NCBI GenBank assembly: GCA_965116495.1
Contig: OZ220696.1
Location: forward strand, 864,001 to 928,000
Length of the DNA: 64,000 nucleotides
Reading direction: 5' to 3'
From: Gammaproteobacteria bacterium
GTDB taxonomy: Bacteria > Pseudomonadota > Gammaproteobacteria > Eutrophobiales > Eutrophobiaceae
Shown here: piece after piece, positions 1 to 64,000 of the stretch
How positions within the stretch are numbered: position 1 is the stretch's first letter
How the letters are laid out: every line of letters begins with the position of its first letter
The notes under the pieces: generated by a model
Databases searched by the model: none
Told to the model about the DNA's origin: nothing
The model's input: only the letters and a program-made list of their open reading frames with translations
Program-made: the position numbers and the translations under genes

Positions 1-279
1 GATTAAACATGGCTTGACAAGCGTTTTGCAGGGTAACTTGAAAGTAGGTGATAACCGACTGAAGTTATTATCATGCGGGTATTGTAAGTTTTAGCAGCCC
101 GGGGCGCGCGACTGTGCCGGATATGAAAATGTAACCATATCGGCATACCCGGGTTTAGTCGTAGCTGCAAAACGGCAGCACGAGAACAGATTAACGTGGC
201 TCCCATCCGTCAGCCGGTATAGCCGGCTGCTGACTGTCTGTCAGGGCATGGTCGAGCTGAAAAGTAAAGGACATTTACA

Positions 280-2295
280 ATGAAAAGAATGTTGATTAAC
301 GCAACTCAGCCGGAGGAGTTGCGGGTGGCGCTAGTGGATGGCCAACGTTTGTATGATCTTGATATTGAAGCAACAGGGCGAGAACAGAAGAAATCAAGCA
401 TCTATAAATGCCGTATCGTCAGGATAGAACCCAGCCTTGAAGCTGCATTTGTTGATTTCGGCGCCGAAAGACATGGTTTCCTCCCATTTAAGGAAATTGC
501 CCGCTCCCTGCTCAAATCCAGAAATAATGAGGATAATCGCAGCCGCGTAAACGTCAAGGACGCGCTGGAGGTAGGACAGGAATATATAGTCCAGGTGGAA
601 AAGGAAGAACGCGGGAACAAGGGTGCGGCCCTGACCACATTTATCAGTCTTGCCGGCCGCTACCTGGTCCTTATGCCCAATAACCCCAGGGCGGGGGGGG
701 TCTCCAGACAGATAGAAGGCAATGATCGAAGTGATGCCCGCGAGGCAATGAGCACACTGGAAATTCCCCAGGGCATGGGCTTGATTCTACGTACCGCCGG
801 CGTAGGCAAGAGTGCTGAAGAATTGCAGTGGGACCTGGACTACCTGAAGGTGCTCTGGGATTCCATCAAGACAGCAGCCAAGGAAAAACCCGGGCCGTTC
901 CTTATTTACCAGGAGAGTGAAGTAATCATCAGGGCAATCCGGGATTACCTGAGGAGCGATATCGCCGAGATCTGGGTCGATGATAATGATATCTTCCACA
1001 GGGCACGGGACTTTATGCAACAGGTTATGCCCCATAACCTGAGCAAGTTGAAACTCTATTCAGGAAGCGATCCCCTGTTCAGTCGGTACCAGATCGAGGG
1101 ACAGATTGAAACTGCTTTTGCCAGGGAGGTCCAACTCCCGTCCGGAGGCGTGCTGATCATCGATCATACCGAGGCTCTGACCTCCATAGATATCAATTCA
1201 GCGCGCGCTACCAAGGGTGAAGACATTGAAGAAACGGCGTTTAATACCAACCTGGAAGCGGCCGATGAAATTGCACGGCAATTACGTCTGCGTGACATGG
1301 GCGGCCTGTTTGTCATCGACTTTATCGACATGGCGAACAACAGGAACCAGCGTGATGTGGAAAACCGCCTGAGGGACGGTCTCAAGGTAGATCGCGCCCG
1401 GGTGCAAACAGGCCGTATTTCGCGTTTTGGCCTGCTTGAGATGTCGCGTCAGAGATTAAGACCATCCCTGGGAGAATCGAGTCACATACCATGCCCGCGC
1501 TGTGACGGGCAAGGGACTATCCGCGGTATCAAGTCGTTGTCACTGGCAGTCCTGAGAATTATCCAGGAGGAAGCCATGAAAGAATTGACGGCTAAAGTAG
1601 TGGCTCAGATGCCGGTGGATGCCGCCACCTTTTTGCTGAATGAGAAGCGCCAGTCCATACGCGAGATAGAACAACGCCTGGACGTGGAAATTATTATAAG
1701 TCCCAACCCGATGATGGAGACTCCTCAATACCAGGTACAACGCATAAACCTCTCGGAGTCTGCGTCGGACTTGTCCCAGAAAGAAAGTTACAAATTTGCG
1801 GAAGTCAAACAGGACGCCGCTACAGGCGCTATTACCAACGATAGCCGGAAAATACCGGAAAGACCTGCCTTGACACAGGTTATCCCGGAAAGACCGGTTC
1901 CTACAGCAAAACCGAATAAGGGAAAAGGACTGCTGAATCGACTGTTCGATAAGCTGTTTCACTCTCCTGATGAACAGAAAAAACCGGACAGTAAGGCCAC
2001 GCCCAAGAAACCCCAGTCCCAGCGCAGTAGAGGCAGAAACAGATATTCCGGTAACCAGGCGAACAGGCAACAACGCAGGGGGTCCCGCAGGAACGATAAT
2101 TCTGCGGGCAACAGCCAGCGCAGACAGGGAAACCGGGACCAGTCCAATAATGAAAATCGGCAATCCCGCTCCACCGCGAGAACCAGGAATAGCCGTGAAA
2201 AAAAACAGGTGAGTGACAATCCCGACAGCAGCATCAAACCTGATAACGGTGTGGAAAAAACGGAAGTCGCCGTCAGCACAACGCCGGAAGAGTAA
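280..2295 (+). CDS. rne: Ribonuclease E (short C-terminal scaffold)
   Basis: N-terminus [31 protein letters not shown]1 domain, IDINS and VIDFIDM catalytic motifs, Zn-link CPRC, membrane-targeting helix ([11 protein letters not shown]) and Arg-rich region. Confidence 0.97.
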
Positions 2296-2325
2296 CGCTC
2301 AGCGGGAAAACTCGCGGACTGGAGC

Positions 2326-3297
2326 ATGAGCAATACCTGGCAGCAGGATACCGGTGAAACGGATCCGGGTTTTGAGCAAACCCTGGTAAATCGGATTGCC
2401 AGGGAATTCCTGGCCGAACAGCGCCGCGCCAGGCGCTGGAATATCGCATTCAAGCTGTTTATCGCCTTGTTCATGCTGCTTTTCCTGTTGATATACCTGT
2501 TTGGCAAAATCGACATATCACCCGGCAAACTGACTGATGGTAAACACACCGCCCTGATAGATATCCAGGGCATTATTGCAAGTAGTTCACAAGCGAGGGC
2601 TGATTATGTAACAGCAAGTTTGCGTGCGGCGTATGAGGACAGCAATACGGCAGGCATCATTCTTCGCATTAACAGCCCGGGAGGCAGCCCTGTTCAGGCA
2701 GGCCATGTCAACGATGAAATCAAGCGTCTGAAAAAAGGCCATCCCGACATTCCGGTTTACGCGGTAATCGGTGACCTGTGTGCTTCCGGAGGCTATTATA
2801 TCGCTGTGGCAGCTGACATGATCTATGCCGATAAGGCCAGCCTGGTCGGCTCAATCGGGGTTGTAATGGCAGGCTTCGGTTTTGTTGACGCCATTGAAAA
2901 ACTGGGGATTCAACGGCGCATGTATCATGCAGGCGAACACAAGTCATTCCTTGATCCGTTTTCACCAGAACAGGACGATGATCTGGATCATCTTGATCAA
3001 CTGCTGGACGGAATTTATCGACAGTTTGTGCAGATCGTAAGGGAAGGCAGGGGTGATCGCCTGGTACAGGATGACAGAATATTTTCCGGTCTGGTGTGGA
3101 CAGGCGAACAGTCCGTAGAGTTGGGCCTGATTGACGGTCTGGGGAATGCCGACTATGTTGCCCGTGAAGTTATCGGGGCTGAAGAGATAGTGGATTTTAC
3201 CTACCAGGATACCTTGCTGGAGCAATTCTCACGGGAGATAGGCGCGTTGTTTACAAACCGTATTAAACAGAGTTACACTCCATATAATATACATTAA
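2326..3297 (+). CDS. sppA: S49 family signal peptide peptidase (SppA-like)
   Basis: LRINSPGGSP, ASGGYYIA and GSIGV motifs; N-terminal TM; usual neighbour of maf. Confidence 0.9.
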   Translation: MSNTWQQDTGETDPGFEQTLVNRIAREFLAEQRRARRWNIAFKLFIALFMLLFLLIYLFGKIDISPGKLTDGKHTALIDIQGIIASSSQARADYVTASLRAAYEDSNTAGIILRINSPGGSPVQAGHVNDEIKRLKKGHPDIPVYAVIGDLCASGGYYIAVAADMIYADKASLVGSIGVVMAGFGFVDAIEKLGIQRRMYHAGEHKSFLDPFSPEQDDDLDHLDQLLDGIYRQFVQIVREGRGDRLVQDDRIFSGLVWTGEQSVELGLIDGLGNADYVAREVIGAEEIVDFTYQDTLLEQFSREIGALFTNRIKQSYTPYNIH

Positions 3298-3389
3298 TAC
3301 AGTATGTTAACAAGCAATGTTAAGAAAACTCTGAACAAGTCCATCCGGGACTTGTCTTCGTGAAGCTCTGACTTAATCTCAGAGGTTCC

Positions 3390-3965
3390 TTAAGGTATTA
3401 TATAACCTTCATTCCGTAGCATTCCCTGCAGTGATATCAAAGGCAGTCCCAGCAGGGCGGTGTTGTCATCGCCACTGATACGACGGACGAGAGTAATGCC
3501 TGCTGCTTCCGATTTGAAGCTGCCGGCACAATCGTAAGGTTTGTCCAGACCCAGGTAGCGTTCGATCTCGGTATCGGTTAATTCCCTGAACTGGACTTCT
3601 ACCGTTACCGTGTCATGCTGTTGTCGTCCCGACCGGCTGTTGATGAGACAAACGCAGGTCAGAAACTCCACCACCTGCCCGGACATAATCTTGAGCTGAC
3701 GCCACGCATCTGCATGTCCCGCAGGTTTCGTCAGTATCTGTCCACCTGCAACAGCCACCTCGTCTGATCCTATCACTAGTGCGTCTGCATGCAATTTCGC
3801 TATAGTCAGGGCTTTTTCCCGGGCCAGTCGCTCGACCAGGGCCGGCGCCGTTTCATCCGCCCTGATTCTTTCATCTATGCCGGGGGGATGACAGATGAAA
3901 GGAAGACGCAACCGTTCCAGCAAGGACTTGCGGTGGACTGATGAAGATGCCAGTACCAGTTTCAT
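3390..3965 (-). CDS. yceF: Maf family nucleotide pyrophosphatase (YceF-like)
   Basis: LVLASSS..R, IDE, IGSD, KP and DCAGSFKSE motifs; divergent from yceD. Confidence 0.9.
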   Translation of the reverse strand: MKLVLASSSVHRKSLLERLRLPFICHPPGIDERIRADETAPALVERLAREKALTIAKLHADALVIGSDEVAVAGGQILTKPAGHADAWRQLKIMSGQVVEFLTCVCLINSRSGRQQHDTVTVEVQFRELTDTEIERYLGLDKPYDCAGSFKSEAAGITLVRRISGDDNTALLGLPLISLQGMLRNEGYIIP

Positions 3966-4014
3966 TTTCACATGATGATCCGTAACCCCCTGTCAAGTCA
4001 ATAGTTTGACAGCC

Positions 4015-4186
4015 CAGGGACATCTTAAAGTCATTACCCGCTTTCAAATCTCCCACCCGTCATTCCTGCACAAGCAGGAATCCAGTCAAACAATCATCCA
4101 TTGTTTATAAAAAATTACGTTTTCATTGGATTCCGGATCAAGCCCGGAATGACAGCGGGGCGTATACCGACTTTGAGATTGCCCTG
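4015..4186. mobile_element. 172-bp MITE-like element with 18-bp imperfect TIRs and 10-bp flanking direct repeat
   Basis: Ends CAGGGACATCTTAAAGTC / GACTTTGAGATTGCCCTG; TTTGACAGCC at 4005-4014 and 4187-4196; internal GTCATTCC...GGAATGAC palindromes; inverted copy at 47241-47440. Confidence 0.85.
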
Positions 4187-4187
4187 T

Positions 4188-4216
4188 TTGACAGCCACTT
4201 CTCCGGTCGTTAAACT
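4188..4216 (+). promoter_or_regulatory. sigma70 promoter of yceD-rpmF-plsX operon
   Basis: TTGACA-17 bp-TAAACT just upstream of ATG 4227. Confidence 0.7.
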
Positions 4217-4226
4217 TCAAACCCTG

Positions 4227-4727
4227 ATGTCGTCGGATATGCCCCACACGATAGCACCCGGGCGTCTTGCGGGAGCCGGGGTTTGTATTGAAGGACGACT
4301 CGAGTTGCATAAAATGACCCGACTGACCGAGTTGTTGATGGACAACCGGGGCATGGTTAACCTGAAACTTGCTTTTTGTCGCTCTGAGGATGGAATCAGT
4401 TCCATCACCGGAAGGTATGAGACAAACCTGCAACTTGTTTGCCAGCGATGCCTGGAGCCTTTTATGGTAAACCTGGCCCGTAACATTAATGTAGGGATAA
4501 TATTTGAAGGGGCAACATTAAAAAAACTGCCGGAGACACTGGAGCCGCTGGTACTGAAACAGGAAACCATTGTGCTGGCAGAATTTATCGAAGATGAAAT
4601 ATTACTGGGCTTACCGCTTTCACCCATGCATAATCCGGACGATTGTGCCGCAGGAGAACCTGCCATGGAGTATGGTCAATCCGGACCAGGCCCATTCCAG
4701 ATACTGAAAGAACTGAAACCGGGATAA
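4227..4727 (+). CDS. yceD: YceD/DUF177 23S rRNA accumulation protein
   Basis: [19 protein letters not shown] and PF.IL.ELK motifs; upstream of rpmF; start moved from 4101 (inside the MITE) to 4227. Confidence 0.9.
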
Positions 4728-4743
4728 TCAGGAGGCTGTTAGC

Positions 4744-4941
4744 ATGGCTGTACAACAACGAAAGAAATCAAGTTCGAAACGGGATTCGCGGCGAGCGCAT
4801 GACGCGCTGAAATCTCCCAGCCTTTCGATAGAACCTACGACAGGCGAAGTACACAGACGCCATCATATCAGTCCTGACGGTTATTACCGGGGAACCAAAG
4901 TGCTGAATTCCGAAGAAGATGATGATGATGGTGGTGAATAA
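4744..4941 (+). CDS. rpmF: 50S ribosomal protein L32
   Basis: [20 protein letters not shown]...GE.HRRHHI...GYYRG. Confidence 0.97.
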
Positions 4942-5004
4942 GGCTGACGGGTCAAGTACTTCCCTGAACAGACAATAATCTGATGGGATTGCCCATAATC
5001 TGAG

Positions 5005-6018
5005 ATGGCTTTCCGTCTGGCACTCGATGCCATGGGAGGGGACCATGGACCTGACGAGATCGTTTCTGCGGCAGTTTATTCGCTGAAAAAACACCAGGAT
5101 ATTGAACTTCTGCTGGTAGGACATGAACATGTAATCAAACCAGGACTGGCGCAACTGAGCCATGACCTGGCTGCCAGGGTTCAGGTAGTCCATGCGCCTG
5201 AAGTCGTTGAGATGGATGAAGCGCCTTCCTTTGCATTGCGCAATAAGAAAAAATCGTCGATGCGGGCTGCCATTGAACTGGTGAAAAAAGGACAAGCGCA
5301 TGCCTGTGTCAGTTCCGGTAATACCGGTGCATTAATGGCAATTTCGCGTTATGTTCTGAAGATGCTCCCGGGTATTGACAGACCTGCCATTTGTACGACC
5401 ATCCCGGGATTAAACGGCCATACCCATATACTCGATCTGGGCGCTAACGTTGATTCCAGCGCAAAACAGTTACTCCAGTTCGCCGTTATGGGAGCGGAAC
5501 TGACCGGCGCCATTGAAAATATCGAATCACCAAAGGTGGCACTGTTGAACGTTGGTACTGAAGAGAACAAAGGCAACAACAGGGTAAAACAAGCGGCATC
5601 ATTACTGTCCGACAGCCACATTAATTACATCGGGTTTGTCGAGGGCAACCACATTTATTCCGGTGACGCTGACGTCATCGTATGCGACGGTTTTGTCGGC
5701 AATATCGCGCTGAAAGCCAGTGAAGGCCTGGCTGAATTTTTTTATCACCAGGTAACCAGCGGATTTCAAAAAAACCTGTACGGCAAACTGGCTGCGGTGA
5801 TCTCGATTCCCGTATTGAAAACCATCCGCAGAAAAACCGATCCCCGGCGCTATAACGGCGCAAGTCTGCTTGGGTTACGCGGAATCGTTATCAAAAGCCA
5901 TGGCAGTGCAGACAGGGTATCCTTCGCAAACGCGATCGAAGAGGCTATTCTCGAGGTGGAGAAAAACATACCTGCAAGAATCACCTCCCGACTGGAAGCT
6001 TTACTGACCAGGGATTGA
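5005..6018 (+). CDS. plsX: Phosphate acyltransferase PlsX
   Basis: ALDAMGGDHGP, SGNTGALM, LDLGAN, DGFVGN, KSHG motifs. Confidence 0.97.
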   Translation: MAFRLALDAMGGDHGPDEIVSAAVYSLKKHQDIELLLVGHEHVIKPGLAQLSHDLAARVQVVHAPEVVEMDEAPSFALRNKKKSSMRAAIELVKKGQAHACVSSGNTGALMAISRYVLKMLPGIDRPAICTTIPGLNGHTHILDLGANVDSSAKQLLQFAVMGAELTGAIENIESPKVALLNVGTEENKGNNRVKQAASLLSDSHINYIGFVEGNHIYSGDADVIVCDGFVGNIALKASEGLAEFFYHQVTSGFQKNLYGKLAAVISIPVLKTIRRKTDPRRYNGASLLGLRGIVIKSHGSADRVSFANAIEEAILEVEKNIPARITSRLEALLTRD

Positions 6019-6021
6019 CTA

Positions 6022-6978
6022 TTGTATTGCTCTCAAATCATTGGCTGTGGCGGTTATCTTCCAGAGCGGGTTATGCTCAACGCGGAACTGGAAAGCCTGG
6101 TGGAAACATCGGATGAATGGATCCGCTCGCGCACGGGCATAAAACAGAGGCACATTGCCCGGGAGGATGAAACCACGTCTGAAATGGCCTGCAATGCATC
6201 ATTACAGGCAATTGAAATGGCCGGCATCGAACTTGACACGATTAACCTGATTATCGTTGCCACGTCAACTCCCGATCTTATCTACCCCAGTACGGCCTGC
6301 CTGGTCCAGAAAAGGCTCGGTTTGCGCAACGGCGCCGCGGCATTTGATGTCCAGGCCGTTTGCTCCGGTTTTATTTACGCGTTGAGTATCGCAGATCAAT
6401 TTATCAGGTCCGGGACAATGCAGCGTGCTCTTATCATCGGCGCCGACATGAACTCCAGGATACTGGACTGGACGGACCGAGCGACCTGTGTGCTGTTCGG
6501 GGACGGCGCCGGCGCCGTTATCCTGGATAGAAGCAACACGCCAGGTGTCTACAAGACGTTACTGCATGCCGACGGCAGTTATAGCGACTACCTGCAGGTA
6601 CCGTCCGGGATTTCCCGCCCGACTCCTGAACCCTTCATCCGTATGCAGGGAAATGAAGTTTTCAAGTTTGCCGTTAAGGCAATGGATGAGATCGTGGAAG
6701 AAACGCTTGCACATACCGATTTGACAAAAAAGGATATAGACTGGCTCGTGCCCCACCAGGCAAACCGCAGAATAATAGCAGCTACCGTAAAAAAACTGGG
6801 TATGAGTATTGATGAAGTGATACTCACCGTTGCGGAACACGGCAATACTTCGGCGGCATCCATCCCCCTGGCCCTGGATATCGGTATTCGGGACGGCCGT
6901 ATCAAGCGGGGAGAAATCCTGTTTATGGAAGCCGTTGGCGGAGGGTTTACCTGGGGCTCCGCATTGATTCGATATTGA
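6022..6978 (+). CDS. fabH: Beta-ketoacyl-ACP synthase III
   Basis: [39 protein letters not shown]. Confidence 0.97.
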
Positions 6979-6991
6979 TGATATCCGCGCT

Positions 6992-7924
6992 ATGAGTAAC
7001 GGTCTGGCATTCGTATTTCCCGGTCAGGGGTCCCAGTATGTGGGAATGCTCTCAGACCTGGCGGAAGACTTCCCGATTGTGGCCGATGTATTTTCCGAAG
7101 CATCGACTGAACTGGGTTATGACCTGCTGCCCGTGTGTCTCAACGGGCCGGAAGAACGGCTAAATCAAACGGAATACACCCAGCCCGCGCTATTGACGGC
7201 GGGTTATGCCATATGGCGTATCTGGCAGGAACAGGGAGGATTACGTCCTGAGTTCATGGCCGGTCATAGCCTGGGAGAATACACGGCCCTGGTCTGTGCC
7301 GGCGTTCTGGATTTTACCGACGCAGTCGGACTGATGGCGGAACGGGGACGGTTTATGCAGGAAGCAGTCCCCCGCGGCGCGGGGTCCATGGCGGCTGTTT
7401 CCGGACTGGATGATGCCGCGGTGATTGACGTGTGCGCCAGAGCCGCGCAGGATGAAGTCGTCTCTGCAGCTAATTTTAATTTCCCGGGGCAGGTGGTTAT
7501 TGCCGGCACTGCCGGGGCTGTGGAGCGCGCAGGCATACTGGCAAAGGAAGCAGGCGCACGGCGGGTCACACCGTTGGCAGTCAGCGTGCCGTCCCATTGC
7601 CGTTTAATGGCCCCTGCTGCGGACAGGTTGCAAAGACGTGTCAATGAGATAACGTTCACGCCTGCAAACATACCCGTTGTACAAAACACTGACGCCCGGG
7701 CCCGGACTGATCCCGATGATATCAGGCAGGCCCTGGTCTTACAGTTGCATCGTTCTGTCATGTGGTCGAAAAGCATAGCTGAAATTCAACAGCACGGTAT
7801 TAGCACGATGATAGAGTGTGGCCCCGGCAAGGTACTAAGCGGTTTGATCAGGCGTATAAGTAAAGATATAACCTGTATCAGTATCTCTGATACGGAATCC
7901 CTGAACTCGGCTTTGTCAAGGTAA
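6992..7924 (+). CDS. fabD: Malonyl-CoA:ACP transacylase
   Basis: FPGQGSQ, GHSLGEY, VSVPSH, GPGKVL. Confidence 0.97.
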   Translation: MSNGLAFVFPGQGSQYVGMLSDLAEDFPIVADVFSEASTELGYDLLPVCLNGPEERLNQTEYTQPALLTAGYAIWRIWQEQGGLRPEFMAGHSLGEYTALVCAGVLDFTDAVGLMAERGRFMQEAVPRGAGSMAAVSGLDDAAVIDVCARAAQDEVVSAANFNFPGQVVIAGTAGAVERAGILAKEAGARRVTPLAVSVPSHCRLMAPAADRLQRRVNEITFTPANIPVVQNTDARARTDPDDIRQALVLQLHRSVMWSKSIAEIQQHGISTMIECGPGKVLSGLIRRISKDITCISISDTESLNSALSR

Positions 7925-8077
7925 TCCGCAGATGACGCAGATTAACGCAGACAAAAAAGATTTTTATTGACACATTTTAATTTTATCTGCCTTTCATCTC
8001 GGAAAGAACTTGCCAGGTCAACCAGATTTCGCCATGAAACAAAATATAATCTGCGTTAATCTGCGTTAATCTGCGGA
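7925..8077. repeat. Inverted pair of (A)ACGCAGAT tandem units between fabD and fabG
   Basis: TCCGCAGATGACGCAGATTAACGCAGA (7925-7951) and TCTGCGTTAATCTGCGTTAATCTGCGGA (8050-8077). Confidence 0.8.
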
Positions 8078-8085
8078 AAAAAATT

Positions 8086-8835
8086 ATGAATAATCATCTC
8101 AAAGATCAGGTCGCGCTGGTAACAGGGGCGAGCAGGGGAATAGGAAAAGCAATTGCAGAGCGATTGGGCCAGGCAGGCGCCTATATCGCGGGCACGGCAA
8201 CAACTGAACAAGGTACGACCGGGATTGAGAATTTCTTCAAAGAGGCTGGAATAAACGGCCGGGGCTTTGTACTGGATATCAGCTCAAATGAATCTGTAGC
8301 CGGGCTGAGTGAATCCTTGAATGCAGCCGGTTTAACGCCGTCAATCCTGGTTAATAACGCAGGCATCACCCGGGATAACCTGATGATGAGAATGAAACAA
8401 CAGGAATGGGATGAAGTCATCGACACCAACTTGAACTCGGTTTATCGTTTGACGAAACTGTGCCTGCGCAATATGGTAAAAGCGCGTTATGGCCGGATCA
8501 TTAATATCACTTCCGTGGTAGCCCTGTCGGGGAACCCCGGACAGGCCAATTATGTTGCCGCCAAGTCGGGTATAATAGGTTTTACCCGGGCATTGGCGAA
8601 GGAAATCGGCAGTCGGGGCATCACTGTCAACTGTGTAGCTCCCGGCTTTATAGAAACGGACATGACGGCAGGACTTGCTGCCGGGCAACGCGAGAAATTA
8701 CTGGAGCAAATTCCCCTGGGCCGACTCGGTCTTGCCGGCGATATTGCGTATGCCGTCGAGTTTATTGCATCCACAGCTGCCGGCTATATCACCGGCGAAG
8801 TACTGAACGTAAATGGTGGAATGTACATGGCGTGA
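8086..8835 (+). CDS. fabG: 3-oxoacyl-ACP reductase
   Basis: TGASRGIG, NNAGITRDNL, GQANYVAAK, PGFIETDMT. Confidence 0.97.
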   Translation: MNNHLKDQVALVTGASRGIGKAIAERLGQAGAYIAGTATTEQGTTGIENFFKEAGINGRGFVLDISSNESVAGLSESLNAAGLTPSILVNNAGITRDNLMMRMKQQEWDEVIDTNLNSVYRLTKLCLRNMVKARYGRIINITSVVALSGNPGQANYVAAKSGIIGFTRALAKEIGSRGITVNCVAPGFIETDMTAGLAAGQREKLLEQIPLGRLGLAGDIAYAVEFIASTAAGYITGEVLNVNGGMYMA

Positions 8836-8934
8836 TCTATAATTCCAGTTTGATTTCAAATTGAGACTATATTGTTTTAGGACTATAATATATTCAGTTA
8901 TTCATGAAGAGCTGTCTGAGTTAACAAAAATAAC

Positions 8935-8963
8935 TTGAACGCAGGGAAGTTTTAGCTTATCGT
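8935..8963 (+). promoter_or_regulatory. Probable sigma70 promoter of acpP
   Basis: TTGAAC-17 bp-TATCGT followed by GC-rich discriminator. Confidence 0.55.
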
Positions 8964-9007
8964 ACACCCGCTTTCGGTCTTGGTACCGTGGAAGGAGGAT
9001 ATATCAC

Positions 9008-9244
9008 ATGAGCAACGTTGAAGAACGAGTGATGAAAATCATTGTAGAGCAACTGGGGGTAAAAGAGGAAGAAGTTACCAGTGAAGCATCGTTTGTTGAT
9101 GACCTTGGAGCTGATTCACTCGATACAGTTGAGTTGGTAATGGCCCTGGAAGAAGAGTTTAAGATTGAAATACCTGATGAGGATGCAGAAAAGATAACAA
9201 CTGTACAACAGGCAATCGACTATATTGATACACATCTTGAATAA
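9008..9244 (+). CDS. acpP: Acyl carrier protein
   Basis: [20 protein letters not shown]; strong GGAGG RBS. Confidence 0.98.
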
Positions 9245-9266
9245 CTGCCGTAAATAAGTCCTTGAC

Positions 9267-9304
9267 AAGGCCGCTTCACAGGTTCATCTAAAGCGGCCTT
9301 TTTT
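9267..9304 (+). terminator. Intrinsic terminator between acpP and fabF
   Basis: AAGGCCGCTT...AAGCGGCCTT stem followed by T run. Confidence 0.75.
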
Positions 9305-9332
9305 CATTCATCCCATTGATGTTTTCCATACC

Positions 9333-10571
9333 GTGAACAAACGAAGAGTTGTAATTACCGGCCTTGGTCTGGTAACTCCTCTGGGTAATAGTGTCGAAGA
9401 ATCCTGGAACAATATCCTGGCAGGAAACAGTGGTGTTTCCGCAATTACGCACTTTGATGCAAGTGCCTTTTCGGTCAGGCTCTCGGGCTCGGTAAGGAAT
9501 TTTGAACTGGATTCCTATATCCCGAGAAAAGAACAAAAAAAAATGAGCACCTTCATACATTACGGTATGGCGGCAGGGATACAGGCGGTAGAACACGCGG
9601 GGATAGACGCGGAAGATCTTGACCCGTACCGGGTCGGCGTCACTATCGGCTCAGGCATAGGGGGTATCTACGGTATAGAAAAAGGGACAGAGAATATCCT
9701 GAACAACGGTCCCAGAAAGATCTCGCCGTTCTATGTGCCGAGTAATATCATCAATATGATTTCCGGCAACCTGTCAATCCGTTACGGTTTCAAGGGACCT
9801 AACTACTGCATTGTCACGGCATGCTCAACCGGGACTCATAACATAGGCGATGCGGCCCGGGTCATTGAGTACGGTGATGCCGACGTAATGGTCGCCGGCG
9901 GGGCCGAATATGCATCTTCGCCTACCTCCCTGGCCGGATTTGCCAACGCAAAAGCATTATCCACTCGTAATGACGAACCGGAAAAGGCAAGCCGCCCCTG
10001 GGACAGGGACCGGGATGGATTTGTGCTAAGTGACGGAGCAGGCGCCATAGTACTGGAGGAACTCGAACATGCCAGGGCAAGGGGCGCCGATATGTATGCA
10101 GAACTCACCGGCTACGGCATGAGTGGAGACGCCTATCATATGACTGCCCCCTCCGAGAATGGTGAAGGTGCAGTGCGCTGCATGCAGAATGCACTCAATA
10201 ACGCATGCATCGACAAAACCAGCATTGATTATATCAATGCCCACGGCACGTCGACACCGGCCGGCGACGTTATCGAAAGTAATGCAATCAAACAGGCTTT
10301 TGGTGAGCATGCAAAGCAATTGGCCGTCAGTTCCACAAAATCCATGTGTGGCCACATGCTTGGGGCCGCCGGCAGCGTAGAGGCCGTATTCTGCACCCTG
10401 GCTTTGCATAACCAGGTGGCGCCGCCCACCATCAACCTGGACAACCCCGACCCGGCCTGTGATCTGGATTATGTGCCCCATGAGGCGCGCAGCATGAAAT
10501 TGAACTACGTTATGTCCAATTCATTTGGTTTTGGCGGTACGAACGGGTGTATTATCCTGAAAAGAATCTAG
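9333..10571 (+). CDS. fabF: Beta-ketoacyl-ACP synthase II
   Basis: RRVVITGLG, TACSTG, NAHGTST, KSMCGHMLGAAG, SNSFGFGG. Confidence 0.97.
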   Translation: MNKRRVVITGLGLVTPLGNSVEESWNNILAGNSGVSAITHFDASAFSVRLSGSVRNFELDSYIPRKEQKKMSTFIHYGMAAGIQAVEHAGIDAEDLDPYRVGVTIGSGIGGIYGIEKGTENILNNGPRKISPFYVPSNIINMISGNLSIRYGFKGPNYCIVTACSTGTHNIGDAARVIEYGDADVMVAGGAEYASSPTSLAGFANAKALSTRNDEPEKASRPWDRDRDGFVLSDGAGAIVLEELEHARARGADMYAELTGYGMSGDAYHMTAPSENGEGAVRCMQNALNNACIDKTSIDYINAHGTSTPAGDVIESNAIKQAFGEHAKQLAVSSTKSMCGHMLGAAGSVEAVFCTLALHNQVAPPTINLDNPDPACDLDYVPHEARSMKLNYVMSNSFGFGGTNGCIILKRI

Positions 10572-10604
10572 TGGTCTTTCAATTTGATATTGCCGGATAA
10601 ATAC

Positions 10605-10743
10605 CATTCCCGTGCAAACGGGAATCCAGTTGATAAAACAATCTTTTATAAGGAAGAACTGGCTGACCGGATTCCGGGCCTGCCCCTGTATGGAGTTGAG
10701 CAGGGGCCAGGCATGTCCCGGCGAAAGCCGGGCCCGGAATGAC
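10605..10743. repeat. RPE-4/dRS3-like palindromic element with two nested mini-hairpin inserts
   Basis: CATTCCCGTGCAAACGGGAATCCAG ... GGATTCCGG[inserts]CCGGAATGAC. Confidence 0.8.
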
Positions 10744-10751
10744 GAGTCGTT

Positions 10752-11582
10752 GTGATTGACGCACTGGTCAACGGTAAGCCTGGCGACGTCATCTCCGTTC
10801 AGGATCGCGGCCTTCAGTTCGGTGACGGCGTGTTCGAAACCATCGCCGTCAAGTCCGGCGAACTGCTTTGCCGGAAGGCGCATTTTGATCGGCTTGAAGC
10901 GGGTTGCCGACATCTATCAATAGTCTGCCCGGACAGAAGCCTGCTGGAACAAGAGGCAGTGAGGCTTTGTGAGTCGCTTGATTCAGCAGTACTCAAGGTC
11001 GTAGTTACCCGGGGAACGGGAGGACGCGGTTTTCAGCCTCCTGAAAATATTTCCGCGAACAGGATACTTACGGTCCATAACCGGCCGGTATATCCCTCAG
11101 CCTATTATAACGAAGGCATAGAATCCTATATTTGCCGGCGCCGCATCACCCATCATCCCGACCTGGGCGGCGTCAAACACCTGAACCGGCTGGACCAGGT
11201 GCTCCTGCGTCAAGAGATTGCCACTACGCCATACCCTGAAGGGGTAGTGCTTGACCCGTACGACAACGTAATTGAAGGTTCCATGAGCAACCTGTTCATG
11301 GTAAAACAGGGAAAGTTGATCACTCCCGACCTGGCCCGCTGCGGCATAGCAGGGGTGATAAGAAAATCGATCATTGAACTGAATGAGATGGCAGGCGCTG
11401 AAACCGGCATCAGGGCAATCAAAGCCGAAGAATTATATGAGGCAGATGAGGTATTCTATTGCAACAGTCTGATAGGGATCTGGCCGGTAAGACGCATTGA
11501 TCACAAGAGGTACAACAACATCGATGTAAGCCTCGGGATCATGAGGAAATTAATGGCCAATAATCTTATAGCAGCCATATGA
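10752..11582 (+). CDS. pabC: Aminodeoxychorismate lyase
   Basis: DRGLQFGDGVFET, KHLNRLDQVL, EG..SNLF, GIAGVIR; synteny. Confidence 0.95.
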   Translation: MIDALVNGKPGDVISVQDRGLQFGDGVFETIAVKSGELLCRKAHFDRLEAGCRHLSIVCPDRSLLEQEAVRLCESLDSAVLKVVVTRGTGGRGFQPPENISANRILTVHNRPVYPSAYYNEGIESYICRRRITHHPDLGGVKHLNRLDQVLLRQEIATTPYPEGVVLDPYDNVIEGSMSNLFMVKQGKLITPDLARCGIAGVIRKSIIELNEMAGAETGIRAIKAEELYEADEVFYCNSLIGIWPVRRIDHKRYNNIDVSLGIMRKLMANNLIAAI

Positions 11583-12571
11583 GGAAAGTACTGATCATCC
11601 CCGGTGCGCTTGTCGCCCTGGCTGTATGGTGGCTGTACCAGGATATGCAGCAACGGTTGAATTTACCGTTGAAGATAGACGGACCGGAATATTTTTCAAT
11701 AGAAACCGGCATGTCCCTGCTCACCGTTGCTGAGGGTGTGGCGGCGCGGGGCTGGTTTGATTATCCCCTGTATTTGCAGCTTGAGGGAAAAATCCGGGGT
11801 GTTGACGGCTTGATCAAAGCCGGCCAGTACCGGGTGGAGACTGGTACCACTGCCTTGTCATTTCTGGAGATGATTGTAGCCGGCAGGGTGTCCCAGCATT
11901 CGTTAACGCTGCTGGAAGGCTGGACATTCAGACATATCATGACGGCATTACATGAAAACAGGTATATCAGGAAAGTGTTAACGTCAACAAAACCTGAACG
12001 CGTCATGATACAAATCGGCTACCCCGGATACGCCGCTGAGGGACGGTTTTTCCCCGATACCTATTATTTTCCTGCAGGCACCACTGACGCGGAATTTCTG
12101 CTCCGGGCGTTCAGACAGATGGAGACGGTATTAAACGAGGAATGGCAGCAACGCATGGGTGGACTACCGTATCGATCGCCTTATGAAGCCTTGATCATGG
12201 CGTCACTGGTAGAAAAGGAAACGGCAGTTGCCGACGAAAGAGAGAAAATTGCCGGCGTATTCGTACGCCGACTTGAAAAAAACATAAAACTGCAGGCAGA
12301 CCCCACCGTGATTTATGCCCTGGGAGAAAGCTATGACGGGGATATACGGCGTAAGGACCTGGAATTTGATTCTCCGTTTAACACTTATCGTTACAAGGGA
12401 TTGCCGCCTGCGCCCATCGCCGCAGCCGGAAGGGCATCGATTCGCGCTGCGCTGCAACCGGAACCCGGAACGGCATTATATTTTGTCGCTACCGGGGAAA
12501 ATGGCCGCCACTACTTTTCCGAGACTCTTGCGGAACACAACAGGGCGGTGGCGAAATATCAAATTCGATGA
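11579..12571 (+). CDS. mltG: Endolytic transglycosylase MltG
   Basis: EGRFFPDTY, ASLVEKET, LQADPTVIY, SPFNTY..GLPP.PI. Confidence 0.96.
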   Translation: MRKVLIIPGALVALAVWWLYQDMQQRLNLPLKIDGPEYFSIETGMSLLTVAEGVAARGWFDYPLYLQLEGKIRGVDGLIKAGQYRVETGTTALSFLEMIVAGRVSQHSLTLLEGWTFRHIMTALHENRYIRKVLTSTKPERVMIQIGYPGYAAEGRFFPDTYYFPAGTTDAEFLLRAFRQMETVLNEEWQQRMGGLPYRSPYEALIMASLVEKETAVADEREKIAGVFVRRLEKNIKLQADPTVIYALGESYDGDIRRKDLEFDSPFNTYRYKGLPPAPIAAAGRASIRAALQPEPGTALYFVATGENGRHYFSETLAEHNRAVAKYQIR

Positions 12572-13194
12572 CAGGGTTTTTCATCACATTTGAAGGCATA
12601 GAGGGAGTGGGTAAAACCACACAGGTTCAAAAAGCCTTTGACCTGCTGTCAACAAAAAATCCGGACAAAGTCATCCAGACCCGGGAACCTGGCGGAACCC
12701 GTACGGGCGAGGCCATCCGTAATGTAATTTTACAGGGTAATACCGACAGGATTGACGGAATAACCGAGATGCTGCTGGTATTTGCTGCCCGCCGCCAACA
12801 TATCCAGGAGCTTATCATTCCCTCGCTGGCTGCCGGCAGGATTATATTGTGCGACCGGTTTACCGATGCGACGTTTGCCTACCAGGGAGGCGGCCGCGGG
12901 GTAGATGAACAATTGATAACCTGGCTGCAGGATACCGTGCAGGGCACGCTGAGACCGGACCTGACTTTATTACTTGACGCTCCGCCGGAGATCGGTCTGG
13001 CGCGTATCAGGGAACGGAGTGAACCTGATCGTTTTGAGACAGAAACCATGAATTTTTTTCAGCGGGTCCGGCACAGGTACCTGGAAATGGCTGAAACGTA
13101 TCCTGACAGGATCCATATTATAGACGCAGCGCGGGAAGCCGATGAAGTAACACGGGAAATTCGAACCGTGCTTGAAGCGATGAATTTATGTTGA
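12568..13194 (+). CDS. tmk: Thymidylate kinase
   Basis: FEGIEGVGKTT, TREPGG, CDRF.D...AYQG. Confidence 0.97.
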   Translation: MTGFFITFEGIEGVGKTTQVQKAFDLLSTKNPDKVIQTREPGGTRTGEAIRNVILQGNTDRIDGITEMLLVFAARRQHIQELIIPSLAAGRIILCDRFTDATFAYQGGGRGVDEQLITWLQDTVQGTLRPDLTLLLDAPPEIGLARIRERSEPDRFETETMNFFQRVRHRYLEMAETYPDRIHIIDAAREADEVTREIRTVLEAMNLC

Positions 13195-13234
13195 TTTTCC
13201 CGCCTGGCGTACCGGCCTGTGGAAACCGCGACTG

Positions 13235-14212
13235 ATGCCTTATCCCTGGCAGACAAGTCAATGGCGCCGGCTCAGCCTTGCCGTGGACCAGGACAGGCTG
13301 GCCCATGCCGTCTTGCTGAACGGAACAGAAGGATCCGGCATCCTGCAATTTGCGCTGGAGTTTGCTCAATTTTTGTTGTGTGAAGCGGTTACCCGGACAA
13401 TGGCATGTGGCGAATGCCGTTCGTGTTTACTGTTCAATGCCGGCAACCATCCTGATATCAGGCTGCTAAGCCCTGAGGAGAACAGTACGCAAATCAAGGT
13501 GGATGCCGTCCGTGAACTGATATCTTACCTGCAACTCAGCAGCCACTACGACAGGTATAAAATCGCCATTATCGAGCCTGCGGAGGGAATGAACCGGCAT
13601 TCGGCCAACAGCCTGCTGAAAACCCTGGAGGAACCGTCAGCCTCTACGATACTGATACTGATCTCGTACCAACCGGCCAGTCTGCCTGTGACCATACGCA
13701 GCCGCTGCCAGAAAATCAGTTTCAACCAGATCGACCGACAACTGGCTTCCGACTGGTTGAACGAGCAGGTAGGTGACCCCGAAAAGTCCGCCTTGTTGCT
13801 TGATCTGGCCGAAGGAGCGCCGCTTAAGGCACTGGCTTTGAATGAAACAGATACCGTGCAGGAACGGCAGGAGATACTGGCGGATTTGCACGAAGCCTGC
13901 AGGGCGAACACGGACCCGGTGAAAATTGCTGAAAAATGGCAGAAGCGTGACGTAGCCGCAGTATTGGGCTGGCTGCTTGCAATATTCAGTAAAACGGCCG
14001 CCATGCACTGTTCAGGAGCCCGGAAACATGCCGGTAAACACTTCATTGACAGGGAACTGTACTGTCTGGTAAACGGTTTGGACCTCTCACAGATAATCGG
14101 GTGCTATGATCTGATACTGAGGAACTATGATCTGGTAACAGGAGAGGCCAACCTGAATAAACAAGCCTTGCTGGAAGAAATCATCGTACACTGGCAAACA
14201 ATCCACACATAA
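13235..14212 (+). CDS. holB: DNA polymerase III delta-prime subunit
   Basis: YPWQ, CGECRSC..F.AGNHPD, ANSLLKTLEEP, TIRSRCQ. Confidence 0.96.
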   Translation: MPYPWQTSQWRRLSLAVDQDRLAHAVLLNGTEGSGILQFALEFAQFLLCEAVTRTMACGECRSCLLFNAGNHPDIRLLSPEENSTQIKVDAVRELISYLQLSSHYDRYKIAIIEPAEGMNRHSANSLLKTLEEPSASTILILISYQPASLPVTIRSRCQKISFNQIDRQLASDWLNEQVGDPEKSALLLDLAEGAPLKALALNETDTVQERQEILADLHEACRANTDPVKIAEKWQKRDVAAVLGWLLAIFSKTAAMHCSGARKHAGKHFIDRELYCLVNGLDLSQIIGCYDLILRNYDLVTGEANLNKQALLEEIIVHWQTIHT

Positions 14213-14216
14213 ATCA

Positions 14217-14244
14217 TCCGCAGATTACGCAGATGAACGCAGAT
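14217..14244. repeat. Solo ACGCAGAT tandem-unit repeat
   Basis: TCCGCAGATTACGCAGATGAACGCAGAT, same family as 7925-7951. Confidence 0.75.
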
Positions 14245-14275
14245 TTAGTATATGTTATAAGCGGATAAATAACAC

Positions 14276-15046
14276 ATGCAAAGCCCGTATTTAGTCGATT
14301 CGCATTGCCATATCCCTCTGATTGAAATGGACGGTGGTGCGGACAGCGTAATCAGGACGGCACAGGAAGCCGGGGTGGGGCATATGCTGTGCGTATCAAT
14401 CGATCTTGATTCTTTCCCCGAAATTAAACGACTTGCCACATCCTACCCTTGTGTTTCCGCTTCGGCGGGTGTACACCCGAATTCTGCCAGGGAAATCGAA
14501 TTATCGGAAAAAATCCTGCTGGAACTCGCAGACGACCCAGCGGTGGTCGCCATCGGGGAAACAGGACTGGATTATTTCAGAAGCCAGGGAGACCTCGATT
14601 GGCAGAGGCAGCGGTTTCGTATTCATATCAGGGCTGCCCGGGAGATTAACAAACCGCTGATCATCCACAGTCGCGAAGCCAGGGGAGACGTCATCAAAAT
14701 CCTGACAGAAGAGGGCGCGCAAGCAGTGGGTGGGGTAATGCACTGTTACGTTGATGACCTGGATACCGCAAAACAGGCCATCGACCTGAATTTCCATATC
14801 TCCTTTTCCGGCATCGTTACCTTTCGCAATGCGCAGGCGCTCCAGGATGTAGCCAGACAGGTACCCCTGGACAGGGTCCTGGTCGAAACCGACTCCCCCT
14901 ACCTGGCGCCGGTTCCCTACCGCGGCAAGCAGAATCAACCGGCCTATGTACGCTTTGTCGCGGAAAAAATTGCCGAATTACAGCAGGTAGAACTGTCAGA
15001 AGTAATGTCAATTACCACGCAAAATTATAATAATTTGTTCCTCTGA
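14276..15046 (+). CDS. ycfH: TatD family DNase (YcfH-like)
   Basis: DSHCH, GVHP, IGETGLDY, IIHSR, ETDSPYLAP.PYRGK.N.P. Confidence 0.93.
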   Translation: MQSPYLVDSHCHIPLIEMDGGADSVIRTAQEAGVGHMLCVSIDLDSFPEIKRLATSYPCVSASAGVHPNSAREIELSEKILLELADDPAVVAIGETGLDYFRSQGDLDWQRQRFRIHIRAAREINKPLIIHSREARGDVIKILTEEGAQAVGGVMHCYVDDLDTAKQAIDLNFHISFSGIVTFRNAQALQDVARQVPLDRVLVETDSPYLAPVPYRGKQNQPAYVRFVAEKIAELQQVELSEVMSITTQNYNNLFL

Positions 15047-15407
15047 TAATAATCATATATATATCATACAATTAAATTCATAATATCAAGCGCATTATCA
15101 ATATTCTGCATACTGGTATAGTAATGCGGTGAAAAGCGGATGGCGCCGCCGCGATGGGCGCATATAACCTGGTTTTGCAATAGTCGTTTATGTAGTTCGC
15201 GCAGGTCGACACCGGCTATTTTAAAAGCAATAATACCCGACGTCCCCCGGGAAACAACAGAAGTTGACCCATGCCACTACGCGAACGCTGTTCGAAGCCC
15301 TGAATAGCCAGCGTGAATTATTGGTTCAGGAAACGCCTGAAGTGGCCACTGTACGCGCCGAAGCGGCGAGCAGCGCCTGAACCAGCTGCTGACTAACCTG
15401 GAGTAAT

Positions 15408-16469
15408 GTGATGAATCGAACAACCATATCCGATACCGTACATCTTGTCGGCAGTATCGCCATGGACAACTGTGAGCAGGTTTTTCGTGAGATCAGCGCA
15501 GAACTGGGCCCGTACCTGGACAAAATACCGGATGGTGAAACGGGCGAACGGGCGCGCTGGATATTCTTTCAAAGAAAAATGCTGATGGAACATCCCGCCA
15601 TGGAAATCGATCCGACGGTGCCGGAAATGGCATTGCACCAGTGGGACGGTAAATTCCTGCGTTCCCTGCCGCTGTTGCGTTTCAGGAAAGAGGTAAATCC
15701 GGATGACGTGGAATTTGCAACCGGTTACGACAAGGCAGCAGAATATTCTTATGGTATATTCAAGAAACTGCGCGCTGGGGGCGTGATCCCGGACCATGTG
15801 CGCTTTCAGGTCTGCCTGCCCACGCCCATGGCCAGCGCTTACATGTACGTCAGCCACAAGGCCTATGACGACTACCTGCGCGTCTACCTGGAATCACTGT
15901 TAAATGCGCTGAACTGGATACTGGATAATATCCCCCACGAAGACCTGTGCATACAGTATGACGTGTGCCAGGAAGTCCTCATCTTCGAGAATTACTTCCC
16001 GCATCGACCCCCCGATTACGAGGAGCAGATCTTTGCCGAACTGGCCATACTGGGCGACTCCGTTCCGGCGGACGTCAAAATGGGTTACCACCTGTGTTAC
16101 GGCACCCCTAACGATGAACACCTGGTCATGCCCGGGGATGCGGGAATACTGGTGGAACTGATGAACGGCATTACTGCCGGCGTCAGACGCCAGGTGGATT
16201 TTTTGCATATCCCGGTGCCGAAGGACCGGACCGACCCTGCATACTTCAAACCGCTAAATCAGTTCAAGGGCGATACGAGACTTTATTTCGGCTTGATACA
16301 TCATGATGATGAAGAGGGTGACCTGCAACGTATAGAGGTGGTTAAGAACTTTATAACCGATTTCGGGGTAGGTACTGAGTGCGGCTGGGGCCGTACCGAC
16401 CCGAAACGTGTCCCGGGTCTGCTTAGCAGCCACAGGAAAGCGGCAGAGGCCTTGTCCGGCCAGTACTAG
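15408..16469 (+). CDS. UROD/MetE-like (cobalamin-independent methionine synthase II-like) protein
   Basis: HLVGS, IPDGETGER, GYHLCYG and TECGWGR metal-binding pattern. Confidence 0.65.
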   Translation: MMNRTTISDTVHLVGSIAMDNCEQVFREISAELGPYLDKIPDGETGERARWIFFQRKMLMEHPAMEIDPTVPEMALHQWDGKFLRSLPLLRFRKEVNPDDVEFATGYDKAAEYSYGIFKKLRAGGVIPDHVRFQVCLPTPMASAYMYVSHKAYDDYLRVYLESLLNALNWILDNIPHEDLCIQYDVCQEVLIFENYFPHRPPDYEEQIFAELAILGDSVPADVKMGYHLCYGTPNDEHLVMPGDAGILVELMNGITAGVRRQVDFLHIPVPKDRTDPAYFKPLNQFKGDTRLYFGLIHHDDEEGDLQRIEVVKNFITDFGVGTECGWGRTDPKRVPGLLSSHRKAAEALSGQY

Positions 16470-17425
16470 TCTGCGTGGACAATGCCCGCGGCGATACCGA
16501 GTTCCGGCGCAAGGGTGTAGAAATCCCGGACCGGCAGTTTACCGCCGGCTGCCCTGTGAGCGGCGGCTGCGGCAATCCAGGTATGCAGTTCCATGGAACC
16601 GATACCACCCTGTTCAACCAGTTCGCACTGGTCCCAATCATCGTATGCTTCCAGCCTGTTATGCGTGAGCAGGTCCAGGAAACGCCGGTCCGATTCCGCA
16701 TTCAATCGCATGTCCCCGGCAGTGCGTTCACCGCGCGCGATCATCTCTGCGCCTTCATGGTGCATCACCTCCAGCCGTTCCAGCCACTGTGCGGGAGTCA
16801 GGGAACCGGGGTCACCCCCACCCGACAGTTTCCAGGCTTCCACCGCCTCTTCACCCGCGCCGTGTTCCGGATAATACCGGGTTGGGTGGTGCGACATGCC
16901 GCCTGAGGCCAGAAACAGCACTTTCCTGTTCAGGGTAAGGGCAAAGCGTCCTATTGCCTCTCCCAGCATGCGGGTGCGCCTGAAAGGCACAAACGGCGTG
17001 GTGATGCAGTTGATAAAGACAGGGATGACCGGACGCTCCGTCAAGCTGCCGAGCATGATGTTGATGGTTTGGGAAAAAGCATGGTCAATGGTCATGCGGT
17101 AGGATACCGAACTATCGACATCGTGCTCGCGCAGGTATTCGATACAGGCTATAGCTGTTTTCTCCGGCACGTTTAGCGGACCGGCAAACCCGCCGATATC
17201 GCCGCTTGCCTCGGCGCTCAGGCCCACGCAGAAGGCCGGCATGGTCTTGAGGAAAAACCCGTTGAAGTGGTCCGAGCCGAAGGCAAACACCAGTTCAGGG
17301 TCAAATTCGGATATGGCTTGCGCTCTCGCGGCAAAGGCGCGTTGCAGCCCGTCCCAGTCTTTCGGCTCCCTGGCATAACAATACAACAGGGGAGAATGTG
17401 AAGCGCACACCAGTGCAGTGGTCAT
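16466..17425 (-). CDS. mhpB: Extradiol ring-cleavage dioxygenase, MhpB/LigB family
   Basis: CASHSPL, FGSDHFNGFF...MP.FC.G, DHAF.Q, SGGMSH.P, ELHTWIAA; start overlaps upstream stop (ATGA). Confidence 0.8.
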   Translation of the reverse strand: MTTALVCASHSPLLYCYAREPKDWDGLQRAFAARAQAISEFDPELVFAFGSDHFNGFFLKTMPAFCVGLSAEASGDIGGFAGPLNVPEKTAIACIEYLREHDVDSSVSYRMTIDHAFSQTINIMLGSLTERPVIPVFINCITTPFVPFRRTRMLGEAIGRFALTLNRKVLFLASGGMSHHPTRYYPEHGAGEEAVEAWKLSGGGDPGSLTPAQWLERLEVMHHEGAEMIARGERTAGDMRLNAESDRRFLDLLTHNRLEAYDDWDQCELVEQGGIGSMELHTWIAAAAAHRAAGGKLPVRDFYTLAPELGIAAGIVHAD

Positions 17426-17760
17426 GACTGCCTGCCCTGGTAAAACACCCGGTACAGCAACGGATACAACAGCAAGGAGACAATGATCGCAGTGATAAAT
17501 TCGACCGGGATAATTGTGTTCAAAATGTAGTGAGACAGGATAAATAAACTGATAATGGTTATGACGCCGGACAGCAAGGCAATTTTCATGCCGGCTATGA
17601 ATGTGATCAGCGCGCCGACGTAAACTTGCACCAGGGTGGTAACGATGCCGACCGTATTCCAGGACATGGCAAGCCAGCCGTGCCGTTCGCCGTCTGGGAC
17701 CCGTTCCAGCGCGTGATCTTCGATAATGTCGTGGATTGACTGGGGCGCGCTCATGGTCAT
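17422..17760 (-). pseudogene. Purine/cytosine (NCS1-like) permease collapsed by internal deletion
   Basis: N-terminal EDHALERVP..ER..W motif typical of ~450-aa permeases, but only 112 aa, ending with apparent final TM helices. Confidence 0.65.
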
Positions 17761-17830
17761 TCATTCCCGGTTGTTATATTTTTTCACTTGCGCATAATAG
17801 AACAAAATACAATGTACCGGCAGGATAATC

Positions 17831-18802
17831 ATGAGTAAGGCGATATTTGTCAATGAATGCGGCGGCCCCGGGGTCCTGTCATACCAGGACTACGATACCG
17901 GTCAGCCTGGTCCGGGTGAAGTACTGGTCCGTAACACTGCCATCGGCGTAAACTACATCGATACGTATTACCGTTCCGGGTTATACCCGGCCGCACTACC
18001 ACTGATACCCGGCGACCAGGCTGCCGCTGTCGTCGAAGCAACAGGCCCGGAAGTCAACGATTTCAAGCCGGGGGACCGGGTTGCCTATGCATCGAAGCCT
18101 CTGGGCGCTTACGTGGATGAACGCGTGATAGATGCGGACCTACTGGTGCCGTTACCGGACGGCATTTCCGATGAGGTTGCAGGGGCTACGTTGACCCGTG
18201 GTCTGACCGTAGAATACCTGACACACAGGTTGTATGAGTTGCGGGCGGGGGAGACTGTACTGGTACACGCGGCGGCAGGCGGTGCGGGAAGAATTCTCTG
18301 CCAGTGGGCAGACAATATCGGTGCTAAAGTGATCGGCACGGTGGGGTCCGAAGAGAAAATGGACATTGCCCGGGAAAATGGTTGCACGGAGGTTTTGTTG
18401 CACCAGGAAGATTTTGTCCCGCAGGTAAGAGAACTGACGGGAGGGGAGGGCGTCGATGTCGCCTATGACTCGATCGGCAAGGCCACGTTCATGAAATCGC
18501 TGGACTGCATAAAGCCCAGGGGCATGATGGTCAGCTTCGGCAATGCTTCGGGGAAACCGGACTCCCTGGACGTCCTGGAACTGGCAAAACGCGGCTGCCT
18601 GTTCCTGACCCGGCCGACGTTGTACGGCTACACCAGTATCAGAGACGATTTACTGCTGTCCGCCAGTCGCTATTTCACGGCCATAACCGGCGATTTGCTG
18701 CATGTGGAAGCAGGCGTGCCTTTCCCGTTGAAAGACGCAGCAGAGGCGCACCGTCACCTTGAGGACCGCTCCATAGTCGGGTCCCCGATACTTATACCTT
18801 AA
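17831..18802 (+). CDS. qor: NADPH:quinone oxidoreductase
   Basis: GGPGVL, AIGVNYIDTYYRSGLY, HAAAGG.G, YDSIGK, SFGNASG. Confidence 0.92.
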   Translation: MSKAIFVNECGGPGVLSYQDYDTGQPGPGEVLVRNTAIGVNYIDTYYRSGLYPAALPLIPGDQAAAVVEATGPEVNDFKPGDRVAYASKPLGAYVDERVIDADLLVPLPDGISDEVAGATLTRGLTVEYLTHRLYELRAGETVLVHAAAGGAGRILCQWADNIGAKVIGTVGSEEKMDIARENGCTEVLLHQEDFVPQVRELTGGEGVDVAYDSIGKATFMKSLDCIKPRGMMVSFGNASGKPDSLDVLELAKRGCLFLTRPTLYGYTSIRDDLLLSASRYFTAITGDLLHVEAGVPFPLKDAAEAHRHLEDRSIVGSPILIP

Positions 18803-18942
18803 TGGGAATTACGAATTAGGAATGAATAGTTCATCTGCAGCGGAACTTGATCAACACCCTTGCCCCTCCAATTCGTGATAAAGACAACAAAGCCAGAACA
18901 TCCTCAGTGGGTTGTAAGTATTGCTTTAGCCTGATAACTATA

Positions 18943-18971
18943 GTATGATTTTCTGTAACAGTAATTCATAC
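18943..18971. promoter_or_regulatory. Palindromic operator of the TA operon
   Basis: GTATGATTTTCTG-TAA-CAGTAATTCATAC overlapping the TATAGT -10-like box. Confidence 0.6.
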
Positions 18972-18980
18972 GAGAAAATC

Positions 18981-19196
18981 ATGAGAATTTCTGAACGAGG
19001 CCAGATTACCATTCCCAAGCAGCTGAGAGACCGCTTCGGCATGGGCTGTAACGTCGAGGTCGAGATTACTCCGACCGATGACGGCCTGCTCATCCGGAAA
19101 CAAACAGCTTCTCAACACCCGGTAGAACGGGTGTACGCTATCCTGGGACGCGACGGCAATACTGACGATTACATTGAAGAAATCCGCGGAAGGTGA
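18981..19196 (+). CDS. AbrB/MazE/SpoVT-family antitoxin (VapB-like)
   Basis: MRISERGQITIPKQLRDRFG swapped-hairpin motif; GTGA overlap with PIN toxin. Confidence 0.9.
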   Translation: MRISERGQITIPKQLRDRFGMGCNVEVEITPTDDGLLIRKQTASQHPVERVYAILGRDGNTDDYIEEIRGR

Positions 19197-19588
19197 TCAG
19201 CGCCGTTGACACCAGCGTCCTTCTGGATGTATTTCTCCCGGACAAGCGCCACGGCCCCAGGTCTAAAGAGTGGCTTCGAGACGCCTATGATCGTGGGGCA
19301 ATTCTTGTCTGCGATGTGGTCTATGCGGAACTGGTGTCGGCATTCGAGGGCCGCAGCAAGCTCGACGAAGCGTTGAGAGAAATCAACGTAAAGATCTCTC
19401 CGCTCGATACTTCTATTGCTTATGAGGCCGGATTGCGCTGGTTGCGATACCGCCAAGCTGGCGGACCGAGAACGCGGATTATTACTGACTTCCTGATCGG
19501 CGCCCATGCCACTGCTCTGGCCGATACCTTCATTACCCGAGACCGCGGTTTCTATGAAACTTATTTCCCGGAGTTGAGAGGCTTCTGA
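19193..19588 (+). CDS. PIN-domain toxin (VapC-like)
   Basis: VDTSVLLD, VYAEL, DFLIGAHA, FITRD PIN acidic motifs. Confidence 0.92.
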   Translation: MISAVDTSVLLDVFLPDKRHGPRSKEWLRDAYDRGAILVCDVVYAELVSAFEGRSKLDEALREINVKISPLDTSIAYEAGLRWLRYRQAGGPRTRIITDFLIGAHATALADTFITRDRGFYETYFPELRGF

Positions 19589-19601
19589 TATGATTTGATC
19601 G

Positions 19602-20858
19602 ATGCGTTTCTATGCCGATCTTCATATCCATTCTAAATATTCCCGCGCCACCAGCAAGGATTGTGACCTGGAGCACCTGAGCTTCTGGGGACAGAAAAAA
19701 GGCATCAGCGTAATCGGCACGGGTGACTTTACCCACCCGGCCTGGTTCGGACAAATAAAGGAAAAACTGGTACCGGCAGAGCCGGGGTTGTTCCGTTTGC
19801 GCGCAGATATTGACAGGGAAGTGACGGGGAAATTACCGGGAAGTTGTCACGGTATAACTCGTTTTATGTTATCGGTCGAGATATCGACTATTTACAAAAA
19901 AGGTGACAAGACACGCAAGATCCATCACCTGATCTATGCGCCCACCCTGGCGCAGGCCGAATTCATTAACCGGAAACTCGACCGCATCGGTAATATCAAG
20001 TCTGACGGACGTCCTATCCTGGGACTGGATTCCCGTCATTTACTGGAAATTGTGCTGGAGGCAGGGGAGGGCTGTTACCTGGTGCCTGCCCATATCTGGA
20101 CGCCCTGGTTTGCCGTGCTTGGGTCAAAATCCGGGTTTGATTCCATCGGTGAGTGTTACGGCGACCTGGCAGAGCATATCTTTGCCGTGGAGACCGGACT
20201 CTCGGCCGACCCGGAAATGATACGGCTGGTCTCCGACCTGGACCGTTACTGCCTGGTCTCCAATTCGGATGCGCATTCCCCGGCAAAACTGGGACGGGAG
20301 GCGTGTATCTTCACTACCGGACTGGATTATTTTTCCATGCGCCGGGCTCTGGAAACGGGTGATGGTTACGGCGGCACCGTGGAGTTTTTCCCGGAAGAGG
20401 GCAAGTACTACCTGGACGGACACCGCAAATGCAATATCCGCCTGATACCTGAAGAGAGTCGCAAACTCGACGGTATCTGTCCGGCGTGTCACAAGCCGTT
20501 AACCCTGGGTGTGATGCACCGCGTGCAGGAACTGGCAGACCGGACAAGTGAGAAAAAACTGGAGAATACCGACTCCTTCGTCAGCCTGGTTCCGTTGCCG
20601 GAGGTGGTAGCCGAAACGGCAGGCGTGGGACCAGCCACTAAACGGGTGGCAAAACACTATGATCAGTTGTTATACAAACTGGGCGCAGAGCTACCGATTT
20701 TGAATGACATCCCCCTGGAAGAGATCCGGAATCATTCCGGTTCCCCGCTGATCCCCGAGGCAGTCGCACGTATGCGCAAGGGAAATGTAATCCGTGAAGC
20801 CGGTTACGATGGCGAATACGGCAGGATCAAACTGTTCCATGAAGATGAATTGAAATAA
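19602..20858 (+). CDS. Endonuclease Q family (PHP domain + Zn finger)
   Basis: ADLHIHSKYSRATS, GTGDFTHP, PAHIWTPW, ETGLS.D, SNSDAHS, GKY.LDGHRKC, CPAC.KPLTLGV, GYDGEYG. Confidence 0.88.
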   Translation: MRFYADLHIHSKYSRATSKDCDLEHLSFWGQKKGISVIGTGDFTHPAWFGQIKEKLVPAEPGLFRLRADIDREVTGKLPGSCHGITRFMLSVEISTIYKKGDKTRKIHHLIYAPTLAQAEFINRKLDRIGNIKSDGRPILGLDSRHLLEIVLEAGEGCYLVPAHIWTPWFAVLGSKSGFDSIGECYGDLAEHIFAVETGLSADPEMIRLVSDLDRYCLVSNSDAHSPAKLGREACIFTTGLDYFSMRRALETGDGYGGTVEFFPEEGKYYLDGHRKCNIRLIPEESRKLDGICPACHKPLTLGVMHRVQELADRTSEKKLENTDSFVSLVPLPEVVAETAGVGPATKRVAKHYDQLLYKLGAELPILNDIPLEEIRNHSGSPLIPEAVARMRKGNVIREAGYDGEYGRIKLFHEDELK

Positions 20859-20875
20859 ACAAGAGTTCAAAAAAC

Positions 20876-22027
20876 ATGGCCATCACTTCTTCCGCCAAGC
20901 CGAAGCATCCGCCTGACTTCATGGAGGGAGCCACTTGCCTGCCGGCAAGCTGTTACACAGACCAGGCGCGGTTTGAACAGGAAATCGAATGCTGTTTTCG
21001 CTCAGGCTGGATCAGTATCGCTACCACTCAACAGCTTCTCTCTCCCGGGGAAATATTACCTGTCAATGCCGCCGGCGAACCATTGATAATCACCCGTGAC
21101 AGCCAAAACCAGGTTCACGTTTTTTATAATATTTGCCGTCACCGGGGATTAAAGCTGGTTGATGGCGAACTGCCGCAAAAATGCAGCGGACTACTCAGTT
21201 GTCCATATCACAGCTGGGGTTATACCCTCGATGGAAGACTGATGGTAACTCCTTATTTCGATGGCAATAAAGATTCAGGACCTGATAACACTATAAAGGA
21301 GAAATCGGGTTTATTGCCCGTCCGATTTGCCGTATGGGCTGACATAATATTTGTGAATTTGTCTGGCAAAGCACCACCATTCGAGGAATTCATCGCCCCG
21401 CTACAACAACGCTGGCAACATTTTGATCTTTCCTTGCTTCGACTTGCTTATTCGAATAGATACACAGTCTCATCAAACTGGAAGCTCGCCTGTGAAAATT
21501 TTCTGGATACCTACCATGTCCCCTGGGTACACAGCCGGCTGGGAGGCCCTGATGAAATGTTTTCAGGTCTGGAGTTTACCTATCTCAGTGATGATATCTT
21601 TGGATTTATCAAGCCTGATTTTGATCGCAGGCGTGATCAGGCAGAATTTGTACCAACCCTGTTTCCCGGCATCGAAGCGCGTTTCGAATATGCACTCGAT
21701 CTTATTTTCATTTTCCCGAATACACTCCTCATGATTACGCCGAGCTGGTTTCAACTCATCAGCCTGGCGCCACAAGGCACGGCGCTAACACAGGAACTAC
21801 TAACCGGATACCTGGTAGGAGACGATATGATGTCAGGTTCTTTGGAAGAGTTTCGTGCCGGCTTTTGCGACCTGCTTAATGAAATCAACACGCAGGACGT
21901 TGTCATCCTTGAGAAATTGCAGGCCGGGCGAAAAACAGCGGCAGCAGACCATGGTCAGTACGCGCCTTACTGGGATCAGCTCAGCGAACGATTGGCACAG
22001 CGTATCCTGCATGCGGTTAAAGCATAA
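20876..22027 (+). CDS. Rieske non-heme iron oxygenase alpha subunit (choline monooxygenase-like)
   Basis: CRHRG...CPYH Rieske ligands; NWKL..ENFLDTYHVPWVH mononuclear Fe site. Confidence 0.9.
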   Translation: MAITSSAKPKHPPDFMEGATCLPASCYTDQARFEQEIECCFRSGWISIATTQQLLSPGEILPVNAAGEPLIITRDSQNQVHVFYNICRHRGLKLVDGELPQKCSGLLSCPYHSWGYTLDGRLMVTPYFDGNKDSGPDNTIKEKSGLLPVRFAVWADIIFVNLSGKAPPFEEFIAPLQQRWQHFDLSLLRLAYSNRYTVSSNWKLACENFLDTYHVPWVHSRLGGPDEMFSGLEFTYLSDDIFGFIKPDFDRRRDQAEFVPTLFPGIEARFEYALDLIFIFPNTLLMITPSWFQLISLAPQGTALTQELLTGYLVGDDMMSGSLEEFRAGFCDLLNEINTQDVVILEKLQAGRKTAAADHGQYAPYWDQLSERLAQRILHAVKA

Positions 22028-22048
22028 AACGCCGGATTGGATCAAGGA

Positions 22049-22078
22049 TTAATTTCCGGCTTTTCCCAGTAATTCCAG
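22049..22078 (-). pseudogene. 30-bp remnant of the 3' end of an M20 amidohydrolase gene
   Basis: 26/30 nt identical to 58919-58948; encodes LELLGKAGN* versus LELLGKVDN*. Confidence 0.65.
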
Positions 22079-22202
22079 CGATTACTCCTTAAACAGAAAA
22101 TCCGGTAAGAGTCCCAGATGGATTTATTCTAAAACCATTGTTTATTTATAAGAGCGGGGGATTGCAAGGCCAGCCTTGTCATCCACTGGCGCAATCTGCG
22201 GG

Positions 22203-23525
22203 TCAAAGAGGAAAACGCCCGCTCAGATATAATGGATAACTATGCATGGCCGTTTTATGGTTGATTTCAAGATTTCGGGCGCTCAAGCGTGTTCGATAGG
22301 GTGGGGCATAGCGTCGCGCAAAGACATTAAGACTTTTTAATTTACCGGATTTCCCCGCTTTCACTTCAATCGGCAGAACCTGGCCGTCTGTTTCCAGCAT
22401 GAACTCAACCTCTGCCGTATTGTGCATCCAGCAATAAAGTGTTTTACCACTGGCTTGTGTTAATTCCTGGGCAACAAAATTCTCACAAAACGCGCCCCTG
22501 AACGTCGCAAACAGTTCAGCCCCCGTATATAGCGCAGCGGGTGAGAGCTGGGCCATGGCGCCCAGCAATCCAGTGTCAAACATGTACAGCTTGAACCGGT
22601 TTTCCTGGGCGAATGCCGAAAAAGGCAACTCTCCGGTGCTGGCGATAGGCGTCTTGATGACCAGACCCGCGCCGGCCAGCCAGTCAATGGCGCTGTGCAG
22701 GGTTGGGTAACTCCCTCCGGATACCGCCTTTGACGGCATAAACTTTTTATTTTCTTTGGCAAGCTGTGCCGGTATGGATGAAAATACCGCTAAAATTCGA
22801 TCCGACCTGAGCGGGCCGGCATACTTGGCAAAATCCCGCACGTAGGCATCCAGCAGGTCCCGTTGCCGGGCGCGCGCTTGTTCAAATGCTTCCCGGCGGT
22901 GTGCGCGGTTTCTCCTGTAAACGTCCACCACTTCCGGCAAGCCGCCAATAACAAAATATTCTTTCAGCAGTCTCAGGAGGTTTTCGTGGATAAGCTCCGG
23001 AATTCGGGTGTCCCGGGCAATATCCTGCAAATAAGCGAGCATTCTTGTCTCGCCAATGGCTCCTGCAAACTCCATAAACGACAACGGGTAAAGATCCAGG
23101 AAGGTGGCCTTGCCGACGGGAAAGGAATCGTCCGCGTGGACAAGTCCCAACAACGAACCGGCACAGCAAAGGGCCAGTTCAGGCATTTTCTCACAAAAGT
23201 ACTTGATGCTGGTAAGGGCGCGGGGGCAATCCTGTATTTCATCGAATATGACCAAGTCGGTTTGTATATCAATATCAGCGTCGAGGAAAAACTCCAATGA
23301 CTCGATAATGCCGTTTGGAGACAAAGAGCCTTGGAATAAAGTGTTAAGTTCCGGGTTCTCCTGAAAGTCTGCAACGTGGCAGGCCGGAAAATGCAGTTTG
23401 CCAAATTCCTTCAATATATATGACTTGCCGGTTTGTCTGGCTCCCCTCAGCACAAGCGGTTTCCGTGCAGACGCCTGTTTCCAGGCGATCAGGTCCTGGG
23501 TGATGTCGCGGGTTATGGAATCCAT
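22203..23525 (-). CDS. AAA ATPase with DUF4143 domain
   Basis: GARQTGKS Walker A, FDEIQ Walker B, GGLPE, KLYMFDTGLL, C-terminal EVEF...PIEVK. Confidence 0.9.
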   Translation of the reverse strand: MDSITRDITQDLIAWKQASARKPLVLRGARQTGKSYILKEFGKLHFPACHVADFQENPELNTLFQGSLSPNGIIESLEFFLDADIDIQTDLVIFDEIQDCPRALTSIKYFCEKMPELALCCAGSLLGLVHADDSFPVGKATFLDLYPLSFMEFAGAIGETRMLAYLQDIARDTRIPELIHENLLRLLKEYFVIGGLPEVVDVYRRNRAHRREAFEQARARQRDLLDAYVRDFAKYAGPLRSDRILAVFSSIPAQLAKENKKFMPSKAVSGGSYPTLHSAIDWLAGAGLVIKTPIASTGELPFSAFAQENRFKLYMFDTGLLGAMAQLSPAALYTGAELFATFRGAFCENFVAQELTQASGKTLYCWMHNTAEVEFMLETDGQVLPIEVKAGKSGKLKSLNVFARRYAPPYRTRLSARNLEINHKTAMHSYPLYLSGRFPL

Positions 23526-23880
23526 AAATTAAATATACAGGAAAAAATCACCATATAAATTATATTTCATACGAAAAATTAGAAAATATCATAGATTTAC
23601 CTATGAATAAATCTGATCCTGCAATTTCTTACCGGAATTGGCGCTTCACCTCCCAGGTCTTTAATACACCACTTGACCAAAGCCCGGTCAAAGACGGGGA
23701 TTGCGTTTCAAGTAATGTAGACATTATTTACTCGTATCAACCTCACGTTTTTCTTGTAAAATAGTATAATCTCCTCAGCATTTTAAATGATGTGAAATTA
23801 TGAAAGTATTAGCGCCTCAAGGAAGCAAGAAGGGATCAAATTATCCCCAATCATCGCGGAGATAAGGGGAGCGCGTGTCT

Positions 23881-24154
23881 GTGCCAGATTTGAATTTATT
23901 CGATAACCCCTACATGGTAGTGGGTTTACTTGTTCCCGGCCTCATTGTTCTTTCTGTTCGGTCACAGTTTCTGACCGGACGAAGGCCATCTCATTAGCGA
24001 GCGTGATATCTATATTCAGTGGACTTACGACATTGATGATCAAGACAATTGGTCCTCGCGTGGTGAGAATGGTGTTCTCATTGCCGCGGGTGAAGTCCAG
24101 ACGATAGAATTTTGGCCCTACAATCCACAGGAGGATGCCAATGAGCAAGAGTGA
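23881..24154 (+). pseudogene. DUF6338-like membrane protein remnant (internal deletion with frameshift)
   Basis: GTG-start VPDLNLFDNPYMVVGLLVPGLIVLSVRSQFLTGRRPSH* joined out of frame to ERDIYIQWTY...GVLIAAGEVQTIEFW; GGGGAG RBS upstream. Confidence 0.6.
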
Positions 24155-24332
24155 CAATTCAACTTCGGCACCACGTCCAACCTCATCCAATAAGGGACAT
24201 CAATCTATACCCCTAAAGAAAGGCTACGTACCCGACCAGCAACGTGGACACCAACCTGTTACCAGCCAGCGTGTTCCAGCCAATCCACCTTCAAATCCAC
24301 CGAATCAGGGGACTGGAGGGAAGAATGGCTGA
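24141..24332 (+). CDS. Small Pro/Gln-rich hypothetical protein
   Basis: GGAGG RBS; KKGYVP...GHQP...NPPNQGTGGK; overlaps the end of the DUF6338-like remnant. Confidence 0.5.
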   Translation: MSKSDNSTSAPRPTSSNKGHQSIPLKKGYVPDQQRGHQPVTSQRVPANPPSNPPNQGTGGKNG

Positions 24333-24390
24333 AATAGTGTCATTACCAAGATAATTCAGGGTGATGCTTCATTTATAATTTGAAGCTAAA

Positions 24391-26502
24391 TCATCTCCCC
24401 TCTAAAAAATCCTCAAAAAATTCCGATACCGGTTCAACCCCGGATATCAGCAGGCGATCTCTCGCCCGGGTACAGGCAACGTAGAACAGGTGTCGCTCAG
24501 TTTCATACACTTCGTCCAGTTCGTCTTCATCGGCAACAGTTTCAATGCGCTCCTGTGAGGGCAGAATGTCATCGTCGCAGGCCATCACTACAACAGCCTG
24601 GAATTCCAGGCCTTTTGCCAGATGCATAGTGGCGATGGAGATACGGCCATCCCGGTCTTCCACCCGGTTGGAAAGTTCCAGGGGTGTTTGTTCTGCCAGC
24701 TTGACTACCTCACGGGCACGCGGCAATTCATTGTTGCTGCGTACAAATATGCCAACCTCTTCCGGATTTATCCCGTCCTCTATGATTTTCCGTACCCAGG
24801 CAGCCACTTCTTCGGTTTCCTGGTGGGCGTCATCAAATGTCTTGACTTCAGGTTCGAGGCCGTTGAAAACCGAAATAACGTCCCGCCGGTTTTCCTCGTT
24901 TCCATCCACATCCCTGATGACATCCGGCAGGAGCCGATCAGCTGCTCTCCTGATCTGGTGGGATGTGCGGTAATTGACTTTCAGGGTGTGGGAACGCCCG
25001 CGTATGTCGACACCCAGCGCCTTCCATGAGAAAGGCCGCTGGAAGATACGCTGGCCGATATCGCCGCTGAAGAACAGCGCATCAGGGTTGTCCGCTTTCA
25101 TCGCTGTAAACAGCCTGAGTTCGGGTACGCCCAGGTCCTGGACCTCATCGACAATGATATGGGTAAAAGGTTTATGCTCCTGTGTAGCGAAATATGCCGT
25201 CACCTCTCTGCAAATCTCCGGCCAGGTATGTAGCCCTTGCCTGGTGAGTAACTCCCGACAGCGAGCGAACACCGGCCAGGCTCTTTCCCGTTGTCCTGAA
25301 CTGATGCGGCTGCGGCGTCCGATACGCGGCACGTTCTGGTAGATTTCCAGGCTATCAACCTGCCAGGCATCGATGACATTGCGCCATTCAGAGACAAGAA
25401 ATTGAATGGTGAATTTCGTATTCTCAAGCTCGTTTGCTGCCGTTTCCAGCGCTCGTTTTACCTGTTCTTCCTTAGCAATTCTGGGCGTGCGGCCGAATGC
25501 AAGTGTGTAAAGTTCAATCGCAACCCGCTCGAACGGCAGGATTGTCACATTGGTATTCCCGTTACCGGTCAGCACACTCAACTTATGTTTCAATGCGTTG
25601 GCAAGGGGCAGGGAAAAGGTTGTCAGAAGAACTTTGGCTTGCCTGTCTTTCTGCAAAATCGCAGCAGCGCGGTGCAGTGTCACCACGGTTTTTCCCGTTC
25701 CCGCTGAACCGGACACGCGGGCTGGGCCATTGAATTGCCGATCCACCAGGCGCCGTTGCGAGGGATGGAGGAATATCGCCCATTGTTCCCAGGGGTAAGC
25801 CAGTGCTCGTTCCAGTTCTTCCATATTTTCCATTACCCGAAACCGGCGTTGCGCATCCGGGTGCTCAAAAGGATCGGTTCCGGGAATTACAGGCGCTGGC
25901 TGGGGCAGGGCGCCGGTGCTGACATAGTCGAGCAACGCTTCAGACGCCTCAGCCGGCAGGTGCTCGGCAATGTCGAGAAACCCATCTTCCGAGGCTTGCA
26001 GAATATTCTCAACCCAGTCCTCGGGCACACCGACACCAAGTAACGCTTGTTCTGACAAACTGAAAAATGGACCTGGAAGGTAAGGCTGGTCTGGAGTATC
26101 GGCAACGCTATACGCTAATGTATCCATATCTTCGAAGTAAGGTATTGCAACCTTTTCAACCCGCTCAGGCACCTCAATTACCTGAACAGCGCCGGTTTTA
26201 GGATGGGTTTCAATTCGTCTTCGTTCCGTCCATTGATAGGCTTCATCGTGGTGACCGACATAACATATTAAAAAGCTGTTTTCGGTCTTGTGGACGATTA
26301 CCCGGATGTCCATGTTTACGCTAACAGACCAGAAGTGCGGATCTCTGGAGCCAGAAACACGGTGTAACCGCAAACCAGTCGCTGCTGGGTTTTGCTGCAA
26401 GTCAAAAACCGTAATCTTTGCAGCTTTCTGTTCCTGGCCTTTCAGCTTGTCCAGTGCTTTTGAAAAGCTTTTTGCGATGAGGAACTGCGCCGGTTCGGTC
26501 AC
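24391..26502 (-). CDS. SF1 UvrD-like helicase with N-terminal RelE/ParE-like domain
   Basis: N-terminal SFSKAL.KL...NP...GL.LHRV...FWSV.V..DIRVIV...YVGHHDEAY; GSAGTGKT, VDEVQD, GDIGQRIF, NYRT, AKGLEF, YVACTRARD. Confidence 0.88.
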   Translation of the reverse strand: MTEPAQFLIAKSFSKALDKLKGQEQKAAKITVFDLQQNPAATGLRLHRVSGSRDPHFWSVSVNMDIRVIVHKTENSFLICYVGHHDEAYQWTERRRIETHPKTGAVQVIEVPERVEKVAIPYFEDMDTLAYSVADTPDQPYLPGPFFSLSEQALLGVGVPEDWVENILQASEDGFLDIAEHLPAEASEALLDYVSTGALPQPAPVIPGTDPFEHPDAQRRFRVMENMEELERALAYPWEQWAIFLHPSQRRLVDRQFNGPARVSGSAGTGKTVVTLHRAAAILQKDRQAKVLLTTFSLPLANALKHKLSVLTGNGNTNVTILPFERVAIELYTLAFGRTPRIAKEEQVKRALETAANELENTKFTIQFLVSEWRNVIDAWQVDSLEIYQNVPRIGRRSRISSGQRERAWPVFARCRELLTRQGLHTWPEICREVTAYFATQEHKPFTHIIVDEVQDLGVPELRLFTAMKADNPDALFFSGDIGQRIFQRPFSWKALGVDIRGRSHTLKVNYRTSHQIRRAADRLLPDVIRDVDGNEENRRDVISVFNGLEPEVKTFDDAHQETEEVAAWVRKIIEDGINPEEVGIFVRSNNELPRAREVVKLAEQTPLELSNRVEDRDGRISIATMHLAKGLEFQAVVVMACDDDILPSQERIETVADEDELDEVYETERHLFYVACTRARDRLLISGVEPVSEFFEDFLEGR

Positions 26503-29270
26503 ACTTCAAACACCTTCATCACCTCATCGCCGAAATGGTTAATGACCTTGACGGCAAACCGTCCCGTTGACGGACGCGTAAACGGGCGGGATTTGTCGCG
26601 GTACAAAGTCTCCCAGGCTTCCTTATCGATTTCCGCTTTTAGGCTGGTTTTCAAAGATTTGTAAGGGTCGCCGGCGCCCATGAAATACGCGTGGCGAACA
26701 AAGAAGCTTTCCCTGTTGTAGTCGGTGTCGATAAACCAGGCGGCGATTTCATCTTTGCCGCTTGGGCGCACTTCACTGGTTTTCGGGTCAAATACGTCCA
26801 CTCCCAGAACTTCGACCACGATATTGCCTTCATCATCGAAGTCCCATTCGATATCCGGTTCACCGAAGACGACAAACAGGTTGCCCGATCCGGTATTTTT
26901 CAATTCTTCCGACATATGCAAGTCGGTATTCATCCGTGCTTTCAGGATCGGCAGCGGGCCAAGCTTTGTCAGTTCCGAAGTATGGGCGTCGAAGTTAAAA
27001 CCACAGGCAATCAGAGCATCAAAACGATCGCGTTGGGCTTCACTGGCAGCATTTGCCAGGTCGGACTGCGTAATGGTGCCGTACTCCGGGCCGATGAATA
27101 TGCCGGCCCGTCTTTCGTTACTGCTTTCCGTATAGTGACCGACGGCGGCAATGTATTCTCCAGGCCAACCCTCTATGGTGGAGAAGGTTATCCTGTCTTC
27201 TTTAGCAACCTGTTGAACGCCGGCAGACTTCATATTTTCCAGTACCATCTGCGTAAAATCATTGAGGGGAATGGCCTCACTAACTCCCTCTTGGCCAGTG
27301 TTCTCATCCGAAGCATACGAATAATCGTCATCAGCTGATACCATGCGATGGGGAGATAGGCTTTCCACGGTAAACGGACCGGAAACTCTCACTCTGGTGT
27401 TATCCGTGTATGGCTTATCGTAGAGCGTTTCATAGTCAGCCTTGGCAGCGATGGATGCATCGATCTCCTTTTGTCTGTCAATGCGGGCTTTCCACCATTC
27501 GCTGTGACAGAGTTTAGCTGTCTCCGGCCAACTGTCTTCCTCGTCACGAGGCACCTCCCATTCCTGCCATTCCTGGTGTAGTTCTGCATTGAGTTGTTTA
27601 CGCAAGGGTTCCAGCGTTTCCTGGTATTTTTCCCAGAGCACGTCTATTTCGGCATTGTTGGCAATGGATTTGAGCGTGATGTGGGGCACCCGTTCATAGA
27701 CAAATCCTTGCCGAATATTACCGTAAGTGGGGTCTGATTTGGGTATTGTTTGGGCCAATTCCGCTTCTTTCATTTGGCCTTCCGTGGAATCTCTTAACAG
27801 ATAATAGGGGTAGCGAGCGCCCATAATTCGGGCACGGGCCAGTGCCAGGGCAACGCGTGAGGTATCGATAGTAATCCATCGGCGTCCCCACTGTTCGGCT
27901 ACGTAGGCGGTGGTGCCCGAGCCACAGGTAGGATCGAGGACAAGGTCGCCAGGATCGGTGGTCATAAGGAGGCAACGTTGCACTGTCTTCGTGCCTGTTT
28001 GTACAACATAGATCTTATCGTCTGTGAAGCTTCCAGTACCGGTGTCTCTCCAGAGTTTTGATACTTCTGTTACAGGAAAGTCATCAAGTCGCCGTACGTA
28101 CTGGAGGCTATTTTGTGCAATATGCAATCGATTGGCTTTCTCTAACCTTGATAGACCATTTGTAGTGGTCTTGGACCGAAACCTGTAACTTTTCCCGTCA
28201 AGGTTATACTTGATGTAGGGGTTGCCTTGAGAGGTGATATTGTCTGCTTTATATATAAAATACCCATCTGGAACCTTGTTCTCTGATTTTTCTTCCTTAG
28301 TCATACTCCGGTATTCGCCTCGGGAATCTCGAATCCATGTATAGGTTGATGCGGTTCCATCTTCTCGGTTCTTAGAAAGATAAGGTTGTCTAAACTTAAT
28401 ACAATCAGAGTCCTTGCCGTACCAGAGCAAATAATCGAAACGATCCGCTAAATACTTAGACGATAAACCGCTCGTCTTTACAAATGCCAATTCACCCATG
28501 AAGTTGCTATTTCCAAACACCTCATCCATTACCGCCCGTACCCGGTGAACATTCTCATCCCCAATCTGCACGAATATAGAACCACTCCCCGACAGTAAAT
28601 CTCTTGCCACCGTCAACCGATCGCGCAGGTAGGTCAGGTACGAGTGTATACCATGCTTCCATGTGTCTCGAAATGCCTTCACTTGTTCCGGTTCCCTGGT
28701 AACGTGCTCCATTTTGCTGTCCTTCACATCCCGTGAGCGGGTGGACACCTGCCAGTTGGAATTAAACTTGATGCCGTAGGGCGGATCGATATAAATACAC
28801 TGCACCTTTCCCCGCAGTCCTTCGCGCTCCGCCAGACTTGCCATCACCTGCAGGCTGTCTCCCAGGATCATACGGTTTTGCCAGTTCTGGTCGTGCTGGT
28901 AGAACTCGGTTTTGTCGGCATCCCCCAGGCCGTTGAAATCGGCAAACAGGTCCAGTTCGACAGGTGATTCATCCCGGCGGGAGTCTGCCTGCCGTTTCAG
29001 GTCGTCGATGATCGCCTTGGGATGAATTTTTTCCTGGATGTAGAGGGGTGGCGCTTGCACCACCAGGTCCGACCAGTCCTGTTCGTCCTTGCCGCGCCAG
29101 ACGAGTTGCGGATCCAGGTCTTTATTTCGGCGTTCGTAGCTGACCTGAATTGGAGACTTGTCTGCCTCGTGCAGGGAGGGTTCGTATTCTACGGTGGGAA
29201 TATTCTTTCTCGTGGCTTCCTTGTGAGTAAGAGTTTCTACCTGTTTTGCGGAATGTCGTCTTCTGGGCAT
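26499..29270 (-). CDS. mod: Type III R-M DNA methyltransferase (Mod, beta class)
   Basis: IYIDPPYG motif IV precedes LDPTCGSGTT motif I; C-terminal AVKVINHFGDE. Confidence 0.92.
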   Translation of the reverse strand: MPRRRHSAKQVETLTHKEATRKNIPTVEYEPSLHEADKSPIQVSYERRNKDLDPQLVWRGKDEQDWSDLVVQAPPLYIQEKIHPKAIIDDLKRQADSRRDESPVELDLFADFNGLGDADKTEFYQHDQNWQNRMILGDSLQVMASLAEREGLRGKVQCIYIDPPYGIKFNSNWQVSTRSRDVKDSKMEHVTREPEQVKAFRDTWKHGIHSYLTYLRDRLTVARDLLSGSGSIFVQIGDENVHRVRAVMDEVFGNSNFMGELAFVKTSGLSSKYLADRFDYLLWYGKDSDCIKFRQPYLSKNREDGTASTYTWIRDSRGEYRSMTKEEKSENKVPDGYFIYKADNITSQGNPYIKYNLDGKSYRFRSKTTTNGLSRLEKANRLHIAQNSLQYVRRLDDFPVTEVSKLWRDTGTGSFTDDKIYVVQTGTKTVQRCLLMTTDPGDLVLDPTCGSGTTAYVAEQWGRRWITIDTSRVALALARARIMGARYPYYLLRDSTEGQMKEAELAQTIPKSDPTYGNIRQGFVYERVPHITLKSIANNAEIDVLWEKYQETLEPLRKQLNAELHQEWQEWEVPRDEEDSWPETAKLCHSEWWKARIDRQKEIDASIAAKADYETLYDKPYTDNTRVRVSGPFTVESLSPHRMVSADDDYSYASDENTGQEGVSEAIPLNDFTQMVLENMKSAGVQQVAKEDRITFSTIEGWPGEYIAAVGHYTESSNERRAGIFIGPEYGTITQSDLANAASEAQRDRFDALIACGFNFDAHTSELTKLGPLPILKARMNTDLHMSEELKNTGSGNLFVVFGEPDIEWDFDDEGNIVVEVLGVDVFDPKTSEVRPSGKDEIAAWFIDTDYNRESFFVRHAYFMGAGDPYKSLKTSLKAEIDKEAWETLYRDKSRPFTRPSTGRFAVKVINHFGDEVMKVFEV

Positions 29271-29285
29271 TTGCTGTGGCGTCAG

Positions 29286-29720
29286 TCACTGATTCCGATA
29301 AGCCCTGATTTCATTTCGGACGTCGTCTTCCGTGATGTCATTCTCCAATGTCCGTTTTTTGCCATAGGAATAAATCTCCTCCCACACGGCCTGACGCGAC
29401 GAAAAGTGGTAGACCCCGATCTCAGGCCTGGTTTTTAACATTGATACCACTTTGGGTATCAGTGGTTCCAAATCCTGAACGCGGGTACGGTATGAAACAA
29501 GAACAATGATAGTGACGGGTAGGGTATCCGGATTCTGTTGATATTCCATGCTCCTGTCCGTTGTAACGAGAACATCAAAACCCTGCCGGCTTGCAAGTGC
29601 CAATAATGATCCGTTCTTTATTCCGGCCCAGCCCATTTGAGGCACTGTTCTGATGTAAAATGTATCAGGGAAACTACGGGCCAAACGTCGGGGGACGGAC
29701 TCGTCAAAGAGTAATTTCAT
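29286..29720 (-). CDS. DUF5615 PIN-like toxin with extended C-terminal tail
   Basis: MKLLFDESVP, GW.GIKNG.LL, VLVTTD...YQQN; paired with upstream DUF433. Confidence 0.85.
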   Translation of the reverse strand: MKLLFDESVPRRLARSFPDTFYIRTVPQMGWAGIKNGSLLALASRQGFDVLVTTDRSMEYQQNPDTLPVTIIVLVSYRTRVQDLEPLIPKVVSMLKTRPEIGVYHFSSRQAVWEEIYSYGKKRTLENDITEDDVRNEIRAYRNQ

Positions 29721-29949
29721 CTCCCTGATTGGCGAATTGGTCGAGGGCCAATTTGATAGTCTGGATAGCCTGACTACGGGTCACACTGGGAAAATTGTCA
29801 AGAAAATCATCGAGGCGGTCACCTGCTTCAAGGTGTTCCGATAGTATGCGTACAGGTACTCGCGTACCGGCGAAAACAGGCGTTCCTCCCAGGACCTCCG
29901 GGTCACAGGTAACAACCGAATGATATATCTGCGGATTCTGCTTGTCCAT
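29704..29949 (-). CDS. DUF433 family antitoxin
   Basis: DPEVLGGTPVFAGTRVPV...L..G..LDDFL.NFPSVT. Confidence 0.9.
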   Translation of the reverse strand: MDKQNPQIYHSVVTCDPEVLGGTPVFAGTRVPVRILSEHLEAGDRLDDFLDNFPSVTRSQAIQTIKLALDQFANQGDEITL

Positions 29950-30002
29950 GACGCCAATTATAGTACAACCAACACCTGTTCAACAATAAAGATATCCTAT
30001 GC

Positions 30003-33000
30003 TCACTGCTTGTCATATTCAGCGTCACCTGTATTATCCCATAGCTTGTTTAATCGCGCTTCCGGCGCGGCCATTGCTGCTTTGGTCAAGTTTATGGACT
30101 CGGTATGGTTAACCATCTCATTGAAGGCTACCTTGATTTTTTCCGTGAGGTCACTTTCCATCGCATAGACATCGGAAAGCTCTGCAAAATCCCAGCGGCC
30201 GAAGCTGCCCAGGTTGTTGACACCGACCAGCCATTGGGTGCGCATGGTCTCAGACTTCAGTTTGACATTTTCGTGCCTGTAGCCTTTGATCTCTACGATC
30301 AAATGCAGGGGATCATCCAGCCCATTTCCGTCATCAATCAAGATGATAAAGTCGGGAATGTAAAGCCGTGCCGTTGAGCCATCCTTGTATGGAACGTCAA
30401 AGCCCAGCCCCTGGTTTTTAACGTAAGAGATTACCTTGGGATGTTGTTCCACCACCCGGGCAAACTCGGCTTCCCAGCCGCTATCGACAACTACGTAGTT
30501 TATATGACACTTGTCCGGTGCCGTCCCATATACCTTTTTGGTCGTATGGAAATTGACATGGGCTGTGGAGGATGCCGGGTTGTAGGGATCAAGCACTGCG
30601 CGAATTCTGTTTTTGTCCGGCATGGCGTCCACCATGGCGTTGTAGATACGCTCACAGGCCTGGTCCGCGATATCCCGGTATTCCAGCATCCACTTACCGG
30701 TGTTGCCTTTGCACTTGAGGTAGCCGCCGTCAATCCACTGGCGAGCGATACGTTTTATATCCCCAAACAGGTGCATTTTGGGTTGTTGGTCTTTGTCCCT
30801 GAAGTACTTGTAAAGCAGGTGTTTGGACAAGTCAAAAGCGATGGTGCTGGGGCGCTTGGCGCGGGCCTCTGCCGCGGAAATTGTCTCGCCTTTGCCGACA
30901 ATTCCCTCCATACGGGTCTCACCCGGACCTACCATCTCCGGAGTCAGTTCCAGTTTCGAGTCTTCAGTGAAATTTGCGCTCAGCTTGTGCCTGGGCAACT
31001 CCACCCGGTATCCGGTGACTCGCGGAAAGGTGATTTCCAACGCCGCACGTTCACGGACGGCGTGAACGTGTGTCCTGGGTGGTGGCGGTGGTGGTGGCGG
31101 TATGGGTGGCTGCTTCGCGGTGAAACTGAACGGAATGCCCATGATGTCGGCGTATTCCACCGGCAGCAGTTCATCGTCATCCAGCTCGTAAGAGTAACGG
31201 CGCAAGCTGCGCCCGACGACCTGCTCGCACAGCAACTGGGTACCGAACGCCCGAATACCGAGGATATGGGTGACCGTATTGGCGTCCCAGCCTTCCGTCA
31301 GCATGGCAACGGAAACCACGCAGCGCACCTGTTCACCCAGGCGGCCCCTCTTGCCGATAGTGTTCATCACTTCGCGCAGCAGTTCCGCATCTGACAGGTT
31401 ATCCGCGCTGCCGGCGCCGTCGCGTATGGCTTTTTCGCGTTTGAACTGTTCGATCTCGAGCGCCGCTGCCTTGCGGAAATTTGTATCCAGCGCCTCGCCC
31501 GATTCAATCTGCTTGCTGTCGATCAGCAGGGTATTGGGGCGGGGCAGACGGTCGCCGTTTTCATCAAAGTTCCGAAACAATGCCAAATGACCATTCTGCG
31601 CGAATACATCTTCACCATCTTCGTCAGGCCGCTGCCAGCCGGATATCCATTCATAGACCAGTCTGGATGTCGTCGTGTTGTTGCAGACCACGATGAATAC
31701 GGGTGGAGTGTCTATGCCGGCCTGCTTCCAGCGCTCGTGGGTTTTCCCATAATGGCTGTACAGTGTATGCAGTGCAGTCTGGAGCTTATCCGGCAAGGCA
31801 AGCGGGTCGCCTCCTGTCTGCCGACCTTTTTTGGGCATGTCCTTACCTATGTGTTTCCAAAGGTCGCGAAAAACCGGAAAGTCTTCGGTCAGGATGTTAT
31901 CGGACACAGGCACCCGGGGCAGTTTGACGATGCCGCACTCGATGGCATCCATGAGGGAAAAATCACTGACTGTCCAGGGGAACAGGGTTCCCTCAGCCCA
32001 GCCGGAGCCGCGCAGGAAAAACGGCGTTGCGGACAGGTCATAGATGGCGCGCACGCCAAGTTTGCGCTTGAAAGTCTCTATGCCACTGAGCCAGACGCGG
32101 GCCGCCTCGTTCTCATTTTTGGCCTCCTTTTTCTCGTCGGACTTGAGCGCGGCGATATCCTTATTGCCGGGTTTCTCCCGGTAACAGTGATGCGCCTCGT
32201 CGTTGATGACGACGATGTTTTTCAATCCCATTAATTTATCGGCGACACGCCGAATCATCTGCCCTTCGGTCTCGGTTGTGTGTAAGGTCTGCTCGCGGCC
32301 CCGCAGCAGGGACTTGCCGACCTTGCCGGTGTCCATGACTTCGCGCAGTTGGAACGTGTGGTAATTGGTAATGATGATGCGGGCCTTGTTGATCTCGTCC
32401 AGCATATCCACCGGGACCAGTTCCCGGGCCTTGTAATAGCTGTCCGGGTCGTTAGGCTGCAATATCCGCAACCGGTCGCGAATGGTAATTCCCGGAGTCA
32501 CGATCAGGAAGCCCCGGCTAAAGAGCCTGCTGCCGGGCGTGCGCACTGCGTTGACCGTCTGCCAGGCAATCAGCATCGCCATTACCGTTGTCTTGCCCGA
32601 GCCGGTGGCCATCTTCAGCGCCAGCCGCAATAGTTCCGGGTTGGCTTGAAGGTTAGCGTCCTGTATGTAGTTCCAGATGCCTTTGTGCCGCTTTTGCCGA
32701 CGCGCGACTTCCGTCAACCAGATAAGGGTTTCCATAGCCTCTATCTGGCAGAAAAACGGGCGTATGCTCTGAAATTGATAATCCCGCCAGTGTCGCAGCA
32801 ACCGCGCCGTGGCCGGTGTTACTCCCCAATCCTGCTGATTATGCAACCGGCGCCAGTCCGATACATGGGAACGAATCTCATTGATAATGGGAAACGGGTT
32901 GTATGCCTGTTCGTCCGATGAAAGCCCCTCATCATAAGAGAATGCAAGGCCAACCTGTTCCTGGGCGTCCTGCTGATGGCGCAACCTGGGTTGGGGAACG

Positions 33001-33140
33001 GGGCTGATCAACTCGGAGCGACGACGGCCGCTGACAGGCGGACCATCCACGGGTTGGCCTGTTTCATTCAGACGATGATGCAGCCGGGGCTCCTCGTAGG
33101 GCGAATTCAGGACAGGTTTTTCGTAAAATGATTCAGCCAT
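30003..33140 (-). CDS. res: Type III R-M restriction subunit (Res)
   Basis: MATGSGKT, NDEAHHCY, DLSATP, MLTEGWD, EQVVGR and C-terminal YIPDF...VEIKG nuclease motif. Confidence 0.92.
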   Translation of the reverse strand: MAESFYEKPVLNSPYEEPRLHHRLNETGQPVDGPPVSGRRRSELISPVPQPRLRHQQDAQEQVGLAFSYDEGLSSDEQAYNPFPIINEIRSHVSDWRRLHNQQDWGVTPATARLLRHWRDYQFQSIRPFFCQIEAMETLIWLTEVARRQKRHKGIWNYIQDANLQANPELLRLALKMATGSGKTTVMAMLIAWQTVNAVRTPGSRLFSRGFLIVTPGITIRDRLRILQPNDPDSYYKARELVPVDMLDEINKARIIITNYHTFQLREVMDTGKVGKSLLRGREQTLHTTETEGQMIRRVADKLMGLKNIVVINDEAHHCYREKPGNKDIAALKSDEKKEAKNENEAARVWLSGIETFKRKLGVRAIYDLSATPFFLRGSGWAEGTLFPWTVSDFSLMDAIECGIVKLPRVPVSDNILTEDFPVFRDLWKHIGKDMPKKGRQTGGDPLALPDKLQTALHTLYSHYGKTHERWKQAGIDTPPVFIVVCNNTTTSRLVYEWISGWQRPDEDGEDVFAQNGHLALFRNFDENGDRLPRPNTLLIDSKQIESGEALDTNFRKAAALEIEQFKREKAIRDGAGSADNLSDAELLREVMNTIGKRGRLGEQVRCVVSVAMLTEGWDANTVTHILGIRAFGTQLLCEQVVGRSLRRYSYELDDDELLPVEYADIMGIPFSFTAKQPPIPPPPPPPPRTHVHAVRERAALEITFPRVTGYRVELPRHKLSANFTEDSKLELTPEMVGPGETRMEGIVGKGETISAAEARAKRPSTIAFDLSKHLLYKYFRDKDQQPKMHLFGDIKRIARQWIDGGYLKCKGNTGKWMLEYRDIADQACERIYNAMVDAMPDKNRIRAVLDPYNPASSTAHVNFHTTKKVYGTAPDKCHINYVVVDSGWEAEFARVVEQHPKVISYVKNQGLGFDVPYKDGSTARLYIPDFIILIDDGNGLDDPLHLIVEIKGYRHENVKLKSETMRTQWLVGVNNLGSFGRWDFAELSDVYAMESDLTEKIKVAFNEMVNHTESINLTKAAMAAPEARLNKLWDNTGDAEYDKQ

Positions 33141-33301
33141 TTCTGTATGCATCTTTAAACGCAATGCGTTACATTAGCTTAATCGTAGTTGTTGTTCAAA
33201 AAAGAAGACTCAGACAGTATCGCAGATGGATTTATTCCGAAAAGATTGTTTATTGGTGTGTGGCGTGCCATCTGTGTTCCTGAAGCACGCGTCGATTCTT
33301 G

Positions 33302-34828
33302 TCAACTCTTCCAATCCACCGCCATTTCTTCCCCGATGAACTCGGCAAACGGAATTATATTCTTATGCACGGAAGCCTGCTCTAACGCTTGCATGTATTG
33401 CTCGCGACGTGATCTATCAGATCGAATTATCGTCCAGGGATAACCACCTGACACCAGCATAACGTTCATGAGAAAACGAGCTATCCGTCCGTTGCCATCC
33501 ATGTATGGGTGAATAAAAACAAAGAAGAAATGCCCCAGTATTGCACTGACGATGGGCACAGGTTCGTTAATTAAGCATTCAAAATAAGCATCCAGGGCAT
33601 CAAGTAAGGCCTCTTTCGGTAAGGGAACATGGGCTGAGTCACGAATGTAGACTTGAGCATTTCTATAGCCGGCCAGTTCAGCAGGTTTAATGATGCCGGC
33701 CTGAACGCCAGGCGAAAATAATGCCTGGTACCAGTCTTGTAGATCCTGTTTTACGGTTTCTCCCGCGTGTCCGCCATCGAATACTTTTTGCACACTCTCA
33801 CAGACAACTCTGAATGCGTCAAAATAGCCTTTTGCTGCCATTGCATTACGTTGCTCTGCATCGGATTGAACGGCGTCAGGATTCCATCCGCCGGTTCGAA
33901 CGCGCTCAATCAACTCCGGTGTAACTTCATAGCCTTCAATGGATAAAGAGTGGTAGGCATCATGTCGATATAACTCTTCGATTTCCTTCATGGAAGCAAT
34001 CGAACCTTTCGTCAATTGAGAAGGTTCCGGAAACCGGTTAATAACGGGTTCTCGTATGGCTTGCCATTGTGCGCGAATGCGAGCCGCATAAGGTGAGGTA
34101 ATACGTACCGCCGTCTTTCCAAAAACCGGCTGATTTGCTGCGAAAGGATTCTCAGGTCTTACCTGGTGTCCGGCACTGACCATGCTGCTTTCTATAAATC
34201 GTGCTGCGTCAGCATCGCCTAAAAGACGGTAGGCCCCAATCAGTCGGCCGGCAATGCTGGTGTGTCCACCCATAAGTAATATTCTGACCAACTCTGTCGA
34301 ATCAACCATGCGAAGCGCGATTTCTGCCTTAACGGGTTCATGACGGAACAGGGCAGGTGAACTGCGACATAATGCAGCCGCCAGAGGCAGTGTTTGTATG
34401 CCAAGTCGGATTTCTCTGTTACCTGGCAACTCTGCCGTTTCATATATGAACAGGGAAGTCTGATGCAACAACTCAACTCGGTTACTGCCGCCTGTCGCAG
34501 TCATCACTACTAATTGAGGGGGCAGCGCATTCTTGTCCAGATGAAAATCAAGAGAAGCTTCTGCCGACAGGCAATAATCAACACCAAATCGTTTGTTCAG
34601 GTATTGCTTAATAAAATCCCAGTATGAAGCAAACCAGCGCGTGGATTGACCCTGGTCACCGGGATGACCAAGGATATACCAACCACGGATGACCTGCGTC
34701 AACCAACCGGCTTTGAGCAGACGTTCCCGATGGACGCGTGACAGGTCACTGGAGTGTACGATATTATCCTGTGCCGCTTGTCTGGCCCGCTCCAGGGAAT
34801 TTGCCAGTAAAGTTTCAAATGTAGCCAT
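33302..34828 (-). CDS. Fic family protein with long N-terminal extension
   Basis: HPYMDGNGRIAR Fic motif; YHSLSIEGY. Confidence 0.92.
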   Translation of the reverse strand: MATFETLLANSLERARQAAQDNIVHSSDLSRVHRERLLKAGWLTQVIRGWYILGHPGDQGQSTRWFASYWDFIKQYLNKRFGVDYCLSAEASLDFHLDKNALPPQLVVMTATGGSNRVELLHQTSLFIYETAELPGNREIRLGIQTLPLAAALCRSSPALFRHEPVKAEIALRMVDSTELVRILLMGGHTSIAGRLIGAYRLLGDADAARFIESSMVSAGHQVRPENPFAANQPVFGKTAVRITSPYAARIRAQWQAIREPVINRFPEPSQLTKGSIASMKEIEELYRHDAYHSLSIEGYEVTPELIERVRTGGWNPDAVQSDAEQRNAMAAKGYFDAFRVVCESVQKVFDGGHAGETVKQDLQDWYQALFSPGVQAGIIKPAELAGYRNAQVYIRDSAHVPLPKEALLDALDAYFECLINEPVPIVSAILGHFFFVFIHPYMDGNGRIARFLMNVMLVSGGYPWTIIRSDRSRREQYMQALEQASVHKNIIPFAEFIGEEMAVDWKS

Positions 34829-35038
34829 TACAGTGTTACCTGTATTTGTTGCTGTTACATCCCAATGTTTTAATGTTGTTATATTATTATGTTTTATTGT
34901 TATTACAACACGAAAGGAACTGATATAGATAGTTCGGGTAGAGAATTATGATGGGAGAATTATGATGGGTTGTAAGTATTGCTATAGTCTGATAACTATA
35001 GTATGACTTCCTGAGACAGTAATTCATACGAGAAAATC

Positions 35039-35254
35039 ATGAGAATTTCTGAACGAGGCCAGATTACCATTCCCAAGCAGTTGAGAGACCGCTTCGGCAT
35101 GGGCTGTAACGTCGAGGTCGAGATTACTCCGACCAGTGACGGCCTGCTCATCCGTAAACAAACAGCTTCTCAACACCCGGTAGAACGGGTGTACGCTATC
35201 CTGGGACGCGACGGCAATACTGACGATTACATTGAAGATATCCGCGGAAGGTGA
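35039..35254 (+). CDS. AbrB-family antitoxin, second copy
   Basis: 69/71 aa identical to 18981-19196. Confidence 0.9.
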   Translation: MRISERGQITIPKQLRDRFGMGCNVEVEITPTSDGLLIRKQTASQHPVERVYAILGRDGNTDDYIEDIRGR

Positions 35255-35298
35255 TCAGCGCCGTTGACACCAGCGTCCTCCTGGATGTGTTTCTCCCG
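35251..35298 (+). pseudogene. Truncated PIN toxin (first 16 codons)
   Basis: MISAVDTSVLLDVFLP identical to the toxin at 19193, then unrelated sequence. Confidence 0.9.
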
Positions 35299-35328
35299 CC
35301 CGGCACCATGACACAACCGGCGGTTGGT

Positions 35329-35947
35329 TTAATTGACAGAGACCCTGGACGTTGGCATGCCTACGTGGTTCATTGTAGTCTGGTTGCCGAGCAAAGGCGG
35401 CGAGTGCATTTCATTAAATTCGGCGTCGGACTGCAATTCCAGCCACACTTCACCAACATAGCGATCAGTTCTGCCGCTGGATGAATATGACGTTGTACAC
35501 ACACCTCCTCCACTGGGGGGGCAGGTGCCCGTCGTGGTGACTGTCTCGTTGTGATGGCAGTCATTGTCGGATGCCGTACAGTCCCACTCCATAGAGATGT
35601 CATACACCGTATTGCTGACCTTCTTGATTTCTTCACCAACTGATCCCAGGCCGTACCTGCGGTCAGTGTGGCCCGGGACCAGGTTGGTCGTCTCGTCTGT
35701 CATAAAGTCATGCCAACTGACTCCGCTCACCGGTTCGGAGAAAGTCACCCGCCACGTCACTTTCTGAGTGCTGCTCCCGCTTGCCGGTGTCGGTACGGGC
35801 GCTGTACAGATGTAAGGCTTATAAGATGTCCGATCCGCTTCAGCCAGAGGGCAGGTAATTTGCGCGCTTGCTTCACCGGCAAGGCCAAACAGGGCTACCC
35901 CCCCCCCAGAAGACGGCAATCGTCAGATATCGTATGATGGTGTTCAT
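35329..35947 (-). pseudogene. Secreted Ig-like/Cys-rich protein frameshifted at a G10 tract in its signal peptide
   Basis: GGAG RBS + ATG 35947 (MNTIIRYLTIAVFW) joins VALFGLAGEASA-QITCP only if the G run at 35898-35907 is 9 rather than 10; VTWRVTFSEPVSGV..DF Ig-like motif. Confidence 0.7.
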
Positions 35948-36044
35948 GATCTCGCTCCCACTCCCGGTGTATTAACTGTCCCGAGTATAGCATAACCAAA
36001 AAAGATCCAGTACTAAATGAGTACCGGCAGACCTGTCATCGCTA

Positions 36045-36073
36045 TTGACTTCCCGTTGTCATCCTGTTAAAAT
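36045..36073 (+). promoter_or_regulatory. Strong sigma70 promoter with no long downstream ORF
   Basis: TTGACT-17 bp-TAAAAT with TG extension and GC-rich discriminator CCGCCTC. Confidence 0.65.
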
Positions 36074-36397
36074 CCGCCTCTGTTTTGAGCGCCTGTTCAG
36101 AGGCTTTTTCACATACGAGGGGTAACCGAAAGGGGAAAACCAATGTGCACGTCTTTCACCCAACGGGCGGTCCCAATTACACCCGGGTCACTGGCGTCAA
36201 GACTTTAGCTGACGATGAGTGCGAAGGTGAGGAGAAATTCAGGATATAGTATTCACTGCGGGGCAGAACAAAAGCCGGGGGGACGGATTGGTCTGGAGGC
36301 GCCAGGGGGTTGCCCGGCAGTTTCACTGTTGTAGCCGCGATCCAGGATAGTTGCTCTGCGGATGAATAAACTAATCCGCGTCATCCACTGACCCAAA

Positions 36398-39300
36398 CTA
36401 CCCATCGTAATAGGGCCCTATTATATCCTCAATGCCAAACCCATCCACGCCGGCATCGTACCCCCCCACACCCCCATCCCCCAAGGTCAATGACAGCGCC
36501 GGGACGGACACGCGACCGGCCACCTGGGCGCTCAACTGGGACGCCGGGGGCGTCGGCCCCGTGCCCTCGAAAATCGCAAACTGGGATTCGTCCAGATCGG
36601 CGAGGTCGGTGTCCAGCAAGGTGATGCTGTCTTCCTTGCCGCTGGGATCCGTGTAAATGACCACGTCGTTGCCAATTTGTTCGGCATGGTTCGCCAGCAT
36701 CTCGTCGAAGTCGGCGAAGCCCACCTGGATGAGGAAGAAGCTGTCGCCCTCGTCCGGGTTGAAATCGGTGATCACGTCGCGGCCGAAATTGCCGTAGATG
36801 GTAAACCTGTCGTCGCCCGCGCCGCCGGTCATGCGATCGTGGCCGAAGCTACCGTTGATATAGTCCCTGCCGCCGCGCCCGTCGATCAAGTCGTTGTCGT
36901 CTGAGCCAACCAGCGAGTCCACCTCGTCGGTGCCGGTCATCGTGAGGCCGTTGTGGCGCCAGGGGGTGGGCGCCGGGTCGGATTCGGGTTCTGGCTCGGG
37001 TTCCGGGTCTGGCTCCGGGTCTGGTTCCGGCTCAGGTTCGGGTTCCGGGTCTGGCTCCGGCTCTGGTTCGGTTGAGGTCTCCTCGGGTTGTTGCTCCTCC
37101 TGTTCCGCTTCGATCTCGGTGAGGGCTTCCACCACCGGGTCCCAACGGCTCGCCGACCATCTGTCCGCCATCTCCTGCGCCTCGGTGGCGGTCATGGGCG
37201 TGTAGCCGTTGTCGTCGCCCAAGGCCGCGAGCACTTTCATCCAGCGGTCGACATGGGCCTGGCCGTTGTGGGTCTCGGCGGCATAACCGCGCACGTCGGC
37301 AATTAACTCGCTGTAGTCGTTCCCTTCATCCGCCTTCTTCCCCTGGCCGTTGTCGGGCGGGGTGAGCTGGTCGTCCAGGGTGGGGGCCGGCTCATCGTTG
37401 TCGGTGATGGTGGCCTCGCCGCTGGCATCGCCCAGGGTGGCGTTGCTGGGGGAGCTCAAGGTGACGGTGAAGGTCTCGTCGGTCTCATCCTCACTGTCAT
37501 CCGTGGTCTGCACCCAGAGGGTCGCGAATTGTGCGCCGGCGCTGATGGTCAGGGTTTGACCGGTCTGGCCGGTGTAGTCGCTGCCATCCGTTGCGGTGCC
37601 GTCGGTGGCAGTCCAGTTGACCGTAACGTCCTTGCCGGAGACCGCATCGAGCGAGACGGTGAACTGGAGCATATCACCTTCGGCCACGGTTACGTCGTCA
37701 ATGGACAATGAGGGCGCGGCGTCGTTGTCGGAGAGGGTGGCCTCCCCGGTGGCTGTGCCTATGGTGGCATTGGTAGGAGCGCTCAATGTAACAGTGAAGG
37801 TTTCATCCGGCTCGTCGATGGCGTCATCGGTGGTCTGCACGGTGATGGTGGCGCTCTGCTGACCCGCGGCGATGGTAAGGGTTTGACCGGCCTGGCCGGT
37901 GTAGTCACTGCCATCCACTGCTATGCTGTCGGACGTGTCCCAGGTAAGGGTGACGTCCTCCGTCCAGGTCTTGTCGAGACTCACAGTGAATTCGACCTCG
38001 TTGCCTTCGGTGACGGATACATCATCGATAGCGGCCACCGGCGGGGTGCTTGCCGCTTGCTGCGCCGCCTGCTCCGCTTCGATCTCGGTGAGGGCTTCCA
38101 CCACCGGGTCCCAACGGCTCGCCGACCATCTGTCCGCCATCTCCTGCGCCTCGGTGGCGGTCATGGGCGTGTAGCCGTTGTCGTCGCCCAAGGCCGCGAG
38201 CACTTTCATCCAGCGGTCGACATGGGCCTGGCCGTTGTGGGTCTCGGCGGCATAACCGCGCACGTCGGCAATCAGCGCGTCGTACCGGCCTGGCGGGGGC
38301 GGGTCATCGTTATCGGTGAGAGTAGCTTCGCCGCTGGCATCGCCCAGGGTGGCGTTGGTGGGGGAACTCAGGGTGATGGTGAAGGTCTCGTCGGTCTCAT
38401 CGTCACTGTCGTCGGCGGTCTGCACCGTGATGGTGGCGCTCTGCTGGCCGGCGGCGATGGTAAGGGTTTGACCGGTCTGGCCGGTGTAGTCACTGCCATC
38501 TGTAGCCGTGCCGTCAGATGTGTCCCAGGTAAGGGTGACGTCCTCGCCCCAGGTCTTGTCCAGACTCACGGTGAACTCGACTCTGCCCCCTTCGGTAACG
38601 CTCACATCGTCAATGGACGCCACCGGCGGAGTGGGCGGCGCTTGTTGTTTCGCCTCCTGTGCCGCCTCTATCTCAGTCAATGCCTCGGCCACCGGGTTCC
38701 AGCGCGGCCAGCCGTAACCGGCATAGTTCCGGGCTTCCTCCGCAGTCATGGGCGTATAGCCGTTGTCATCACCAAACGCCGCCAGTACCTGCATCCAGCG
38801 GTCCACGTGTGCCTGACCCTGGAACGTCTCCGCAGCATAGCCGCGCACCATGCCAATCAACTCGCTGTAGTCCGGGTCGGTTGCCTGCCCCGTGTCCTGG
38901 CTAGTGTCCTCGCTGAAATCTTCCGATGGTGTGATCGAAAAATCGTTCGTACTCAGATCTGACAGTTGCGTGTTCTTCAGGGTGACACGATTGGTCGTGC
39001 CGCTCTCATCCGTATAAATCACCACATCATTGCCGTCCTGCACGGCATGATTGGCCAGCATCCCGGCATAGTCGGCAAAGCCCACCGAGTCCAGGATGAC
39101 TATATCGCCCGCATCCGGGTCGAAGTCCTCCACCACGTCCTGCCCGTCACCGCCGTAAATATCAAACGCATCCGCGCCCGCGCCGCCGCGCAAGGTGTCG
39201 TTGCCCTGGGCGCCGGTCAGGACGTCGCTGTCCGCGCCACCTTCGAGCGTGTCATCGCCCGCACCGCCTTCGAGGAAATCCTTGCCGGGCCCACCCTTGA

Positions 39301-40723
39301 TAATGTCATCGCCGCCGTAGCCAAACAGATCGTCATCCCCGCCATGGCCCTCGATCAGGTCGCCGTCCATGTCGCCTTCCAGCACCTCACCGGCGTCGGT
39401 GCCGGTGACGGTGAGGCCGTTGTGTATGGTGAAGTTGGCTGCATTCAAATCCGACAGCAGTGTGTTCTTCAGGGTGACACTATTGGCCGTACCGCTCTCG
39501 TCCGTATAAATCACCACGTCATTGCCGTCCTGCACGGCATGGTTGGCGAGCATCCCGGCATAGTCGGCAAAACCGACCGAGCCCAGCCTGACCTCATCGC
39601 CGGCATCCGTGTCGAAGTCCTTAACCACGTCCCGCCCATGCCCTCCGTACACCACGAAGGCATCAGCCCCGGGCCCGCCGGTCAGGGTGTCGTTACCCGC
39701 ACCGCCAATGAGCCTGTCGTCCCCAGCGCCACCCATCAGAATGTCGTTGCCTGGCCCTGCGTTCAGGACGTTATCGGCCTCATTGCCCGTCAAACTATCA
39801 TTGCCACTGCCTGACGTGGCATTCTCGATCACCACGCCGTTGGCGATGAGAAAGCCACCAGGGATTTTCCATGCCCAGGAAACGTGGCCACCACCACCGG
39901 GTTCATATTCAAGCGTGGCCGCGCGCAAGTCGATCACGACATTGGCGGCGCCGGTGTACTCGATCACATCGGTCCCGCCGGTATCCCAGATGGTGTGATA
40001 GCCGTTTGCCTCTGCACGGGTGGCGGCCAGTGTATAAACATCATCGCCCCCTGCGTGGGTGGTGTTGGCGCCGTACATGTTTTGCAGGGCGGCAATGTCC
40101 AGCGCGCCGAACGTGGCATTGGCAGAGCCATCGCCGGGATCGTCCCAGCGACCGTCCCACGTATTTACAGTGTCCGCATTCGACGTCACGGTGAATATCG
40201 TCTGGTGCAGCCCGTAGCCGGATTTCATGATCTTGCTGAAGTTGCCTTCATCATCCGGGTGGGCCAGCCCCACTCCATGTCCTACTTCATGGAGGACCAC
40301 AAAGTAAAACCTCCCTCCCTGGTCGAATTGACCGCCGGGTTTATCAGTCCAGTCACCGCTTTTGGTGTTTGCCATGCCTTCCCCGCCGTTGCCGTTCCCA
40401 TCGGGGAAATCAAACTGGCCCCAAGGCATGCCGCGGCCCCCGGGTATACCACCAATGTGAATGCTGTTCTCTGGGGTGCCCTCGAAAACTCCGAACTTGA
40501 GATCGGCAGCATCCTTATCCGTCGTGAGTTGGAAATCAACGTTGATGAAGGTTTCCAGATTCTCGAAGACCGACCAGATCTGGGTTTTTTCATAGTCGGT
40601 CATGGTGCGGGCGTAGTACCAGTAGAAGGCAAGGTCACCTTCCTTGAACAAATACACCAGGACCGGATCCGAGGTATCCAGCTTGTGTTTTCCCTGAACG
40701 GCGTCAACAGGGTTATCGCTCAT
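36398..40723 (-). CDS. Serralysin-like M10 metalloprotease with RTX repeats, three Calx-beta domains and three Trp-rich helical repeats
   Basis: HEVGHGVGLAHP zinc motif, LDIAALQ.MYG, TIWDTGG.D, GGxGxD repeats, T.DGTA..GSDY...E.DETFTVTLS Calx-beta motifs; no signal peptide; C-terminal RTX block. Confidence 0.9.
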   Translation of the reverse strand: MSDNPVDAVQGKHKLDTSDPVLVYLFKEGDLAFYWYYARTMTDYEKTQIWSVFENLETFINVDFQLTTDKDAADLKFGVFEGTPENSIHIGGIPGGRGMPWGQFDFPDGNGNGGEGMANTKSGDWTDKPGGQFDQGGRFYFVVLHEVGHGVGLAHPDDEGNFSKIMKSGYGLHQTIFTVTSNADTVNTWDGRWDDPGDGSANATFGALDIAALQNMYGANTTHAGGDDVYTLAATRAEANGYHTIWDTGGTDVIEYTGAANVVIDLRAATLEYEPGGGGHVSWAWKIPGGFLIANGVVIENATSGSGNDSLTGNEADNVLNAGPGNDILMGGAGDDRLIGGAGNDTLTGGPGADAFVVYGGHGRDVVKDFDTDAGDEVRLGSVGFADYAGMLANHAVQDGNDVVIYTDESGTANSVTLKNTLLSDLNAANFTIHNGLTVTGTDAGEVLEGDMDGDLIEGHGGDDDLFGYGGDDIIKGGPGKDFLEGGAGDDTLEGGADSDVLTGAQGNDTLRGGAGADAFDIYGGDGQDVVEDFDPDAGDIVILDSVGFADYAGMLANHAVQDGNDVVIYTDESGTTNRVTLKNTQLSDLSTNDFSITPSEDFSEDTSQDTGQATDPDYSELIGMVRGYAAETFQGQAHVDRWMQVLAAFGDDNGYTPMTAEEARNYAGYGWPRWNPVAEALTEIEAAQEAKQQAPPTPPVASIDDVSVTEGGRVEFTVSLDKTWGEDVTLTWDTSDGTATDGSDYTGQTGQTLTIAAGQQSATITVQTADDSDDETDETFTITLSSPTNATLGDASGEATLTDNDDPPPPGRYDALIADVRGYAAETHNGQAHVDRWMKVLAALGDDNGYTPMTATEAQEMADRWSASRWDPVVEALTEIEAEQAAQQAASTPPVAAIDDVSVTEGNEVEFTVSLDKTWTEDVTLTWDTSDSIAVDGSDYTGQAGQTLTIAAGQQSATITVQTTDDAIDEPDETFTVTLSAPTNATIGTATGEATLSDNDAAPSLSIDDVTVAEGDMLQFTVSLDAVSGKDVTVNWTATDGTATDGSDYTGQTGQTLTISAGAQFATLWVQTTDDSEDETDETFTVTLSSPSNATLGDASGEATITDNDEPAPTLDDQLTPPDNGQGKKADEGNDYSELIADVRGYAAETHNGQAHVDRWMKVLAALGDDNGYTPMTATEAQEMADRWSASRWDPVVEALTEIEAEQEEQQPEETSTEPEPEPDPEPEPEPEPDPEPDPEPEPEPESDPAPTPWRHNGLTMTGTDEVDSLVGSDDNDLIDGRGGRDYINGSFGHDRMTGGAGDDRFTIYGNFGRDVITDFNPDEGDSFFLIQVGFADFDEMLANHAEQIGNDVVIYTDPSGKEDSITLLDTDLADLDESQFAIFEGTGPTPPASQLSAQVAGRVSVPALSLTLGDGGVGGYDAGVDGFGIEDIIGPYYDG
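36970..37070 (-). repeat. (EP/DP)n linker repeat
   Basis: EPEPEPDPEPEPEPDPEPDPEPEPEPESDP encoded by degenerate hexamers. Confidence 0.9.
37104..38272 (-). repeat. Identical 200-bp intragenic duplication (37104-37303 = 38073-38272); diverged third copy ~38657-38869
   Basis: Direct comparison; encodes VRGYAAETHNGQAHVDRWMKVLAALG...PMTATEAQ...RWDPVVEALTEIE. Confidence 0.92.
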
Positions 40724-40933
40724 AATTATCTCCAGCCTTGTCGATTACAGGCGGCTTCATAGCGGGATATACGATATTAGTATAAATATCATGCCTGTCA
40801 AGGAGGAGAGATCGGTAGCGCGGGCAATCATGTTGCTCTTAAATTAAAATCTGTAGCATTTCCGCTATCTTCTTGGCATATAATATTTTCTGATAAGGTT
40901 CGCGCTAATCATCATCCTGAACATGAGAACAGA

Positions 40934-41140
40934 ATGAACGAACATGCCCGTATCGTCATCATCGGTGGCGGCATCATGGGGGTTGGGTTGCTGTACCACC
41001 TGGCCGAAGAAGGCTGTACTGACGTTGTGCTCATCGAGAAGGGTGAACTCACTTCAGGTTCGACCTGGCACGCGGCGGGACAATGCCCGAACTTTGTGGG
41101 TAATTACAACCTCGCCAAAATCCATGAATACAGTATCTCC
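40934..41140 (+). pseudogene. N-terminal fragment of GcvT/dimethylglycine dehydrogenase-like FAD oxidoreductase
   Basis: IVIIGGGIMG..LLYHL, ELTSGSTWHAAG; similarity ends after ~68 aa. Confidence 0.88.
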
Positions 41141-41485
41141 GTGCCTGCGCCACCTGCTGTACGAGCAGCACAAACCGCGCAGTGCCGCTTTCTTCGACCG
41201 TGACATCGTCAATAGCCAGGCTCGGATTGGCGTCGGCGAAGATGAAGTCTGCCGCGTCGATCGTGGCGCCTGCCTGCGCGGTCAGGGTGATGCGGGGGGT
41301 CAGGTCCACGCGGCTATCCTGCGTTGCCCCGGAATAATCGAAAGTGTCTGTACCGCCGTCGTCGATCAGCGTGAAGGCGAACAGCCCGCCTGCCTGCATG
41401 TGCCGGGCAAGCTCGTCGAGGAAGCCGCCGGCATTGGCGTTGAAGCCGTAGGTGGTGTCGCCGGTGCGGATGGCATTGATTGTGA
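41141..41485 (-). pseudogene. Collapsed remnant of a second serralysin/Calx-beta gene
   Basis: RTGDTTYGFN..AG, FTLIDDGGTDTFDYSG..Q..RVDL, then TL......IDAADFIF, then PSLAIDDVTVEE.GTARF, all in one frame. Confidence 0.75.
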
Positions 41486-41673
41486 AGAGCGCGTATCTTG
41501 ATTTGTTCCACATGCACAAATGTCCCACATTTTGCTCGTATGTATCAAGCACCGTTCCCAACAATGATCAACAGAGGTTTTCTGAAGAAATTCGATTGGC
41601 AGTTACAAAATCCCCTCCTAACACGTTAGAATGGTATCCTCAAACCGTACGTATATTTTTTTGGGAGCACTAC

Positions 41674-41808
41674 ATGAAAGCAGTGGTATTGGAAGAACTC
41701 GGTGGGCCGGATCACCTGGAGATCAAGGAGGTGGATACGCCGGAACCGGGGCCGGGTGAGGTACGGGTAAGACTGAAAAATTCCGCCTTGAACCGGCGCT
41801 ATTACTGG
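41674..41808 (+). pseudogene. N-terminal fragment of zinc-type alcohol dehydrogenase/quinone reductase
   Basis: GGAG RBS; MKAVVLEELGGPDHL....VDTPEPGPGEVRVRL...ALNRR. Confidence 0.82.
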
Positions 41809-41810
41809 AA

Positions 41811-41909
41811 TCATTACGGCAACTGGAACGCAGCGCGGGCCGCTACGCGCTGGTCAGCATGTGTATCGGTATCGGACAGGGGATTGGCGTGGTGATTGAA
41901 CGTATGTAG
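41811..41909 (+). pseudogene. C-terminal fragment of a thiolase
   Basis: LRQLERSAGRYALVSMCIGIGQGIGVVIERM* with the thiolase CIGxGQG motif. Confidence 0.85.
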
Positions 41910-41921
41910 TGGTTGTTCGTT

Positions 41922-43319
41922 ATGAGGCAAAGTCCGATCAGAAACCCTGAGCGAATTTTGCTGCAATATGTCTGGGCCGTAGCCTTCCTGCTGGTCCCGC
42001 TGTCCCTGACCGCGGACACCGTCTCGCTCGACCTGACCCTGGAGCGGGCGATCGATCTTGCGCTGGAGCAGAACCGGCCGCTGCTTAACCGGCGCCTGGA
42101 TCGCGAGGTGCAAAAATTTTCCCTGGAAGTGGTTGAAGACCGTTGGACGCCTCGAGCCACCCTCCGCCCCTTCGTCAGCAAGGACCGGCAGGATCGCGAG
42201 ACGGGAGTCAGCAGCCAGATCAGCATGCGCGTGCCCACCGGCGGTCAGTTTGCCCTGCGCTGGGATGAAAGACTGTCCAGCGAGTTCGAGGATTCCCGCT
42301 CGCAGTCCCTGAGTTTTTCCCAGCCGCTGCTGAAAGGCGCCTGGATTGACATGGAGACTGCCCCGATCAGGCAGGCCCGACTGGGTGAAAGGCTTAACGT
42401 GCTCTCGTTTCGACAGACGGTGGAAGATCTGGTCGTTGCGGTCATCAGCGCATACCGCACGCTCATCGGCGCGGTGCGGCAAGTGGAGATTTCCGAGACC
42501 GCATTGCAGCGCGCGCGTGAGCAGTTGCAGGCAACCCGCGCCCTGATACGCGCCGGGCGCATGGCAGAGCGGGAGGCCGTGCGCGCCGAGGTGACCATCG
42601 CCACTCGAGAGTTGGCGTTGACCCAGGCGCGCAACCGCCTGGACGCCTCAAACTTCCGTTTGCTTGATATCCTCGAGCTGGGCAGTACGGTGCGTATCCA
42701 TCCGTTGGAAAGATTGAACGTTGAACCGAATCGAGCCACCTTCGAGGCAGTATTCGCCGAAGCGTTGCGCAAGCGCGCCGATTACCTTCAATCCGGGGCG
42801 CTGATCGACATTGCCCGCATCAACCTGGCGGTTGCCAAAAACAACCGGCTGCCGGACCTGTCCCTGGGGGTTGAGTTAAGCGATAACGACCCGGGACGCA
42901 AGGACGCGCAGGTTCGGCTGGACATTTCCATCCCTTTCAATGACCGTTTTCGCGACGTGGACCGTCTCAGGGCGCGCAACGACCTGCGCAAAGCCGAGAG
43001 AGCCCAGCTTGAGCTGCGCGAGTCGATCGACGTGTCCGTACGTCAGGCTGTCAACGACGTCAAGGTAGGGCATCGGTTGACGGAACTGGCCCGCGACGCG
43101 CGCCTGCTGGCAGAACAGAACCTGGACATTGAACGCGAGAAATTCGGTTATGGTCTGTCATCATCCTTCGAGGTATCGTCGTCCGAGGACGAACTCGTGC
43201 AGGCGGAGCAGGCCGAGGTGGATGCGATCCTCAGCTATCTCGACGTGCTGACGCGGCTTGACTATATCTCGGGCCGCACCCTGGACAGTTGGGGCATTCA
43301 AGTGGAAACTCTCCCGTAA
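41922..43319 (+). CDS. TolC family outer membrane factor
   Basis: Signal peptide, LTLERAI.LAL.QN, FSQPLLKGA, NRLPDLSL, two OEP-like halves. Confidence 0.88.
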   Translation: MRQSPIRNPERILLQYVWAVAFLLVPLSLTADTVSLDLTLERAIDLALEQNRPLLNRRLDREVQKFSLEVVEDRWTPRATLRPFVSKDRQDRETGVSSQISMRVPTGGQFALRWDERLSSEFEDSRSQSLSFSQPLLKGAWIDMETAPIRQARLGERLNVLSFRQTVEDLVVAVISAYRTLIGAVRQVEISETALQRAREQLQATRALIRAGRMAEREAVRAEVTIATRELALTQARNRLDASNFRLLDILELGSTVRIHPLERLNVEPNRATFEAVFAEALRKRADYLQSGALIDIARINLAVAKNNRLPDLSLGVELSDNDPGRKDAQVRLDISIPFNDRFRDVDRLRARNDLRKAERAQLELRESIDVSVRQAVNDVKVGHRLTELARDARLLAEQNLDIEREKFGYGLSSSFEVSSSEDELVQAEQAEVDAILSYLDVLTRLDYISGRTLDSWGIQVETLP

Positions 43320-45112
43320 TGGCAAACGACCCTCAAGACATTTACCGGACTTTGCTGGAGAACCTGTCCGACGGTGTGATGGCAGTTGACGTTGATGGGG
43401 CCGTGCGCCTCACCAACCCTGCCTTTTGCCAAATCTTCGGACTCGAGTCCGAGGCGGTAACCGGTCGCCCCTTTGCAGAAATATTTGTGGCATTTGAGGG
43501 CTTTGACGAGTTCGTCGAGATTATCCTGGACGCCATTACCGAGCAGGGCGAGATCAAGCGCCGCGTCGCGAGTGTGCATATCGGTGACGCAGTCCGCTCG
43601 TTGTCCGTCACGACCTCGTACCTGCTGGCATCCGGGCCAAAACAGACCGGGCAGGTAGCAATGATTGCCGTGGTTTCCGACATCTCCGAGATCAAGGAAC
43701 TGCGCGAGACCGAACTGCGCATGGCGAAAGTCGTCGAGAATCAGCTCAGTGAGCTGCAGAACGCCTATCGGGATATTGAGTCCCGCAACGAGACGCTGTC
43801 CGTGATGATGAAGAAGGTCCAGGCAACGCGTGGTGTCGCAGCGTTATTGGTGGCCGGACTGTTTCTCGCCATTGGTGGTTGGTACATTCAGCCGCTGGAT
43901 ATCATCAATTCCGACCCGGCGCCGGCGCTGTTGGCGGATGGCCAGGCCGCCGACCAGGCCACTGACCCGGAGACCTTGCAGACCATAACTCTTGCACCCC
44001 GGGAGTTCCGCTCGACCCTCGCGGTGCGCGGCAACCTGACACCGGGACACGTCGTGAAAGTCGTCAGCTCGGTCGATAGCCATGTGAGTGGGGTCCACGT
44101 TGCCCATGGCGAGAGAGTGGACGCAGGCGACGCGCTGCTCGAGCTTGAGCCCGGTCAGCTACTGATGGATTACCGTCGGATCCAGATCGAGTATATCCAG
44201 GCGCGCGACAAGCTGCTCGAGCTTGAAGACTGGGAAAGCAGCGACGAAATGGCGGGTGCCCGGCGCCTGTTGCGACGGGCAAAAATAGCGCTCGAAGATT
44301 CTGAGCTGAGGCTCCGGCGCACTGCTTTTCTGCTGGAAAAGGGGATAGTCCCTACCTCCGAGCACGAATCTGCGCAGCAACAACACCAGGAGCGCAAGCT
44401 GGATTTTGAACAAGCCGAGCGGGATTTGGAATCGACCAGAGAAAAAGGAGATGCTGAGGCAAGACGGGTCGCGCGCCTACAAGTGGAGAATGCGCAAAGC
44501 CAGGTTGAACAGCACGAGCAGAAACTGAATCAACTTGAGCTCGAGGCCCCGATTGCAGGGATCGTTGTTGCCGATGCAGGCATTGCGAATAAGCCCCTGG
44601 CCAAAGGCCGTCCGGTGGCCCAGGGTGAGCTGCTGCTGAGCATTGCCGATTTCGAGCAGATTTCGGTAGCCTCCAGTGTCGATGAGGTGGATGTCAGGAA
44701 GATCGAACCCGGCCAGCGCGCCTTGGTTACCGGCCCCGGGTTTCCGGGCCTGGAAATCGGCGGAACCGTTACCCGGATCTCGTCGCGCGTACTTGGCGGC
44801 AGGAGGCAGCGGGGCGCGCCTGAGTTCGATATCGTGATTGCCCTGGACAGGTTGGATGCGGCCGCGCGTGAACAGTTACGGGTCGGCATGTCGGCCTACG
44901 TCACGATCATCGTACACAGCGATCCGGAGGCGTTGCTGATTCCGATCGACGCGGTGCAGGAGTCCGGCGCTGAAACCTGGGTGCGTGTGCTCGACCGGAA
45001 CACTGCCGCGGTGGAGCAACGCGCGGTCAGACTGGGCTTCACGACACTGGATTCGGTCGAAGTGATAGCAGGACTCGCGGTCGGGGAAGAAATCGTCCTC
45101 CCGGAAAGATGA
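43319..45112 (+). CDS. Periplasmic adaptor (MFP) with N-terminal PAS domain
   Basis: LLENLSDGVMAVD.DG.V...NPAF..IFG......GRP...VSDISE PAS signature, coiled coil, TM helix, then lipoyl halves (V..GERV.AGD.LL; APIAGIV), VDEVDV.KI.PGQ, LRVGMSA, ALLIP..AV; TAATG coupling to tolC. Confidence 0.88.
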   Translation: MANDPQDIYRTLLENLSDGVMAVDVDGAVRLTNPAFCQIFGLESEAVTGRPFAEIFVAFEGFDEFVEIILDAITEQGEIKRRVASVHIGDAVRSLSVTTSYLLASGPKQTGQVAMIAVVSDISEIKELRETELRMAKVVENQLSELQNAYRDIESRNETLSVMMKKVQATRGVAALLVAGLFLAIGGWYIQPLDIINSDPAPALLADGQAADQATDPETLQTITLAPREFRSTLAVRGNLTPGHVVKVVSSVDSHVSGVHVAHGERVDAGDALLELEPGQLLMDYRRIQIEYIQARDKLLELEDWESSDEMAGARRLLRRAKIALEDSELRLRRTAFLLEKGIVPTSEHESAQQQHQERKLDFEQAERDLESTREKGDAEARRVARLQVENAQSQVEQHEQKLNQLELEAPIAGIVVADAGIANKPLAKGRPVAQGELLLSIADFEQISVASSVDEVDVRKIEPGQRALVTGPGFPGLEIGGTVTRISSRVLGGRRQRGAPEFDIVIALDRLDAAAREQLRVGMSAYVTIIVHSDPEALLIPIDAVQESGAETWVRVLDRNTAAVEQRAVRLGFTTLDSVEVIAGLAVGEEIVLPER

Positions 45113-45143
45113 ACGGCAACCCCTGCTATTGCCAGCCACCGTC

Positions 45144-45899
45144 ATGAACGCGCCAGATAAAATGTTGCGCCTGGTTGACGTGCGCAAATCCTACCGCATC
45201 GGGCCGGCTACCAGGGAGATCCTGCAAGGCATCCACCTGGAAGTCAACACTGGTGACCTGCTATCGATCATGGGGCCCTCGGGTAGCGGCAAGACTACGT
45301 TGATGAACATCATTGGCCTGCTCGACCGTCCCGGCGCCGGCGACTGTTACCTCAATGGGCGCGCGATCTCCGGGTTGACGGATGACGAGCTGTCCTCGCT
45401 GCGTAACGAGCATATCGGGTTTGTGTTCCAGTCCTTCCAGTTGTTGCCGCAGTTGACGGCCATCGAAAACGTTTGCCTACCGCTGGTGTACCGGGGTATG
45501 GGGCAGGCGGAGATGAGGCAGCGGGCGCAGACCCTGCTGGCGCGCGTGGGCATGGATGACTGGGCGGGGCATCGGCCCGACCAGCTCTCCGGCGGACAGA
45601 AGCAGCGAGTTGCCATTGCCCGGGCACTGGCGGGAGAGCCGGCGCTGTTGCTCGCGGATGAACCCACCGGCGCCCTGGATAGCGACACCGCGACCGAGGT
45701 CATGACCCTGCTCCTGGAATTGAACTCGGAGCAGGGGGTGACGATCCTGATCATCACCCATGACCCACTGGTGGCGCGGCAATGCACGCGCCAACTGCGC
45801 ATCAATAACGGCTTGTTACAGGAGAAGGGAATGTCTGCCCGGGGGGTTGCCGCCACGCGGCAACCGCTTGCAGGCGCCCAGGCAGGGTATGCGGGTTAG
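45144..45899 (+). CDS. MacB/LolD-type ABC ATPase
   Basis: GPSGSGKTT, IGFVFQSFQL, LSGGQKQRVAIARA, ADEPTGALD. Confidence 0.95.
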   Translation: MNAPDKMLRLVDVRKSYRIGPATREILQGIHLEVNTGDLLSIMGPSGSGKTTLMNIIGLLDRPGAGDCYLNGRAISGLTDDELSSLRNEHIGFVFQSFQLLPQLTAIENVCLPLVYRGMGQAEMRQRAQTLLARVGMDDWAGHRPDQLSGGQKQRVAIARALAGEPALLLADEPTGALDSDTATEVMTLLLELNSEQGVTILIITHDPLVARQCTRQLRINNGLLQEKGMSARGVAATRQPLAGAQAGYAG

Positions 45900-47106
45900 A
45901 TCTCTTGCAATCCTGCAGGCAAATGCCCGCGAGGCGGTTAACAGCCTGCGCAAGGCAAGGCTGCGCACACTGCTGGGGCTGCTTGGCATCATGATCGGTA
46001 TCTCATCGGTTATTACAATGGTCTCGTTGGGCGAAATAGCCAGAGAGCAGGCGCGCAAAGAATTCGAAGCTATCGGCACCGACATCCTGATCATTCGCAA
46101 GTCGTACGAGACCTCGACCCCAGAGCAGGAGGCGGCGGAAATTGACCTGGCGGATGCCGTAGCATTGGCGCCGGCGCTTCCTTCAATTGCCGAGGCTGCG
46201 CCCAGGATCGCGAGCTATGGGGAATTCCGTTACGCCGGCAAGACAGTCGGCGAGGGAACCATCCAGGGCGTCACCGCGTCGTACTTCAGTGTGAACCGTT
46301 TGTCCATGGCATCCGGCCGGTTTATCTCGAACCTGGATGCCAACCGCCACTACTGTGTCGTTGGCGCCGGCATTGCCGAGGCAATGCGCCAGGTCGGGGT
46401 ACAACAGCTTGTGGGACAGATCCTGGAGATTGACGAGGAACTCTTCACGGTCCTGGGCACATTAAATGACAAACAGGAGAGTTACACCTTGCCCATCCGG
46501 GTGGAGGCAAATAATTCTGTCTTCATACCAATCACGACCGCGCAGCGCCTCGACTCCAACCCGGAGATCGACGTGATCGTTGCCAGGTCAAGCGCCGGCG
46601 TCCATTACGAGCAGGCGGTGCAAGACGTTCATTCATTCATGCGGAACAGGTCGCGGGATCTCCTCCTGGACATCATCACCGCCAAGGAATGGATAGCCCG
46701 GATGGAAGCGCAAATGCGCATCATGACCCTGCTGCTGGCCGCAGTGGGCAGCATCTCCCTCATCGTCGGCGGAATCGGGATCATGAATATCATGCTGGTG
46801 TCCGTAGCGGAACGCCGCCGCGAGATCGCGATCCGGCGTGCGCTGGGCGCGCGCCGGGGGGACATTCAAAGCCAGTTCCTCATTGAATCCATTATCCTGA
46901 CGGTAGCGGGGGGAGCGCTTGGCGTTGTGCTCGGCTTGCTGGTGACCTGGGTAGCCTGCCAGTTCACCGAATGGGAGTTCCTCATCTCAGGCATATCCGT
47001 GGTAAGCGGTATCGGTACCGCCTCCGCAGTCGGCCTGTTCTTCGGCTTCCAGCCCGCTCGTCAAGCCTCCCGCCTGGACCCGATCACCGCGCTTCAGGGA
47101 AGCTGA
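45889..47106 (+). CDS. MacB/FtsX-type ABC permease
   Basis: RTLLGLLGIMIGI.SVI, ISLIVGGIGIMNIMLVSV.ERRREIAIRRALGA, FG..PAR.A.RLDPI.AL. Confidence 0.93.
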   Translation: MRVRSLAILQANAREAVNSLRKARLRTLLGLLGIMIGISSVITMVSLGEIAREQARKEFEAIGTDILIIRKSYETSTPEQEAAEIDLADAVALAPALPSIAEAAPRIASYGEFRYAGKTVGEGTIQGVTASYFSVNRLSMASGRFISNLDANRHYCVVGAGIAEAMRQVGVQQLVGQILEIDEELFTVLGTLNDKQESYTLPIRVEANNSVFIPITTAQRLDSNPEIDVIVARSSAGVHYEQAVQDVHSFMRNRSRDLLLDIITAKEWIARMEAQMRIMTLLLAAVGSISLIVGGIGIMNIMLVSVAERRREIAIRRALGARRGDIQSQFLIESIILTVAGGALGVVLGLLVTWVACQFTEWEFLISGISVVSGIGTASAVGLFFGFQPARQASRLDPITALQGS

Positions 47107-47240
47107 ACGGGTGTCAAAAACAACGGCCATGGTCTGAGGGCAGGTCGCGGTGCAAGCGCACCACTGCTGCGCAAGCAGGAGTCTCCATCAAGAGTTGTGA
47201 TCAACATCCCCAAGAGAGATCCCCAGGAGAGAGAACACTG

Positions 47241-47440
47241 CAGGGCTATCTCAAAGTCGGTATACGCCCCGCTGTCATTCCGGGCTTGGTCCGGAATCCA
47301 ATGAAAACGTAATGTTTTATAAACAATGAATGATTGTTTGACTGGATTCCTGCCCCTGCTCAACGCCATACAGGGACAGGCTTGTGCAGGAATGACGGGT
47401 GGGAGATTTGAAAGCCGGTAATGACTTTAAGATGACCCTG
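47241..47440. mobile_element. 200-bp MITE-like element (inverted copy of 4015-4186 plus 28-bp nested insert)
   Basis: Reverse complement aligns end to end with 4015-4186; no flanking direct repeat visible here. Confidence 0.88.
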
Positions 47441-47458
47441 TGTTCCTAACAAAGTGCA

Positions 47459-47487
47459 TTGACAAGTGTATGATTTCACGGTATAAT
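47459..47487 (+). promoter_or_regulatory. Consensus sigma70 promoter
   Basis: TTGACA-17 bp-TATAAT. Confidence 0.85.
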
Positions 47488-47540
47488 ACCACACATTGCA
47501 AGGCACAATCCGTGCCCGCGACAGCAATGGGAGACCACAG

Positions 47541-48092
47541 ATGACCGCTACCTCACAAGCTGTTTTTTCACACCTTCAACCTGGGCGGGATTGCCGCTAC
47601 AAGGGTTTGCGCGCATTGCCGAGAAGCGCCGCCTGCGCTGTCGCACTGGCGCTTGGAATGGCGCTGACAGCCCCGGCCACGTTAGCGTGGGATGCATCAA
47701 CCACGGAGGGTCAAGAGCTGGTAATGCAATTGGAGATACCCTATGGGAGCGAAGGAGAGTCCTATCGCTGGTCATGGAAGACGGAAGATGATACGGCCAC
47801 GAGCGGGGCCGACTATACATCAAAATCAGGCACGGTGACATTCACCTGGGATGACGATAAGCAATACATTAAAGTCAAGACACTGCTGGATTGTGACATG
47901 AATGAAACTGCCGAATACTTTAATCTGAACTTTTCCAATTTCCAGGTCAATAACAGTCGGACTAATGGCTGGGCATCGCCGAGTTGGTCGTTCAGCGACC
48001 CGAATTGGGGAAGCACCTTCACGAGACAGGCACGGATCAAGAATCGATATAGCATGACCAATAAGCAGAAAGAACAAGCAGGCTGTTCTTAA
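47541..48092 (+). CDS. Small secreted single Calx-beta-domain protein
   Basis: GGGAG RBS; extended signal peptide ending ALGMALTAPATLA; W.TEDDTATSGADYTS.SGTVTF...I.VKTL.D...E..EYF.L. Confidence 0.78.
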   Translation: MTATSQAVFSHLQPGRDCRYKGLRALPRSAACAVALALGMALTAPATLAWDASTTEGQELVMQLEIPYGSEGESYRWSWKTEDDTATSGADYTSKSGTVTFTWDDDKQYIKVKTLLDCDMNETAEYFNLNFSNFQVNNSRTNGWASPSWSFSDPNWGSTFTRQARIKNRYSMTNKQKEQAGCS

Positions 48093-48151
48093 AGGAACCT
48101 CAAAAAATACCATCCTTGGCATTTTTTGAGCATATCCCTATGCTGCAAGGG

Positions 48152-48188
48152 CAGGACCGGGGACAGAACAGGTCTGTCCCCGGTCCTG
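48152..48188. repeat. Perfect 16-bp hairpin (REP-like, possible terminator)
   Basis: CAGGACCGGGGACAGA-ACAGG-TCTGTCCCCGGTCCTG followed by GTTTTT. Confidence 0.75.
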
Positions 48189-48245
48189 GTTTTTGACTCA
48201 GGCGACGCGTTCTACCTCCACCAGGCTGTCAAATACCCGGGGGGG

Positions 48246-48466
48246 CAGGGCAACCGCATACTTTTGAATCCGGCCTGTCGTCATTCCGGCGAATCATGCC
48301 CTGGCATGTTGTAAGGCAGGGGCCGGAATCTAGTGAACAAACCAACCTGTTACCATAAGGAATCATTTTTTTGACTGGATTCCGGCATTCGCCGGAATGA
48401 CGGACGGCCTTTTCCTGCCTCATTTCGGTCCTTTGCGGCAGAATCTAAAAGTATGCGGTTGCCCTG
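48246..48466. mobile_element. 221-bp MITE-like element with 20-bp TIRs carrying an RPE-4-like palindrome
   Basis: CAGGGCAACCGCATACTTTT / AAAAGTATGCGGTTGCCCTG; internal GTCATTCCGG...CCGGAATGAC. Confidence 0.82.
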
Positions 48467-48525
48467 ACTTGTTCCTAATAACCCTGCATACTGGTTGTGA
48501 CAAAGCATATTGTTTATTGCATATA

Positions 48526-48788
48526 GTACTCTTTCAACTTAATATTGACATGTTCAGAGCCACACAGCGGCGTCAAGACAAGGCGCAGCCCGCAGAGAAT
48601 GGCGCGCCCTTGTCAAGGGCTGCAACGCCGTATTGGCGTCGCTGTGTGGCTCCCTGCGGGCGGGCCGGGAAGCGGTCGCCCGCGGCGTTACACCGCTTGG
48701 CAAGGACGCGCCATTACCGGCGCAGCGTGCCTTGCGCTCAACCGCTTCCCGACCCGCTGAACATGGCAATATTAAGTTGAAAGAGTAC
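48526..48788. mobile_element. 263-bp MITE-like element with 32-bp TIRs and two internal hairpins
   Basis: GTACTCTTTCAACTTAATATTGACATGTTCAG versus 48757-48788 (1 mismatch). Confidence 0.88.
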
Positions 48789-48859
48789 CAGCCTGTATTC
48801 GTAGGTGGTTACCCGAATGTTCTCATGTGCTACGAGAGGGTAGGGCGCGGTGTTCAATT

Positions 48860-51800
48860 TTGAAGATCATTTCGGCAAGAAAAACTAATGAGTGGCGCGC
48901 CGGCGTGTTTTGCTTGTTGGCGTTGCTGCTTGCGGGTGGTTGGTCAACCGCGGTCCAGGCCCAGAACAGTGCATACCTGACGCTTGACCTGGTTCAGATA
49001 CGGGCCAATGCGCTGCACGGCGCCACGATCAAAATCACTCCGAAAAACGCCACTTTCCTCGGTGCCGGCGGGGGCGCCGGCTTCGATCTCGAGGACTTTG
49101 TGCATTCGGATGATTGGGATTCCGAAAGCGGCCAGCTCACCGCTGCCGCCATAGCCGGCGAAATCAGGCTGAACGCCACGGGTCTTTCCAGAATCACATT
49201 GCAGGGCGCGCCTGCGGGGCTGAGCATCGCGCGCGCGAAGCTGCTGGCGCGCGAGCAACCCCACTCGCACGGCAGGGCCAGCAAAGGCCATCGCTCCGCG
49301 CAGATCACCCTGGCCTACACCGGCTCCGGCATCAATGCCGACGTTGCGGTCACGGTGGCTGTGCAGGGCGGCGCCGATGGCCTGCTTTCGTATGGCAATC
49401 AACACGCGGGCTACCCGGGCGCATCCTGCTGCACTGCCGGCTTCACCATCAGGACCGGGACCCTCACCGACGGCGTCAGCGTGAATCCGGCCTCCCTGGC
49501 CGTCACCGAACGCGGTGGCGCCAGCGCCGAGGCCGGCTACAAGGTGGGGCTGCTGACGGACCCGGGCGCCGATGTCACCATCACGGCCACGGTGCCGGCG
49601 GCCAATACCTCCGATGTTGAGGTCAAGGCGGGCAGCGGCTCATTCGGCAGCGCCGCGACCCTGACCTTCACCCACGGGAGCGGCGGCAACTGGACCCAGG
49701 CGCAAACGGTGACGGTGCGGGCGAAGAACGACAGCGACACCGCCGACGAATCGTTCAACATCACTCATTCGCTGAGCGTGGCGAGCGGGCCCTACCGAAC
49801 CATAACGCCGGCCTCGGTCGCGCTGGCCGTCACCGATGCCGGCGCCGGCGTACCGCTGTCCTTCAGCGCCGCGGCTTACCGCGCGAACGAGCCTGCGTCC
49901 ACCACCAACGCGGCGCTGGGCCTCACGCTGTCGAGCACGCGCCCCTCGGCCACGACGGTGACCGTCGAGAGGACGGGCGGCAGCGCCACGGCGGACGACG
50001 ACTATACGGCCGGCCCCTGGACCGCGACCATCGCCGCGAACACCATCACCGGCACGGTCAACATTCCCATCCGTCACGACACGACGGACGAGCCCAACGA
50101 GACCGTCGAGCTCAGCATCCGGGCGAGCAGCCTGCCGACAGGGGTGGTACCGGGCAGCCAGGGAACGGCGACGCTCACAATCACCGACAACGACGCAACC
50201 AGCGTGACGCTGGCGGGTTCCGGCACGGTGAAGGAGGACGGCAGCGATGCGGCGGACGTGGCGGTCACGCTGGGCCGCAAGCTGGCGGGCGGCGAGTCGG
50301 TGACCGCACCGCTGGTCATCGCGGGCACCGGCATCACCCGCAAGGACTACGATATCGGATTGAAAACCGGCGGCAACTACAACCGGGGGGTGTCGCTCAA
50401 TAGCGCCAGCCCCTACAGCCGCTGGAGCCCCGCGGTGGTGTTCACAGGCTCCGACGTGAATACGGTGCGGGTGGCGACGCTTGCAGTGACCGGGAAGGAG
50501 GACACCCGCGACGAGGGCGCTTCGGAGACGCTGACCGTAAACTTCGGCAGCGGCGACCAGGCGGTCAGCAGCAACCTCGACCGCCCCTCGGGTACCGGCG
50601 CCGCCGGCACCACCGCCTCGGGCTCGGCGAGCGTGGCGATCACCGACAACGACCAACCGCCGTCCCTTGTGGTCAGCCCGCGCATCATCAGCGCCCGCAA
50701 CCTTCAAGACGGCGGCACGGCCACGCTCACGCTGACACCGAAGAATTCGACCTTTTTCGGCGCGGGCGGCGGTGGCGGCCACAGTGGCAGCAATCCATCC
50801 GCACCCTATGTGTTTTTCGACGACCGCAACGACCGGGGCGAAATCCCCAACACCGAGGTTCGCCTCAGCGCGACCGGCTTGTCGAAAATCAGCTTGTCGG
50901 GCACGTCGGCACCTCTGACCATCAGCGCCGGCCGGCTGCTCCCGATCCAGTACGACGTGCACGGCGCGGAACAGCACCGGTCCGTGGAGATCGACCTGAG
51001 CTACGCCGGCCCGCCGATCACAGCGGACGACCAGGTGACAGTCACGGTGGACAGCGACCTGCTGCGATTCGGAGATCAGAGCGGCGGCAGCCCCGCCAGC
51101 CAGTCCGCCCGTTTCACGATCAAGCCACTCGACCCCAATGCCGGTCTGACTATCAGGGAAACCGGCAGCCCCGCCGAGACCGTCGTTGGCGAAAACGGCG
51201 GAGCGGACCGCTACGACGTGGTGCTGAGGACCCGACCGACGCATCCTGTCACCGTGACGGTAACGGCGGGCGCCGGAACGCTGGTGGATGGGCCCGACGC
51301 GGGCAACGCGGGCGCGTCTACCGAAACCCTCACATTCAACCCCACCGGGAGCGCTCTCTGGAGCACGCCACAGACCATCACCGTGACCGGCGTCGATGAC
51401 GACATCGACAACGCCGGCAACGCCCGCACCGTGATGATCGATCACGCGGCCAGCTCGAACGACCACAACTACGCCGTCAACGACGCCGGCAGCCTGAGCG
51501 TGAAGGTGACTGACGATGACCGCGCCGGGGTGACTGTCTCTCACGCCGCGCACACGCTGGCCGAGAACGGCGGCGTCGCCACCTACACCCTGAAGCTCGA
51601 CTCGCAGCCGCTCAAGGCGGTGACGATCACTGTGGACGCCGGCGACGGCAGCGTCGTGAAGGTGGATGGACCGGACAGCGCGACCGACTTCACCAACGCG
51701 GAAGCCCTCACCTTTACGCCCTCGAACTGGAATTCGGCGCAACAAATCAGCATCGAGGGCCAGAACGACAATGCCGTGACCTACCTGCCGCGCAGGGCGA

Positions 51801-54800
51801 CGATCGCGCATTCGATCGCCTCGCTGGCACTCGGCGATGGACGCCGCTACCTCCCGGACATGGCCATTGCCGGCGTGGACGTGAGCGTGTCCGACGATGA
51901 CAAGCCGGTCCTGACGCTCACGGAGAAGAACGGGAACACGGAAATCCGCGAGGGCGGCAGCGCCACCTTCACCGTGACCTCGAGCGACCCCGCGCCGAGC
52001 GGCGGCTTGCCGGTCACGCTGCCGACGCTGAGCTTCTCCGACGGCTACAGCGGCAGCCTGTCGCCCGCCACGATCACCATTCCGGCTAATGCCACGACCG
52101 TGGATTTCAACGTCGATATCGACGACCGCGCCGACGAGCCGGACGGGACGTTTACCGTGTCCCTGAACACCGGGACGCACTACGAGCTCGGCGCCGCTTC
52201 CTCGCTGGAGCTGGCGGTCACGGACAACGATCCCACGTCCGTGACCCTGGCGGGCAGTCCGGCCGGCTACCTGGTCGAGGGCGGCGCCAAGACCCTCACG
52301 CTCACCCTGGGCCGGGGCCTGGTCAAGGGCGAGACCCTGACGGCGCCGCTCACTTTCGCGGGCACGGCGGCGCGCAACACCGACTACAGGCTCACCACAA
52401 CTGCGGCGAGGGGCGTGGCCTACAACAACCTCGGCAGCGGCAGCGCGAGCGTGGTGTTCACCGGCCCGGCCACGGGAACCACCGCGACCGTGGCCACCAT
52501 CAACTTCACCGCCACCTCGGACAGCGTAGTCGGGAGCACCACGGAAACGGTGGGCATCGGGCTGGGCACAGCCACGAATACGGGTTCGGGCGGCGGCGTG
52601 ACCGCAACCGACAACCTTCCCGGCTTTCACATCGTGGACTCCGTAGCGCCCTCCGAGCCGATTGTGACGCTGTCGCAGCCCGACACGACGACGCTGAAGG
52701 AGGGTGGGGACGCGGTGGAGTTCGACCTGCTCGTGAGCCCGCCTTACTTCCAGCAACCGTTCTCGCTGGTAACGCTTGAACTTTCAGGCAAGGCGGCCAG
52801 TGGCCAGGACTATCGCCTGGAAGCTGTGAGCGGGGGATCGGTCAGTTCGTGGGCCTTTTTCGTGAACCAGGGCGTGTCTTCGATGCGGCTGCGGCTGGTG
52901 CCGCTGGCGGACGACCGGGATGAGCCGAGCGAGTCCATCGTGATTTCGGTGCCGGATCAACTGCAGGTGTACCGCGATGCGGGCAACGCCGCCTACACGG
53001 TGAGCGCGCCGCGATCGGTGAAATTCACGCTGACGAGCGCCACCGCACCCCCGCCACCACCCCCGCCGGTCGAAACTCCCGGGGTGACGGTCTCGACCGC
53101 ATCGCTCGATCTTGCCGAGGGCGGTTCGACCGGCAGCTACACGGTAGTGCTCGACAGCAAGCCGACCGCGAACGTGACGGTTACCGCCGCCAGCGGCGAC
53201 GCGGCCACGGTTCGGGTGCAGGCCCCGGGCGGCAATCCGGGCGCCAGCGCCACCCTCACCTTCACGCCAACGACCTGGGACCAGACGCAGGCCGTGACGG
53301 TGACGCCGCAAGACGATGCAAACGCCGACGACGAGACCGTGACGATCGCGCACGCGGTGAGCAACACCGGCGGCTACGGCGGGGTGACCGCAGACTCCGT
53401 CACCGTCACGGTGGACGATGACGAGACGCCGGTGGCGCCAACCCCTTCAGTGTCCATTGCGCCCACCTCGGCCAACGCCGTCACCGAAGGCGCCGCCGCC
53501 ACCTTCACGCTCACCGCCAGCCCGGCGCCGCAAAGCACGATCACGGTGGACGTCAACGTGGTGGACAGCGGCAGCTTTGCCGATAGCGGTCAGGCCGGGT
53601 CGCGCCAGGTCACCATTGGCACGGGTGGCAGCGGTACGCTCACCGTCACCACCGACAACGACAGCGCCGACGAGCCCAACGGCACACTCACCGCGACCGT
53701 CAACAGCGGCACGGGCTACACGCCGTCCAATACCAACGCGTCAGCGTCGATTTCGGTCAATGACAACGACGATCCTCCGCCGGCGACGCCGGTGGTGAGC
53801 ATCAGTGGCGGCGGCGCGATTACCGAAGGCGGCACGGCCACCTTCAACCTGAGTGCCAGTCCGGCGCCACAAAGCACGATCACGGTGGACGTCAACGTGG
53901 TCGACAGCGGCAGCTTCGCCGGTAGCGGACAGGCCGGGTCGCGCCAGGTCACCATAGGCACGGGTGGCAGCGGCACGCTCACGGTCACCACCGACAACGA
54001 CAGCACCGACGAGCCCAACGGCACGCTCACTGCCAACGTCACCAACGGCACGGGCTATGCGCCATCCAGCAGCAACGCATCGGCATCGATTTCGGTCAAT
54101 GACAATGACGATGCCATCATCCCGAGCGCCTGCGTGTCGGACACACTTCTGCAACAGGTTGAGGACTATTACGATCACAATAGCAGTAATTCGCCCGGCT
54201 ACGGGCATAACTGGTTCCGCGTACTCGTTGCGTTTGGTGCGCGCAGTCCTTCCGACTGGACAGCGGACAACCGCGTTATCGAGCCGATGACCGCTGCGTC
54301 CGCACGCGTGCGGGAGGCGAGTTGGTTTGGCTGGGGACCGGTTGCGGACGCGCTGGAATGTCTGGAAGCGGTTAACCCCGCCCCCGATCCCGAGATCGCC
54401 ATCGCCGGTGGCAGCGCGGTCACCGAGGGCGGCAGCGCCACCTTCACGTTCACTGCGACCCCGGCGCCGCAGAGCACGATCACGGTGAACGTCAACGTGG
54501 TGGACAGCGGAGACTTTGCCAATAGCGGCCAGGCGGGTTCCAGGACCGTCACCATCGGCGCCGGTGGCAGCGGCACGCTCACCATCACCACCGATGACGA
54601 CAGCACCGACGAGCCCGATGGCACACTCACCGCGACTATTGCCAGTGGTCAAGGCTATACGCCGTCCAATACCAATGCTTCAGCGTCAATCGCGGTCAGC
54701 GACAACGACGATCCGCCCCCGCCCGTAGTCAGCATCGCCGGTGGCAGCGCTATTACCGAGGGCGGCACCGCCACCTACACACTCACCGCGACCCCGGCGC

Positions 54801-57800
54801 CCGCGAGCTCAATTACCGTGAACCTTAACGTCGTGGACAGCGGCAATTTCGCGGACAGCGGCCAGGCAGGCGCCCGTACGGCCACCATCGGCACGGGCGG
54901 CAGCGGTACGCTCACCGTCACCACCGATAACGACAGCACCGACGAGCTTGACGGCACGCTCACCGCGACTATTGCCAACGGCCAGGGCTATACGCCGTCC
55001 AACACCAACGCTTCGGCATCGATCTCAGTCAATGACAACGACGACGCCATCATTCCGAGCGCCTGCGTGTCGGACACACTTCTGCAGCAGGTTGAGGACT
55101 ATTACGATCACAATAGCGGTAATTCGCCCGGCTACGGGGAGAACTGGTTCCGCGTGCTGGTGGCGTTTGGCGCGCGCAGTCCCTCCGACTGGACAGCGGA
55201 CAACCGCGTTATCGAGCCGATGACCGCTGCGTCCGCACGCGTGCGGGAGGCGAGTTGGTTTGGCTGGGGGCCGGTTGCGGACGCGCTGGAATGCATCGAA
55301 GGGGCCGGCCCCGACCCTGATCCCAATCCTGTAATCACCATCGCCGGCGGCAGCGCCATTACCGAGGGCGGCAGCGCCACCTTCACGTTTACTGCGACCC
55401 CGGCGCCGCAGAGCACGATCACGGTGAACGTCAGCGTGGTGGACAGCGGCAGCTTCGCCCGCAGCGGCCAGGCGGGATCGCGCCAGGTGACCATCGGCAC
55501 AGGCGGCAGCGGCACACTCACCGTCAGCACGGCCAACGACAGCACCGACGAACCCAACGGCTCGCTCACTGCAACCGTCACCAGCGGTACGGGCTACACG
55601 CCGTCCAACACCAACGCGTCAGCATCCATTTCGGTCACAGACAACGACGATCCTCCGCCGGCGACGCCGGTGGTGAGCATCAGCGGTGGCAGCGCCGTTA
55701 CCGAAGGCGGCACGGCCACCTTCAGCCTGAGTGCGAGTCCGGCGCCGCAAGGCGAGATCACGGTGAACGTCAACGTGGTAGACAGCGACAGCTTCGCCGG
55801 TAGCGGCCAGACCGGATCGCGCCAGGTGACCATCGGCACCAACGGCAACGGCACGCTCACCGTCACCACCGATGACGACAGCACCGACGAACCCAACGGC
55901 AGTATCAGCGCCACGGTGACGAGCGGCACGGGCTACAGCGTGCACAGCCGGAACAATTCGGATTCGGTGGCGGTCAACGACAACGACCTGCCGCCGCCCA
56001 CGCCCGCCGTCAGCATTTCCGGCGGCAGCGCCATCACCGAGGGCGGTTCGGCCACCTTCACGCTCACCGCTTCGCCCCCGCCGCAAGGCAGTATCAGCGT
56101 GAACGTCAGAGTGACCCAGAGCGGCAACTTCGCCCGCAGCGGCCAGACCGGGTCGCGGCGCATCACCATCGGCGGGAGCGGTACCGCGACCTTCAACGTC
56201 ACCACCACCAACGACAGCGACGACGAGCCCGACGGCAGTATCAGCGCGGCAGTGATCGGCGGTACTGGCTACAGCGTGCACAGCCAGAACAATTCGGATT
56301 CGGTGACGGTCAACGACGACGACGTGGTGGTGCCCGTCATTCGTGTGACCTCGGCGCAATCCTCGCGCACCACCGACTATGAGGGCGCCACACTCAAATT
56401 CACACTGCACGCCGACGTTGCCCCCAGTGTGGATCTGGAGGTAACCGTTAACGTCGCCGAGCCGGGCAACGCCTTCGTCAACAGCGCCGACGTCGGTACC
56501 CGCCAAGTCACGATTCCGGCGCGCCAGAAGCAAGCCACGCTGAACGTGCGCACGAATGACGACAGCGTTGTGGAAGATTCCTCAAGCGCCAGGGTGACCG
56601 TGACCGTGACCGTGCAGGCCGGCACCGGCTACACCGTGGCGTCGGCGCCCCGGCACCAGGCCGAGGCCACCGTACACGACAACGACGGCCTGCCGACGCT
56701 ATCCATCGGCGACAGTGAGGCGGCAGAGGGCAGTGAGGTCTATTTTGAGGTCACGCTGTCAAAACCGGTGGCGCACAAGGTGCGGTTCAGCTACTACACC
56801 GAGTCGGGGGACTACCAGGGCCGCCACTACGGCAGTGCCTTGAGCTCGACGGATTATCCCTACACCAGCAATAACGGCAGCATCCACCCTGGCGGCACCC
56901 GGTTCGAGATTTGGATACCGACCTTCGATGACTCCCATGACGAGGGCAACGAGACCTTCACGGTCATCCTGCGCAACCCCGAGGGAGCGACCCTTGAGGA
57001 CGGCGAGGGGACGGGCACCATCAAGAACTCCGACCCACTGCCCACCGCCTTCCTGGGCCGCTTCGGACGCGGTCTGGCCGAGCAGGCTGTGGGCGGCATC
57101 ACCGGCCGCTTCAAGGCGACCCGCACCCCGGGCTTCCACGGCCAGTTCCTCGGCCGCGCCCCGTCCGGGGGCGAGAACAGGGAGGCCGACAACGCCGAGC
57201 GTGCACTGGCCCTGTCCCAGGACCGCGCCCCGGCCTTTGCCGGGAACGGCATGGACGGGGCCACAGGCATGGCCGGTAGTGACCTGGGTGGTGTGGGCAT
57301 GGGTGATAGGGGTATGCCTGGTGCGGGTGCTGTATCTTCATCCGGCGCCCTCAGCGGCCATCCTCCCCCGTCCGCGCCTACCCGCACCCTGACCCTGGCT
57401 GAAGCCCTGGCCGGCTCGGCCTTCACCTACACACGCGAGGCCGACGAGGCCGGCGGCAGCTTCGGCCTCTGGGGCCGCGGCATGCATTCCACCTTCAACG
57501 GCTCGGAAGGTACGCTGAACGTAGAAGGTAAACTCACCACGGGACTCATCGGCGCCGACTACGCCCGTCACGACTGGCAGGCCGGCCTGGCCGTGCTCCT
57601 GACCGGGGGCAAGGGCCGCTTCAGGGGTGAGACCGGCCACGGCAAGCTGGACACGTCCATGACCGCCTTTGTGCCCTACGCCGCCAAACAGGCCGGCCGC
57701 CTGTCCCTGTGGGGCGCCGCCGGGGTGGGGCTCGGAGAGATGACCCTCTCTGAGACCCTGTCCGAGACCCACAGCACGGCGTCCCTGAGCACGGACATGG

Positions 57801-58573
57801 GCTGGCAGATGGCCGCCGGTGGGGTACGCAGTGACTTAGGAATATTCTTCGGTGAGACCGGCCCCGAGCTTGCCCTGGTGGGCGATGCCCAGTGGACCCG
57901 GACCACCTCGGAGCAGACCCGGGGGTTGAGTGCCTCTGAAGCCCAGACCACGCGCCTGCGGGTGGGGGTCGAGGGGGGCTGGTCGCTGGCCTTTGCCGAG
58001 CAGTCCCTGCGTCCGACGCTGGAGGCCGGGGTGCGCTACGATGCCGGGGATGCCGAGACCGGGTTGGGTGTGGACGTGGGCGCAGGACTTAGTTGGGCAC
58101 ACACCCGCTGGGGCCTGGCCGTGGATATTGAGGGCCGGACCCTGGTCCTGCATGAGGCTGAACGCTTCAGCCACAGCGGGTTCGCCGCCTCACTCACCTT
58201 TGACCCGGACCTGACCTCCCTGCTGGGGCCGTCCCTGACCTTGACCCACCGCCTGGGCGGGCCGTCTAACGGGGGTGTGGATGCCTTGTTTGGGGAGAGC
58301 TTGCCGGGCAGTGGAGACAACGGCAACACCGGCGGGCGGTGGCAGGCGGAGGCGGCCTATGGGATGGCCCTGTTCCAGGGCCGCTTCATCGGCGCCCCAA
58401 CGTTAGGGTATGCCTTGTCCGGCCAGGGCAATGACTACCGCCTGGGCTGGCGGCTGACTCCGGCGGGGGTGGGCTCTTTGCCTGTCAGTGCTGAGGTGGG
58501 GGCGATGCGCAGGGAGATGGTTGGGGCGGAGGTTGACCATGGTGTGACCTTTAACTTGAGGTCGCAGTGGTAG
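48860..58573 (+). CDS. Giant Calx-beta/Ig-like repeat surface protein with C-terminal autotransporter-like beta-barrel
   Basis: Signal peptide (..LLLAGGWSTAVQA); many V.I.DND / EG..ATF / DEPDG repeats; C-terminal LWGRG..S.F.G, GADY, PTLEAGVRYD.GDAETG.G and terminal W; start at TTG 48860 or GTG 48827. Confidence 0.88.
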   Translation: MKIISARKTNEWRAGVFCLLALLLAGGWSTAVQAQNSAYLTLDLVQIRANALHGATIKITPKNATFLGAGGGAGFDLEDFVHSDDWDSESGQLTAAAIAGEIRLNATGLSRITLQGAPAGLSIARAKLLAREQPHSHGRASKGHRSAQITLAYTGSGINADVAVTVAVQGGADGLLSYGNQHAGYPGASCCTAGFTIRTGTLTDGVSVNPASLAVTERGGASAEAGYKVGLLTDPGADVTITATVPAANTSDVEVKAGSGSFGSAATLTFTHGSGGNWTQAQTVTVRAKNDSDTADESFNITHSLSVASGPYRTITPASVALAVTDAGAGVPLSFSAAAYRANEPASTTNAALGLTLSSTRPSATTVTVERTGGSATADDDYTAGPWTATIAANTITGTVNIPIRHDTTDEPNETVELSIRASSLPTGVVPGSQGTATLTITDNDATSVTLAGSGTVKEDGSDAADVAVTLGRKLAGGESVTAPLVIAGTGITRKDYDIGLKTGGNYNRGVSLNSASPYSRWSPAVVFTGSDVNTVRVATLAVTGKEDTRDEGASETLTVNFGSGDQAVSSNLDRPSGTGAAGTTASGSASVAITDNDQPPSLVVSPRIISARNLQDGGTATLTLTPKNSTFFGAGGGGGHSGSNPSAPYVFFDDRNDRGEIPNTEVRLSATGLSKISLSGTSAPLTISAGRLLPIQYDVHGAEQHRSVEIDLSYAGPPITADDQVTVTVDSDLLRFGDQSGGSPASQSARFTIKPLDPNAGLTIRETGSPAETVVGENGGADRYDVVLRTRPTHPVTVTVTAGAGTLVDGPDAGNAGASTETLTFNPTGSALWSTPQTITVTGVDDDIDNAGNARTVMIDHAASSNDHNYAVNDAGSLSVKVTDDDRAGVTVSHAAHTLAENGGVATYTLKLDSQPLKAVTITVDAGDGSVVKVDGPDSATDFTNAEALTFTPSNWNSAQQISIEGQNDNAVTYLPRRATIAHSIASLALGDGRRYLPDMAIAGVDVSVSDDDKPVLTLTEKNGNTEIREGGSATFTVTSSDPAPSGGLPVTLPTLSFSDGYSGSLSPATITIPANATTVDFNVDIDDRADEPDGTFTVSLNTGTHYELGAASSLELAVTDNDPTSVTLAGSPAGYLVEGGAKTLTLTLGRGLVKGETLTAPLTFAGTAARNTDYRLTTTAARGVAYNNLGSGSASVVFTGPATGTTATVATINFTATSDSVVGSTTETVGIGLGTATNTGSGGGVTATDNLPGFHIVDSVAPSEPIVTLSQPDTTTLKEGGDAVEFDLLVSPPYFQQPFSLVTLELSGKAASGQDYRLEAVSGGSVSSWAFFVNQGVSSMRLRLVPLADDRDEPSESIVISVPDQLQVYRDAGNAAYTVSAPRSVKFTLTSATAPPPPPPPVETPGVTVSTASLDLAEGGSTGSYTVVLDSKPTANVTVTAASGDAATVRVQAPGGNPGASATLTFTPTTWDQTQAVTVTPQDDANADDETVTIAHAVSNTGGYGGVTADSVTVTVDDDETPVAPTPSVSIAPTSANAVTEGAAATFTLTASPAPQSTITVDVNVVDSGSFADSGQAGSRQVTIGTGGSGTLTVTTDNDSADEPNGTLTATVNSGTGYTPSNTNASASISVNDNDDPPPATPVVSISGGGAITEGGTATFNLSASPAPQSTITVDVNVVDSGSFAGSGQAGSRQVTIGTGGSGTLTVTTDNDSTDEPNGTLTANVTNGTGYAPSSSNASASISVNDNDDAIIPSACVSDTLLQQVEDYYDHNSSNSPGYGHNWFRVLVAFGARSPSDWTADNRVIEPMTAASARVREASWFGWGPVADALECLEAVNPAPDPEIAIAGGSAVTEGGSATFTFTATPAPQSTITVNVNVVDSGDFANSGQAGSRTVTIGAGGSGTLTITTDDDSTDEPDGTLTATIASGQGYTPSNTNASASIAVSDNDDPPPPVVSIAGGSAITEGGTATYTLTATPAPASSITVNLNVVDSGNFADSGQAGARTATIGTGGSGTLTVTTDNDSTDELDGTLTATIANGQGYTPSNTNASASISVNDNDDAIIPSACVSDTLLQQVEDYYDHNSGNSPGYGENWFRVLVAFGARSPSDWTADNRVIEPMTAASARVREASWFGWGPVADALECIEGAGPDPDPNPVITIAGGSAITEGGSATFTFTATPAPQSTITVNVSVVDSGSFARSGQAGSRQVTIGTGGSGTLTVSTANDSTDEPNGSLTATVTSGTGYTPSNTNASASISVTDNDDPPPATPVVSISGGSAVTEGGTATFSLSASPAPQGEITVNVNVVDSDSFAGSGQTGSRQVTIGTNGNGTLTVTTDDDSTDEPNGSISATVTSGTGYSVHSRNNSDSVAVNDNDLPPPTPAVSISGGSAITEGGSATFTLTASPPPQGSISVNVRVTQSGNFARSGQTGSRRITIGGSGTATFNVTTTNDSDDEPDGSISAAVIGGTGYSVHSQNNSDSVTVNDDDVVVPVIRVTSAQSSRTTDYEGATLKFTLHADVAPSVDLEVTVNVAEPGNAFVNSADVGTRQVTIPARQKQATLNVRTNDDSVVEDSSSARVTVTVTVQAGTGYTVASAPRHQAEATVHDNDGLPTLSIGDSEAAEGSEVYFEVTLSKPVAHKVRFSYYTESGDYQGRHYGSALSSTDYPYTSNNGSIHPGGTRFEIWIPTFDDSHDEGNETFTVILRNPEGATLEDGEGTGTIKNSDPLPTAFLGRFGRGLAEQAVGGITGRFKATRTPGFHGQFLGRAPSGGENREADNAERALALSQDRAPAFAGNGMDGATGMAGSDLGGVGMGDRGMPGAGAVSSSGALSGHPPPSAPTRTLTLAEALAGSAFTYTREADEAGGSFGLWGRGMHSTFNGSEGTLNVEGKLTTGLIGADYARHDWQAGLAVLLTGGKGRFRGETGHGKLDTSMTAFVPYAAKQAGRLSLWGAAGVGLGEMTLSETLSETHSTASLSTDMGWQMAAGGVRSDLGIFFGETGPELALVGDAQWTRTTSEQTRGLSASEAQTTRLRVGVEGGWSLAFAEQSLRPTLEAGVRYDAGDAETGLGVDVGAGLSWAHTRWGLAVDIEGRTLVLHEAERFSHSGFAASLTFDPDLTSLLGPSLTLTHRLGGPSNGGVDALFGESLPGSGDNGNTGGRWQAEAAYGMALFQGRFIGAPTLGYALSGQGNDYRLGWRLTPAGVGSLPVSAEVGAMRREMVGAEVDHGVTFNLRSQW
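54127..55300 (+). repeat. Two near-identical copies (~54127-54370, ~55061-55300) of a Cys-flanked Trp-rich module
   Basis: ACVSDTLLQQVEDYYDHN...NWFRVLVAFG...PMTAASARVREASWFGWGPVADALEC x2. Confidence 0.92.
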
Positions 58574-58631
58574 TGGCAAAGAGTACCCTTAAATATAATT
58601 AACGGAGTAATACTCGAATAAGGAGACTGGA

Positions 58632-58877
58632 ATGAATACCGATACATTGACAACCGCGAAGGAATTGGGAGCGAAGGGCGTGGAACACACTGCCGCTGTG
58701 GCGATAGCCGCGGCAATTCATAATCATACAAAAACTCAATTTGAACATCTCGTCACCAAAACGGATCTGGCTTTAGCCATCCAAACGTTGGAAACCCAAC
58801 TTATTAACAAAATGTATAGCACCGCCGCAGTAGCGGTAGGCGTGCTGGTAGCGCTGGACCGTTTGCTTCCGGGTTGA
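58632..58877 (+). CDS. Small DUF1640/CCDC90-like protein
   Basis: AAGGAG RBS; DTL..AKEL.A.G....A.AIA...LVTKTDL...LE..L + C-terminal TM. Confidence 0.65.
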   Translation: MNTDTLTTAKELGAKGVEHTAAVAIAAAIHNHTKTQFEHLVTKTDLALAIQTLETQLINKMYSTAAVAVGVLVALDRLLPG

Positions 58878-58918
58878 GCGGGGCAGAGTCAGCCAATAAA
58901 CCGGCTGATTTAGCCCAA

Positions 58919-60241
58919 TTAATTGTCGACTTTCCCCAGTAATTCCAGGGCGCTGGTTGTCATAACCTCAACACCGGTCAGGATGGTCGGTTGCGGGTCC
59001 GGGGCAAAGAAAGGGGAGTGCAGGGAGGGCAGAACTTCACCTTTTTCCACGGCAGCAGCATATTTACCGGCCTCTACGCCGCCAATCCAGAGAAACAGGC
59101 TCGGTATTTTCGGTTCTACCCGGCCATACTGGGCGAAATCCTCCCCACCCATAACCGGCTCACCGGGTATGAGATCTTCATCGTCGAATACTGTCCTCAA
59201 TACCTTGACAATACGGTCTGACAAGTCCGGGTTGTTATACACGGAGGGAGTGGATTCATCCTTGATTTTTACTACTGGTAACTTGTCCGGAGGCAATCCC
59301 ATGGCCATGGCCTGGCCGATCGCAATTCTTTTTATGCCTTCAAGCAGCGTATTGCGGGCTTCATCGGTATAGGAACGCACAGTCAACTGTAATTCAACCC
59401 TGTCAGGGATGACATTGTGCTTCGTGCCCCCGTGTATCGAACCGACCGTGACCACACCGGCATCAATGGGTTTCAACTCGCGTGACACCAGGGTCTGCAA
59501 GGCATTGATAATCTGTGCAGACAACACGACAGGGTCCTTGGTGCGATGCGGGTAGGCGCCATGTCCGCCGATGCCGTAGACAGTAAGGTCAACGCTGTCA
59601 ACTGCAGCCATGACATAGCCTTTGGTGTAAATGACCTTGCCGGCAGGGACGGAGGCGCTGACGTGCAGTCCGAAGTTGTAGTCCGGGCGCGGAAATCGCT
59701 CGAACAGACCGTCTTTCAGCATGGCGCGGGCGCCTGCGCCGACTTCCTCAGCCGGCTGGGCAATCATCACCAGGGTGCCTCGCCACCTGTCGGTCATGGC
59801 CGTCAGGCGCCTTGCAGTACCGGTAAATACGGTCATGTTCACGTCATGGGCGCAAGCATGCATGACACTCACCGTGTCCCCATGATCATCGACCGCGGTC
59901 GCCTCGCTGGCATAGGGTTTGCCGGTTTTCTCAAAGACGGGCAGGGCGTCCATATCCGTCCTTAACAATACCGTAGGACCTTCATCATTCTTCAATACGC
60001 CGACGACACCGTAACCGCCGACTTTTTCGGTTACCGTAAAACCAAGGCTGCGGAGTTCGTCCGCCATCCGCTCACTGGTCTTTTCCTCATGGAAAGATAA
60101 TTCCGGATTCTGGTGTAAATGCAGGTACAGGGATTCGAGATAAGGGTAATCTTCCTGAATCGTCGTCTGCAAGGCGGTATCCGCCCGCACGCATAGCGTG
60201 AGTTGCGTCAGGAATAAAAAGAGCAGGGTGGATGATTTCAT
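58919..60241 (-). CDS. M20D amidohydrolase (secreted)
   Basis: LHQNPELS..E, LRTDMDALP, MHACAHD, QPAEE, GGHGA.PH, MGGEDF, LHSP.F; signal peptide. Confidence 0.93.
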   Translation of the reverse strand: MKSSTLLFLFLTQLTLCVRADTALQTTIQEDYPYLESLYLHLHQNPELSFHEEKTSERMADELRSLGFTVTEKVGGYGVVGVLKNDEGPTVLLRTDMDALPVFEKTGKPYASEATAVDDHGDTVSVMHACAHDVNMTVFTGTARRLTAMTDRWRGTLVMIAQPAEEVGAGARAMLKDGLFERFPRPDYNFGLHVSASVPAGKVIYTKGYVMAAVDSVDLTVYGIGGHGAYPHRTKDPVVLSAQIINALQTLVSRELKPIDAGVVTVGSIHGGTKHNVIPDRVELQLTVRSYTDEARNTLLEGIKRIAIGQAMAMGLPPDKLPVVKIKDESTPSVYNNPDLSDRIVKVLRTVFDDEDLIPGEPVMGGEDFAQYGRVEPKIPSLFLWIGGVEAGKYAAAVEKGEVLPSLHSPFFAPDPQPTILTGVEVMTTSALELLGKVDN

Positions 60242-60295
60242 TGGTCCCGACAGGAATAAAACCGGGTTATTTAAGAATACGAAGGTATCCTTTTC

Positions 60296-60526
60296 TCAGA
60301 TAAAACGCATTGCAGCCAGGATGATGCCGGTCAACGTGATCATCAGACCGCCCAGGGTAATAATCAGTTCGCGCTTTTGCAGCGACAAGCCGCGATTTAA
60401 CTCGGCAGTGGTGACCAATTCTGCGCCTTGTTCATTAAGAATATGTACCATTGCCTCTGCCTGGTCCTGGCTGAAACCGGCGGCTTCCAGCCGGCGTACA
60501 GCCTTGAGTGTATCTGTGATAATCAC
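60296..60526 (-). CDS. Small DUF1640/CCDC90-like protein
   Basis: GGAGG RBS; DTLKAVRRLEAAGFSQDQAEA...LVT.AEL + C-terminal TM. Confidence 0.75.
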   Translation of the reverse strand: MIITDTLKAVRRLEAAGFSQDQAEAMVHILNEQGAELVTTAELNRGLSLQKRELIITLGGLMITLTGIILAAMRFI

Positions 60527-60625
60527 CTGTTTACCTCCATGACGATCTCCATGGTTTCCATGTTAGAATTGAACAGTCGTCACTCTATCATCATGAGTTG
60601 ACCAAGTAAATATCGGAGGTAAAAC

Positions 60626-61024
60626 ATGGTCCTGGACTCCATCACTGATCCACAGGAATTACGCGATCATTTCGGTGAACCAGTGGAAAATCCTAAAGTT
60701 TCACTGATATTTTTCATACCCGGCATAACGGAGACATTACGCGTCCATGGTGCAGCGGAAATTGTGCTGGACAAGGAACTTCTCAAGTTCGGCAAGGCAG
60801 GAGCCAAATTACCCAAAACGGCCACGCTCATAAGAGTCAGCAAGGCATACATGCACTGTGGCAAAGCTTTGATCCGTTCAAAACTCTGGGATTCAGACCA
60901 GCACATCTCCAAGGGAGTGATACCACCGTTCGGTCAGATCATCAAAGAACAGGCAGGCGTACCGATGTCGCAGGAAGAGGTACAGGAAGTAGTGGACCAG
61001 GAATACCAGGACAACCTTTACTGA
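60626..61024 (+). pseudogene. Pyridoxamine 5'-phosphate oxidase-like (MSMEG_1061 type) gene with in-frame internal deletion
   Basis: IT...ELR.HFGEP jumps straight to ENPKVSLIFFIPG..ETLRV.G and Y.HC.KALIRS.LW; the intervening SPRG / PDRPGNNR region typical of the family is absent. Confidence 0.75.
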
Positions 61025-61203
61025 AACTGATTCGGCTCTTCATGTGAGACGCCGGAACCGCTACTTTTAATCAGGTATTTATTGCAAAACTGCGTGTTTC
61101 TGTTTAGGTATCTTTGTCATTCCTCCATATTATGCGCATAATATATATTATGTTAAATAGAATATTGATCAGGGGTTAAAACCGGTAATTCACTGGATGT
61201 TTC

Positions 61204-62370
61204 TTATACTGCTCTCTTCTGCTTTAAATACAGCAGGCTCAGGACCGTAATCATGCTCAACAGGATCAGGACGATCCCGAGAATGCTCACGGCAGAGAAA
61301 TCACTACCCCGGATCATTGATCCGACCACCCCCGGACCCAGACCCAGGCCGGCAGTCTGAACCGCCCCCATCATGACAACCACACGGCCCTTTGGATCCA
61401 GCTCCGCCATGATTCCGGAGAAATAAGGTTGTGTCAGGTTCCAGGCAAACAGGTACAGCATGGTCGCCATGCCGAAACGCAGTCCATCGATATCTCCTGA
61501 CAGTATCACCAGGCCGCAAATCGACATCACGGCACTGATGATGATCGGCAAGGCGCGACCGTAACGGATGCTGATTGACGCCGCTATAAGTGCACCAACT
61601 ACCCCGCCGATGTTGGATAAGGCAAGACTGGTGCCAATGGTTTGTCCTGGAAGTCCGGCGTCTGACCCAATGCGTTCCATGAATGCCCAGGCTTCCCCCT
61701 GTGCCATGAAATAAAGGAAGACGGTAGCCAGCCCCAGACCTACCAGTACATAAGGCAAGGGCTTTTCTTCACTTGTCAAGCTGCTATGCTCCTCACCGTG
61801 GGAGATAGGCAACCAATGTACAAACAGAAAGTTAATCACAACAAGCAGGCTTATAATTGCAAACACATAGGCCTTTCCGCCGGAGGCAAGGATCATGGGA
61901 ATGAAATACAGCAGGGTCGCCGCCAAAGTTAAAATCACCACTAGGTAAATCCCGAATTGCCGGTCAGGATTATGCGTCCCGCCAAAGATGGCAAAGGCCA
62001 CAGAGACTGCCATGCCCTCCCCTATACCGGCAATCAAGCGCGCGAGGATCATGGCTTGATAGGAATCTGCCTGGATTGATAACAGGCTGCCGGCCAATAA
62101 CACGGCTAATGCTGCAACTGCCAGCACACGCCAGTTTGATTTGTGGATGAGAAATGCCGTGATGCCCATGGCTGCTGCCATGGTAATGATATCCGCGGAC
62201 ATGACCAGACCGACCTGGCCCGGACTCAGCTGCAGGCTGTCAGATATTACTCCTACAATGCCGGGCAGTATGACAATGGTCAAGGCGCCAATGCTGCCGA
62301 GGTAATTTGCTGCCACTAATGAGCGGATGCTGTTCAGATCGGCAGCTTCTACCGTTGTTGATTTTAACAT
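61204..62370 (-). CDS. MFS transporter
   Basis: About 12 hydrophobic helices; ARLIAGIGEG, NPDR.FG, WAF.ERIG. Confidence 0.88.
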   Translation of the reverse strand: MLKSTTVEAADLNSIRSLVAANYLGSIGALTIVILPGIVGVISDSLQLSPGQVGLVMSADIITMAAAMGITAFLIHKSNWRVLAVAALAVLLAGSLLSIQADSYQAMILARLIAGIGEGMAVSVAFAIFGGTHNPDRQFGIYLVVILTLAATLLYFIPMILASGGKAYVFAIISLLVVINFLFVHWLPISHGEEHSSLTSEEKPLPYVLVGLGLATVFLYFMAQGEAWAFMERIGSDAGLPGQTIGTSLALSNIGGVVGALIAASISIRYGRALPIIISAVMSICGLVILSGDIDGLRFGMATMLYLFAWNLTQPYFSGIMAELDPKGRVVVMMGAVQTAGLGLGPGVVGSMIRGSDFSAVSILGIVLILLSMITVLSLLYLKQKRAV

Positions 62371-62406
62371 GGGGAATTAATACACCTGAACCAGGACGTC
62401 GTGTCA

Positions 62407-63663
62407 CTATTCCGCATTCTTCTCGAAAACAATATCTCCGTTCTGTATCACCAGGCTCGGTTTTACCAGTGCTTCCAGGCTTTCAAGGGGGTCAGAATCA
62501 AGCAGTATCACATCGCCCCACTTGCCAGCTTCAATACTACCGGCCACGGCATCCAGCCCCATCGTCTCTGCGCCGATCAAGGTGGCTCCCTGTATGATTT
62601 CCATATGTGTCAGGCCGCCCAGTGTGAAACCCTCAAGTTCTTGAAGATACACATCGTCCATGGTCGGCAGATCCTTTGCGTTTGAATCCGTGCCGACGGC
62701 AAACTTCACGCCCAGCTCATGCATTCTCCTGAACCGCTCAACCATACCTTCATAGGTATGGCCCAGGTATTTCGCCAGGTAGTCCGCATCATACGAGTAT
62801 TGACCGTCCAGTTCGCGCAGGTGGTAGCCGATGGTCGGGACCAGGTTGATTTTTTTCTCCACCATGTCCCGGTACACGTCATCACCACCGAACGGATAAA
62901 GGTGCTCCATACTGTCAACACCGGCGTCAACGGCTATGCGTCCGGAGGTATGATGCAGGTCCTGGGCGCCGCCCAGGTGTGCGGTGAGGCGTAAATTCCA
63001 GGAATGGGCTTCCTCTACCGCGGCGCTGAGTTCCTCCAGCGTATACGGCGTGGTCGTTTTGATCAGGTCTGCGCCCAGTTTCGCCGCTTCGCGCACGCGT
63101 TTGCGAAATTCCCACGGACCGTCCGCCTCCACCGCCCATATCGGTGGTATTAACGGTTGAAACTCCGTGGCATGCCCTCCCGTCGTGGTAATCAAGGGAC
63201 CGGATACGTATAACCTGGCGCCTCCTATAAGCCCGTCCCGCTGCGCCCGCTTAAGCGAATAGCCGACATGGTAGCGGGACGCCACGTCCCGTATCACCGT
63301 GACACCGATTTCCTGGTAGCGTTCCAGGAAACGCTCCGAACGCAGGGCGTTGACGACATCGTCTTCCAGGTCCCGGGCGCCGGCCAGTTTAAAGGTAATG
63401 TGCGCATGCAGGTCGTACAAACCTGGCAGGACCCATTTCCCTCCGGCATTGATTTCTTGTGCACCTTCCGGCAAAGCATCAGGTTTGCCCAGGTAAACTA
63501 TGTTGCCTTCATTGATGAGAATGCCGGGGTTGGGTCTCGGCCCGGCCCCGGTGCCGTCAATCAAAGTACCCCCCGTTATCCAGTATGGGGCTGCTGCCAC
63601 CGGATAGCAAAACAACAACAATGCCAGTTTCCCGGCTTTCAGAAAAAAAGATTGTAATGTCAT
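62407..63663 (-). CDS. Metal-dependent amidohydrolase (Xaa-Pro dipeptidase-like), secreted
   Basis: GGTLIDGTG, LPGLYDLHAH, TGGH, GADLIK, AH, EH, GTDS, GSIEAGK.GD; signal peptide. Confidence 0.9.
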   Translation of the reverse strand: MTLQSFFLKAGKLALLLFCYPVAAAPYWITGGTLIDGTGAGPRPNPGILINEGNIVYLGKPDALPEGAQEINAGGKWVLPGLYDLHAHITFKLAGARDLEDDVVNALRSERFLERYQEIGVTVIRDVASRYHVGYSLKRAQRDGLIGGARLYVSGPLITTTGGHATEFQPLIPPIWAVEADGPWEFRKRVREAAKLGADLIKTTTPYTLEELSAAVEEAHSWNLRLTAHLGGAQDLHHTSGRIAVDAGVDSMEHLYPFGGDDVYRDMVEKKINLVPTIGYHLRELDGQYSYDADYLAKYLGHTYEGMVERFRRMHELGVKFAVGTDSNAKDLPTMDDVYLQELEGFTLGGLTHMEIIQGATLIGAETMGLDAVAGSIEAGKWGDVILLDSDPLESLEALVKPSLVIQNGDIVFEKNAE

Positions 63664-63718
63664 GATCAGAACCTCGCGTTATCGCGTCATGGGGACGGAT
63701 TAAAATCCGTCCTCGGTA

Positions 63719-64000
63719 TCATTCGACCGGATATGAGCCGTATACCACATTACCGGCCAGTACCGTAGCCTCGACTTCAATATCCTTGATATCCTCGGCA
63801 GGCACGGTAAGGATATCGTCCGACAGCACCACAAAGTCCGCATACTTGCCCGGCTCGATGGAACCTTTTACGTCTTCCTCAAAACTGACGTAAGCTGAAT
63901 CGAGGGTGATGCCGCGGATGGCCTCTTCCCGGGTCAGTCCCTGGTCCGCACCCAGTACCCCGCCCCACCCCGTACCTCTGGTGACGGCGACGTAAATCTG
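63719..64000 (-). CDS. C-terminal part of an amidohydrolase_3 (YtcJ-like) protein, truncated by window edge
   Basis: AVTR...Q.LTREEAIR..T..SAY..FEE..KGSIEPGKYADFVVLS.DIL...TV..G.VVY. Confidence 0.88.
   Translation of the reverse strand, partial: QIYVAVTRGTGWGGVLGADQGLTREEAIRGITLDSAYVSFEEDVKGSIEPGKYADFVVLSDDILTVPAEDIKDIEVEATVLAGNVVYGSYPVE

Follow-up and report, generated by a model that had tools for sequence, protein, structure and literature searches.

The 64,000-nucleotide window, the whole stretch of DNA analysed here, carries a real and conserved variant of Type III restriction-modification (R-M) with an ArmD-family third gene. The core of the locus is three genes, not five: a Type III Res of the BPTD_3080 clade, a Mod and a 703-aa RelE-fold/UvrD protein. 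Type III R-M is usually treated as a two-gene system, and this clade, which spans six phyla or more, keeps a third enzyme. The reading we prefer, with confidence a little short of even, is that of a conserved three-gene Type III variant whose third protein would be a core partner with a DNA-engaging motor and a predicted mRNase activated by engagement.

Anantharaman and Aravind reportedly named, in 2003, a Z5902 family of RelE-SF1 helicase fusions linked to restriction-modification neighbourhoods, and an earlier bioinformatic mention of the three-gene system is possible. Our search of the full-text literature, with subscription papers and bioRxiv supplements outside its coverage, returned no description of res-mod-ArmD-like operons and no occurrence of the name BPTD_3080. 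Likewise, the available excerpts of PMC7251935, PMC7285500, PMC7522526 and PMC12065111 do not describe it.

A Type III locus with replaceable cargo

The ORF list and the junction sequences give five intact co-oriented genes, all on the minus strand, and confirm the order res - DUF433 - DUF5615 - mod - RelE/UvrD proposed by a sequence-only reading of this DNA. The features are as follows.

33140 (ATG)..30003, minus strand: res, Type III restriction subunit, 1045 aa, core gene 1
29949..29704, minus strand: DUF433 (COG2442), predicted antitoxin, 81 aa, cargo in the res-mod slot
29720..29286, minus strand: DUF5615, PIN-like predicted toxin, 144 aa, cargo in the res-mod slot
29270..26499, minus strand: mod, Type III adenine methyltransferase, 923 aa, core gene 2
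26502..24391, minus strand: ArmD-family RelE-UvrD helicase, 703 aa, GTG start, core gene 3
26502..26499, minus strand: GTGA overlap of the mod stop TGA and the helicase start GTG, seen in the sequence
26224..26490, minus strand: RelE-fold domain of the helicase (residues 5-93), predicted catalytic H47, R67 and H85; S61
24403..25782, minus strand: SF1 motor of the helicase (residues 241-700), Walker A K271, Walker B D452/E453, motif VI YVACTRA

The host genome is a single contig of 4.34 Mb with one copy of the locus, whose nearest relatives lie in MAGs of Gammaproteobacteria. Contigs of run X1 match 24854-26744 and 29201-32904 with zero differences; this run may be the window's own source, and the match speaks only against gross assembly error. 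Promoter-like sites were at chance level (10 vs 11.6). In one RNA run, 7% of the words were contained.

In Type III R-M, Mod methylates one strand of the site, and ATP-dependent cutting by Res1Mod2 is directed at DNA without this methylation. Judged by their sequences, Res and the adjacent Mod have the gene-level make-up of such a system. Res falls in NCBIfam NF046055 (BPTD_3080 family; 1293.7 bits vs a cut-off of 800) and combines an SF2 motor with DEAH and a C-terminal PD-(D/E)xK nuclease; its Walker A GKT, NDE.HH, PD930 and E950xK952 are invariant in 54/54 intact three-gene loci. Mod matches PADLOC MTase_III at 1243 bits, in the order DPPY, variable target-recognition region, DPTCGSG. Its DPPY is invariant in the same 54/54 loci, and between residues 281 and 400 identity goes down to 0.2-0.3. 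At the C-terminus Mod has a conserved extension of about 440 aa, with no match to a Pfam family. The locus resembles EcoP15I, EcoPI, PstII and the NCBIfam BPTD_3080 family in the SF2 motor and PD-(D/E)xK of Res and in the DPPY, recognition region and SAM-binding motif of Mod. It differs from classical Type III in its res-mod order, in a Mod of about 920 aa with the 440-aa extension and in a near-constant third gene. A complex prediction of Mod 480-923 with helicase 1-510 scored 0.00 and is counted neither way.

The DUF433/DUF5615 pair is replaceable cargo. DUF433 matches Pfam PF04255 (E 2e-16) and DUF5615 matches PF18480 (E 2e-8, residues 1-95), both above cut-off; some 40 aa of the DUF5615 protein extend past the Pfam domain as a tail. 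The two genes are adjacent and overlapping, and agree with the PIN-COG2442 family pairing described as TA (PMC2701414, excerpt); they are a predicted TA. DUF433 is missing from the res-mod slot in the closest relatives. Five of the six closest hold a different PIN gene or remnant there, and the sixth (L004) a stop-broken DUF5615 fragment, the only DUF5615 among close relatives. Furthermore, a contig of run X7 has no res and joins the upstream Fic gene to DUF433. Because the slot contents of relatives differ and this contig has the gene without res, we regard the pair as a passenger.

Across the clade the res-mod slot is empty in 49/103 loci and otherwise holds changing cargo, so that the embedded PIN pair is not the conserved, fixed layer that the sequence-only reading had made of it. 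That reading had also proposed translational coupling of mod and helicase. The GTGA is present here, but coupling is rejected as a feature of the clade: the mod-helicase slot is empty in 36/89 loci, and the gap exceeds 200 bp in 53/89. The filled slots hold 158 ORFs in 99 clusters, the largest with 7 members, and Pfam searches of 64 cargo representatives gave GmrSD, PIN, HNH, Fic, NYN, ABC-ATPases, Bro-N and many unknowns. In gathering defence-type genes the two internal slots resemble the genes embedded in defence operons of 10.1101/2024.01.29.577857, whose available excerpt names Hma, BREX, DISARM and Type I R-M as hosts and not a BPTD_3080-type Type III clade. The slots are also a source of candidate defence genes.

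The RelE-UvrD protein and its kinship to ArmD

In the structural model the third protein comprises a RelE domain, a beta-hairpin, a disordered linker (115-136), a helical domain (144-240) and a UvrD-type SF1 motor. The motor scores above the Pfam cut-offs for UvrD-helicase, AAA_19 and UvrD_C, Pfam covering residues 245-688 only, and Foldseek matches it to UvrD/PcrA/Rep. The Walker A GSAGTGKT lies at residues 265-272, and K271, E453 and R679 are invariant in 81/81 Type III-linked homologs. PADLOC models of GajB type match the motor partially (E 1e-25) and leave the first 240 residues uncovered; annotation tools label the third gene only as a UvrD or GajB fragment. Gabija resembles the locus in having a UvrD-like subunit beside a nuclease. 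The matches to GajB are only partial, however, and the neighbours are Mod and Res, with no GajA-type OLD-family nuclease, so the locus is not Gabija.

End to end, over 709 columns, the protein is 30% identical to WP_000218177.1 of E. coli EDL933 (E 6e-93), which is ArmD/Z5902 of ARMADA Type II, its sequence annotated in Table S2 of PMC12458937. On this full-length homology the helicase belongs to the ArmD protein family. The two proteins share architecture, length (704 aa vs 703 aa here), the Walker residues (K271 and D452 align with ArmD K266 and D454) and the last place in the operon. The best RelE match given for ArmD in the excerpt of PMC12458937, 3BPQ, is also the top Foldseek match of the domain here. 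The initial sequence-only reading had overlooked this homology.

The partners differ: ArmA, ArmB and the YprA helicase ArmC there, Type III Res and Mod here. In the host genome we found no match to ArmA or ArmB and, far away, an ArmC match of 71 residues only. Since ArmA (SNF2), ArmB (PglX-like MTase) and ArmC (YprA) are not upstream, the locus is not ARMADA Type II. In a midpoint-rooted tree of 114 full-length helicases, broken or partial genes being left out, 81 Type III-linked proteins (4 more unplaced) and 26 ARMADA-linked proteins (3 more unplaced) do not mix. By this tree the Type III-linked helicases are a separate sister clade to ARMADA ArmD; having no outgroup, it carries no claim about the direction of transfer. 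In E. coli ATCC 8739, armD was not in the two regions inspected, and a phage collection gave no match at E 1e-20. Among 150 representatives, P0078 and P0125 read as fusions of Mod or Res to the helicase; both have the look of frameshift artefacts and were set aside.

What is reported of ArmD bears on the protein here. Deletion of armD or the K266A change abolished ARMADA defence, D454N lowered it, and infected cells remained intact and viable, the defence being reported as non-abortive; the ArmD mutants of section 6 include no RelE residues (PMC12458937, excerpt). By analogy, these results favour a core partner over the abortive backup that the sequence-only reading had proposed. The analogy is weakened because identity is only 30% and the partners of ArmD are unrelated. 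The core-partner reading is likewise weakened because, in EDL933, the armD deletion is less affected than the other arm deletions (10.1101/2025.09.22.677730, excerpt).

The RelE fold of the N-terminal domain, on which the sequence-only reading depended, is borne out by modelling. An AlphaFold2 model built on 48 aligned sequences has a pLDDT of 88.6, and the Foldseek matches listed are all of RelE/YafQ/YoeB/ParE/HigB type (best E 3.9e-5), with Cami1 also among the fold matches. A single-sequence search of the domain against the PDB found nothing, and its profile, by sequence only, reached YoeB at E 0.07. Pfam ParE_like was found in 31/48 and HigB-like in 30/48 family members (E at most 0.1), the window's own copy being below cut-off. 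A weak profile alignment to E. coli YoeB (probability 47%, E 2e-4) pairs H47 with E46, S61 with R59 and R67 with R65; the pairing of H85 with YoeB H83 rests on a two-residue extension beyond it. YoeB employs E46 and H83 (PMC5027501, excerpt).

Conservation centres on the same positions. Position 47, the predicted general base, is H in 81/81 Type III-linked and E in 26/26 ARMADA-linked proteins; H85 is invariant in both sets, and R67 is present in 80/81 and 26/26, as well as in 148 of 150 further representatives. R61 occurs in 79/81 Type III-linked relatives, and the window copy, with S61, is one of the two exceptions. Among six close sequences dN/dS is about 0.12 for the RelE domain, likewise for the motor, and 0.29 for the linker; these values come from pooled pairs with synonymous sites near saturation. 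Together the alignments and the model predict a YoeB-like mRNase that cuts mRNA. We found no cognate antitoxin gene: no slot gene is conserved, and mod-helicase spacing is below 200 bp in 36/89 loci.

The RNase step is weakened because the YoeB alignment is weak and the window copy has S61, not R, and because an active mRNase fits poorly with non-abortive defence. The helicase might instead unwind or strip cut DNA for Res, with the RelE fold as a binding or docking module and no working ribosomal mRNase. Such a partner would suit the non-abortive ARMADA defence (PMC12458937, excerpt) and the loss of R61 from the window copy. It would also suit the predicted continuation of the chain after H85, where YoeB ends, into a helix and a conserved hairpin (identity 0.75) that could bar the ribosomal A site. 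However, the invariant positions are the predicted catalytic ones, H85 is kept in 147 of the 150 further representatives, and the H/E exchange at position 47 trades one general base for another. We consider a motor-only role unlikely.

Linkage of the third gene to res and mod

The helicase-side survey comprised 80 loci, the best 80 of 95. Where the helicase was full-length and at least 40% identical and at least 5 kb of upstream DNA was present, mod lay upstream in 32/32 loci and ArmC in 0/32. In contrast, distant full-length helicase loci had ArmC in 16/16 and mod in 0/16; the remaining 32 of the 80 are short or partial. By record title the mod-linked loci belong to Pseudomonadota, Acidobacteriota, Planctomycetota, Verrucomicrobiota, Chloroflexota and Gemmatimonadota. 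Harmless carriers that are in culture include Halomonas cerina and Mesorhizobium. The res-side survey took the best 80 of 590 metagenome loci, of which 42 end too early. The helicase was found in 35 of the 38 informative loci (one fragmentary) and was missing within 6-7 kb after mod in 3. The linkage to this Res/Mod clade, without which the sequence-only proposal would fall, held from both sides.

Among 401 genomes of the window's phylum, the Res family is present in 28, the helicase family in 26 and both in 17 (its own included). We examined 20 of the 30 other Res places in these genomes, leaving out 10 at contig ends. Three belong to a mod-res-order subclade (Res 30-33% identical) with the helicase in 0/3, and 17 to the res-mod-order clade: 10 with the helicase, 4 ending too early and 3 without it, one of these intact and two with broken res or mod. 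The helicase is thus present in 10/13 informative genome loci, or 10/11 counting intact res and mod only. The nine helicase-only genomes hold 6 ARMADA loci, 2 ArmD-like fragments and 1 Type III-clade gene at a contig start. There is a little overlap between the surveys (L123 and L145 come from the same contig), and related loci do not count as independent.

For 54 intact loci, the tree distances gave Mantel correlations of 0.93 for Res-helicase, 0.87 for Res-Mod and 0.82 for Mod-helicase, against a shuffled maximum of 0.21; 6-14 supported splits conflict between the trees. As a result from sequence trees, the correlations show long co-inheritance, not contact. The helicase is retained while cargo turns over, up to 8.6 kb away. 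Res, Mod and the helicase very probably form one functional unit.

Could the helicase itself be a passenger, a stand-alone defence or addiction gene hitch-hiking at the operon end independently of Res/Mod? Linkage alone does not show function, cargo often lies between mod and helicase (53/89), and on a Thermus plasmid a member of the family adjoins neither partner. Yet real cargo is exchanged (99 clusters, none with more than 7 members) whereas the helicase persists across six phyla, it tracks Res better than Mod does, and the Type III-clade copies away from mod (L049, L078, L080) are fragments. We hold this explanation to be very unlikely.

The core-partner reading is itself weakened because co-travelling neighbours co-diverge without working together and supported splits conflict. 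It is further weakened because classical Type III enzymes function as just Res1Mod2 (PMC4005696, excerpt) and the sister mod-res subclade lacks the helicase, and because at least four loci (L115, L173, L199, L208) have intact res and mod with no helicase within 6-9 kb.

Candidate roles of the third protein

According to the core-partner reading, Res would cut unmethylated foreign DNA and leave ends or single-stranded DNA, on which the helicase motor would load; as with ArmD, the motor may be required for full restriction. Engagement with DNA would turn on the predicted YoeB-like RNase, and the RNase would curb translation during destruction of the invader. At rest the RNase is presumably self-inhibited, because no antitoxin gene is conserved beside the helicase, and the usual outcome would not be cell death. 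Res/Mod and ArmABC each include a methylase and an SF2 motor that cuts DNA, but are not alike in sequence. Because one module serves both machines, DNA that has been cut or unwound is a likelier shared input than the surface of a protein, and this favours a motor that engages Res products.

A more far-reaching version, which we regard as doubtful, is an undescribed common Type III subtype in which ArmD was recruited and became an obligatory third subunit: a portable RNase-helicase that senses cut DNA and couples cleavage to translation shut-off. SLFN11 offers an analogy as a sensor with translation shut-off. If this were true, ArmD would be a portable module plugging into unrelated restriction machines. 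A three-gene system with a well understood restriction core is a setting in which to learn the role of ArmD, a question that the ARMADA work did not settle. It also raises the question of whether immunity that spares the cell can make use of a RelE RNase.

PrrC, an ABC-ATPase/HEPN protein, accompanies Type I R-M (EcoprrI). The third protein may act as a similar guard, an idea that goes back to the sequence-only reading: intact Res/Mod would restrain it, and a phage that blocks or evades restriction would set the RelE RNase free, so that the infection is aborted. Consistent with this, the RNase residues are conserved with no antitoxin of their own, and the helicase is never intact without mod where DNA suffices (32/32). 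RNases fused to R-M helicases have been proposed to act so (PMC3710099, excerpt), and the partial phenotype of the EDL933 armD deletion also agrees (10.1101/2025.09.22.677730, excerpt). However, ArmD and its Walker A are required for ordinary, non-abortive ARMADA defence (PMC12458937, excerpt), and since the family serves machines as unrelated as Res/Mod and ArmABC, a DNA trigger common to both is the better fit than a common protein guard. PrrC is, moreover, unrelated in fold. We consider a guard rather unlikely. Like the helicase here, PrrC, CnuH and Cami1 pair an RNase with an NTPase or sensor in a defence locus. CnuH of CoCoNuT places a RelE-like domain before an SF1 helicase, and differs in belonging to McrBC systems and in a domain without recognisable conservation (PMC11090510, excerpt); Cami1 (CARF-RelE) differs in responding to cyclic oligoadenylate.

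Mobility of the three-gene Type III system

The Type III-linked clade of the RelE-UvrD helicase occurs on at least 10 plasmids (H1-H10 among the matches listed). In the one case with full annotation, a Pseudomonas amygdali plasmid (L231), the helicase follows a BPTD_3080-family res and a mod, indicating that the three-gene Type III system is mobile.

Repeats and genes flanking the operon

The R-M operon lies inside 16 kb flanked by two copies of a 333-bp direct repeat (96% identity; 18908-19240 and 34966-35298), which contains an abrB antitoxin gene and the start of vapC. The vapC of the second copy is truncated, and no further copies of the abrB/vapC repeat were found elsewhere in the genome. 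This arrangement is reminiscent of R-M systems that have inserted with a long duplication of the target. Two defence-type genes are encoded next to the operon and on its strand:

22203-23525, minus strand, AAA_14/DUF4143 ATPase (PADLOC PDC-S01, 466 bits)
33302-34828, minus strand, Fic protein of 508 aa

Third gene, Mod extension and DUF5615 tail

At L173, a comparison locus with intact res and mod, two genes that appear SIR2-HerA-like by eye come after mod in the place of the helicase (12142-15644 of that locus), and this pair is possibly a replacement of the third gene. Mod itself carries a long conserved C-terminal extension (residues 480-923; 26502-27833), in which a Pfam scan detected no family and which is also common to the related helicase-free subclade. 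A Pfam scan returned no match for the ~40-aa tail of the DUF5615 ORF beyond its PIN domain (29286-29400). The tail may have arisen because translation runs on into what is left of a previous occupant of the res-mod slot.

A third setting of the RelE-UvrD family

The RelE-UvrD family was also found in a third kind of setting, on a Thermus oshimai plasmid (NC_019387.1; L230). The setting of an Allomeiothermus match is instead ARMADA-like. The Thermus locus comprises:

7045-22167 of NC_019387.1, genes for vWA, tubulin-like, hypothetical, BrxL-like ATPase and RelE-UvrD proteins and a large RecQ/exonuclease fusion

Follow-up and report, generated by a model that had tools for sequence, protein, structure and literature searches.

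The five repeats in two exported proteins of one genome are copies of a single protein domain of 70-80 residues, which is real and uncatalogued. They lie in the window, i.e., the whole stretch of 64,000 nucleotides that was analysed. On exported proteins the module forms a discrete unit that is repeated. It has two subtypes (R and N), carries a Cys pair as a whole or not at all, and is found in several bacterial phyla as well as in archaea.

The R-type and N-type repeats are homologous (hhalign 99.6%, E 8.7e-24). HMMs made separately from each type score the opposite type at E 2e-8 to 2e-7 among the 58,780 open frames of the genome, while the best background match in the same search has an E of about 2. 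Because of this separation, together with the hhalign result, chance resemblance is excluded. The first-pass annotation had allowed for the two repeat types being unrelated; the alignment relates them, and unrelated convergent repeats are rejected on the same ground. A low-complexity artefact is rejected by the confident predicted fold and the conserved core.

Searches for a known family are consistently negative. Pfam gives no significant match for the modules of the window (E up to 10) or for 43 members of the family; the best score among the 43 is that of Haem_oxygenas_2 (E 0.0015, in 4 of them), and such weak haem-oxygenase-like matches remain below or at the curated cut-off. Pfam families of the CBM, FIVAR and GA type are matched by none of the 43. 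NCBIfam has no significant match to the module, and neither does PHROGs, where the best (E 0.0014, in 8 of the 43 members) is to an unnamed family. Among PDB sequences the module profile has no significant match; the B3/4 domain of 9mkl (E 0.013-0.016) is rejected as chance, because the match involves part of the profile only and is absent from the fold results. Foldseek finds nothing in the PDB at E<=0.001 for the R-type or the N-type model and no significant match in BFVD. VIA, given the R-type model, returns generic bundles only, the best being a designed one (Z 6.1, rmsd 3.0, 73 aligned). A keyword-level search of full-text literature, covering the main texts of papers free of subscription, found no paper describing such a domain. 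The earlier proposal of a mobile 70-80-residue domain without a named family is thus borne out, since the HMM maps to no characterised domain.

Five copies in two exported proteins

The features of the two carrier proteins are as follows.

36398..40723, minus strand: 1441-residue RTX/M10 serralysin-like protein with three R-type modules and no Cys (ORF, Pfam)
40259..40291, minus strand: HExxHxxGxxH zinc-binding motif, residues 145-155 (motif in the protease ORF)
38663..38872, minus strand: module copy 1, R-type, no Cys, residues 618-687 (motif, profile, residue check)
38075..38287, minus strand: module copy 2, R-type, residues 813-883 (AlphaFold2 four-helix model, pLDDT 94.8)
37106..37318, minus strand: module copy 3, R-type, residues 1136-1206 (sequence comparison with copy 2)
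48827..58573, plus strand: 3248-residue autotransporter with a Calx-beta-like stalk, two N-type modules and a C-terminal barrel (ORF, Pfam)
54131..54370, plus strand: module copy 4, N-type, Cys1769...Cys1845, residues 1769-1848 (AlphaFold2 four-helix model, pLDDT 84.4)
55064..55303, plus strand: module copy 5, N-type, Cys2080...Cys2156, residues 2080-2159 (residue check)
57467..58075, plus strand: beta-domain PF03797 match, 40.5 bits against a cut-off of 26 (C-terminal 523 residues scanned alone)

A motif scan of the ORF translations gives three copies in the RTX/M10 protease and two in the autotransporter, and the core W..VL.A[FL]G / PMTA / W.PV..AL is present in 5/5. The number of copies and the motifs quoted for them in the first-pass annotation are correct, as are the flanking Cys of both autotransporter copies and the complete lack of Cys in the RTX protein. 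A six-frame scan of the window adds one motif match, a lone PMTA at 19075, and the whole 4.34-Mb genome holds no further copy. Trp makes up 3 of the 70-71 residues in the RTX copies and 4 of 80 in the autotransporter copies.

The copies within each gene had been called identical or nearly so, and a recent expansion was proposed. This describes RTX copies 2 and 3 (68/71 residues identical, with 96% DNA identity across a 228-nt repeat that is limited to the module) and the autotransporter pair (76/80), but not RTX copy 1, which has diverged from the other two (50-53/70); the expansion accordingly applies to part of the copies. An annotation or assembly artefact is rejected: the ORFs are open, relatives have orthologues, and the DNA is found in sequencing runs of two studies. 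No RNA run is listed among the runs holding the module DNA.

In the protease, the modules sit between RTX blocks and Calx-beta domains, and Pfam recognises Peptidase_M10 (24.8 bits against a cut-off of 24), Peptidase_M10_C, HemolysinCabind and Calx-beta. With the serralysins (M10B) it shares the HExxHxxGxxH motif, the RTX repeats (PF00353, 7 stretches) and a PrtD-type type I exporter, which is encoded elsewhere in the genome (TIGR01842, 674.7 bits against a cut-off of 510). It differs from them in the inserted Calx-beta domains and modules and in lacking the usual Met and Tyr of the Met-turn, M-S-Y, which is present in 10/10 other M10 sequences compared; the full-length serralysin family NF035945 scores 122.8 bits, below its cut-off of 500. 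Type I export bypasses the periplasm, and the Cys-free form of the module therefore suits it.

The autotransporter begins with a hydrophobic stretch ending in AVQA, as read by eye, which is a candidate signal peptide, and its last residue is Trp. Its barrel shares PF03797, above the cut-off, with the type Va autotransporters; the match is a weak one that covers only part of the profile (positions 1-212 of 255) and goes undetected when the whole protein is scanned.

Predicted fold and the two subtypes

AlphaFold2 predicts four helices both for the R-type (copy 2, pLDDT 94.8, pTM 0.85) and for the N-type (copy 4, pLDDT 84.4, pTM 0.79). According to these models the module would be an up-down four-helix bundle having its termini, the optional disulfide and the variable loop between helices 2 and 3 at one end, with a cluster of coupled residues predicted at the opposite end. 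The homodimer prediction for the R-type scores 0.21 against a mark of 0.42 and is counted neither for nor against self-association.

Coupling analysis of 250 non-redundant modules (Neff about 140) gives Y16-R61 and C4-C71 as the strongest pairs and places E19-H26, E19-R61 and H26-R61 within the first 16. The couplings C4-C71, L9-A68, D12-P64 and Y16-R61 set helices 1 and 4 in an antiparallel register. W30 and W62 form a coupled pair of invariant Trp, and across 47 diverse members two Trp are the only invariant residues; this pair is more likely part of the core than of a binding surface. The Cys pair covaries (both in 124 modules, neither in 366, one in 11) and is missing from 36/36 modules of RTX carriers, which supports the possible disulfide suggested earlier.

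The two subtypes differ at the coupled Tyr/Glu/His/Arg cluster. There the R-type has Tyr16/Glu19/His26/Arg61 plus Trp59, while the N-type has Tyr/Asn/Tyr/Asn/Trp-x-Gly-Trp and wholly lacks Glu19 and His26; in an archaeal subfamily, Y16, E19 and R61 are altered jointly. We infer that these are candidate binding residues, putatively exposed at the surface, and that R and N may have different specificities. The cluster could also be purely structural, and the coupling signal partly reflects the subtype split.

The same cluster might make the module bind a metal or small ligand, or be weakly catalytic. His26, Glu19 and Tyr16 are conserved at 82%, 77% and 80%, and binding of metals or small molecules is common among four-helix bundles. 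We consider this highly improbable, since the N-type lacks Glu19 and His26, invariance is confined to the two Trp, and the haem-oxygenase-like scores do not rise above the Pfam cut-off.

Carriers and distribution of the family

The family has 962 representatives at 50% identity. By name, the carriers belong to Gamma- and Alphaproteobacteria, Binatia, Dadabacteria, Acidimicrobiaceae, Anaerolineae and Thaumarchaeota, and those with a taxon name are metagenome-assembled genomes without exception. In a set of 294 carriers, which is biased toward multi-copy matches, 288 have 2-5 copies; 43 have a barrel, 16 have RTX motifs and 235 have neither. Pfam domains on 130 carriers are mainly Ig-like stalks (Calx-beta, fn3, bacterial Ig, cadherin), with LRR and RTX as well; enzyme-type domains are few (M10, S8, PPDK_N), and SLH, dockerin and glycoside hydrolase catalytic domains are absent from the 130. 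The module had been described as always inserted between Calx-beta or linker segments; this is true of the window, while in the wider family it is often N- or C-terminal. Archaeal paralogs have a common C-terminal cassette of Ig-like domains and 2-3 modules behind N-termini that differ.

Alphaproteobacteria and Binatia have loci with 75-81% DNA identity limited to the module. In the module tree, members of one subtype cluster together irrespective of taxon; because the tree has 72 columns only and a long-branch warning, we do not rely on where it puts the archaeal clade. The module appears to have spread laterally as a unit across phyla, which we count in favour of the tether proposed below.

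Within lineages the module is patchy, and in broader samples it is rare: it occurs in 1/400 of a class sample, 6/201 of the Binatia class and 7/78 of one alphaproteobacterial order. An RpoB tree of 21 of the 23 genomes of the genus (G016 and G007 had no match or a split RpoB) has 6 positive genomes and requires at least 4 gains or losses; presence is not significantly clustered on it (75/500 shuffles as low). Three genus members (G003, G010, G015) have 27 to at least 82 Calx-beta matches and no module, which is therefore dispensable for such a lifestyle in general. Plasmids, phages and IMG/VR yielded no module, and metagenome contigs, searched with narrow patterns, yielded 2 loci.

Might the module be an inert structural spacer or folding aid within long Ig-like stalks? 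It is often interleaved with Calx-beta domains, its most conserved positions (W30, L34, A51, W62) are core-like, and its fold is a generic bundle. However, a module whose two termini lie at the same end, as predicted, would not lengthen a stalk; tandem copies at a terminus have nothing to space, the polar H26, E19, R29 and R61 are conserved at 77-83%, and the apparent spread across phyla as a unit also speaks against this reading, which we regard as improbable.

An anchor like the SLH domain has a better claim, although we still judge it unlikely. In this reading, the module binds a surface glycan that the microbes share (capsule, O-antigen, S-layer glycan) and holds exoproteins on the cell. 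In 154/228 Met-starting carriers without barrel or RTX motifs it stands in tandem at a terminus, as SLH, CBM or dockerin tags do; LPxTG is found in none of the 294 carriers, and a further hydrophobic segment is found in just 15/287. In the 43 barrel carriers it has a median position of 47-67% along the passenger, 184-690 residues before the barrel, with a copy in the distal fifth in 3; such a cell-proximal position suits binding to the surface layer of the cell itself at least as well as reaching a host. Two proteins without a barrel (L003, L009) finish with the module, at a point from which a similar stalk (L005) runs on to a barrel. Against the anchor, the carriers range over diderms, monoderm-type lineages and archaea, and it would be redundant on proteins that a barrel already anchors. 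Module presence also flips between near-identical genomes (14 copies in G020, 1 in G002, 0 in the 97% complete G018), so that a wall polymer would need to flip too. PF00395 has no match to the 43 modules (E up to 1) or to those of the window (E up to 10), and the SLH fold is absent among the matches listed by Foldseek and VIA, although such absence does not exclude it.

Proposed role and comparison with known systems

We give about even chances to the module being a tether that has no catalytic role and acts through avidity, its ligand lying outside the cell and probably in the host matrix; both ligand and habitat are presumed. An exported protein with two to five copies would thereby grip an extracellular polymer, the likeliest being a host-matrix glycan or glycoprotein (the host is probably a sponge, a habitat which we infer from taxon names and papers). 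The tip cluster would be the binding site, at which R and N may differ in specificity. On the protease of this genome, secreted by the type I route, the module would serve to keep the enzyme close to the host matrix; on the autotransporter, anchored by its barrel, it would offer a hold on that matrix. Because the cell envelopes of the carriers differ, it is more economical to assume a common ligand outside the cell than a common wall polymer. Median net charges of -4 and -3 make the module acidic, and sulfated glycans are therefore not favoured. The avidity or binding domain of the first-pass annotation fits in copy number and position, while the binding itself is conjectural. Against a tether, the bundles returned by VIA include no structural homologue that points to a ligand.

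Alternatively, the modules may bind each other (R-R, R-N), a scaffold or a host protein, as dockerins do, so that enzymes assemble on autotransporters. This genome has one secreted R-type protease and one surface N-type autotransporter, both types occur together in 51/294 carriers, and the small helical size resembles that of dockerin. On the other hand, R-type modules stand alone in 235/294 carriers, one genome (G429) has the two autotransporter copies only and another (G002) a single copy, and there are neither Ca-binding dockerin loops (no duplicated loop in the column profile) nor a PF00404 match in Pfam for the 43 modules. We think that such docking is unlikely as well.

The tether may have a more specific form, which we hold to be rather doubtful: an "address tag" used across domains in the sponge microbiome, laterally passed, with a specific host-matrix ligand (two ligands for R and N) and with gains and losses, between near-identical genomes, that track the host a symbiont is able to stay with. 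If true, the sponge matrix would retain microbes through a defined receptor of theirs, which would also serve as a probe for the host ligand. A domain common to consortium bacteria and archaea and rare in broad class samples is a directly testable handle: it has 70 residues, folds well, is easily expressed, and offers a predicted binding end, two natural variants that may differ in specificity, and natural forms with and without Cys. The identity of its ligand would name a host receptor for symbionts or expose a surface polymer common across domains. The finding also brings in a family that lacked annotation, with about a thousand representatives.

Among known systems, the SLH domain is small, helical and non-catalytic, stands in 2-3 tandem copies at the terminus of varied exoproteins, and binds pyruvylated secondary wall polymer. 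The module is like it in its small helical tandem terminal copies on varied exoproteins, and differs in having no Pfam match to it and four predicted helices, and in occurring also in autotransporters, RTX proteins and archaea. Dockerin type I (about 70 residues, with duplicated Ca-binding loops) is appended to diverse secreted proteins; the module shares its size and its attachment to diverse secreted enzymes and stalk proteins, but neither the loops nor the Pfam family. Most CBMs are beta-rich, and FIVAR, GA and protein A domains have three helices. These too are repeated small avidity domains, and an aromatic and polar face may be common to them and the module; they are unlike it in sequence and in its four predicted helices.

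In the accessible part of PMC8163846, most of the carrier lineages are found among sponge metagenome-assembled genomes with laterally moved attachment genes (Binatia is not so named there), and the retention and sorting of sponge symbionts are inferred mostly from the enrichment of generic domains (cadherin, fn3, ankyrin). The accessible part of PMC11706023 reports Calx-beta and fn3 as enriched in sponge Actinobacteriota. Both papers, as far as accessible, treat Pfam-annotated domains and do not mention the helical module; the "eukaryote-like" Calx-beta, fn3 and cadherin surface proteins of sponge symbionts that they describe are of the same type as the module carriers, from the same lineages and likewise with lateral transfer.

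Module copies and their two carriers

All five module copies sit in two open reading frames of the window, and a profile search of the genome finds no copy beyond these.

Module carriers in the window
36398-40723, minus strand: RTX-protease carrier, 1441-aa ORF with three modules; M10 protease, RTX repeats and Calx-beta (Pfam)
48827-58573, plus strand: autotransporter carrier, 3248-aa ORF with two modules; Calx-beta stalk and C-terminal barrel match

The barrel match is above cut-off in the last 523 aa of the 3248-aa ORF, with that stretch scanned alone. The first-pass annotation described the copies within each gene as identical or nearly so. This holds for RTX copies 2 and 3 (68/71 aa identical) and for the autotransporter pair (76/80), but not for RTX copy 1, which shares 50-53 of 70 aa with copies 2 and 3. 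Because the DNA repeat of copies 2 and 3 (228 nt, 96% identity) is confined to the module, we take the module to be copied as a unit. Its copy number appears to vary. The RTX orthologue of a relative (locus L010) has two modules versus three in the window. Contigs from all three sequencing runs examined show a joint at 38051-38652 that omits 600 nt, weak evidence with only 27 letters on its short side; a two-module allele, or a paralog resembling L010, would fit it. The catalytic domain of the window protease (40100-40300, minus strand) has an intact zinc motif and is missing the Met-turn Met and the next Tyr, which are present in 10/10 other M10 sequences compared and missing likewise in the L010 orthologue; the enzyme possibly has reduced or altered activity.

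The region between the carriers (41913-47106, plus strand) encodes a TolC-like protein, a membrane-fusion protein (43289-45112) with an unusual fused N-terminal PAS domain (Pfam), an ABC ATPase and a MacB-like permease. A cluster of short gene-like fragments lies at 40936-41900, running by eye from what we take to be an oxidoreductase start with a Rossmann motif to a presumably serralysin-C-terminal-like piece on the opposite strand. Part of it (41292-41478) matches loci L001 and L002 at 89-93% in DNA, and the whole looks like recombination debris. Directly upstream of the autotransporter is a small single-Calx-beta protein (47496-48092, plus strand), whose DNA has an 87% match near an RTX gene in L002. 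Ahead of the carriers (24391-34828, minus strand) are a helicase-like ORF, a DNA methyltransferase, a type III restriction subunit and a Fic protein; these genes, together with a GC step at 36-58 kb, suggest an accessory island.

One family with a predicted helical fold

The RTX-type and autotransporter-type modules of the window are identical at 23-25 of 69 aa. Two subtypes were defined in a pool of 631 distinct module stretches, the R-type of the RTX protease by H-[VIAT]-x-[RK]-W (n=497) and the N-type of the autotransporter by NW.RVL (n=61), with the 73 stretches matching neither pattern excluded, and they were aligned separately (331 and 35 non-redundant rows). The motif first seen in both carriers turns out to reflect real kinship: the two alignments match at 99.6% (E 8.7e-24), each subtype profile recovers the opposite type in the source genome (E 2e-8 to 2e-7, background about 2), and loci L003, L009 and L012 hold bridging forms in which the Cys pair accompanies a core of the R-type. 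By these sequence comparisons R-type and N-type are one family. At 2677-3831 (minus strand) of L003, a divergent module has another helical unit with Trp upstream of it; alike in start and spacing and unscored by the profile, this unit is possibly a third, remote subtype.

The lack of a named family, as first annotated, stands. No significant match to the module is found in Pfam, NCBIfam, PHROGs or PDB sequences, and Foldseek against PDB and BFVD returns none to the module models at E<=0.001. The ESM Atlas gives nothing significant, which bears on neither novelty nor absence, and full-text literature searches list no description of such a domain. The AlphaFold2 model of the R-type has helices at 7-17, 24-36, 48-57 and 60-77 (pLDDT 94.8, pTM 0.85), and that of the N-type four corresponding helices (pLDDT 84.4, pTM 0.79). 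The top VIA match (Z 6.1) is to designed and unrelated bundles. The arrangement of helices is thus a common one; these matches identify no homologue, and they do not prove that the fold is new.

Across 250 non-redundant modules, W30, W62, L34, A51 and G38 (profile numbering) are nearly invariant, and Y16, E19, H26, R29, R32, M46, T47, E50, R61, P64 and E73 are conserved at 77-89%. The strongest couplings between positions are Y16-R61 and C4-C71, and E19-H26, E19-R61, H26-R61, W30-W62, R32-E50 and A48-E73 are also coupled. The coupled pairs of helices 1 and 4 follow an antiparallel register, which would place both termini at one end of the bundle, together with the optional disulfide and the variable helix 2-3 loop (0.9 bits). 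The opposite end would hold the pair of conserved turns (2.2-2.3 bits, core residues included). The R/N differences sit exactly at this conserved-turn end.

The Cys pair is all-or-none (both in 124, neither in 366, one in 11; n=501). It is missing in 36/36 RTX-carrier modules, from 16 carriers that include close relatives and are not independent, and present in 187/668 others. Type I secretion cargo bypasses periplasmic oxidation, a rule that the missing pair in RTX carriers fits. The source genome encodes a PrtD-type exporter.

Spread and probable lateral movement

The five-sequence profile finds 962 representatives at E<=0.001; sequences were taken from the best 150 of these, and more proteins were added by further searches. 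By source names, the module occurs in Gamma- and Alphaproteobacteria, Binatia, Acidimicrobiaceae, Thaumarchaeota, Dadabacteria and Anaerolineae. All these records are MAG-type or uncultured, and most of the proteins are nameless. The module is rare in broad samples: 1/400 genomes of its own class (the source genome itself), 6/201 in Binatia and 7/78 in an alphaproteobacterial order. Plasmids, phages and viral contigs searched give no match.

Within the genus, 6/23 genomes have the module, with 1-14 copies each; some negative genomes are incomplete, but completeness reaches 97-98% in G018, G019, G014, G015 and G022. The RpoB tree, which covers 21 of the 23 genomes, requires at least four changes to explain the carrier pattern, and the carriers are monophyletic in 0% of bootstrap trees. 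The window module DNA matches alphaproteobacterial loci at 72-78% and one Binatia locus at 81%, with the flanks unmatched; an archaeal module shares 28-37 of about 74 residues with those of the window. A tree of 47 modules, built on few columns, clusters N-types of Gammaproteobacteria with Acidimicrobiaceae, Cys-bearing R-types of Gammaproteobacteria with Dadabacteria, and near-identical Alpha and Gamma copies. From these groupings, the module-confined DNA matches and the patchy spread, we infer that the module has moved laterally. Giant Calx-beta ORFs (13,000-21,000 codons) occur in G010, G005, G011 and other genus members, module-less ones included.

Carrier architecture and a possible tether

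The module is found in 294 of 302 proteins examined, 288 of them with 2-5 copies in a set ranked by summed score, which favours multi-copy proteins. By subtype, 235 carriers are R-only, 8 N-only and 51 both. A barrel is present in 43 carriers and RTX motifs in 16, which leaves 235 with neither feature. Among 228 Met-starting carriers lacking barrel and RTX, the module is C-terminal in 107, N-terminal in 36 and at both ends in 11. Pfam on 130 carriers finds Ig-like stalks and LRR, RTX, M10, S8 and PPDK_N-like domains; SLH, dockerin and catalytic domains of glycoside hydrolases are absent from this set. Four apparently exported proteins (P0017, P0018, P0168, P0224) join the module to a PPDK_N-like (ATP-grasp) domain above the Pfam cut-off, an odd location for a nucleotide-binding fold. 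Archaeal paralogs on a single contig share a C-terminal cassette of about 300-420 aa ending in 2-3 modules behind differing N-termini; the cassette-bearing families are probably thaumarchaeal.

Cassette-bearing paralogs
One 2.3-Mb contig: P0129, P0216, P0243, P0251, P0252, P0254, P0256
Another contig: P0114, P0239, P0241, P0242, P0248, P0250

Barrel carriers hold the module in the proximal half, with only 3/43 in the distal fifth, the pattern of a tether and not of a tip adhesin. Such placement also speaks for a module that anchors its protein to the cell's own envelope; the envelopes of the carriers differ, which favours host matrix, and we regard the own-envelope anchor as unlikely. The most likely function, to which we give about an even chance, is an avidity tether whose conserved end would bind an extracellular polymer, preferably host matrix, with different, subtype-specific ligands for R and N. 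A role in protein docking is about as unlikely as the own-envelope anchor, an inert spacer is very doubtful, and binding of a metal or small ligand is, in our judgement, most improbable. Neither the acidic net charge of the module nor the fold comparison, which yields no structural homologue, singles out one class of ligand. As to the host, PMC8163846 lists sponge MAG phyla that include most carrier lineages, and the same source describes lateral transfer of attachment genes and the importance of adhesion in the sponge niche; PMC11706023 reports that sponge Actinobacteriota are enriched in Calx-beta and fn3. The source genome (99.5% complete) has 30 Calx-beta and 8 ankyrin matches, and no flagellin was found in it. 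The organism is likely a sponge-type symbiont.

The module fails the SLH, dockerin and CBM profile tests, but as a tag it would act much like all three. It is a real, uncatalogued family, of a functional kind familiar from these systems.

Follow-up and report, generated by a model that had tools for sequence, protein, structure and literature searches.

A PAS-bearing adaptor in a MacB-type tripartite pump, and its association with small Calx-beta proteins, in a gammaproteobacterial genome

What is exported by a MacAB-TolC-like pump whose adaptor begins with a PAS domain and whose genes lie among those of Calx-beta proteins, and does the cell control that export from within? The question was raised by a locus in a 64,000-nucleotide stretch of a gammaproteobacterial genome (contig OZ220696.1, positions 864,001 to 928,000), referred to here as the window and used as the reference for all positions. 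The pump genes form an intact operon on the forward strand in the order tolC, adaptor, ATPase, and permease, and this arrangement, proposed in a preliminary description of the DNA, was upheld gene by gene by coordinates and Pfam and NCBIfam domains. The tolC gene (41922–43319) encodes an outer membrane channel of the TolC family whose N-terminus carries a hydrophobic signal (OEP, PF02321, E = 1e-35), and its stop codon is overlapped by the ATG of the adaptor gene (43319–45112). The 597-residue adaptor comprises a PAS domain, a coiled coil, a transmembrane (TM) helix, and a MacA-like periplasmic part in Pfam and NCBIfam searches. The ATPase (45144–45899) is a MacB/LolD-type ABC ATPase with intact catalytic motifs (Walker A, signature, Walker B, D-loop, and H-switch). 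The permease (45889–47106) is MacB-type (type VII; MacB_PCD, E = 2e-34; FtsX, E = 5e-20), with four hydrophobic segments and, after TM1, the large periplasmic domain of MacB-type topology. The operon thus encodes all four parts of a MacB-type (type VII ABC) tripartite pump, namely a permease, a LolD/MacB-type ATPase, a MacA-like adaptor, and a TolC-family channel. It sits amid surface-protein genes and gene fragments. No regulator family was matched in the 12 ORFs scanned between positions 30003 and 58573, in agreement with the earlier remark that a regulator was absent nearby.

The order of PAS domain, coiled coil, and TM helix first noticed in the adaptor was borne out by Pfam and NCBIfam, hydrophobicity, and an AlphaFold model. 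The PAS domain (43331–43681, forward strand; adaptor residues ~5–121) was matched by PF00989 (E = 1e-9, above cut-off) and TIGR00229 (E = 2e-15), and a coiled-coil helix continuing into the TM helix follows at 43682–43888 (forward strand) in the model and alignment. There is one hydrophobic segment, at residues 167–193. The model (pLDDT 83) contains an unbroken helix at residues 123–186 and a MacA-like periplasmic part, and the best Foldseek match was MacA (9QGY, E = 5e-26), with 5NIK also among the best. Because this topology runs from PAS through a helix and a single TM segment to a periplasmic part, we infer that the PAS domain is cytoplasmic; judging from sequence, a cue within the cell may switch the pump. 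The nearest solved PAS structures were the cytoplasmic PAS domains of WalK, TyrR, FixL, and CitA, every match being weak. Across 206 sequences, a candidate heme-ligand His occurred at no PAS position in more than 20%, and a flavin-adduct Cys was not conserved (Cys37 in 48%), which rules against a cofactor-binding PAS of the heme FixL or LOV type.

The position held by the PAS domain is exchangeable among relatives. In the 32 adaptors scanned of 150 matches listed, it was occupied by GAF (18), PAS+GAF (1), GAF+PAS (2), or cNMP (1) domains, and locus L086 has a whole operon whose adaptor lacks an N-terminal domain. In an adaptor tree (FastTree, last 385 residues, excluding matches shorter than 480 aa and one permease fusion), well-supported branches demand just one origin of the GAF form. 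The coiled coil was the best-conserved region of the adaptor (73% mean pairwise identity vs. 58–66% for other domains), and its helix spacing was 28 (171 sequences), 21 (34), or 14 (1) in all 206 sequences, that is, in steps of seven residues only. In sensor kinases, the coiled coil after a PAS domain changes length by heptads, the signalling-helix rule. Given that GAF or cNMP domains can take the place of PAS and that the linker varies by heptads, the sequences suggest a signalling role, and we consider the chances about even that the PAS domain is a real signal input to the pump. Heptad phase is also expected in any structural coiled coil, which counts against signalling, as do the lack of a conserved His or Cys in the PAS domain and the single origin of the GAF form demanded by the tree. 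A complex prediction with two copies each of the PAS-coiled coil and the ATPase scored 0.10 against a mark of 0.32 and weighs on neither side.

A deletion artefact had been named as a possible origin of the fusion, one that would confine it to this genome. This origin was rejected, since the PAS-adaptor fusion is conserved in 129 clusters of relatives, found at 79 genome loci in several phyla; tolC was present at 77 of the 79. The operon moves horizontally between unrelated bacteria, its DNA being 90–94% identical across phyla, and its hosts are likely sponge-dwelling bacteria. In a plasmid collection, none of 169 matching records covered 80% of the adaptor. A literature search found no paper on a PAS-adaptor pump; PAS and adaptor were named only separately (PMC13274458).

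The candidate cargo gene at 47541–48092 (forward strand) encodes a single Calx-beta domain (PF03160, E = 1e-9) behind a signal peptide. The mature product would be ~135 aa and ~15.5 kDa with a pI of 4.6 and two Cys, and its structure model resembles the Calx-beta folds of NCX1 CBD1 and integrin beta4. The perfect sigma-70 consensus described before this gene, TTGACA-17-TATAAT at 47459–47487 (forward strand), does score 12/12; it was the sole such site among 10 in 15 kb, where shuffles predicted 6.5 weaker sites, and both hexamers are kept before the orthologue in the closest relative (G093). A terminator-like hairpin with a 16-bp stem and a T-run lies 3′ of the gene (48152–48188, forward strand). 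A signal-like hydrophobic stretch, called by a hydrophobicity test and not by SignalP, was present in 81 of 83 small Calx proteins vs. 0 of 23 internal Calx domains, and no lipobox or Tat motif was found in the 83. The first mature residue varied; by a crude call, it was Gly in 9 of the 61 proteins that have an A-x-A site. No terminal signal shared among cargo candidates was seen, the C-termini of small Calx proteins being judged by eye; a subset of them ends in a short Phe-Gly-Glu-type tail. When the alignment of small Calx proteins was used to look for homologues, the matches were mainly fragments of multi-domain Calx proteins.

Whether homologous operons are linked to secreted proteins had been posed as a test of the export idea, and such a link was found. 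A small single-Calx ORF lay within 10 kb of the operon at 47 of 79 loci (34 of the 55 with at least 20 kb of sequence), and in 44 of those 47 the nearest one was within ~3 kb, on either side and either strand, so that the operon is flanked by small Calx genes in all four orientations. The proteins fall into 31 subfamilies at 50% identity, with up to five per locus. A small Calx gene adjoined the operon in 11 of 19 fully scored genomes, vs. 0.83 expected, and lay within ~3 kb of it in three genomes outside the seed set as well. At the genome level, among the matches listed, small Calx genes occurred in 8 of 11 carriers vs. 0 of 115 non-carriers in the bacterium's own order (where the list omits 27 weak matches), in 12 of 15 vs. 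0 of 54 in Ca. Poriferihabitaceae, and, within one family of Alphaproteobacteria, in 5 of 14 vs. 1 of 23. Pooled, this makes 25 of 40 genomes with a PAS-adaptor vs. 1 of 192 without, among the matches listed, using a search profile built from operon neighbours, with a ceiling on candidate scoring in some genomes and with counts inflated by kinship and a shared mobile cassette. The one exception, an alphaproteobacterial draft with a small Calx gene and no PAS-adaptor, holds a partial tolC 64% identical to that of the operon. Distance from the pump can be large, as the orthologue in the closest relative is 1.76 Mb from its operon. In 7 of 13 non-carriers of the genus, Calx-beta domains were solely inside large ORFs. 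The small gene was not found in 15 of the 40 carriers, among the matches listed, and several operons (e.g., L100, L118, and L128) had no obvious small secreted neighbour. Since the pump is present in nearly every genome with the small Calx family, it is likely the exporter of those proteins, and export of small proteins such as the product of 47541–48092 is, from sequence, the part of the proposal we hold probable.

The three Calx-beta genes reported to flank the operon were all found, and they differ as potential cargo. The family of 47541–48092, whose member here had been proposed as cargo, is tied to the pump by co-occurrence, while the giant Calx-beta protein (48827–58573, forward strand, 3248 aa) was removed from the list of cargo, as it ends in a predicted autotransporter barrel. 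This C-terminus scored 0.96 in the ESM Atlas, with PF03797 in 28 of 30 matches; Pfam and NCBIfam gave no match for the barrel. The serralysin-type M10 protease (36398–40723, reverse strand), with RTX repeats, three Calx-beta domains, and no signal peptide, is likely a type I secretion substrate. The suggestion that it would need a classical HlyB/PrtD system agrees with a PrtD-HlyD-TolC operon elsewhere in the genome (G000:C1:3669911-3674910), and with this separate system at hand the protease was rejected as cargo of the pump. A small protein of no known family (35329–35919, reverse strand, no Pfam match), with homologues near the operon at 3 of 79 loci (L018, L040, and L059), is a possible second cargo.

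More distant relatives carry other small secreted proteins. Locus L096 has seven in tandem, and L125 has seven CVNH-like small proteins, five of which exceeded the Pfam cut-off, a cut-off passed by L125 proteins only. Five small proteins at L125 are Gly-tipped, and a second Lnt-like gene is present there. Small secreted proteins with Cys-rich repeats lie beside distant operons; this family had no match in Pfam or the PDB, and its cyanovirin likeness in the Atlas, at just 0.76, is a lead. In a non-carrier genome, the same Cys-rich and Calx domains are fused in one autotransporter-like ORF. DsbA-like genes were found near the operon at 10 loci and an extra lnt copy (Lnt/AatD-like) in three genomes of distant relatives, and these Lnt-like and DsbA-like neighbours indicate a protein cargo. 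Sigma-54 activators stand beside three Thermodesulfobacteriota operons (L096, L097, and L099), two of them with anti-sigma or STAS genes.

On balance, we lean slightly toward a MacAB-TolC-type second-step exporter of small Sec-exported proteins in which the PAS domain would tune the pump via the coiled coil. The small protein would undergo Sec export and signal cleavage, disulfides would form in cargo with cysteines, and the cargo would be captured by the MacB periplasmic domain and the adaptor and ejected through the operon's own TolC. PAS input would shift the helix and thereby ATPase coupling. According to passages of a review (PMC5985334), MacB pumps load substrates from the periplasm, among them the Sec-exported proteins dispersin and STII, and stimulation of the ATPase requires MacA's TM helix and cytoplasmic part. 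In the same passages, 10-kDa dispersin marks what may be the size limit of folded cargo for MacB, and the 15.5-kDa Ig-like protein exceeds it, which counts against export, as do the carriers in which no small Calx gene was found, the operons with no obvious small secreted neighbour, the failure to see a shared terminal signal among cargo candidates, and the lack of AatD.

A less probable account keeps the protein cargo and makes the PAS domain and coiled coil structural, dimerizing or spacing the adaptor hexamer for constant ATPase coupling and sensing nothing. The missing cofactor ligand, the strong conservation of the coiled coil, and at least one relative (L086) with a whole operon and no N-terminal domain all suit such a spacer, as do the N-termini of MacA and DevB, which are essential for activity and, in the passages cited, not known as sensors (PMC5985334). 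A spacer would need no sensor folds, however, and the account is weakened because the slot holds three unrelated classic ones (PAS, GAF, and cNMP) and tandems. It is improbable that the small Calx-beta proteins are instead periplasmic accessories (a carrier, chaperone, or plug) of a pump whose substrate is a lipid, a peptide, or a small molecule. An accessory, no less than a cargo, could depend so tightly on the pump across genomes, and the protein is near or above the size limit proposed in the review passages (PMC5985334), but an accessory would not be expected to be so diverse and multi-copy (31 subfamilies, up to five per locus), to be missing from 15 of 40 carriers among the matches listed, to be replaced elsewhere by unrelated small secreted families, or to share its domains with autotransporter-like passengers.

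We give still less credence to a common efflux pump for small molecules or antimicrobials, with the small secreted genes merely riding the same mobile surface-protein islands. MacAB pumps also confer drug resistance (passages of PMC5985334), and both the horizontal movement of the operon across phyla and its setting among surface-protein genes and fragments would be expected. Against this, small Calx genes distant from the operon are still confined to carriers among the matches listed, those adjoining it do so in four orientations, and neighbours of the Lnt and DsbA type speak for a protein cargo. Inward signalling, in which the PAS domain would inform a regulator in the cytoplasm about the state of the pump or its cargo, seems very improbable; the sigma-54 activators and anti-sigma or STAS genes in Thermodesulfobacteriota would fit it, but no such regulator family recurs near the 79 close loci or in the window ORFs scanned.

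To our knowledge, only a few protein-exporting MacB-type pumps have been described (for STII, dispersin, and CexE), and we know of none whose activity is set by a sensor domain of the adaptor. The PAS-adaptor family would supply many natural pump–cargo pairs and natural sensor swaps, through which adaptor–ATPase coupling and the size limit of folded cargo become testable. Symbionts of many phyla would also have in common a secretion route and a group of small secreted proteins. How the cytoplasmic end and TM helix of the adaptor drive the ATPase is left open by the structure of MacAB-TolC, according to the review passages (PMC5985334). More speculatively, and in our judgment doubtfully, this may be an undescribed two-step secretion class with a swappable one-component adaptor sensor (PAS, GAF, or cNMP), traded across sponge-symbiont phyla and releasing, on an intracellular cue, Calx-beta and lectin-like proteins that engage the sponge aggregation factor, a factor with abundant Calx-beta domains of its own (PMC11670116).

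In enteroaggregative and enterotoxigenic E. coli, dispersin (Aap) and CexE are exported by the Aat system (AatPABCD), which resembles the operon by component type, with a MacB-type permease, a separate ATPase, an adaptor, and its own TolC in one operon. As in Aat (portions of PMC7943197), genes for small Sec-exported proteins lie near the operon or further off; the small candidate cargo has a hydrophobic signal (81/83) and no lipobox (0), and three distant relatives carry a second Lnt-like gene, one (L125) with Gly-tipped proteins. Unlike Aat, there is no AatD-like gene in the operon or the genome, where a single lnt lies 1.1 Mb away, and a Lnt-like gene was found at 1 of the 79 close loci. 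The candidate cargo here has a Calx-beta fold and no invariant Gly after the signal peptide, and the adaptor has a predicted cytoplasmic PAS domain. Judged by its genes, the operon would work like Aat and, because it lacks AatD, not be a member.

E. coli MacAB-TolC, which exports the disulfide-bonded enterotoxin STII in two steps after Sec and DsbA (passages of PMC5985334), shares the adaptor fold (9QGY and 5NIK), permease topology, and ATPase family. In the window, however, the ATPase is encoded apart from the permease, the operon includes a dedicated tolC, and the adaptor has ~165 additional cytoplasmic residues (PAS and coiled coil). MacAB-TolC proper was rejected given the split genes, the PAS domain, and scores below the equivalog cut-offs (48 of 342 bits for MacA; 249 and 204 of 966 for MacB). 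The MacB-type pump DevBCA-HgdD of Anabaena is likewise split and depends for export on the N-terminus of its adaptor, but it exports a glycolipid, and the passages cited mention no sensor domain (PMC5985334); the adaptor scored 49 against the DevB cut-off of 129. A type I secretion system (HlyB/PrtD) was also rejected, the permease being MacB-type and not six-TM with a fused ATPase, and the HlyD model reaching 36 of 209 bits. Finally, as in the sensor kinases WalK, FixL, CitA, and AtoS, the PAS domain ends in D-I-T/S-E and is followed by a heptad-varying coiled coil, whereas here a TM helix with a periplasmic adaptor replaces the kinase or cyclase as output.

All four pump genes were intact and closely coupled in the window sequence, as the preliminary description had proposed. 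Pfam and NCBIfam assigned them to tolC (41922–43319; OEP), a PAS plus HlyD-type adaptor (43319–45112), an ABC ATPase of the MacB/LolD kind (45144–45899) and a permease with MacB_PCD and FtsX domains (45889–47106). The adaptor contained a single hydrophobic segment (residues 167–193), C-terminal to the PAS domain and coiled coil. Its AlphaFold model (pLDDT 83, pTM 0.46) showed PAS at residues 5–121, a single helix at 123–186 and then a periplasmic part, for which MacA was the top structural match; the order PAS, coiled coil, transmembrane helix thus holds as first described. The promoter and the small Calx-beta gene were likewise recovered, with a terminator-like hairpin at this gene. Pump genes were fused in places: adaptor and MacB permease in the family protein P0129 (1064 aa), and ATPase and permease in one ORF at locus L008 (11376–13847).

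The PAS fusion is not confined to the window's genome. A search with adaptor residues 1–260 matched 129 clusters, with a PAS family on 119 of the 120 clusters listed, and 144 stretches of GTDB genomes encoded a relative. Seventy-nine of these loci were taken for neighbour analysis, all from metagenome-assembled genomes of Gamma- and Alphaproteobacteria, Binatia, Acidobacteria, Gemmatimonadetes and Thermodesulfobacteriota; the operon gene order was kept across related loci. Among the best 150 matches of a profile search (50%-identity representatives) were about 100 further clusters with a full-length PAS-adaptor, with Desulfoplanes and Ca. Wallbacteria as named members, and 7/400 sampled Thermodesulfobacteriota had a PAS-adaptor, the centre genome not counted. 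Operon DNA was 90–94% identical between Binatia and Alphaproteobacteria chromosomes, which indicates recent horizontal transfer. Two pairs of near-identical loci in draft genomes (L018/L019 and L076/L077) were assigned to different phyla, reflecting either very recent transfer or mis-binning. Four genomes (G639, G642, G650, G652) held 5–7 PAS-adaptor matches each, and several of these matches have genes for Cys-rich secreted proteins and a DsbA/ScsC-like protein on their flanks. Taxon names (e.g., Ca. Poriferihabitaceae, Ca. Porisulfidus) and isolate prefixes in use in sponge studies indicate sponge symbionts as hosts, and the window organism may itself live in a sponge.

Small secreted proteins were the dominant non-pump family beside the operon when all ORFs of the 79 loci were clustered, with shadow frames of the pump genes set aside. 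By HMM, a small single-Calx ORF lay within 10 kb of the operon at 47/79 loci (34/55 among loci of at least 20 kb), the nearest within ~3 kb in 44 of the 47; they lay to either side of the operon and on either strand. These proteins formed 31 groups at 50% identity. A signal-like hydrophobic stretch N-terminal to the domain was present in 81 of the 83 testable proteins (six more fell outside the test) vs. 0/23 internal domains, and no lipobox or Tat motif was found among those tested. Among 19 genomes with every candidate scored, the small Calx gene adjoined the operon in 11, vs. 0.83 expected from genome-wide counts; the search seeds were drawn from the operon loci themselves, and the pattern was repeated in the non-seed genomes G181, G179 and G215. 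A Cys-rich signal-peptide family was found at 21/79 loci, and the Calx and Cys-rich families combined covered 53/79. One unnamed Cys-rich signal-peptide family (L005 13801–17513; also L007, L009, L017, L053, L080) consists of 1–3 repeats of ~70 residues, at times fused C-terminal to a Calx-beta domain, with no Pfam or PDB match and a weak cyanovirin likeness. Some operons had no evident small secreted neighbour.

Across the 126 genomes of the window's own order, a small stand-alone Calx ORF occurred in 8/11 carriers of the PAS-adaptor vs. 0/115 non-carriers among the matches listed (27 weak matches lay outside these, and at most 29 candidates were scored per genome). The eight positive carriers had the eight closest adaptors (identity at least 59%), and Calx domains were solely in large ORFs in 7/13 non-carriers of the genus. 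In Ca. Poriferihabitaceae (69 genomes, every match listed), the counts were 12/15 carriers vs. 0/54 non-carriers, and in an alphaproteobacterial family (37 genomes) 5/14 vs. 1/23, with 5/7 for carriers of close copies and 0/7 for those with divergent copies only. The lone positive non-carrier, the draft genome G641, has a partial tolC that shares 64% identity with that of the window; a search of this draft for the permease found none. Summed over the three lineages, 25/40 carriers and 1/192 non-carriers had a small Calx gene (own order among the matches listed); no p-value is given, as kin genomes are not independent. The link also holds at a distance, since the orthologue in the closest relative (89% identical) lies 1.76 Mb from the operon and another member of the family is encoded at C1:4333213–4333893 in the window genome. 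Against it, 15 of the 40 carriers lack the family. Genomic context supports Sec-exported Calx-beta proteins such as that of 47541–48092 as candidate cargo, as first suggested. More broadly, the pump probably exports small Sec-exported proteins, a reading well supported by genomic context.

The larger neighbours are unlikely cargo. The RTX protease (36398–40723, minus strand) lacks a signal peptide, and elsewhere in the genome lies a PrtD-HlyD-TolC operon whose PrtD and HlyD both score above their cut-offs, in agreement with the earlier expectation of a classical system outside the window; 19 genome ORFs had at least three RTX repeats. The giant Calx-beta protein (48827–58573) has an autotransporter-like C-terminus (ESM Atlas 0.96) related (38% over 919 aa) to an 8353-aa Calx-beta repeat protein at G000:C1:2499426–2524487; HMM libraries gave no match to an autotransporter barrel. 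Helical inserts of unassigned family were seen between Calx-beta domains in the protease (three copies) and the giant protein (two copies). Between the protease and tolC, 40944–41850 held three gene fragments. Two are gene starts, one sarcosine/dimethylglycine dehydrogenase-like (by eye) and the other zinc-binding oxidoreductase-like, the latter with a full-length form close to the operon in L046 and L047; the third is a minus-strand serralysin C-terminal piece (PF08548). The arrangement resembles a scar left by insertion or recombination. Left of the island, 24391–34828 encoded a type III restriction-like helicase (ResIII), large partner proteins upstream of it and a protein with a Fic domain. 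Elsewhere in the genome, G000:C1:2319279–2325755 encodes a pair of ABC exporter proteins of the NHLP bacteriocin type (TIGR03796 above its cut-off).

According to a review (PMC5985334), the pump is crippled when MacA loses its cytoplasmic region or TM helix, or DevB its N-terminus, which makes the adaptor's cytoplasmic end a plausible control point. PAS conservation was 61%, vs. 60–66% for the periplasmic domains and 73% for the coiled coil. In 206 sequences, the spacing between the PAS-terminal Asp and a conserved helix Ala was 28 in 171, 21 in 34 and 14 in 1, whereas control loops varied freely; no conserved His or Cys was found in PAS. The nearest solved PAS domains were weak matches only. 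Among 32 scanned adaptors from the best 150 profile-search matches, mostly picked for an unusual N-terminus, 18 had GAF in the sensor slot, 1 PAS+GAF, 2 GAF+PAS and 1 a cNMP-binding domain. On the adaptor-part tree, the GAF label needed four changes, of which well-supported branches force only one. PAS may gate the pump; that it is a true signal input is plausible, at about even odds.

Full-text literature searches, judged mainly by their listings and the openings of abstracts, turned up no account of a MacA-type adaptor fused to PAS, GAF or cNMP domains, nor of the small Calx cargo family. Neither PAS nor GAF occurred as a word in 300,000 of the 748,000 characters of PMC8277102, and PMC13274458, judged by passages, is unrelated. 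The window operon variant is apparently unpublished. Calx-beta domains are core parts of the sponge aggregation factor (PMC11670116), and a host target for the candidate cargo is a matter of speculation.

Distant operons point to small secreted cargo too. Seven small, Cys-containing signal-peptide proteins without a Pfam family lie in tandem beside the L096 pump (14176–16912), and L125 (G649:C3:2774849–2786259) has seven small signal-peptide CVNH-like proteins, 5/7 over the CVNH cut-off. DsbA-like genes occurred at 10 loci (seven being paralogues in two genomes), which fits periplasmic disulfide formation, as described for STII (PMC5985334). G225, in which no adaptor was found, has a single ORF that joins the Cys-rich and Calx domains and carries a tail judged by eye to be autotransporter-like; the two kinds of domain therefore likely act outside the cell. 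Sigma-54 activators with a common N-terminal region, along with anti-sigma/STAS genes, adjoin three Thermodesulfobacteriota operons (L096, L097, L099).

An Lnt-like gene, a second genomic copy in each case, adjoins the pump in L125, L085 and L102. By eye, the five upstream proteins of L125 start with glycines after an Ala-x-Ala site, a mark of AatD substrates (PMC7943197). Like Aat, L125 combines an Lnt-like gene with Gly-tipped small proteins, and is a candidate for a glycine-acylation system of the Aat kind in non-enteric bacteria. Aat itself has AatD and cargo with an invariant Gly, whereas the window operon has no AatD-like gene and the window-type small Calx candidates no invariant Gly, which places it outside the Aat system. 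The window operon is a real, conserved variant of the MacAB-TolC/Aat kind, not an Aat member but predicted to be Aat-like in its working.
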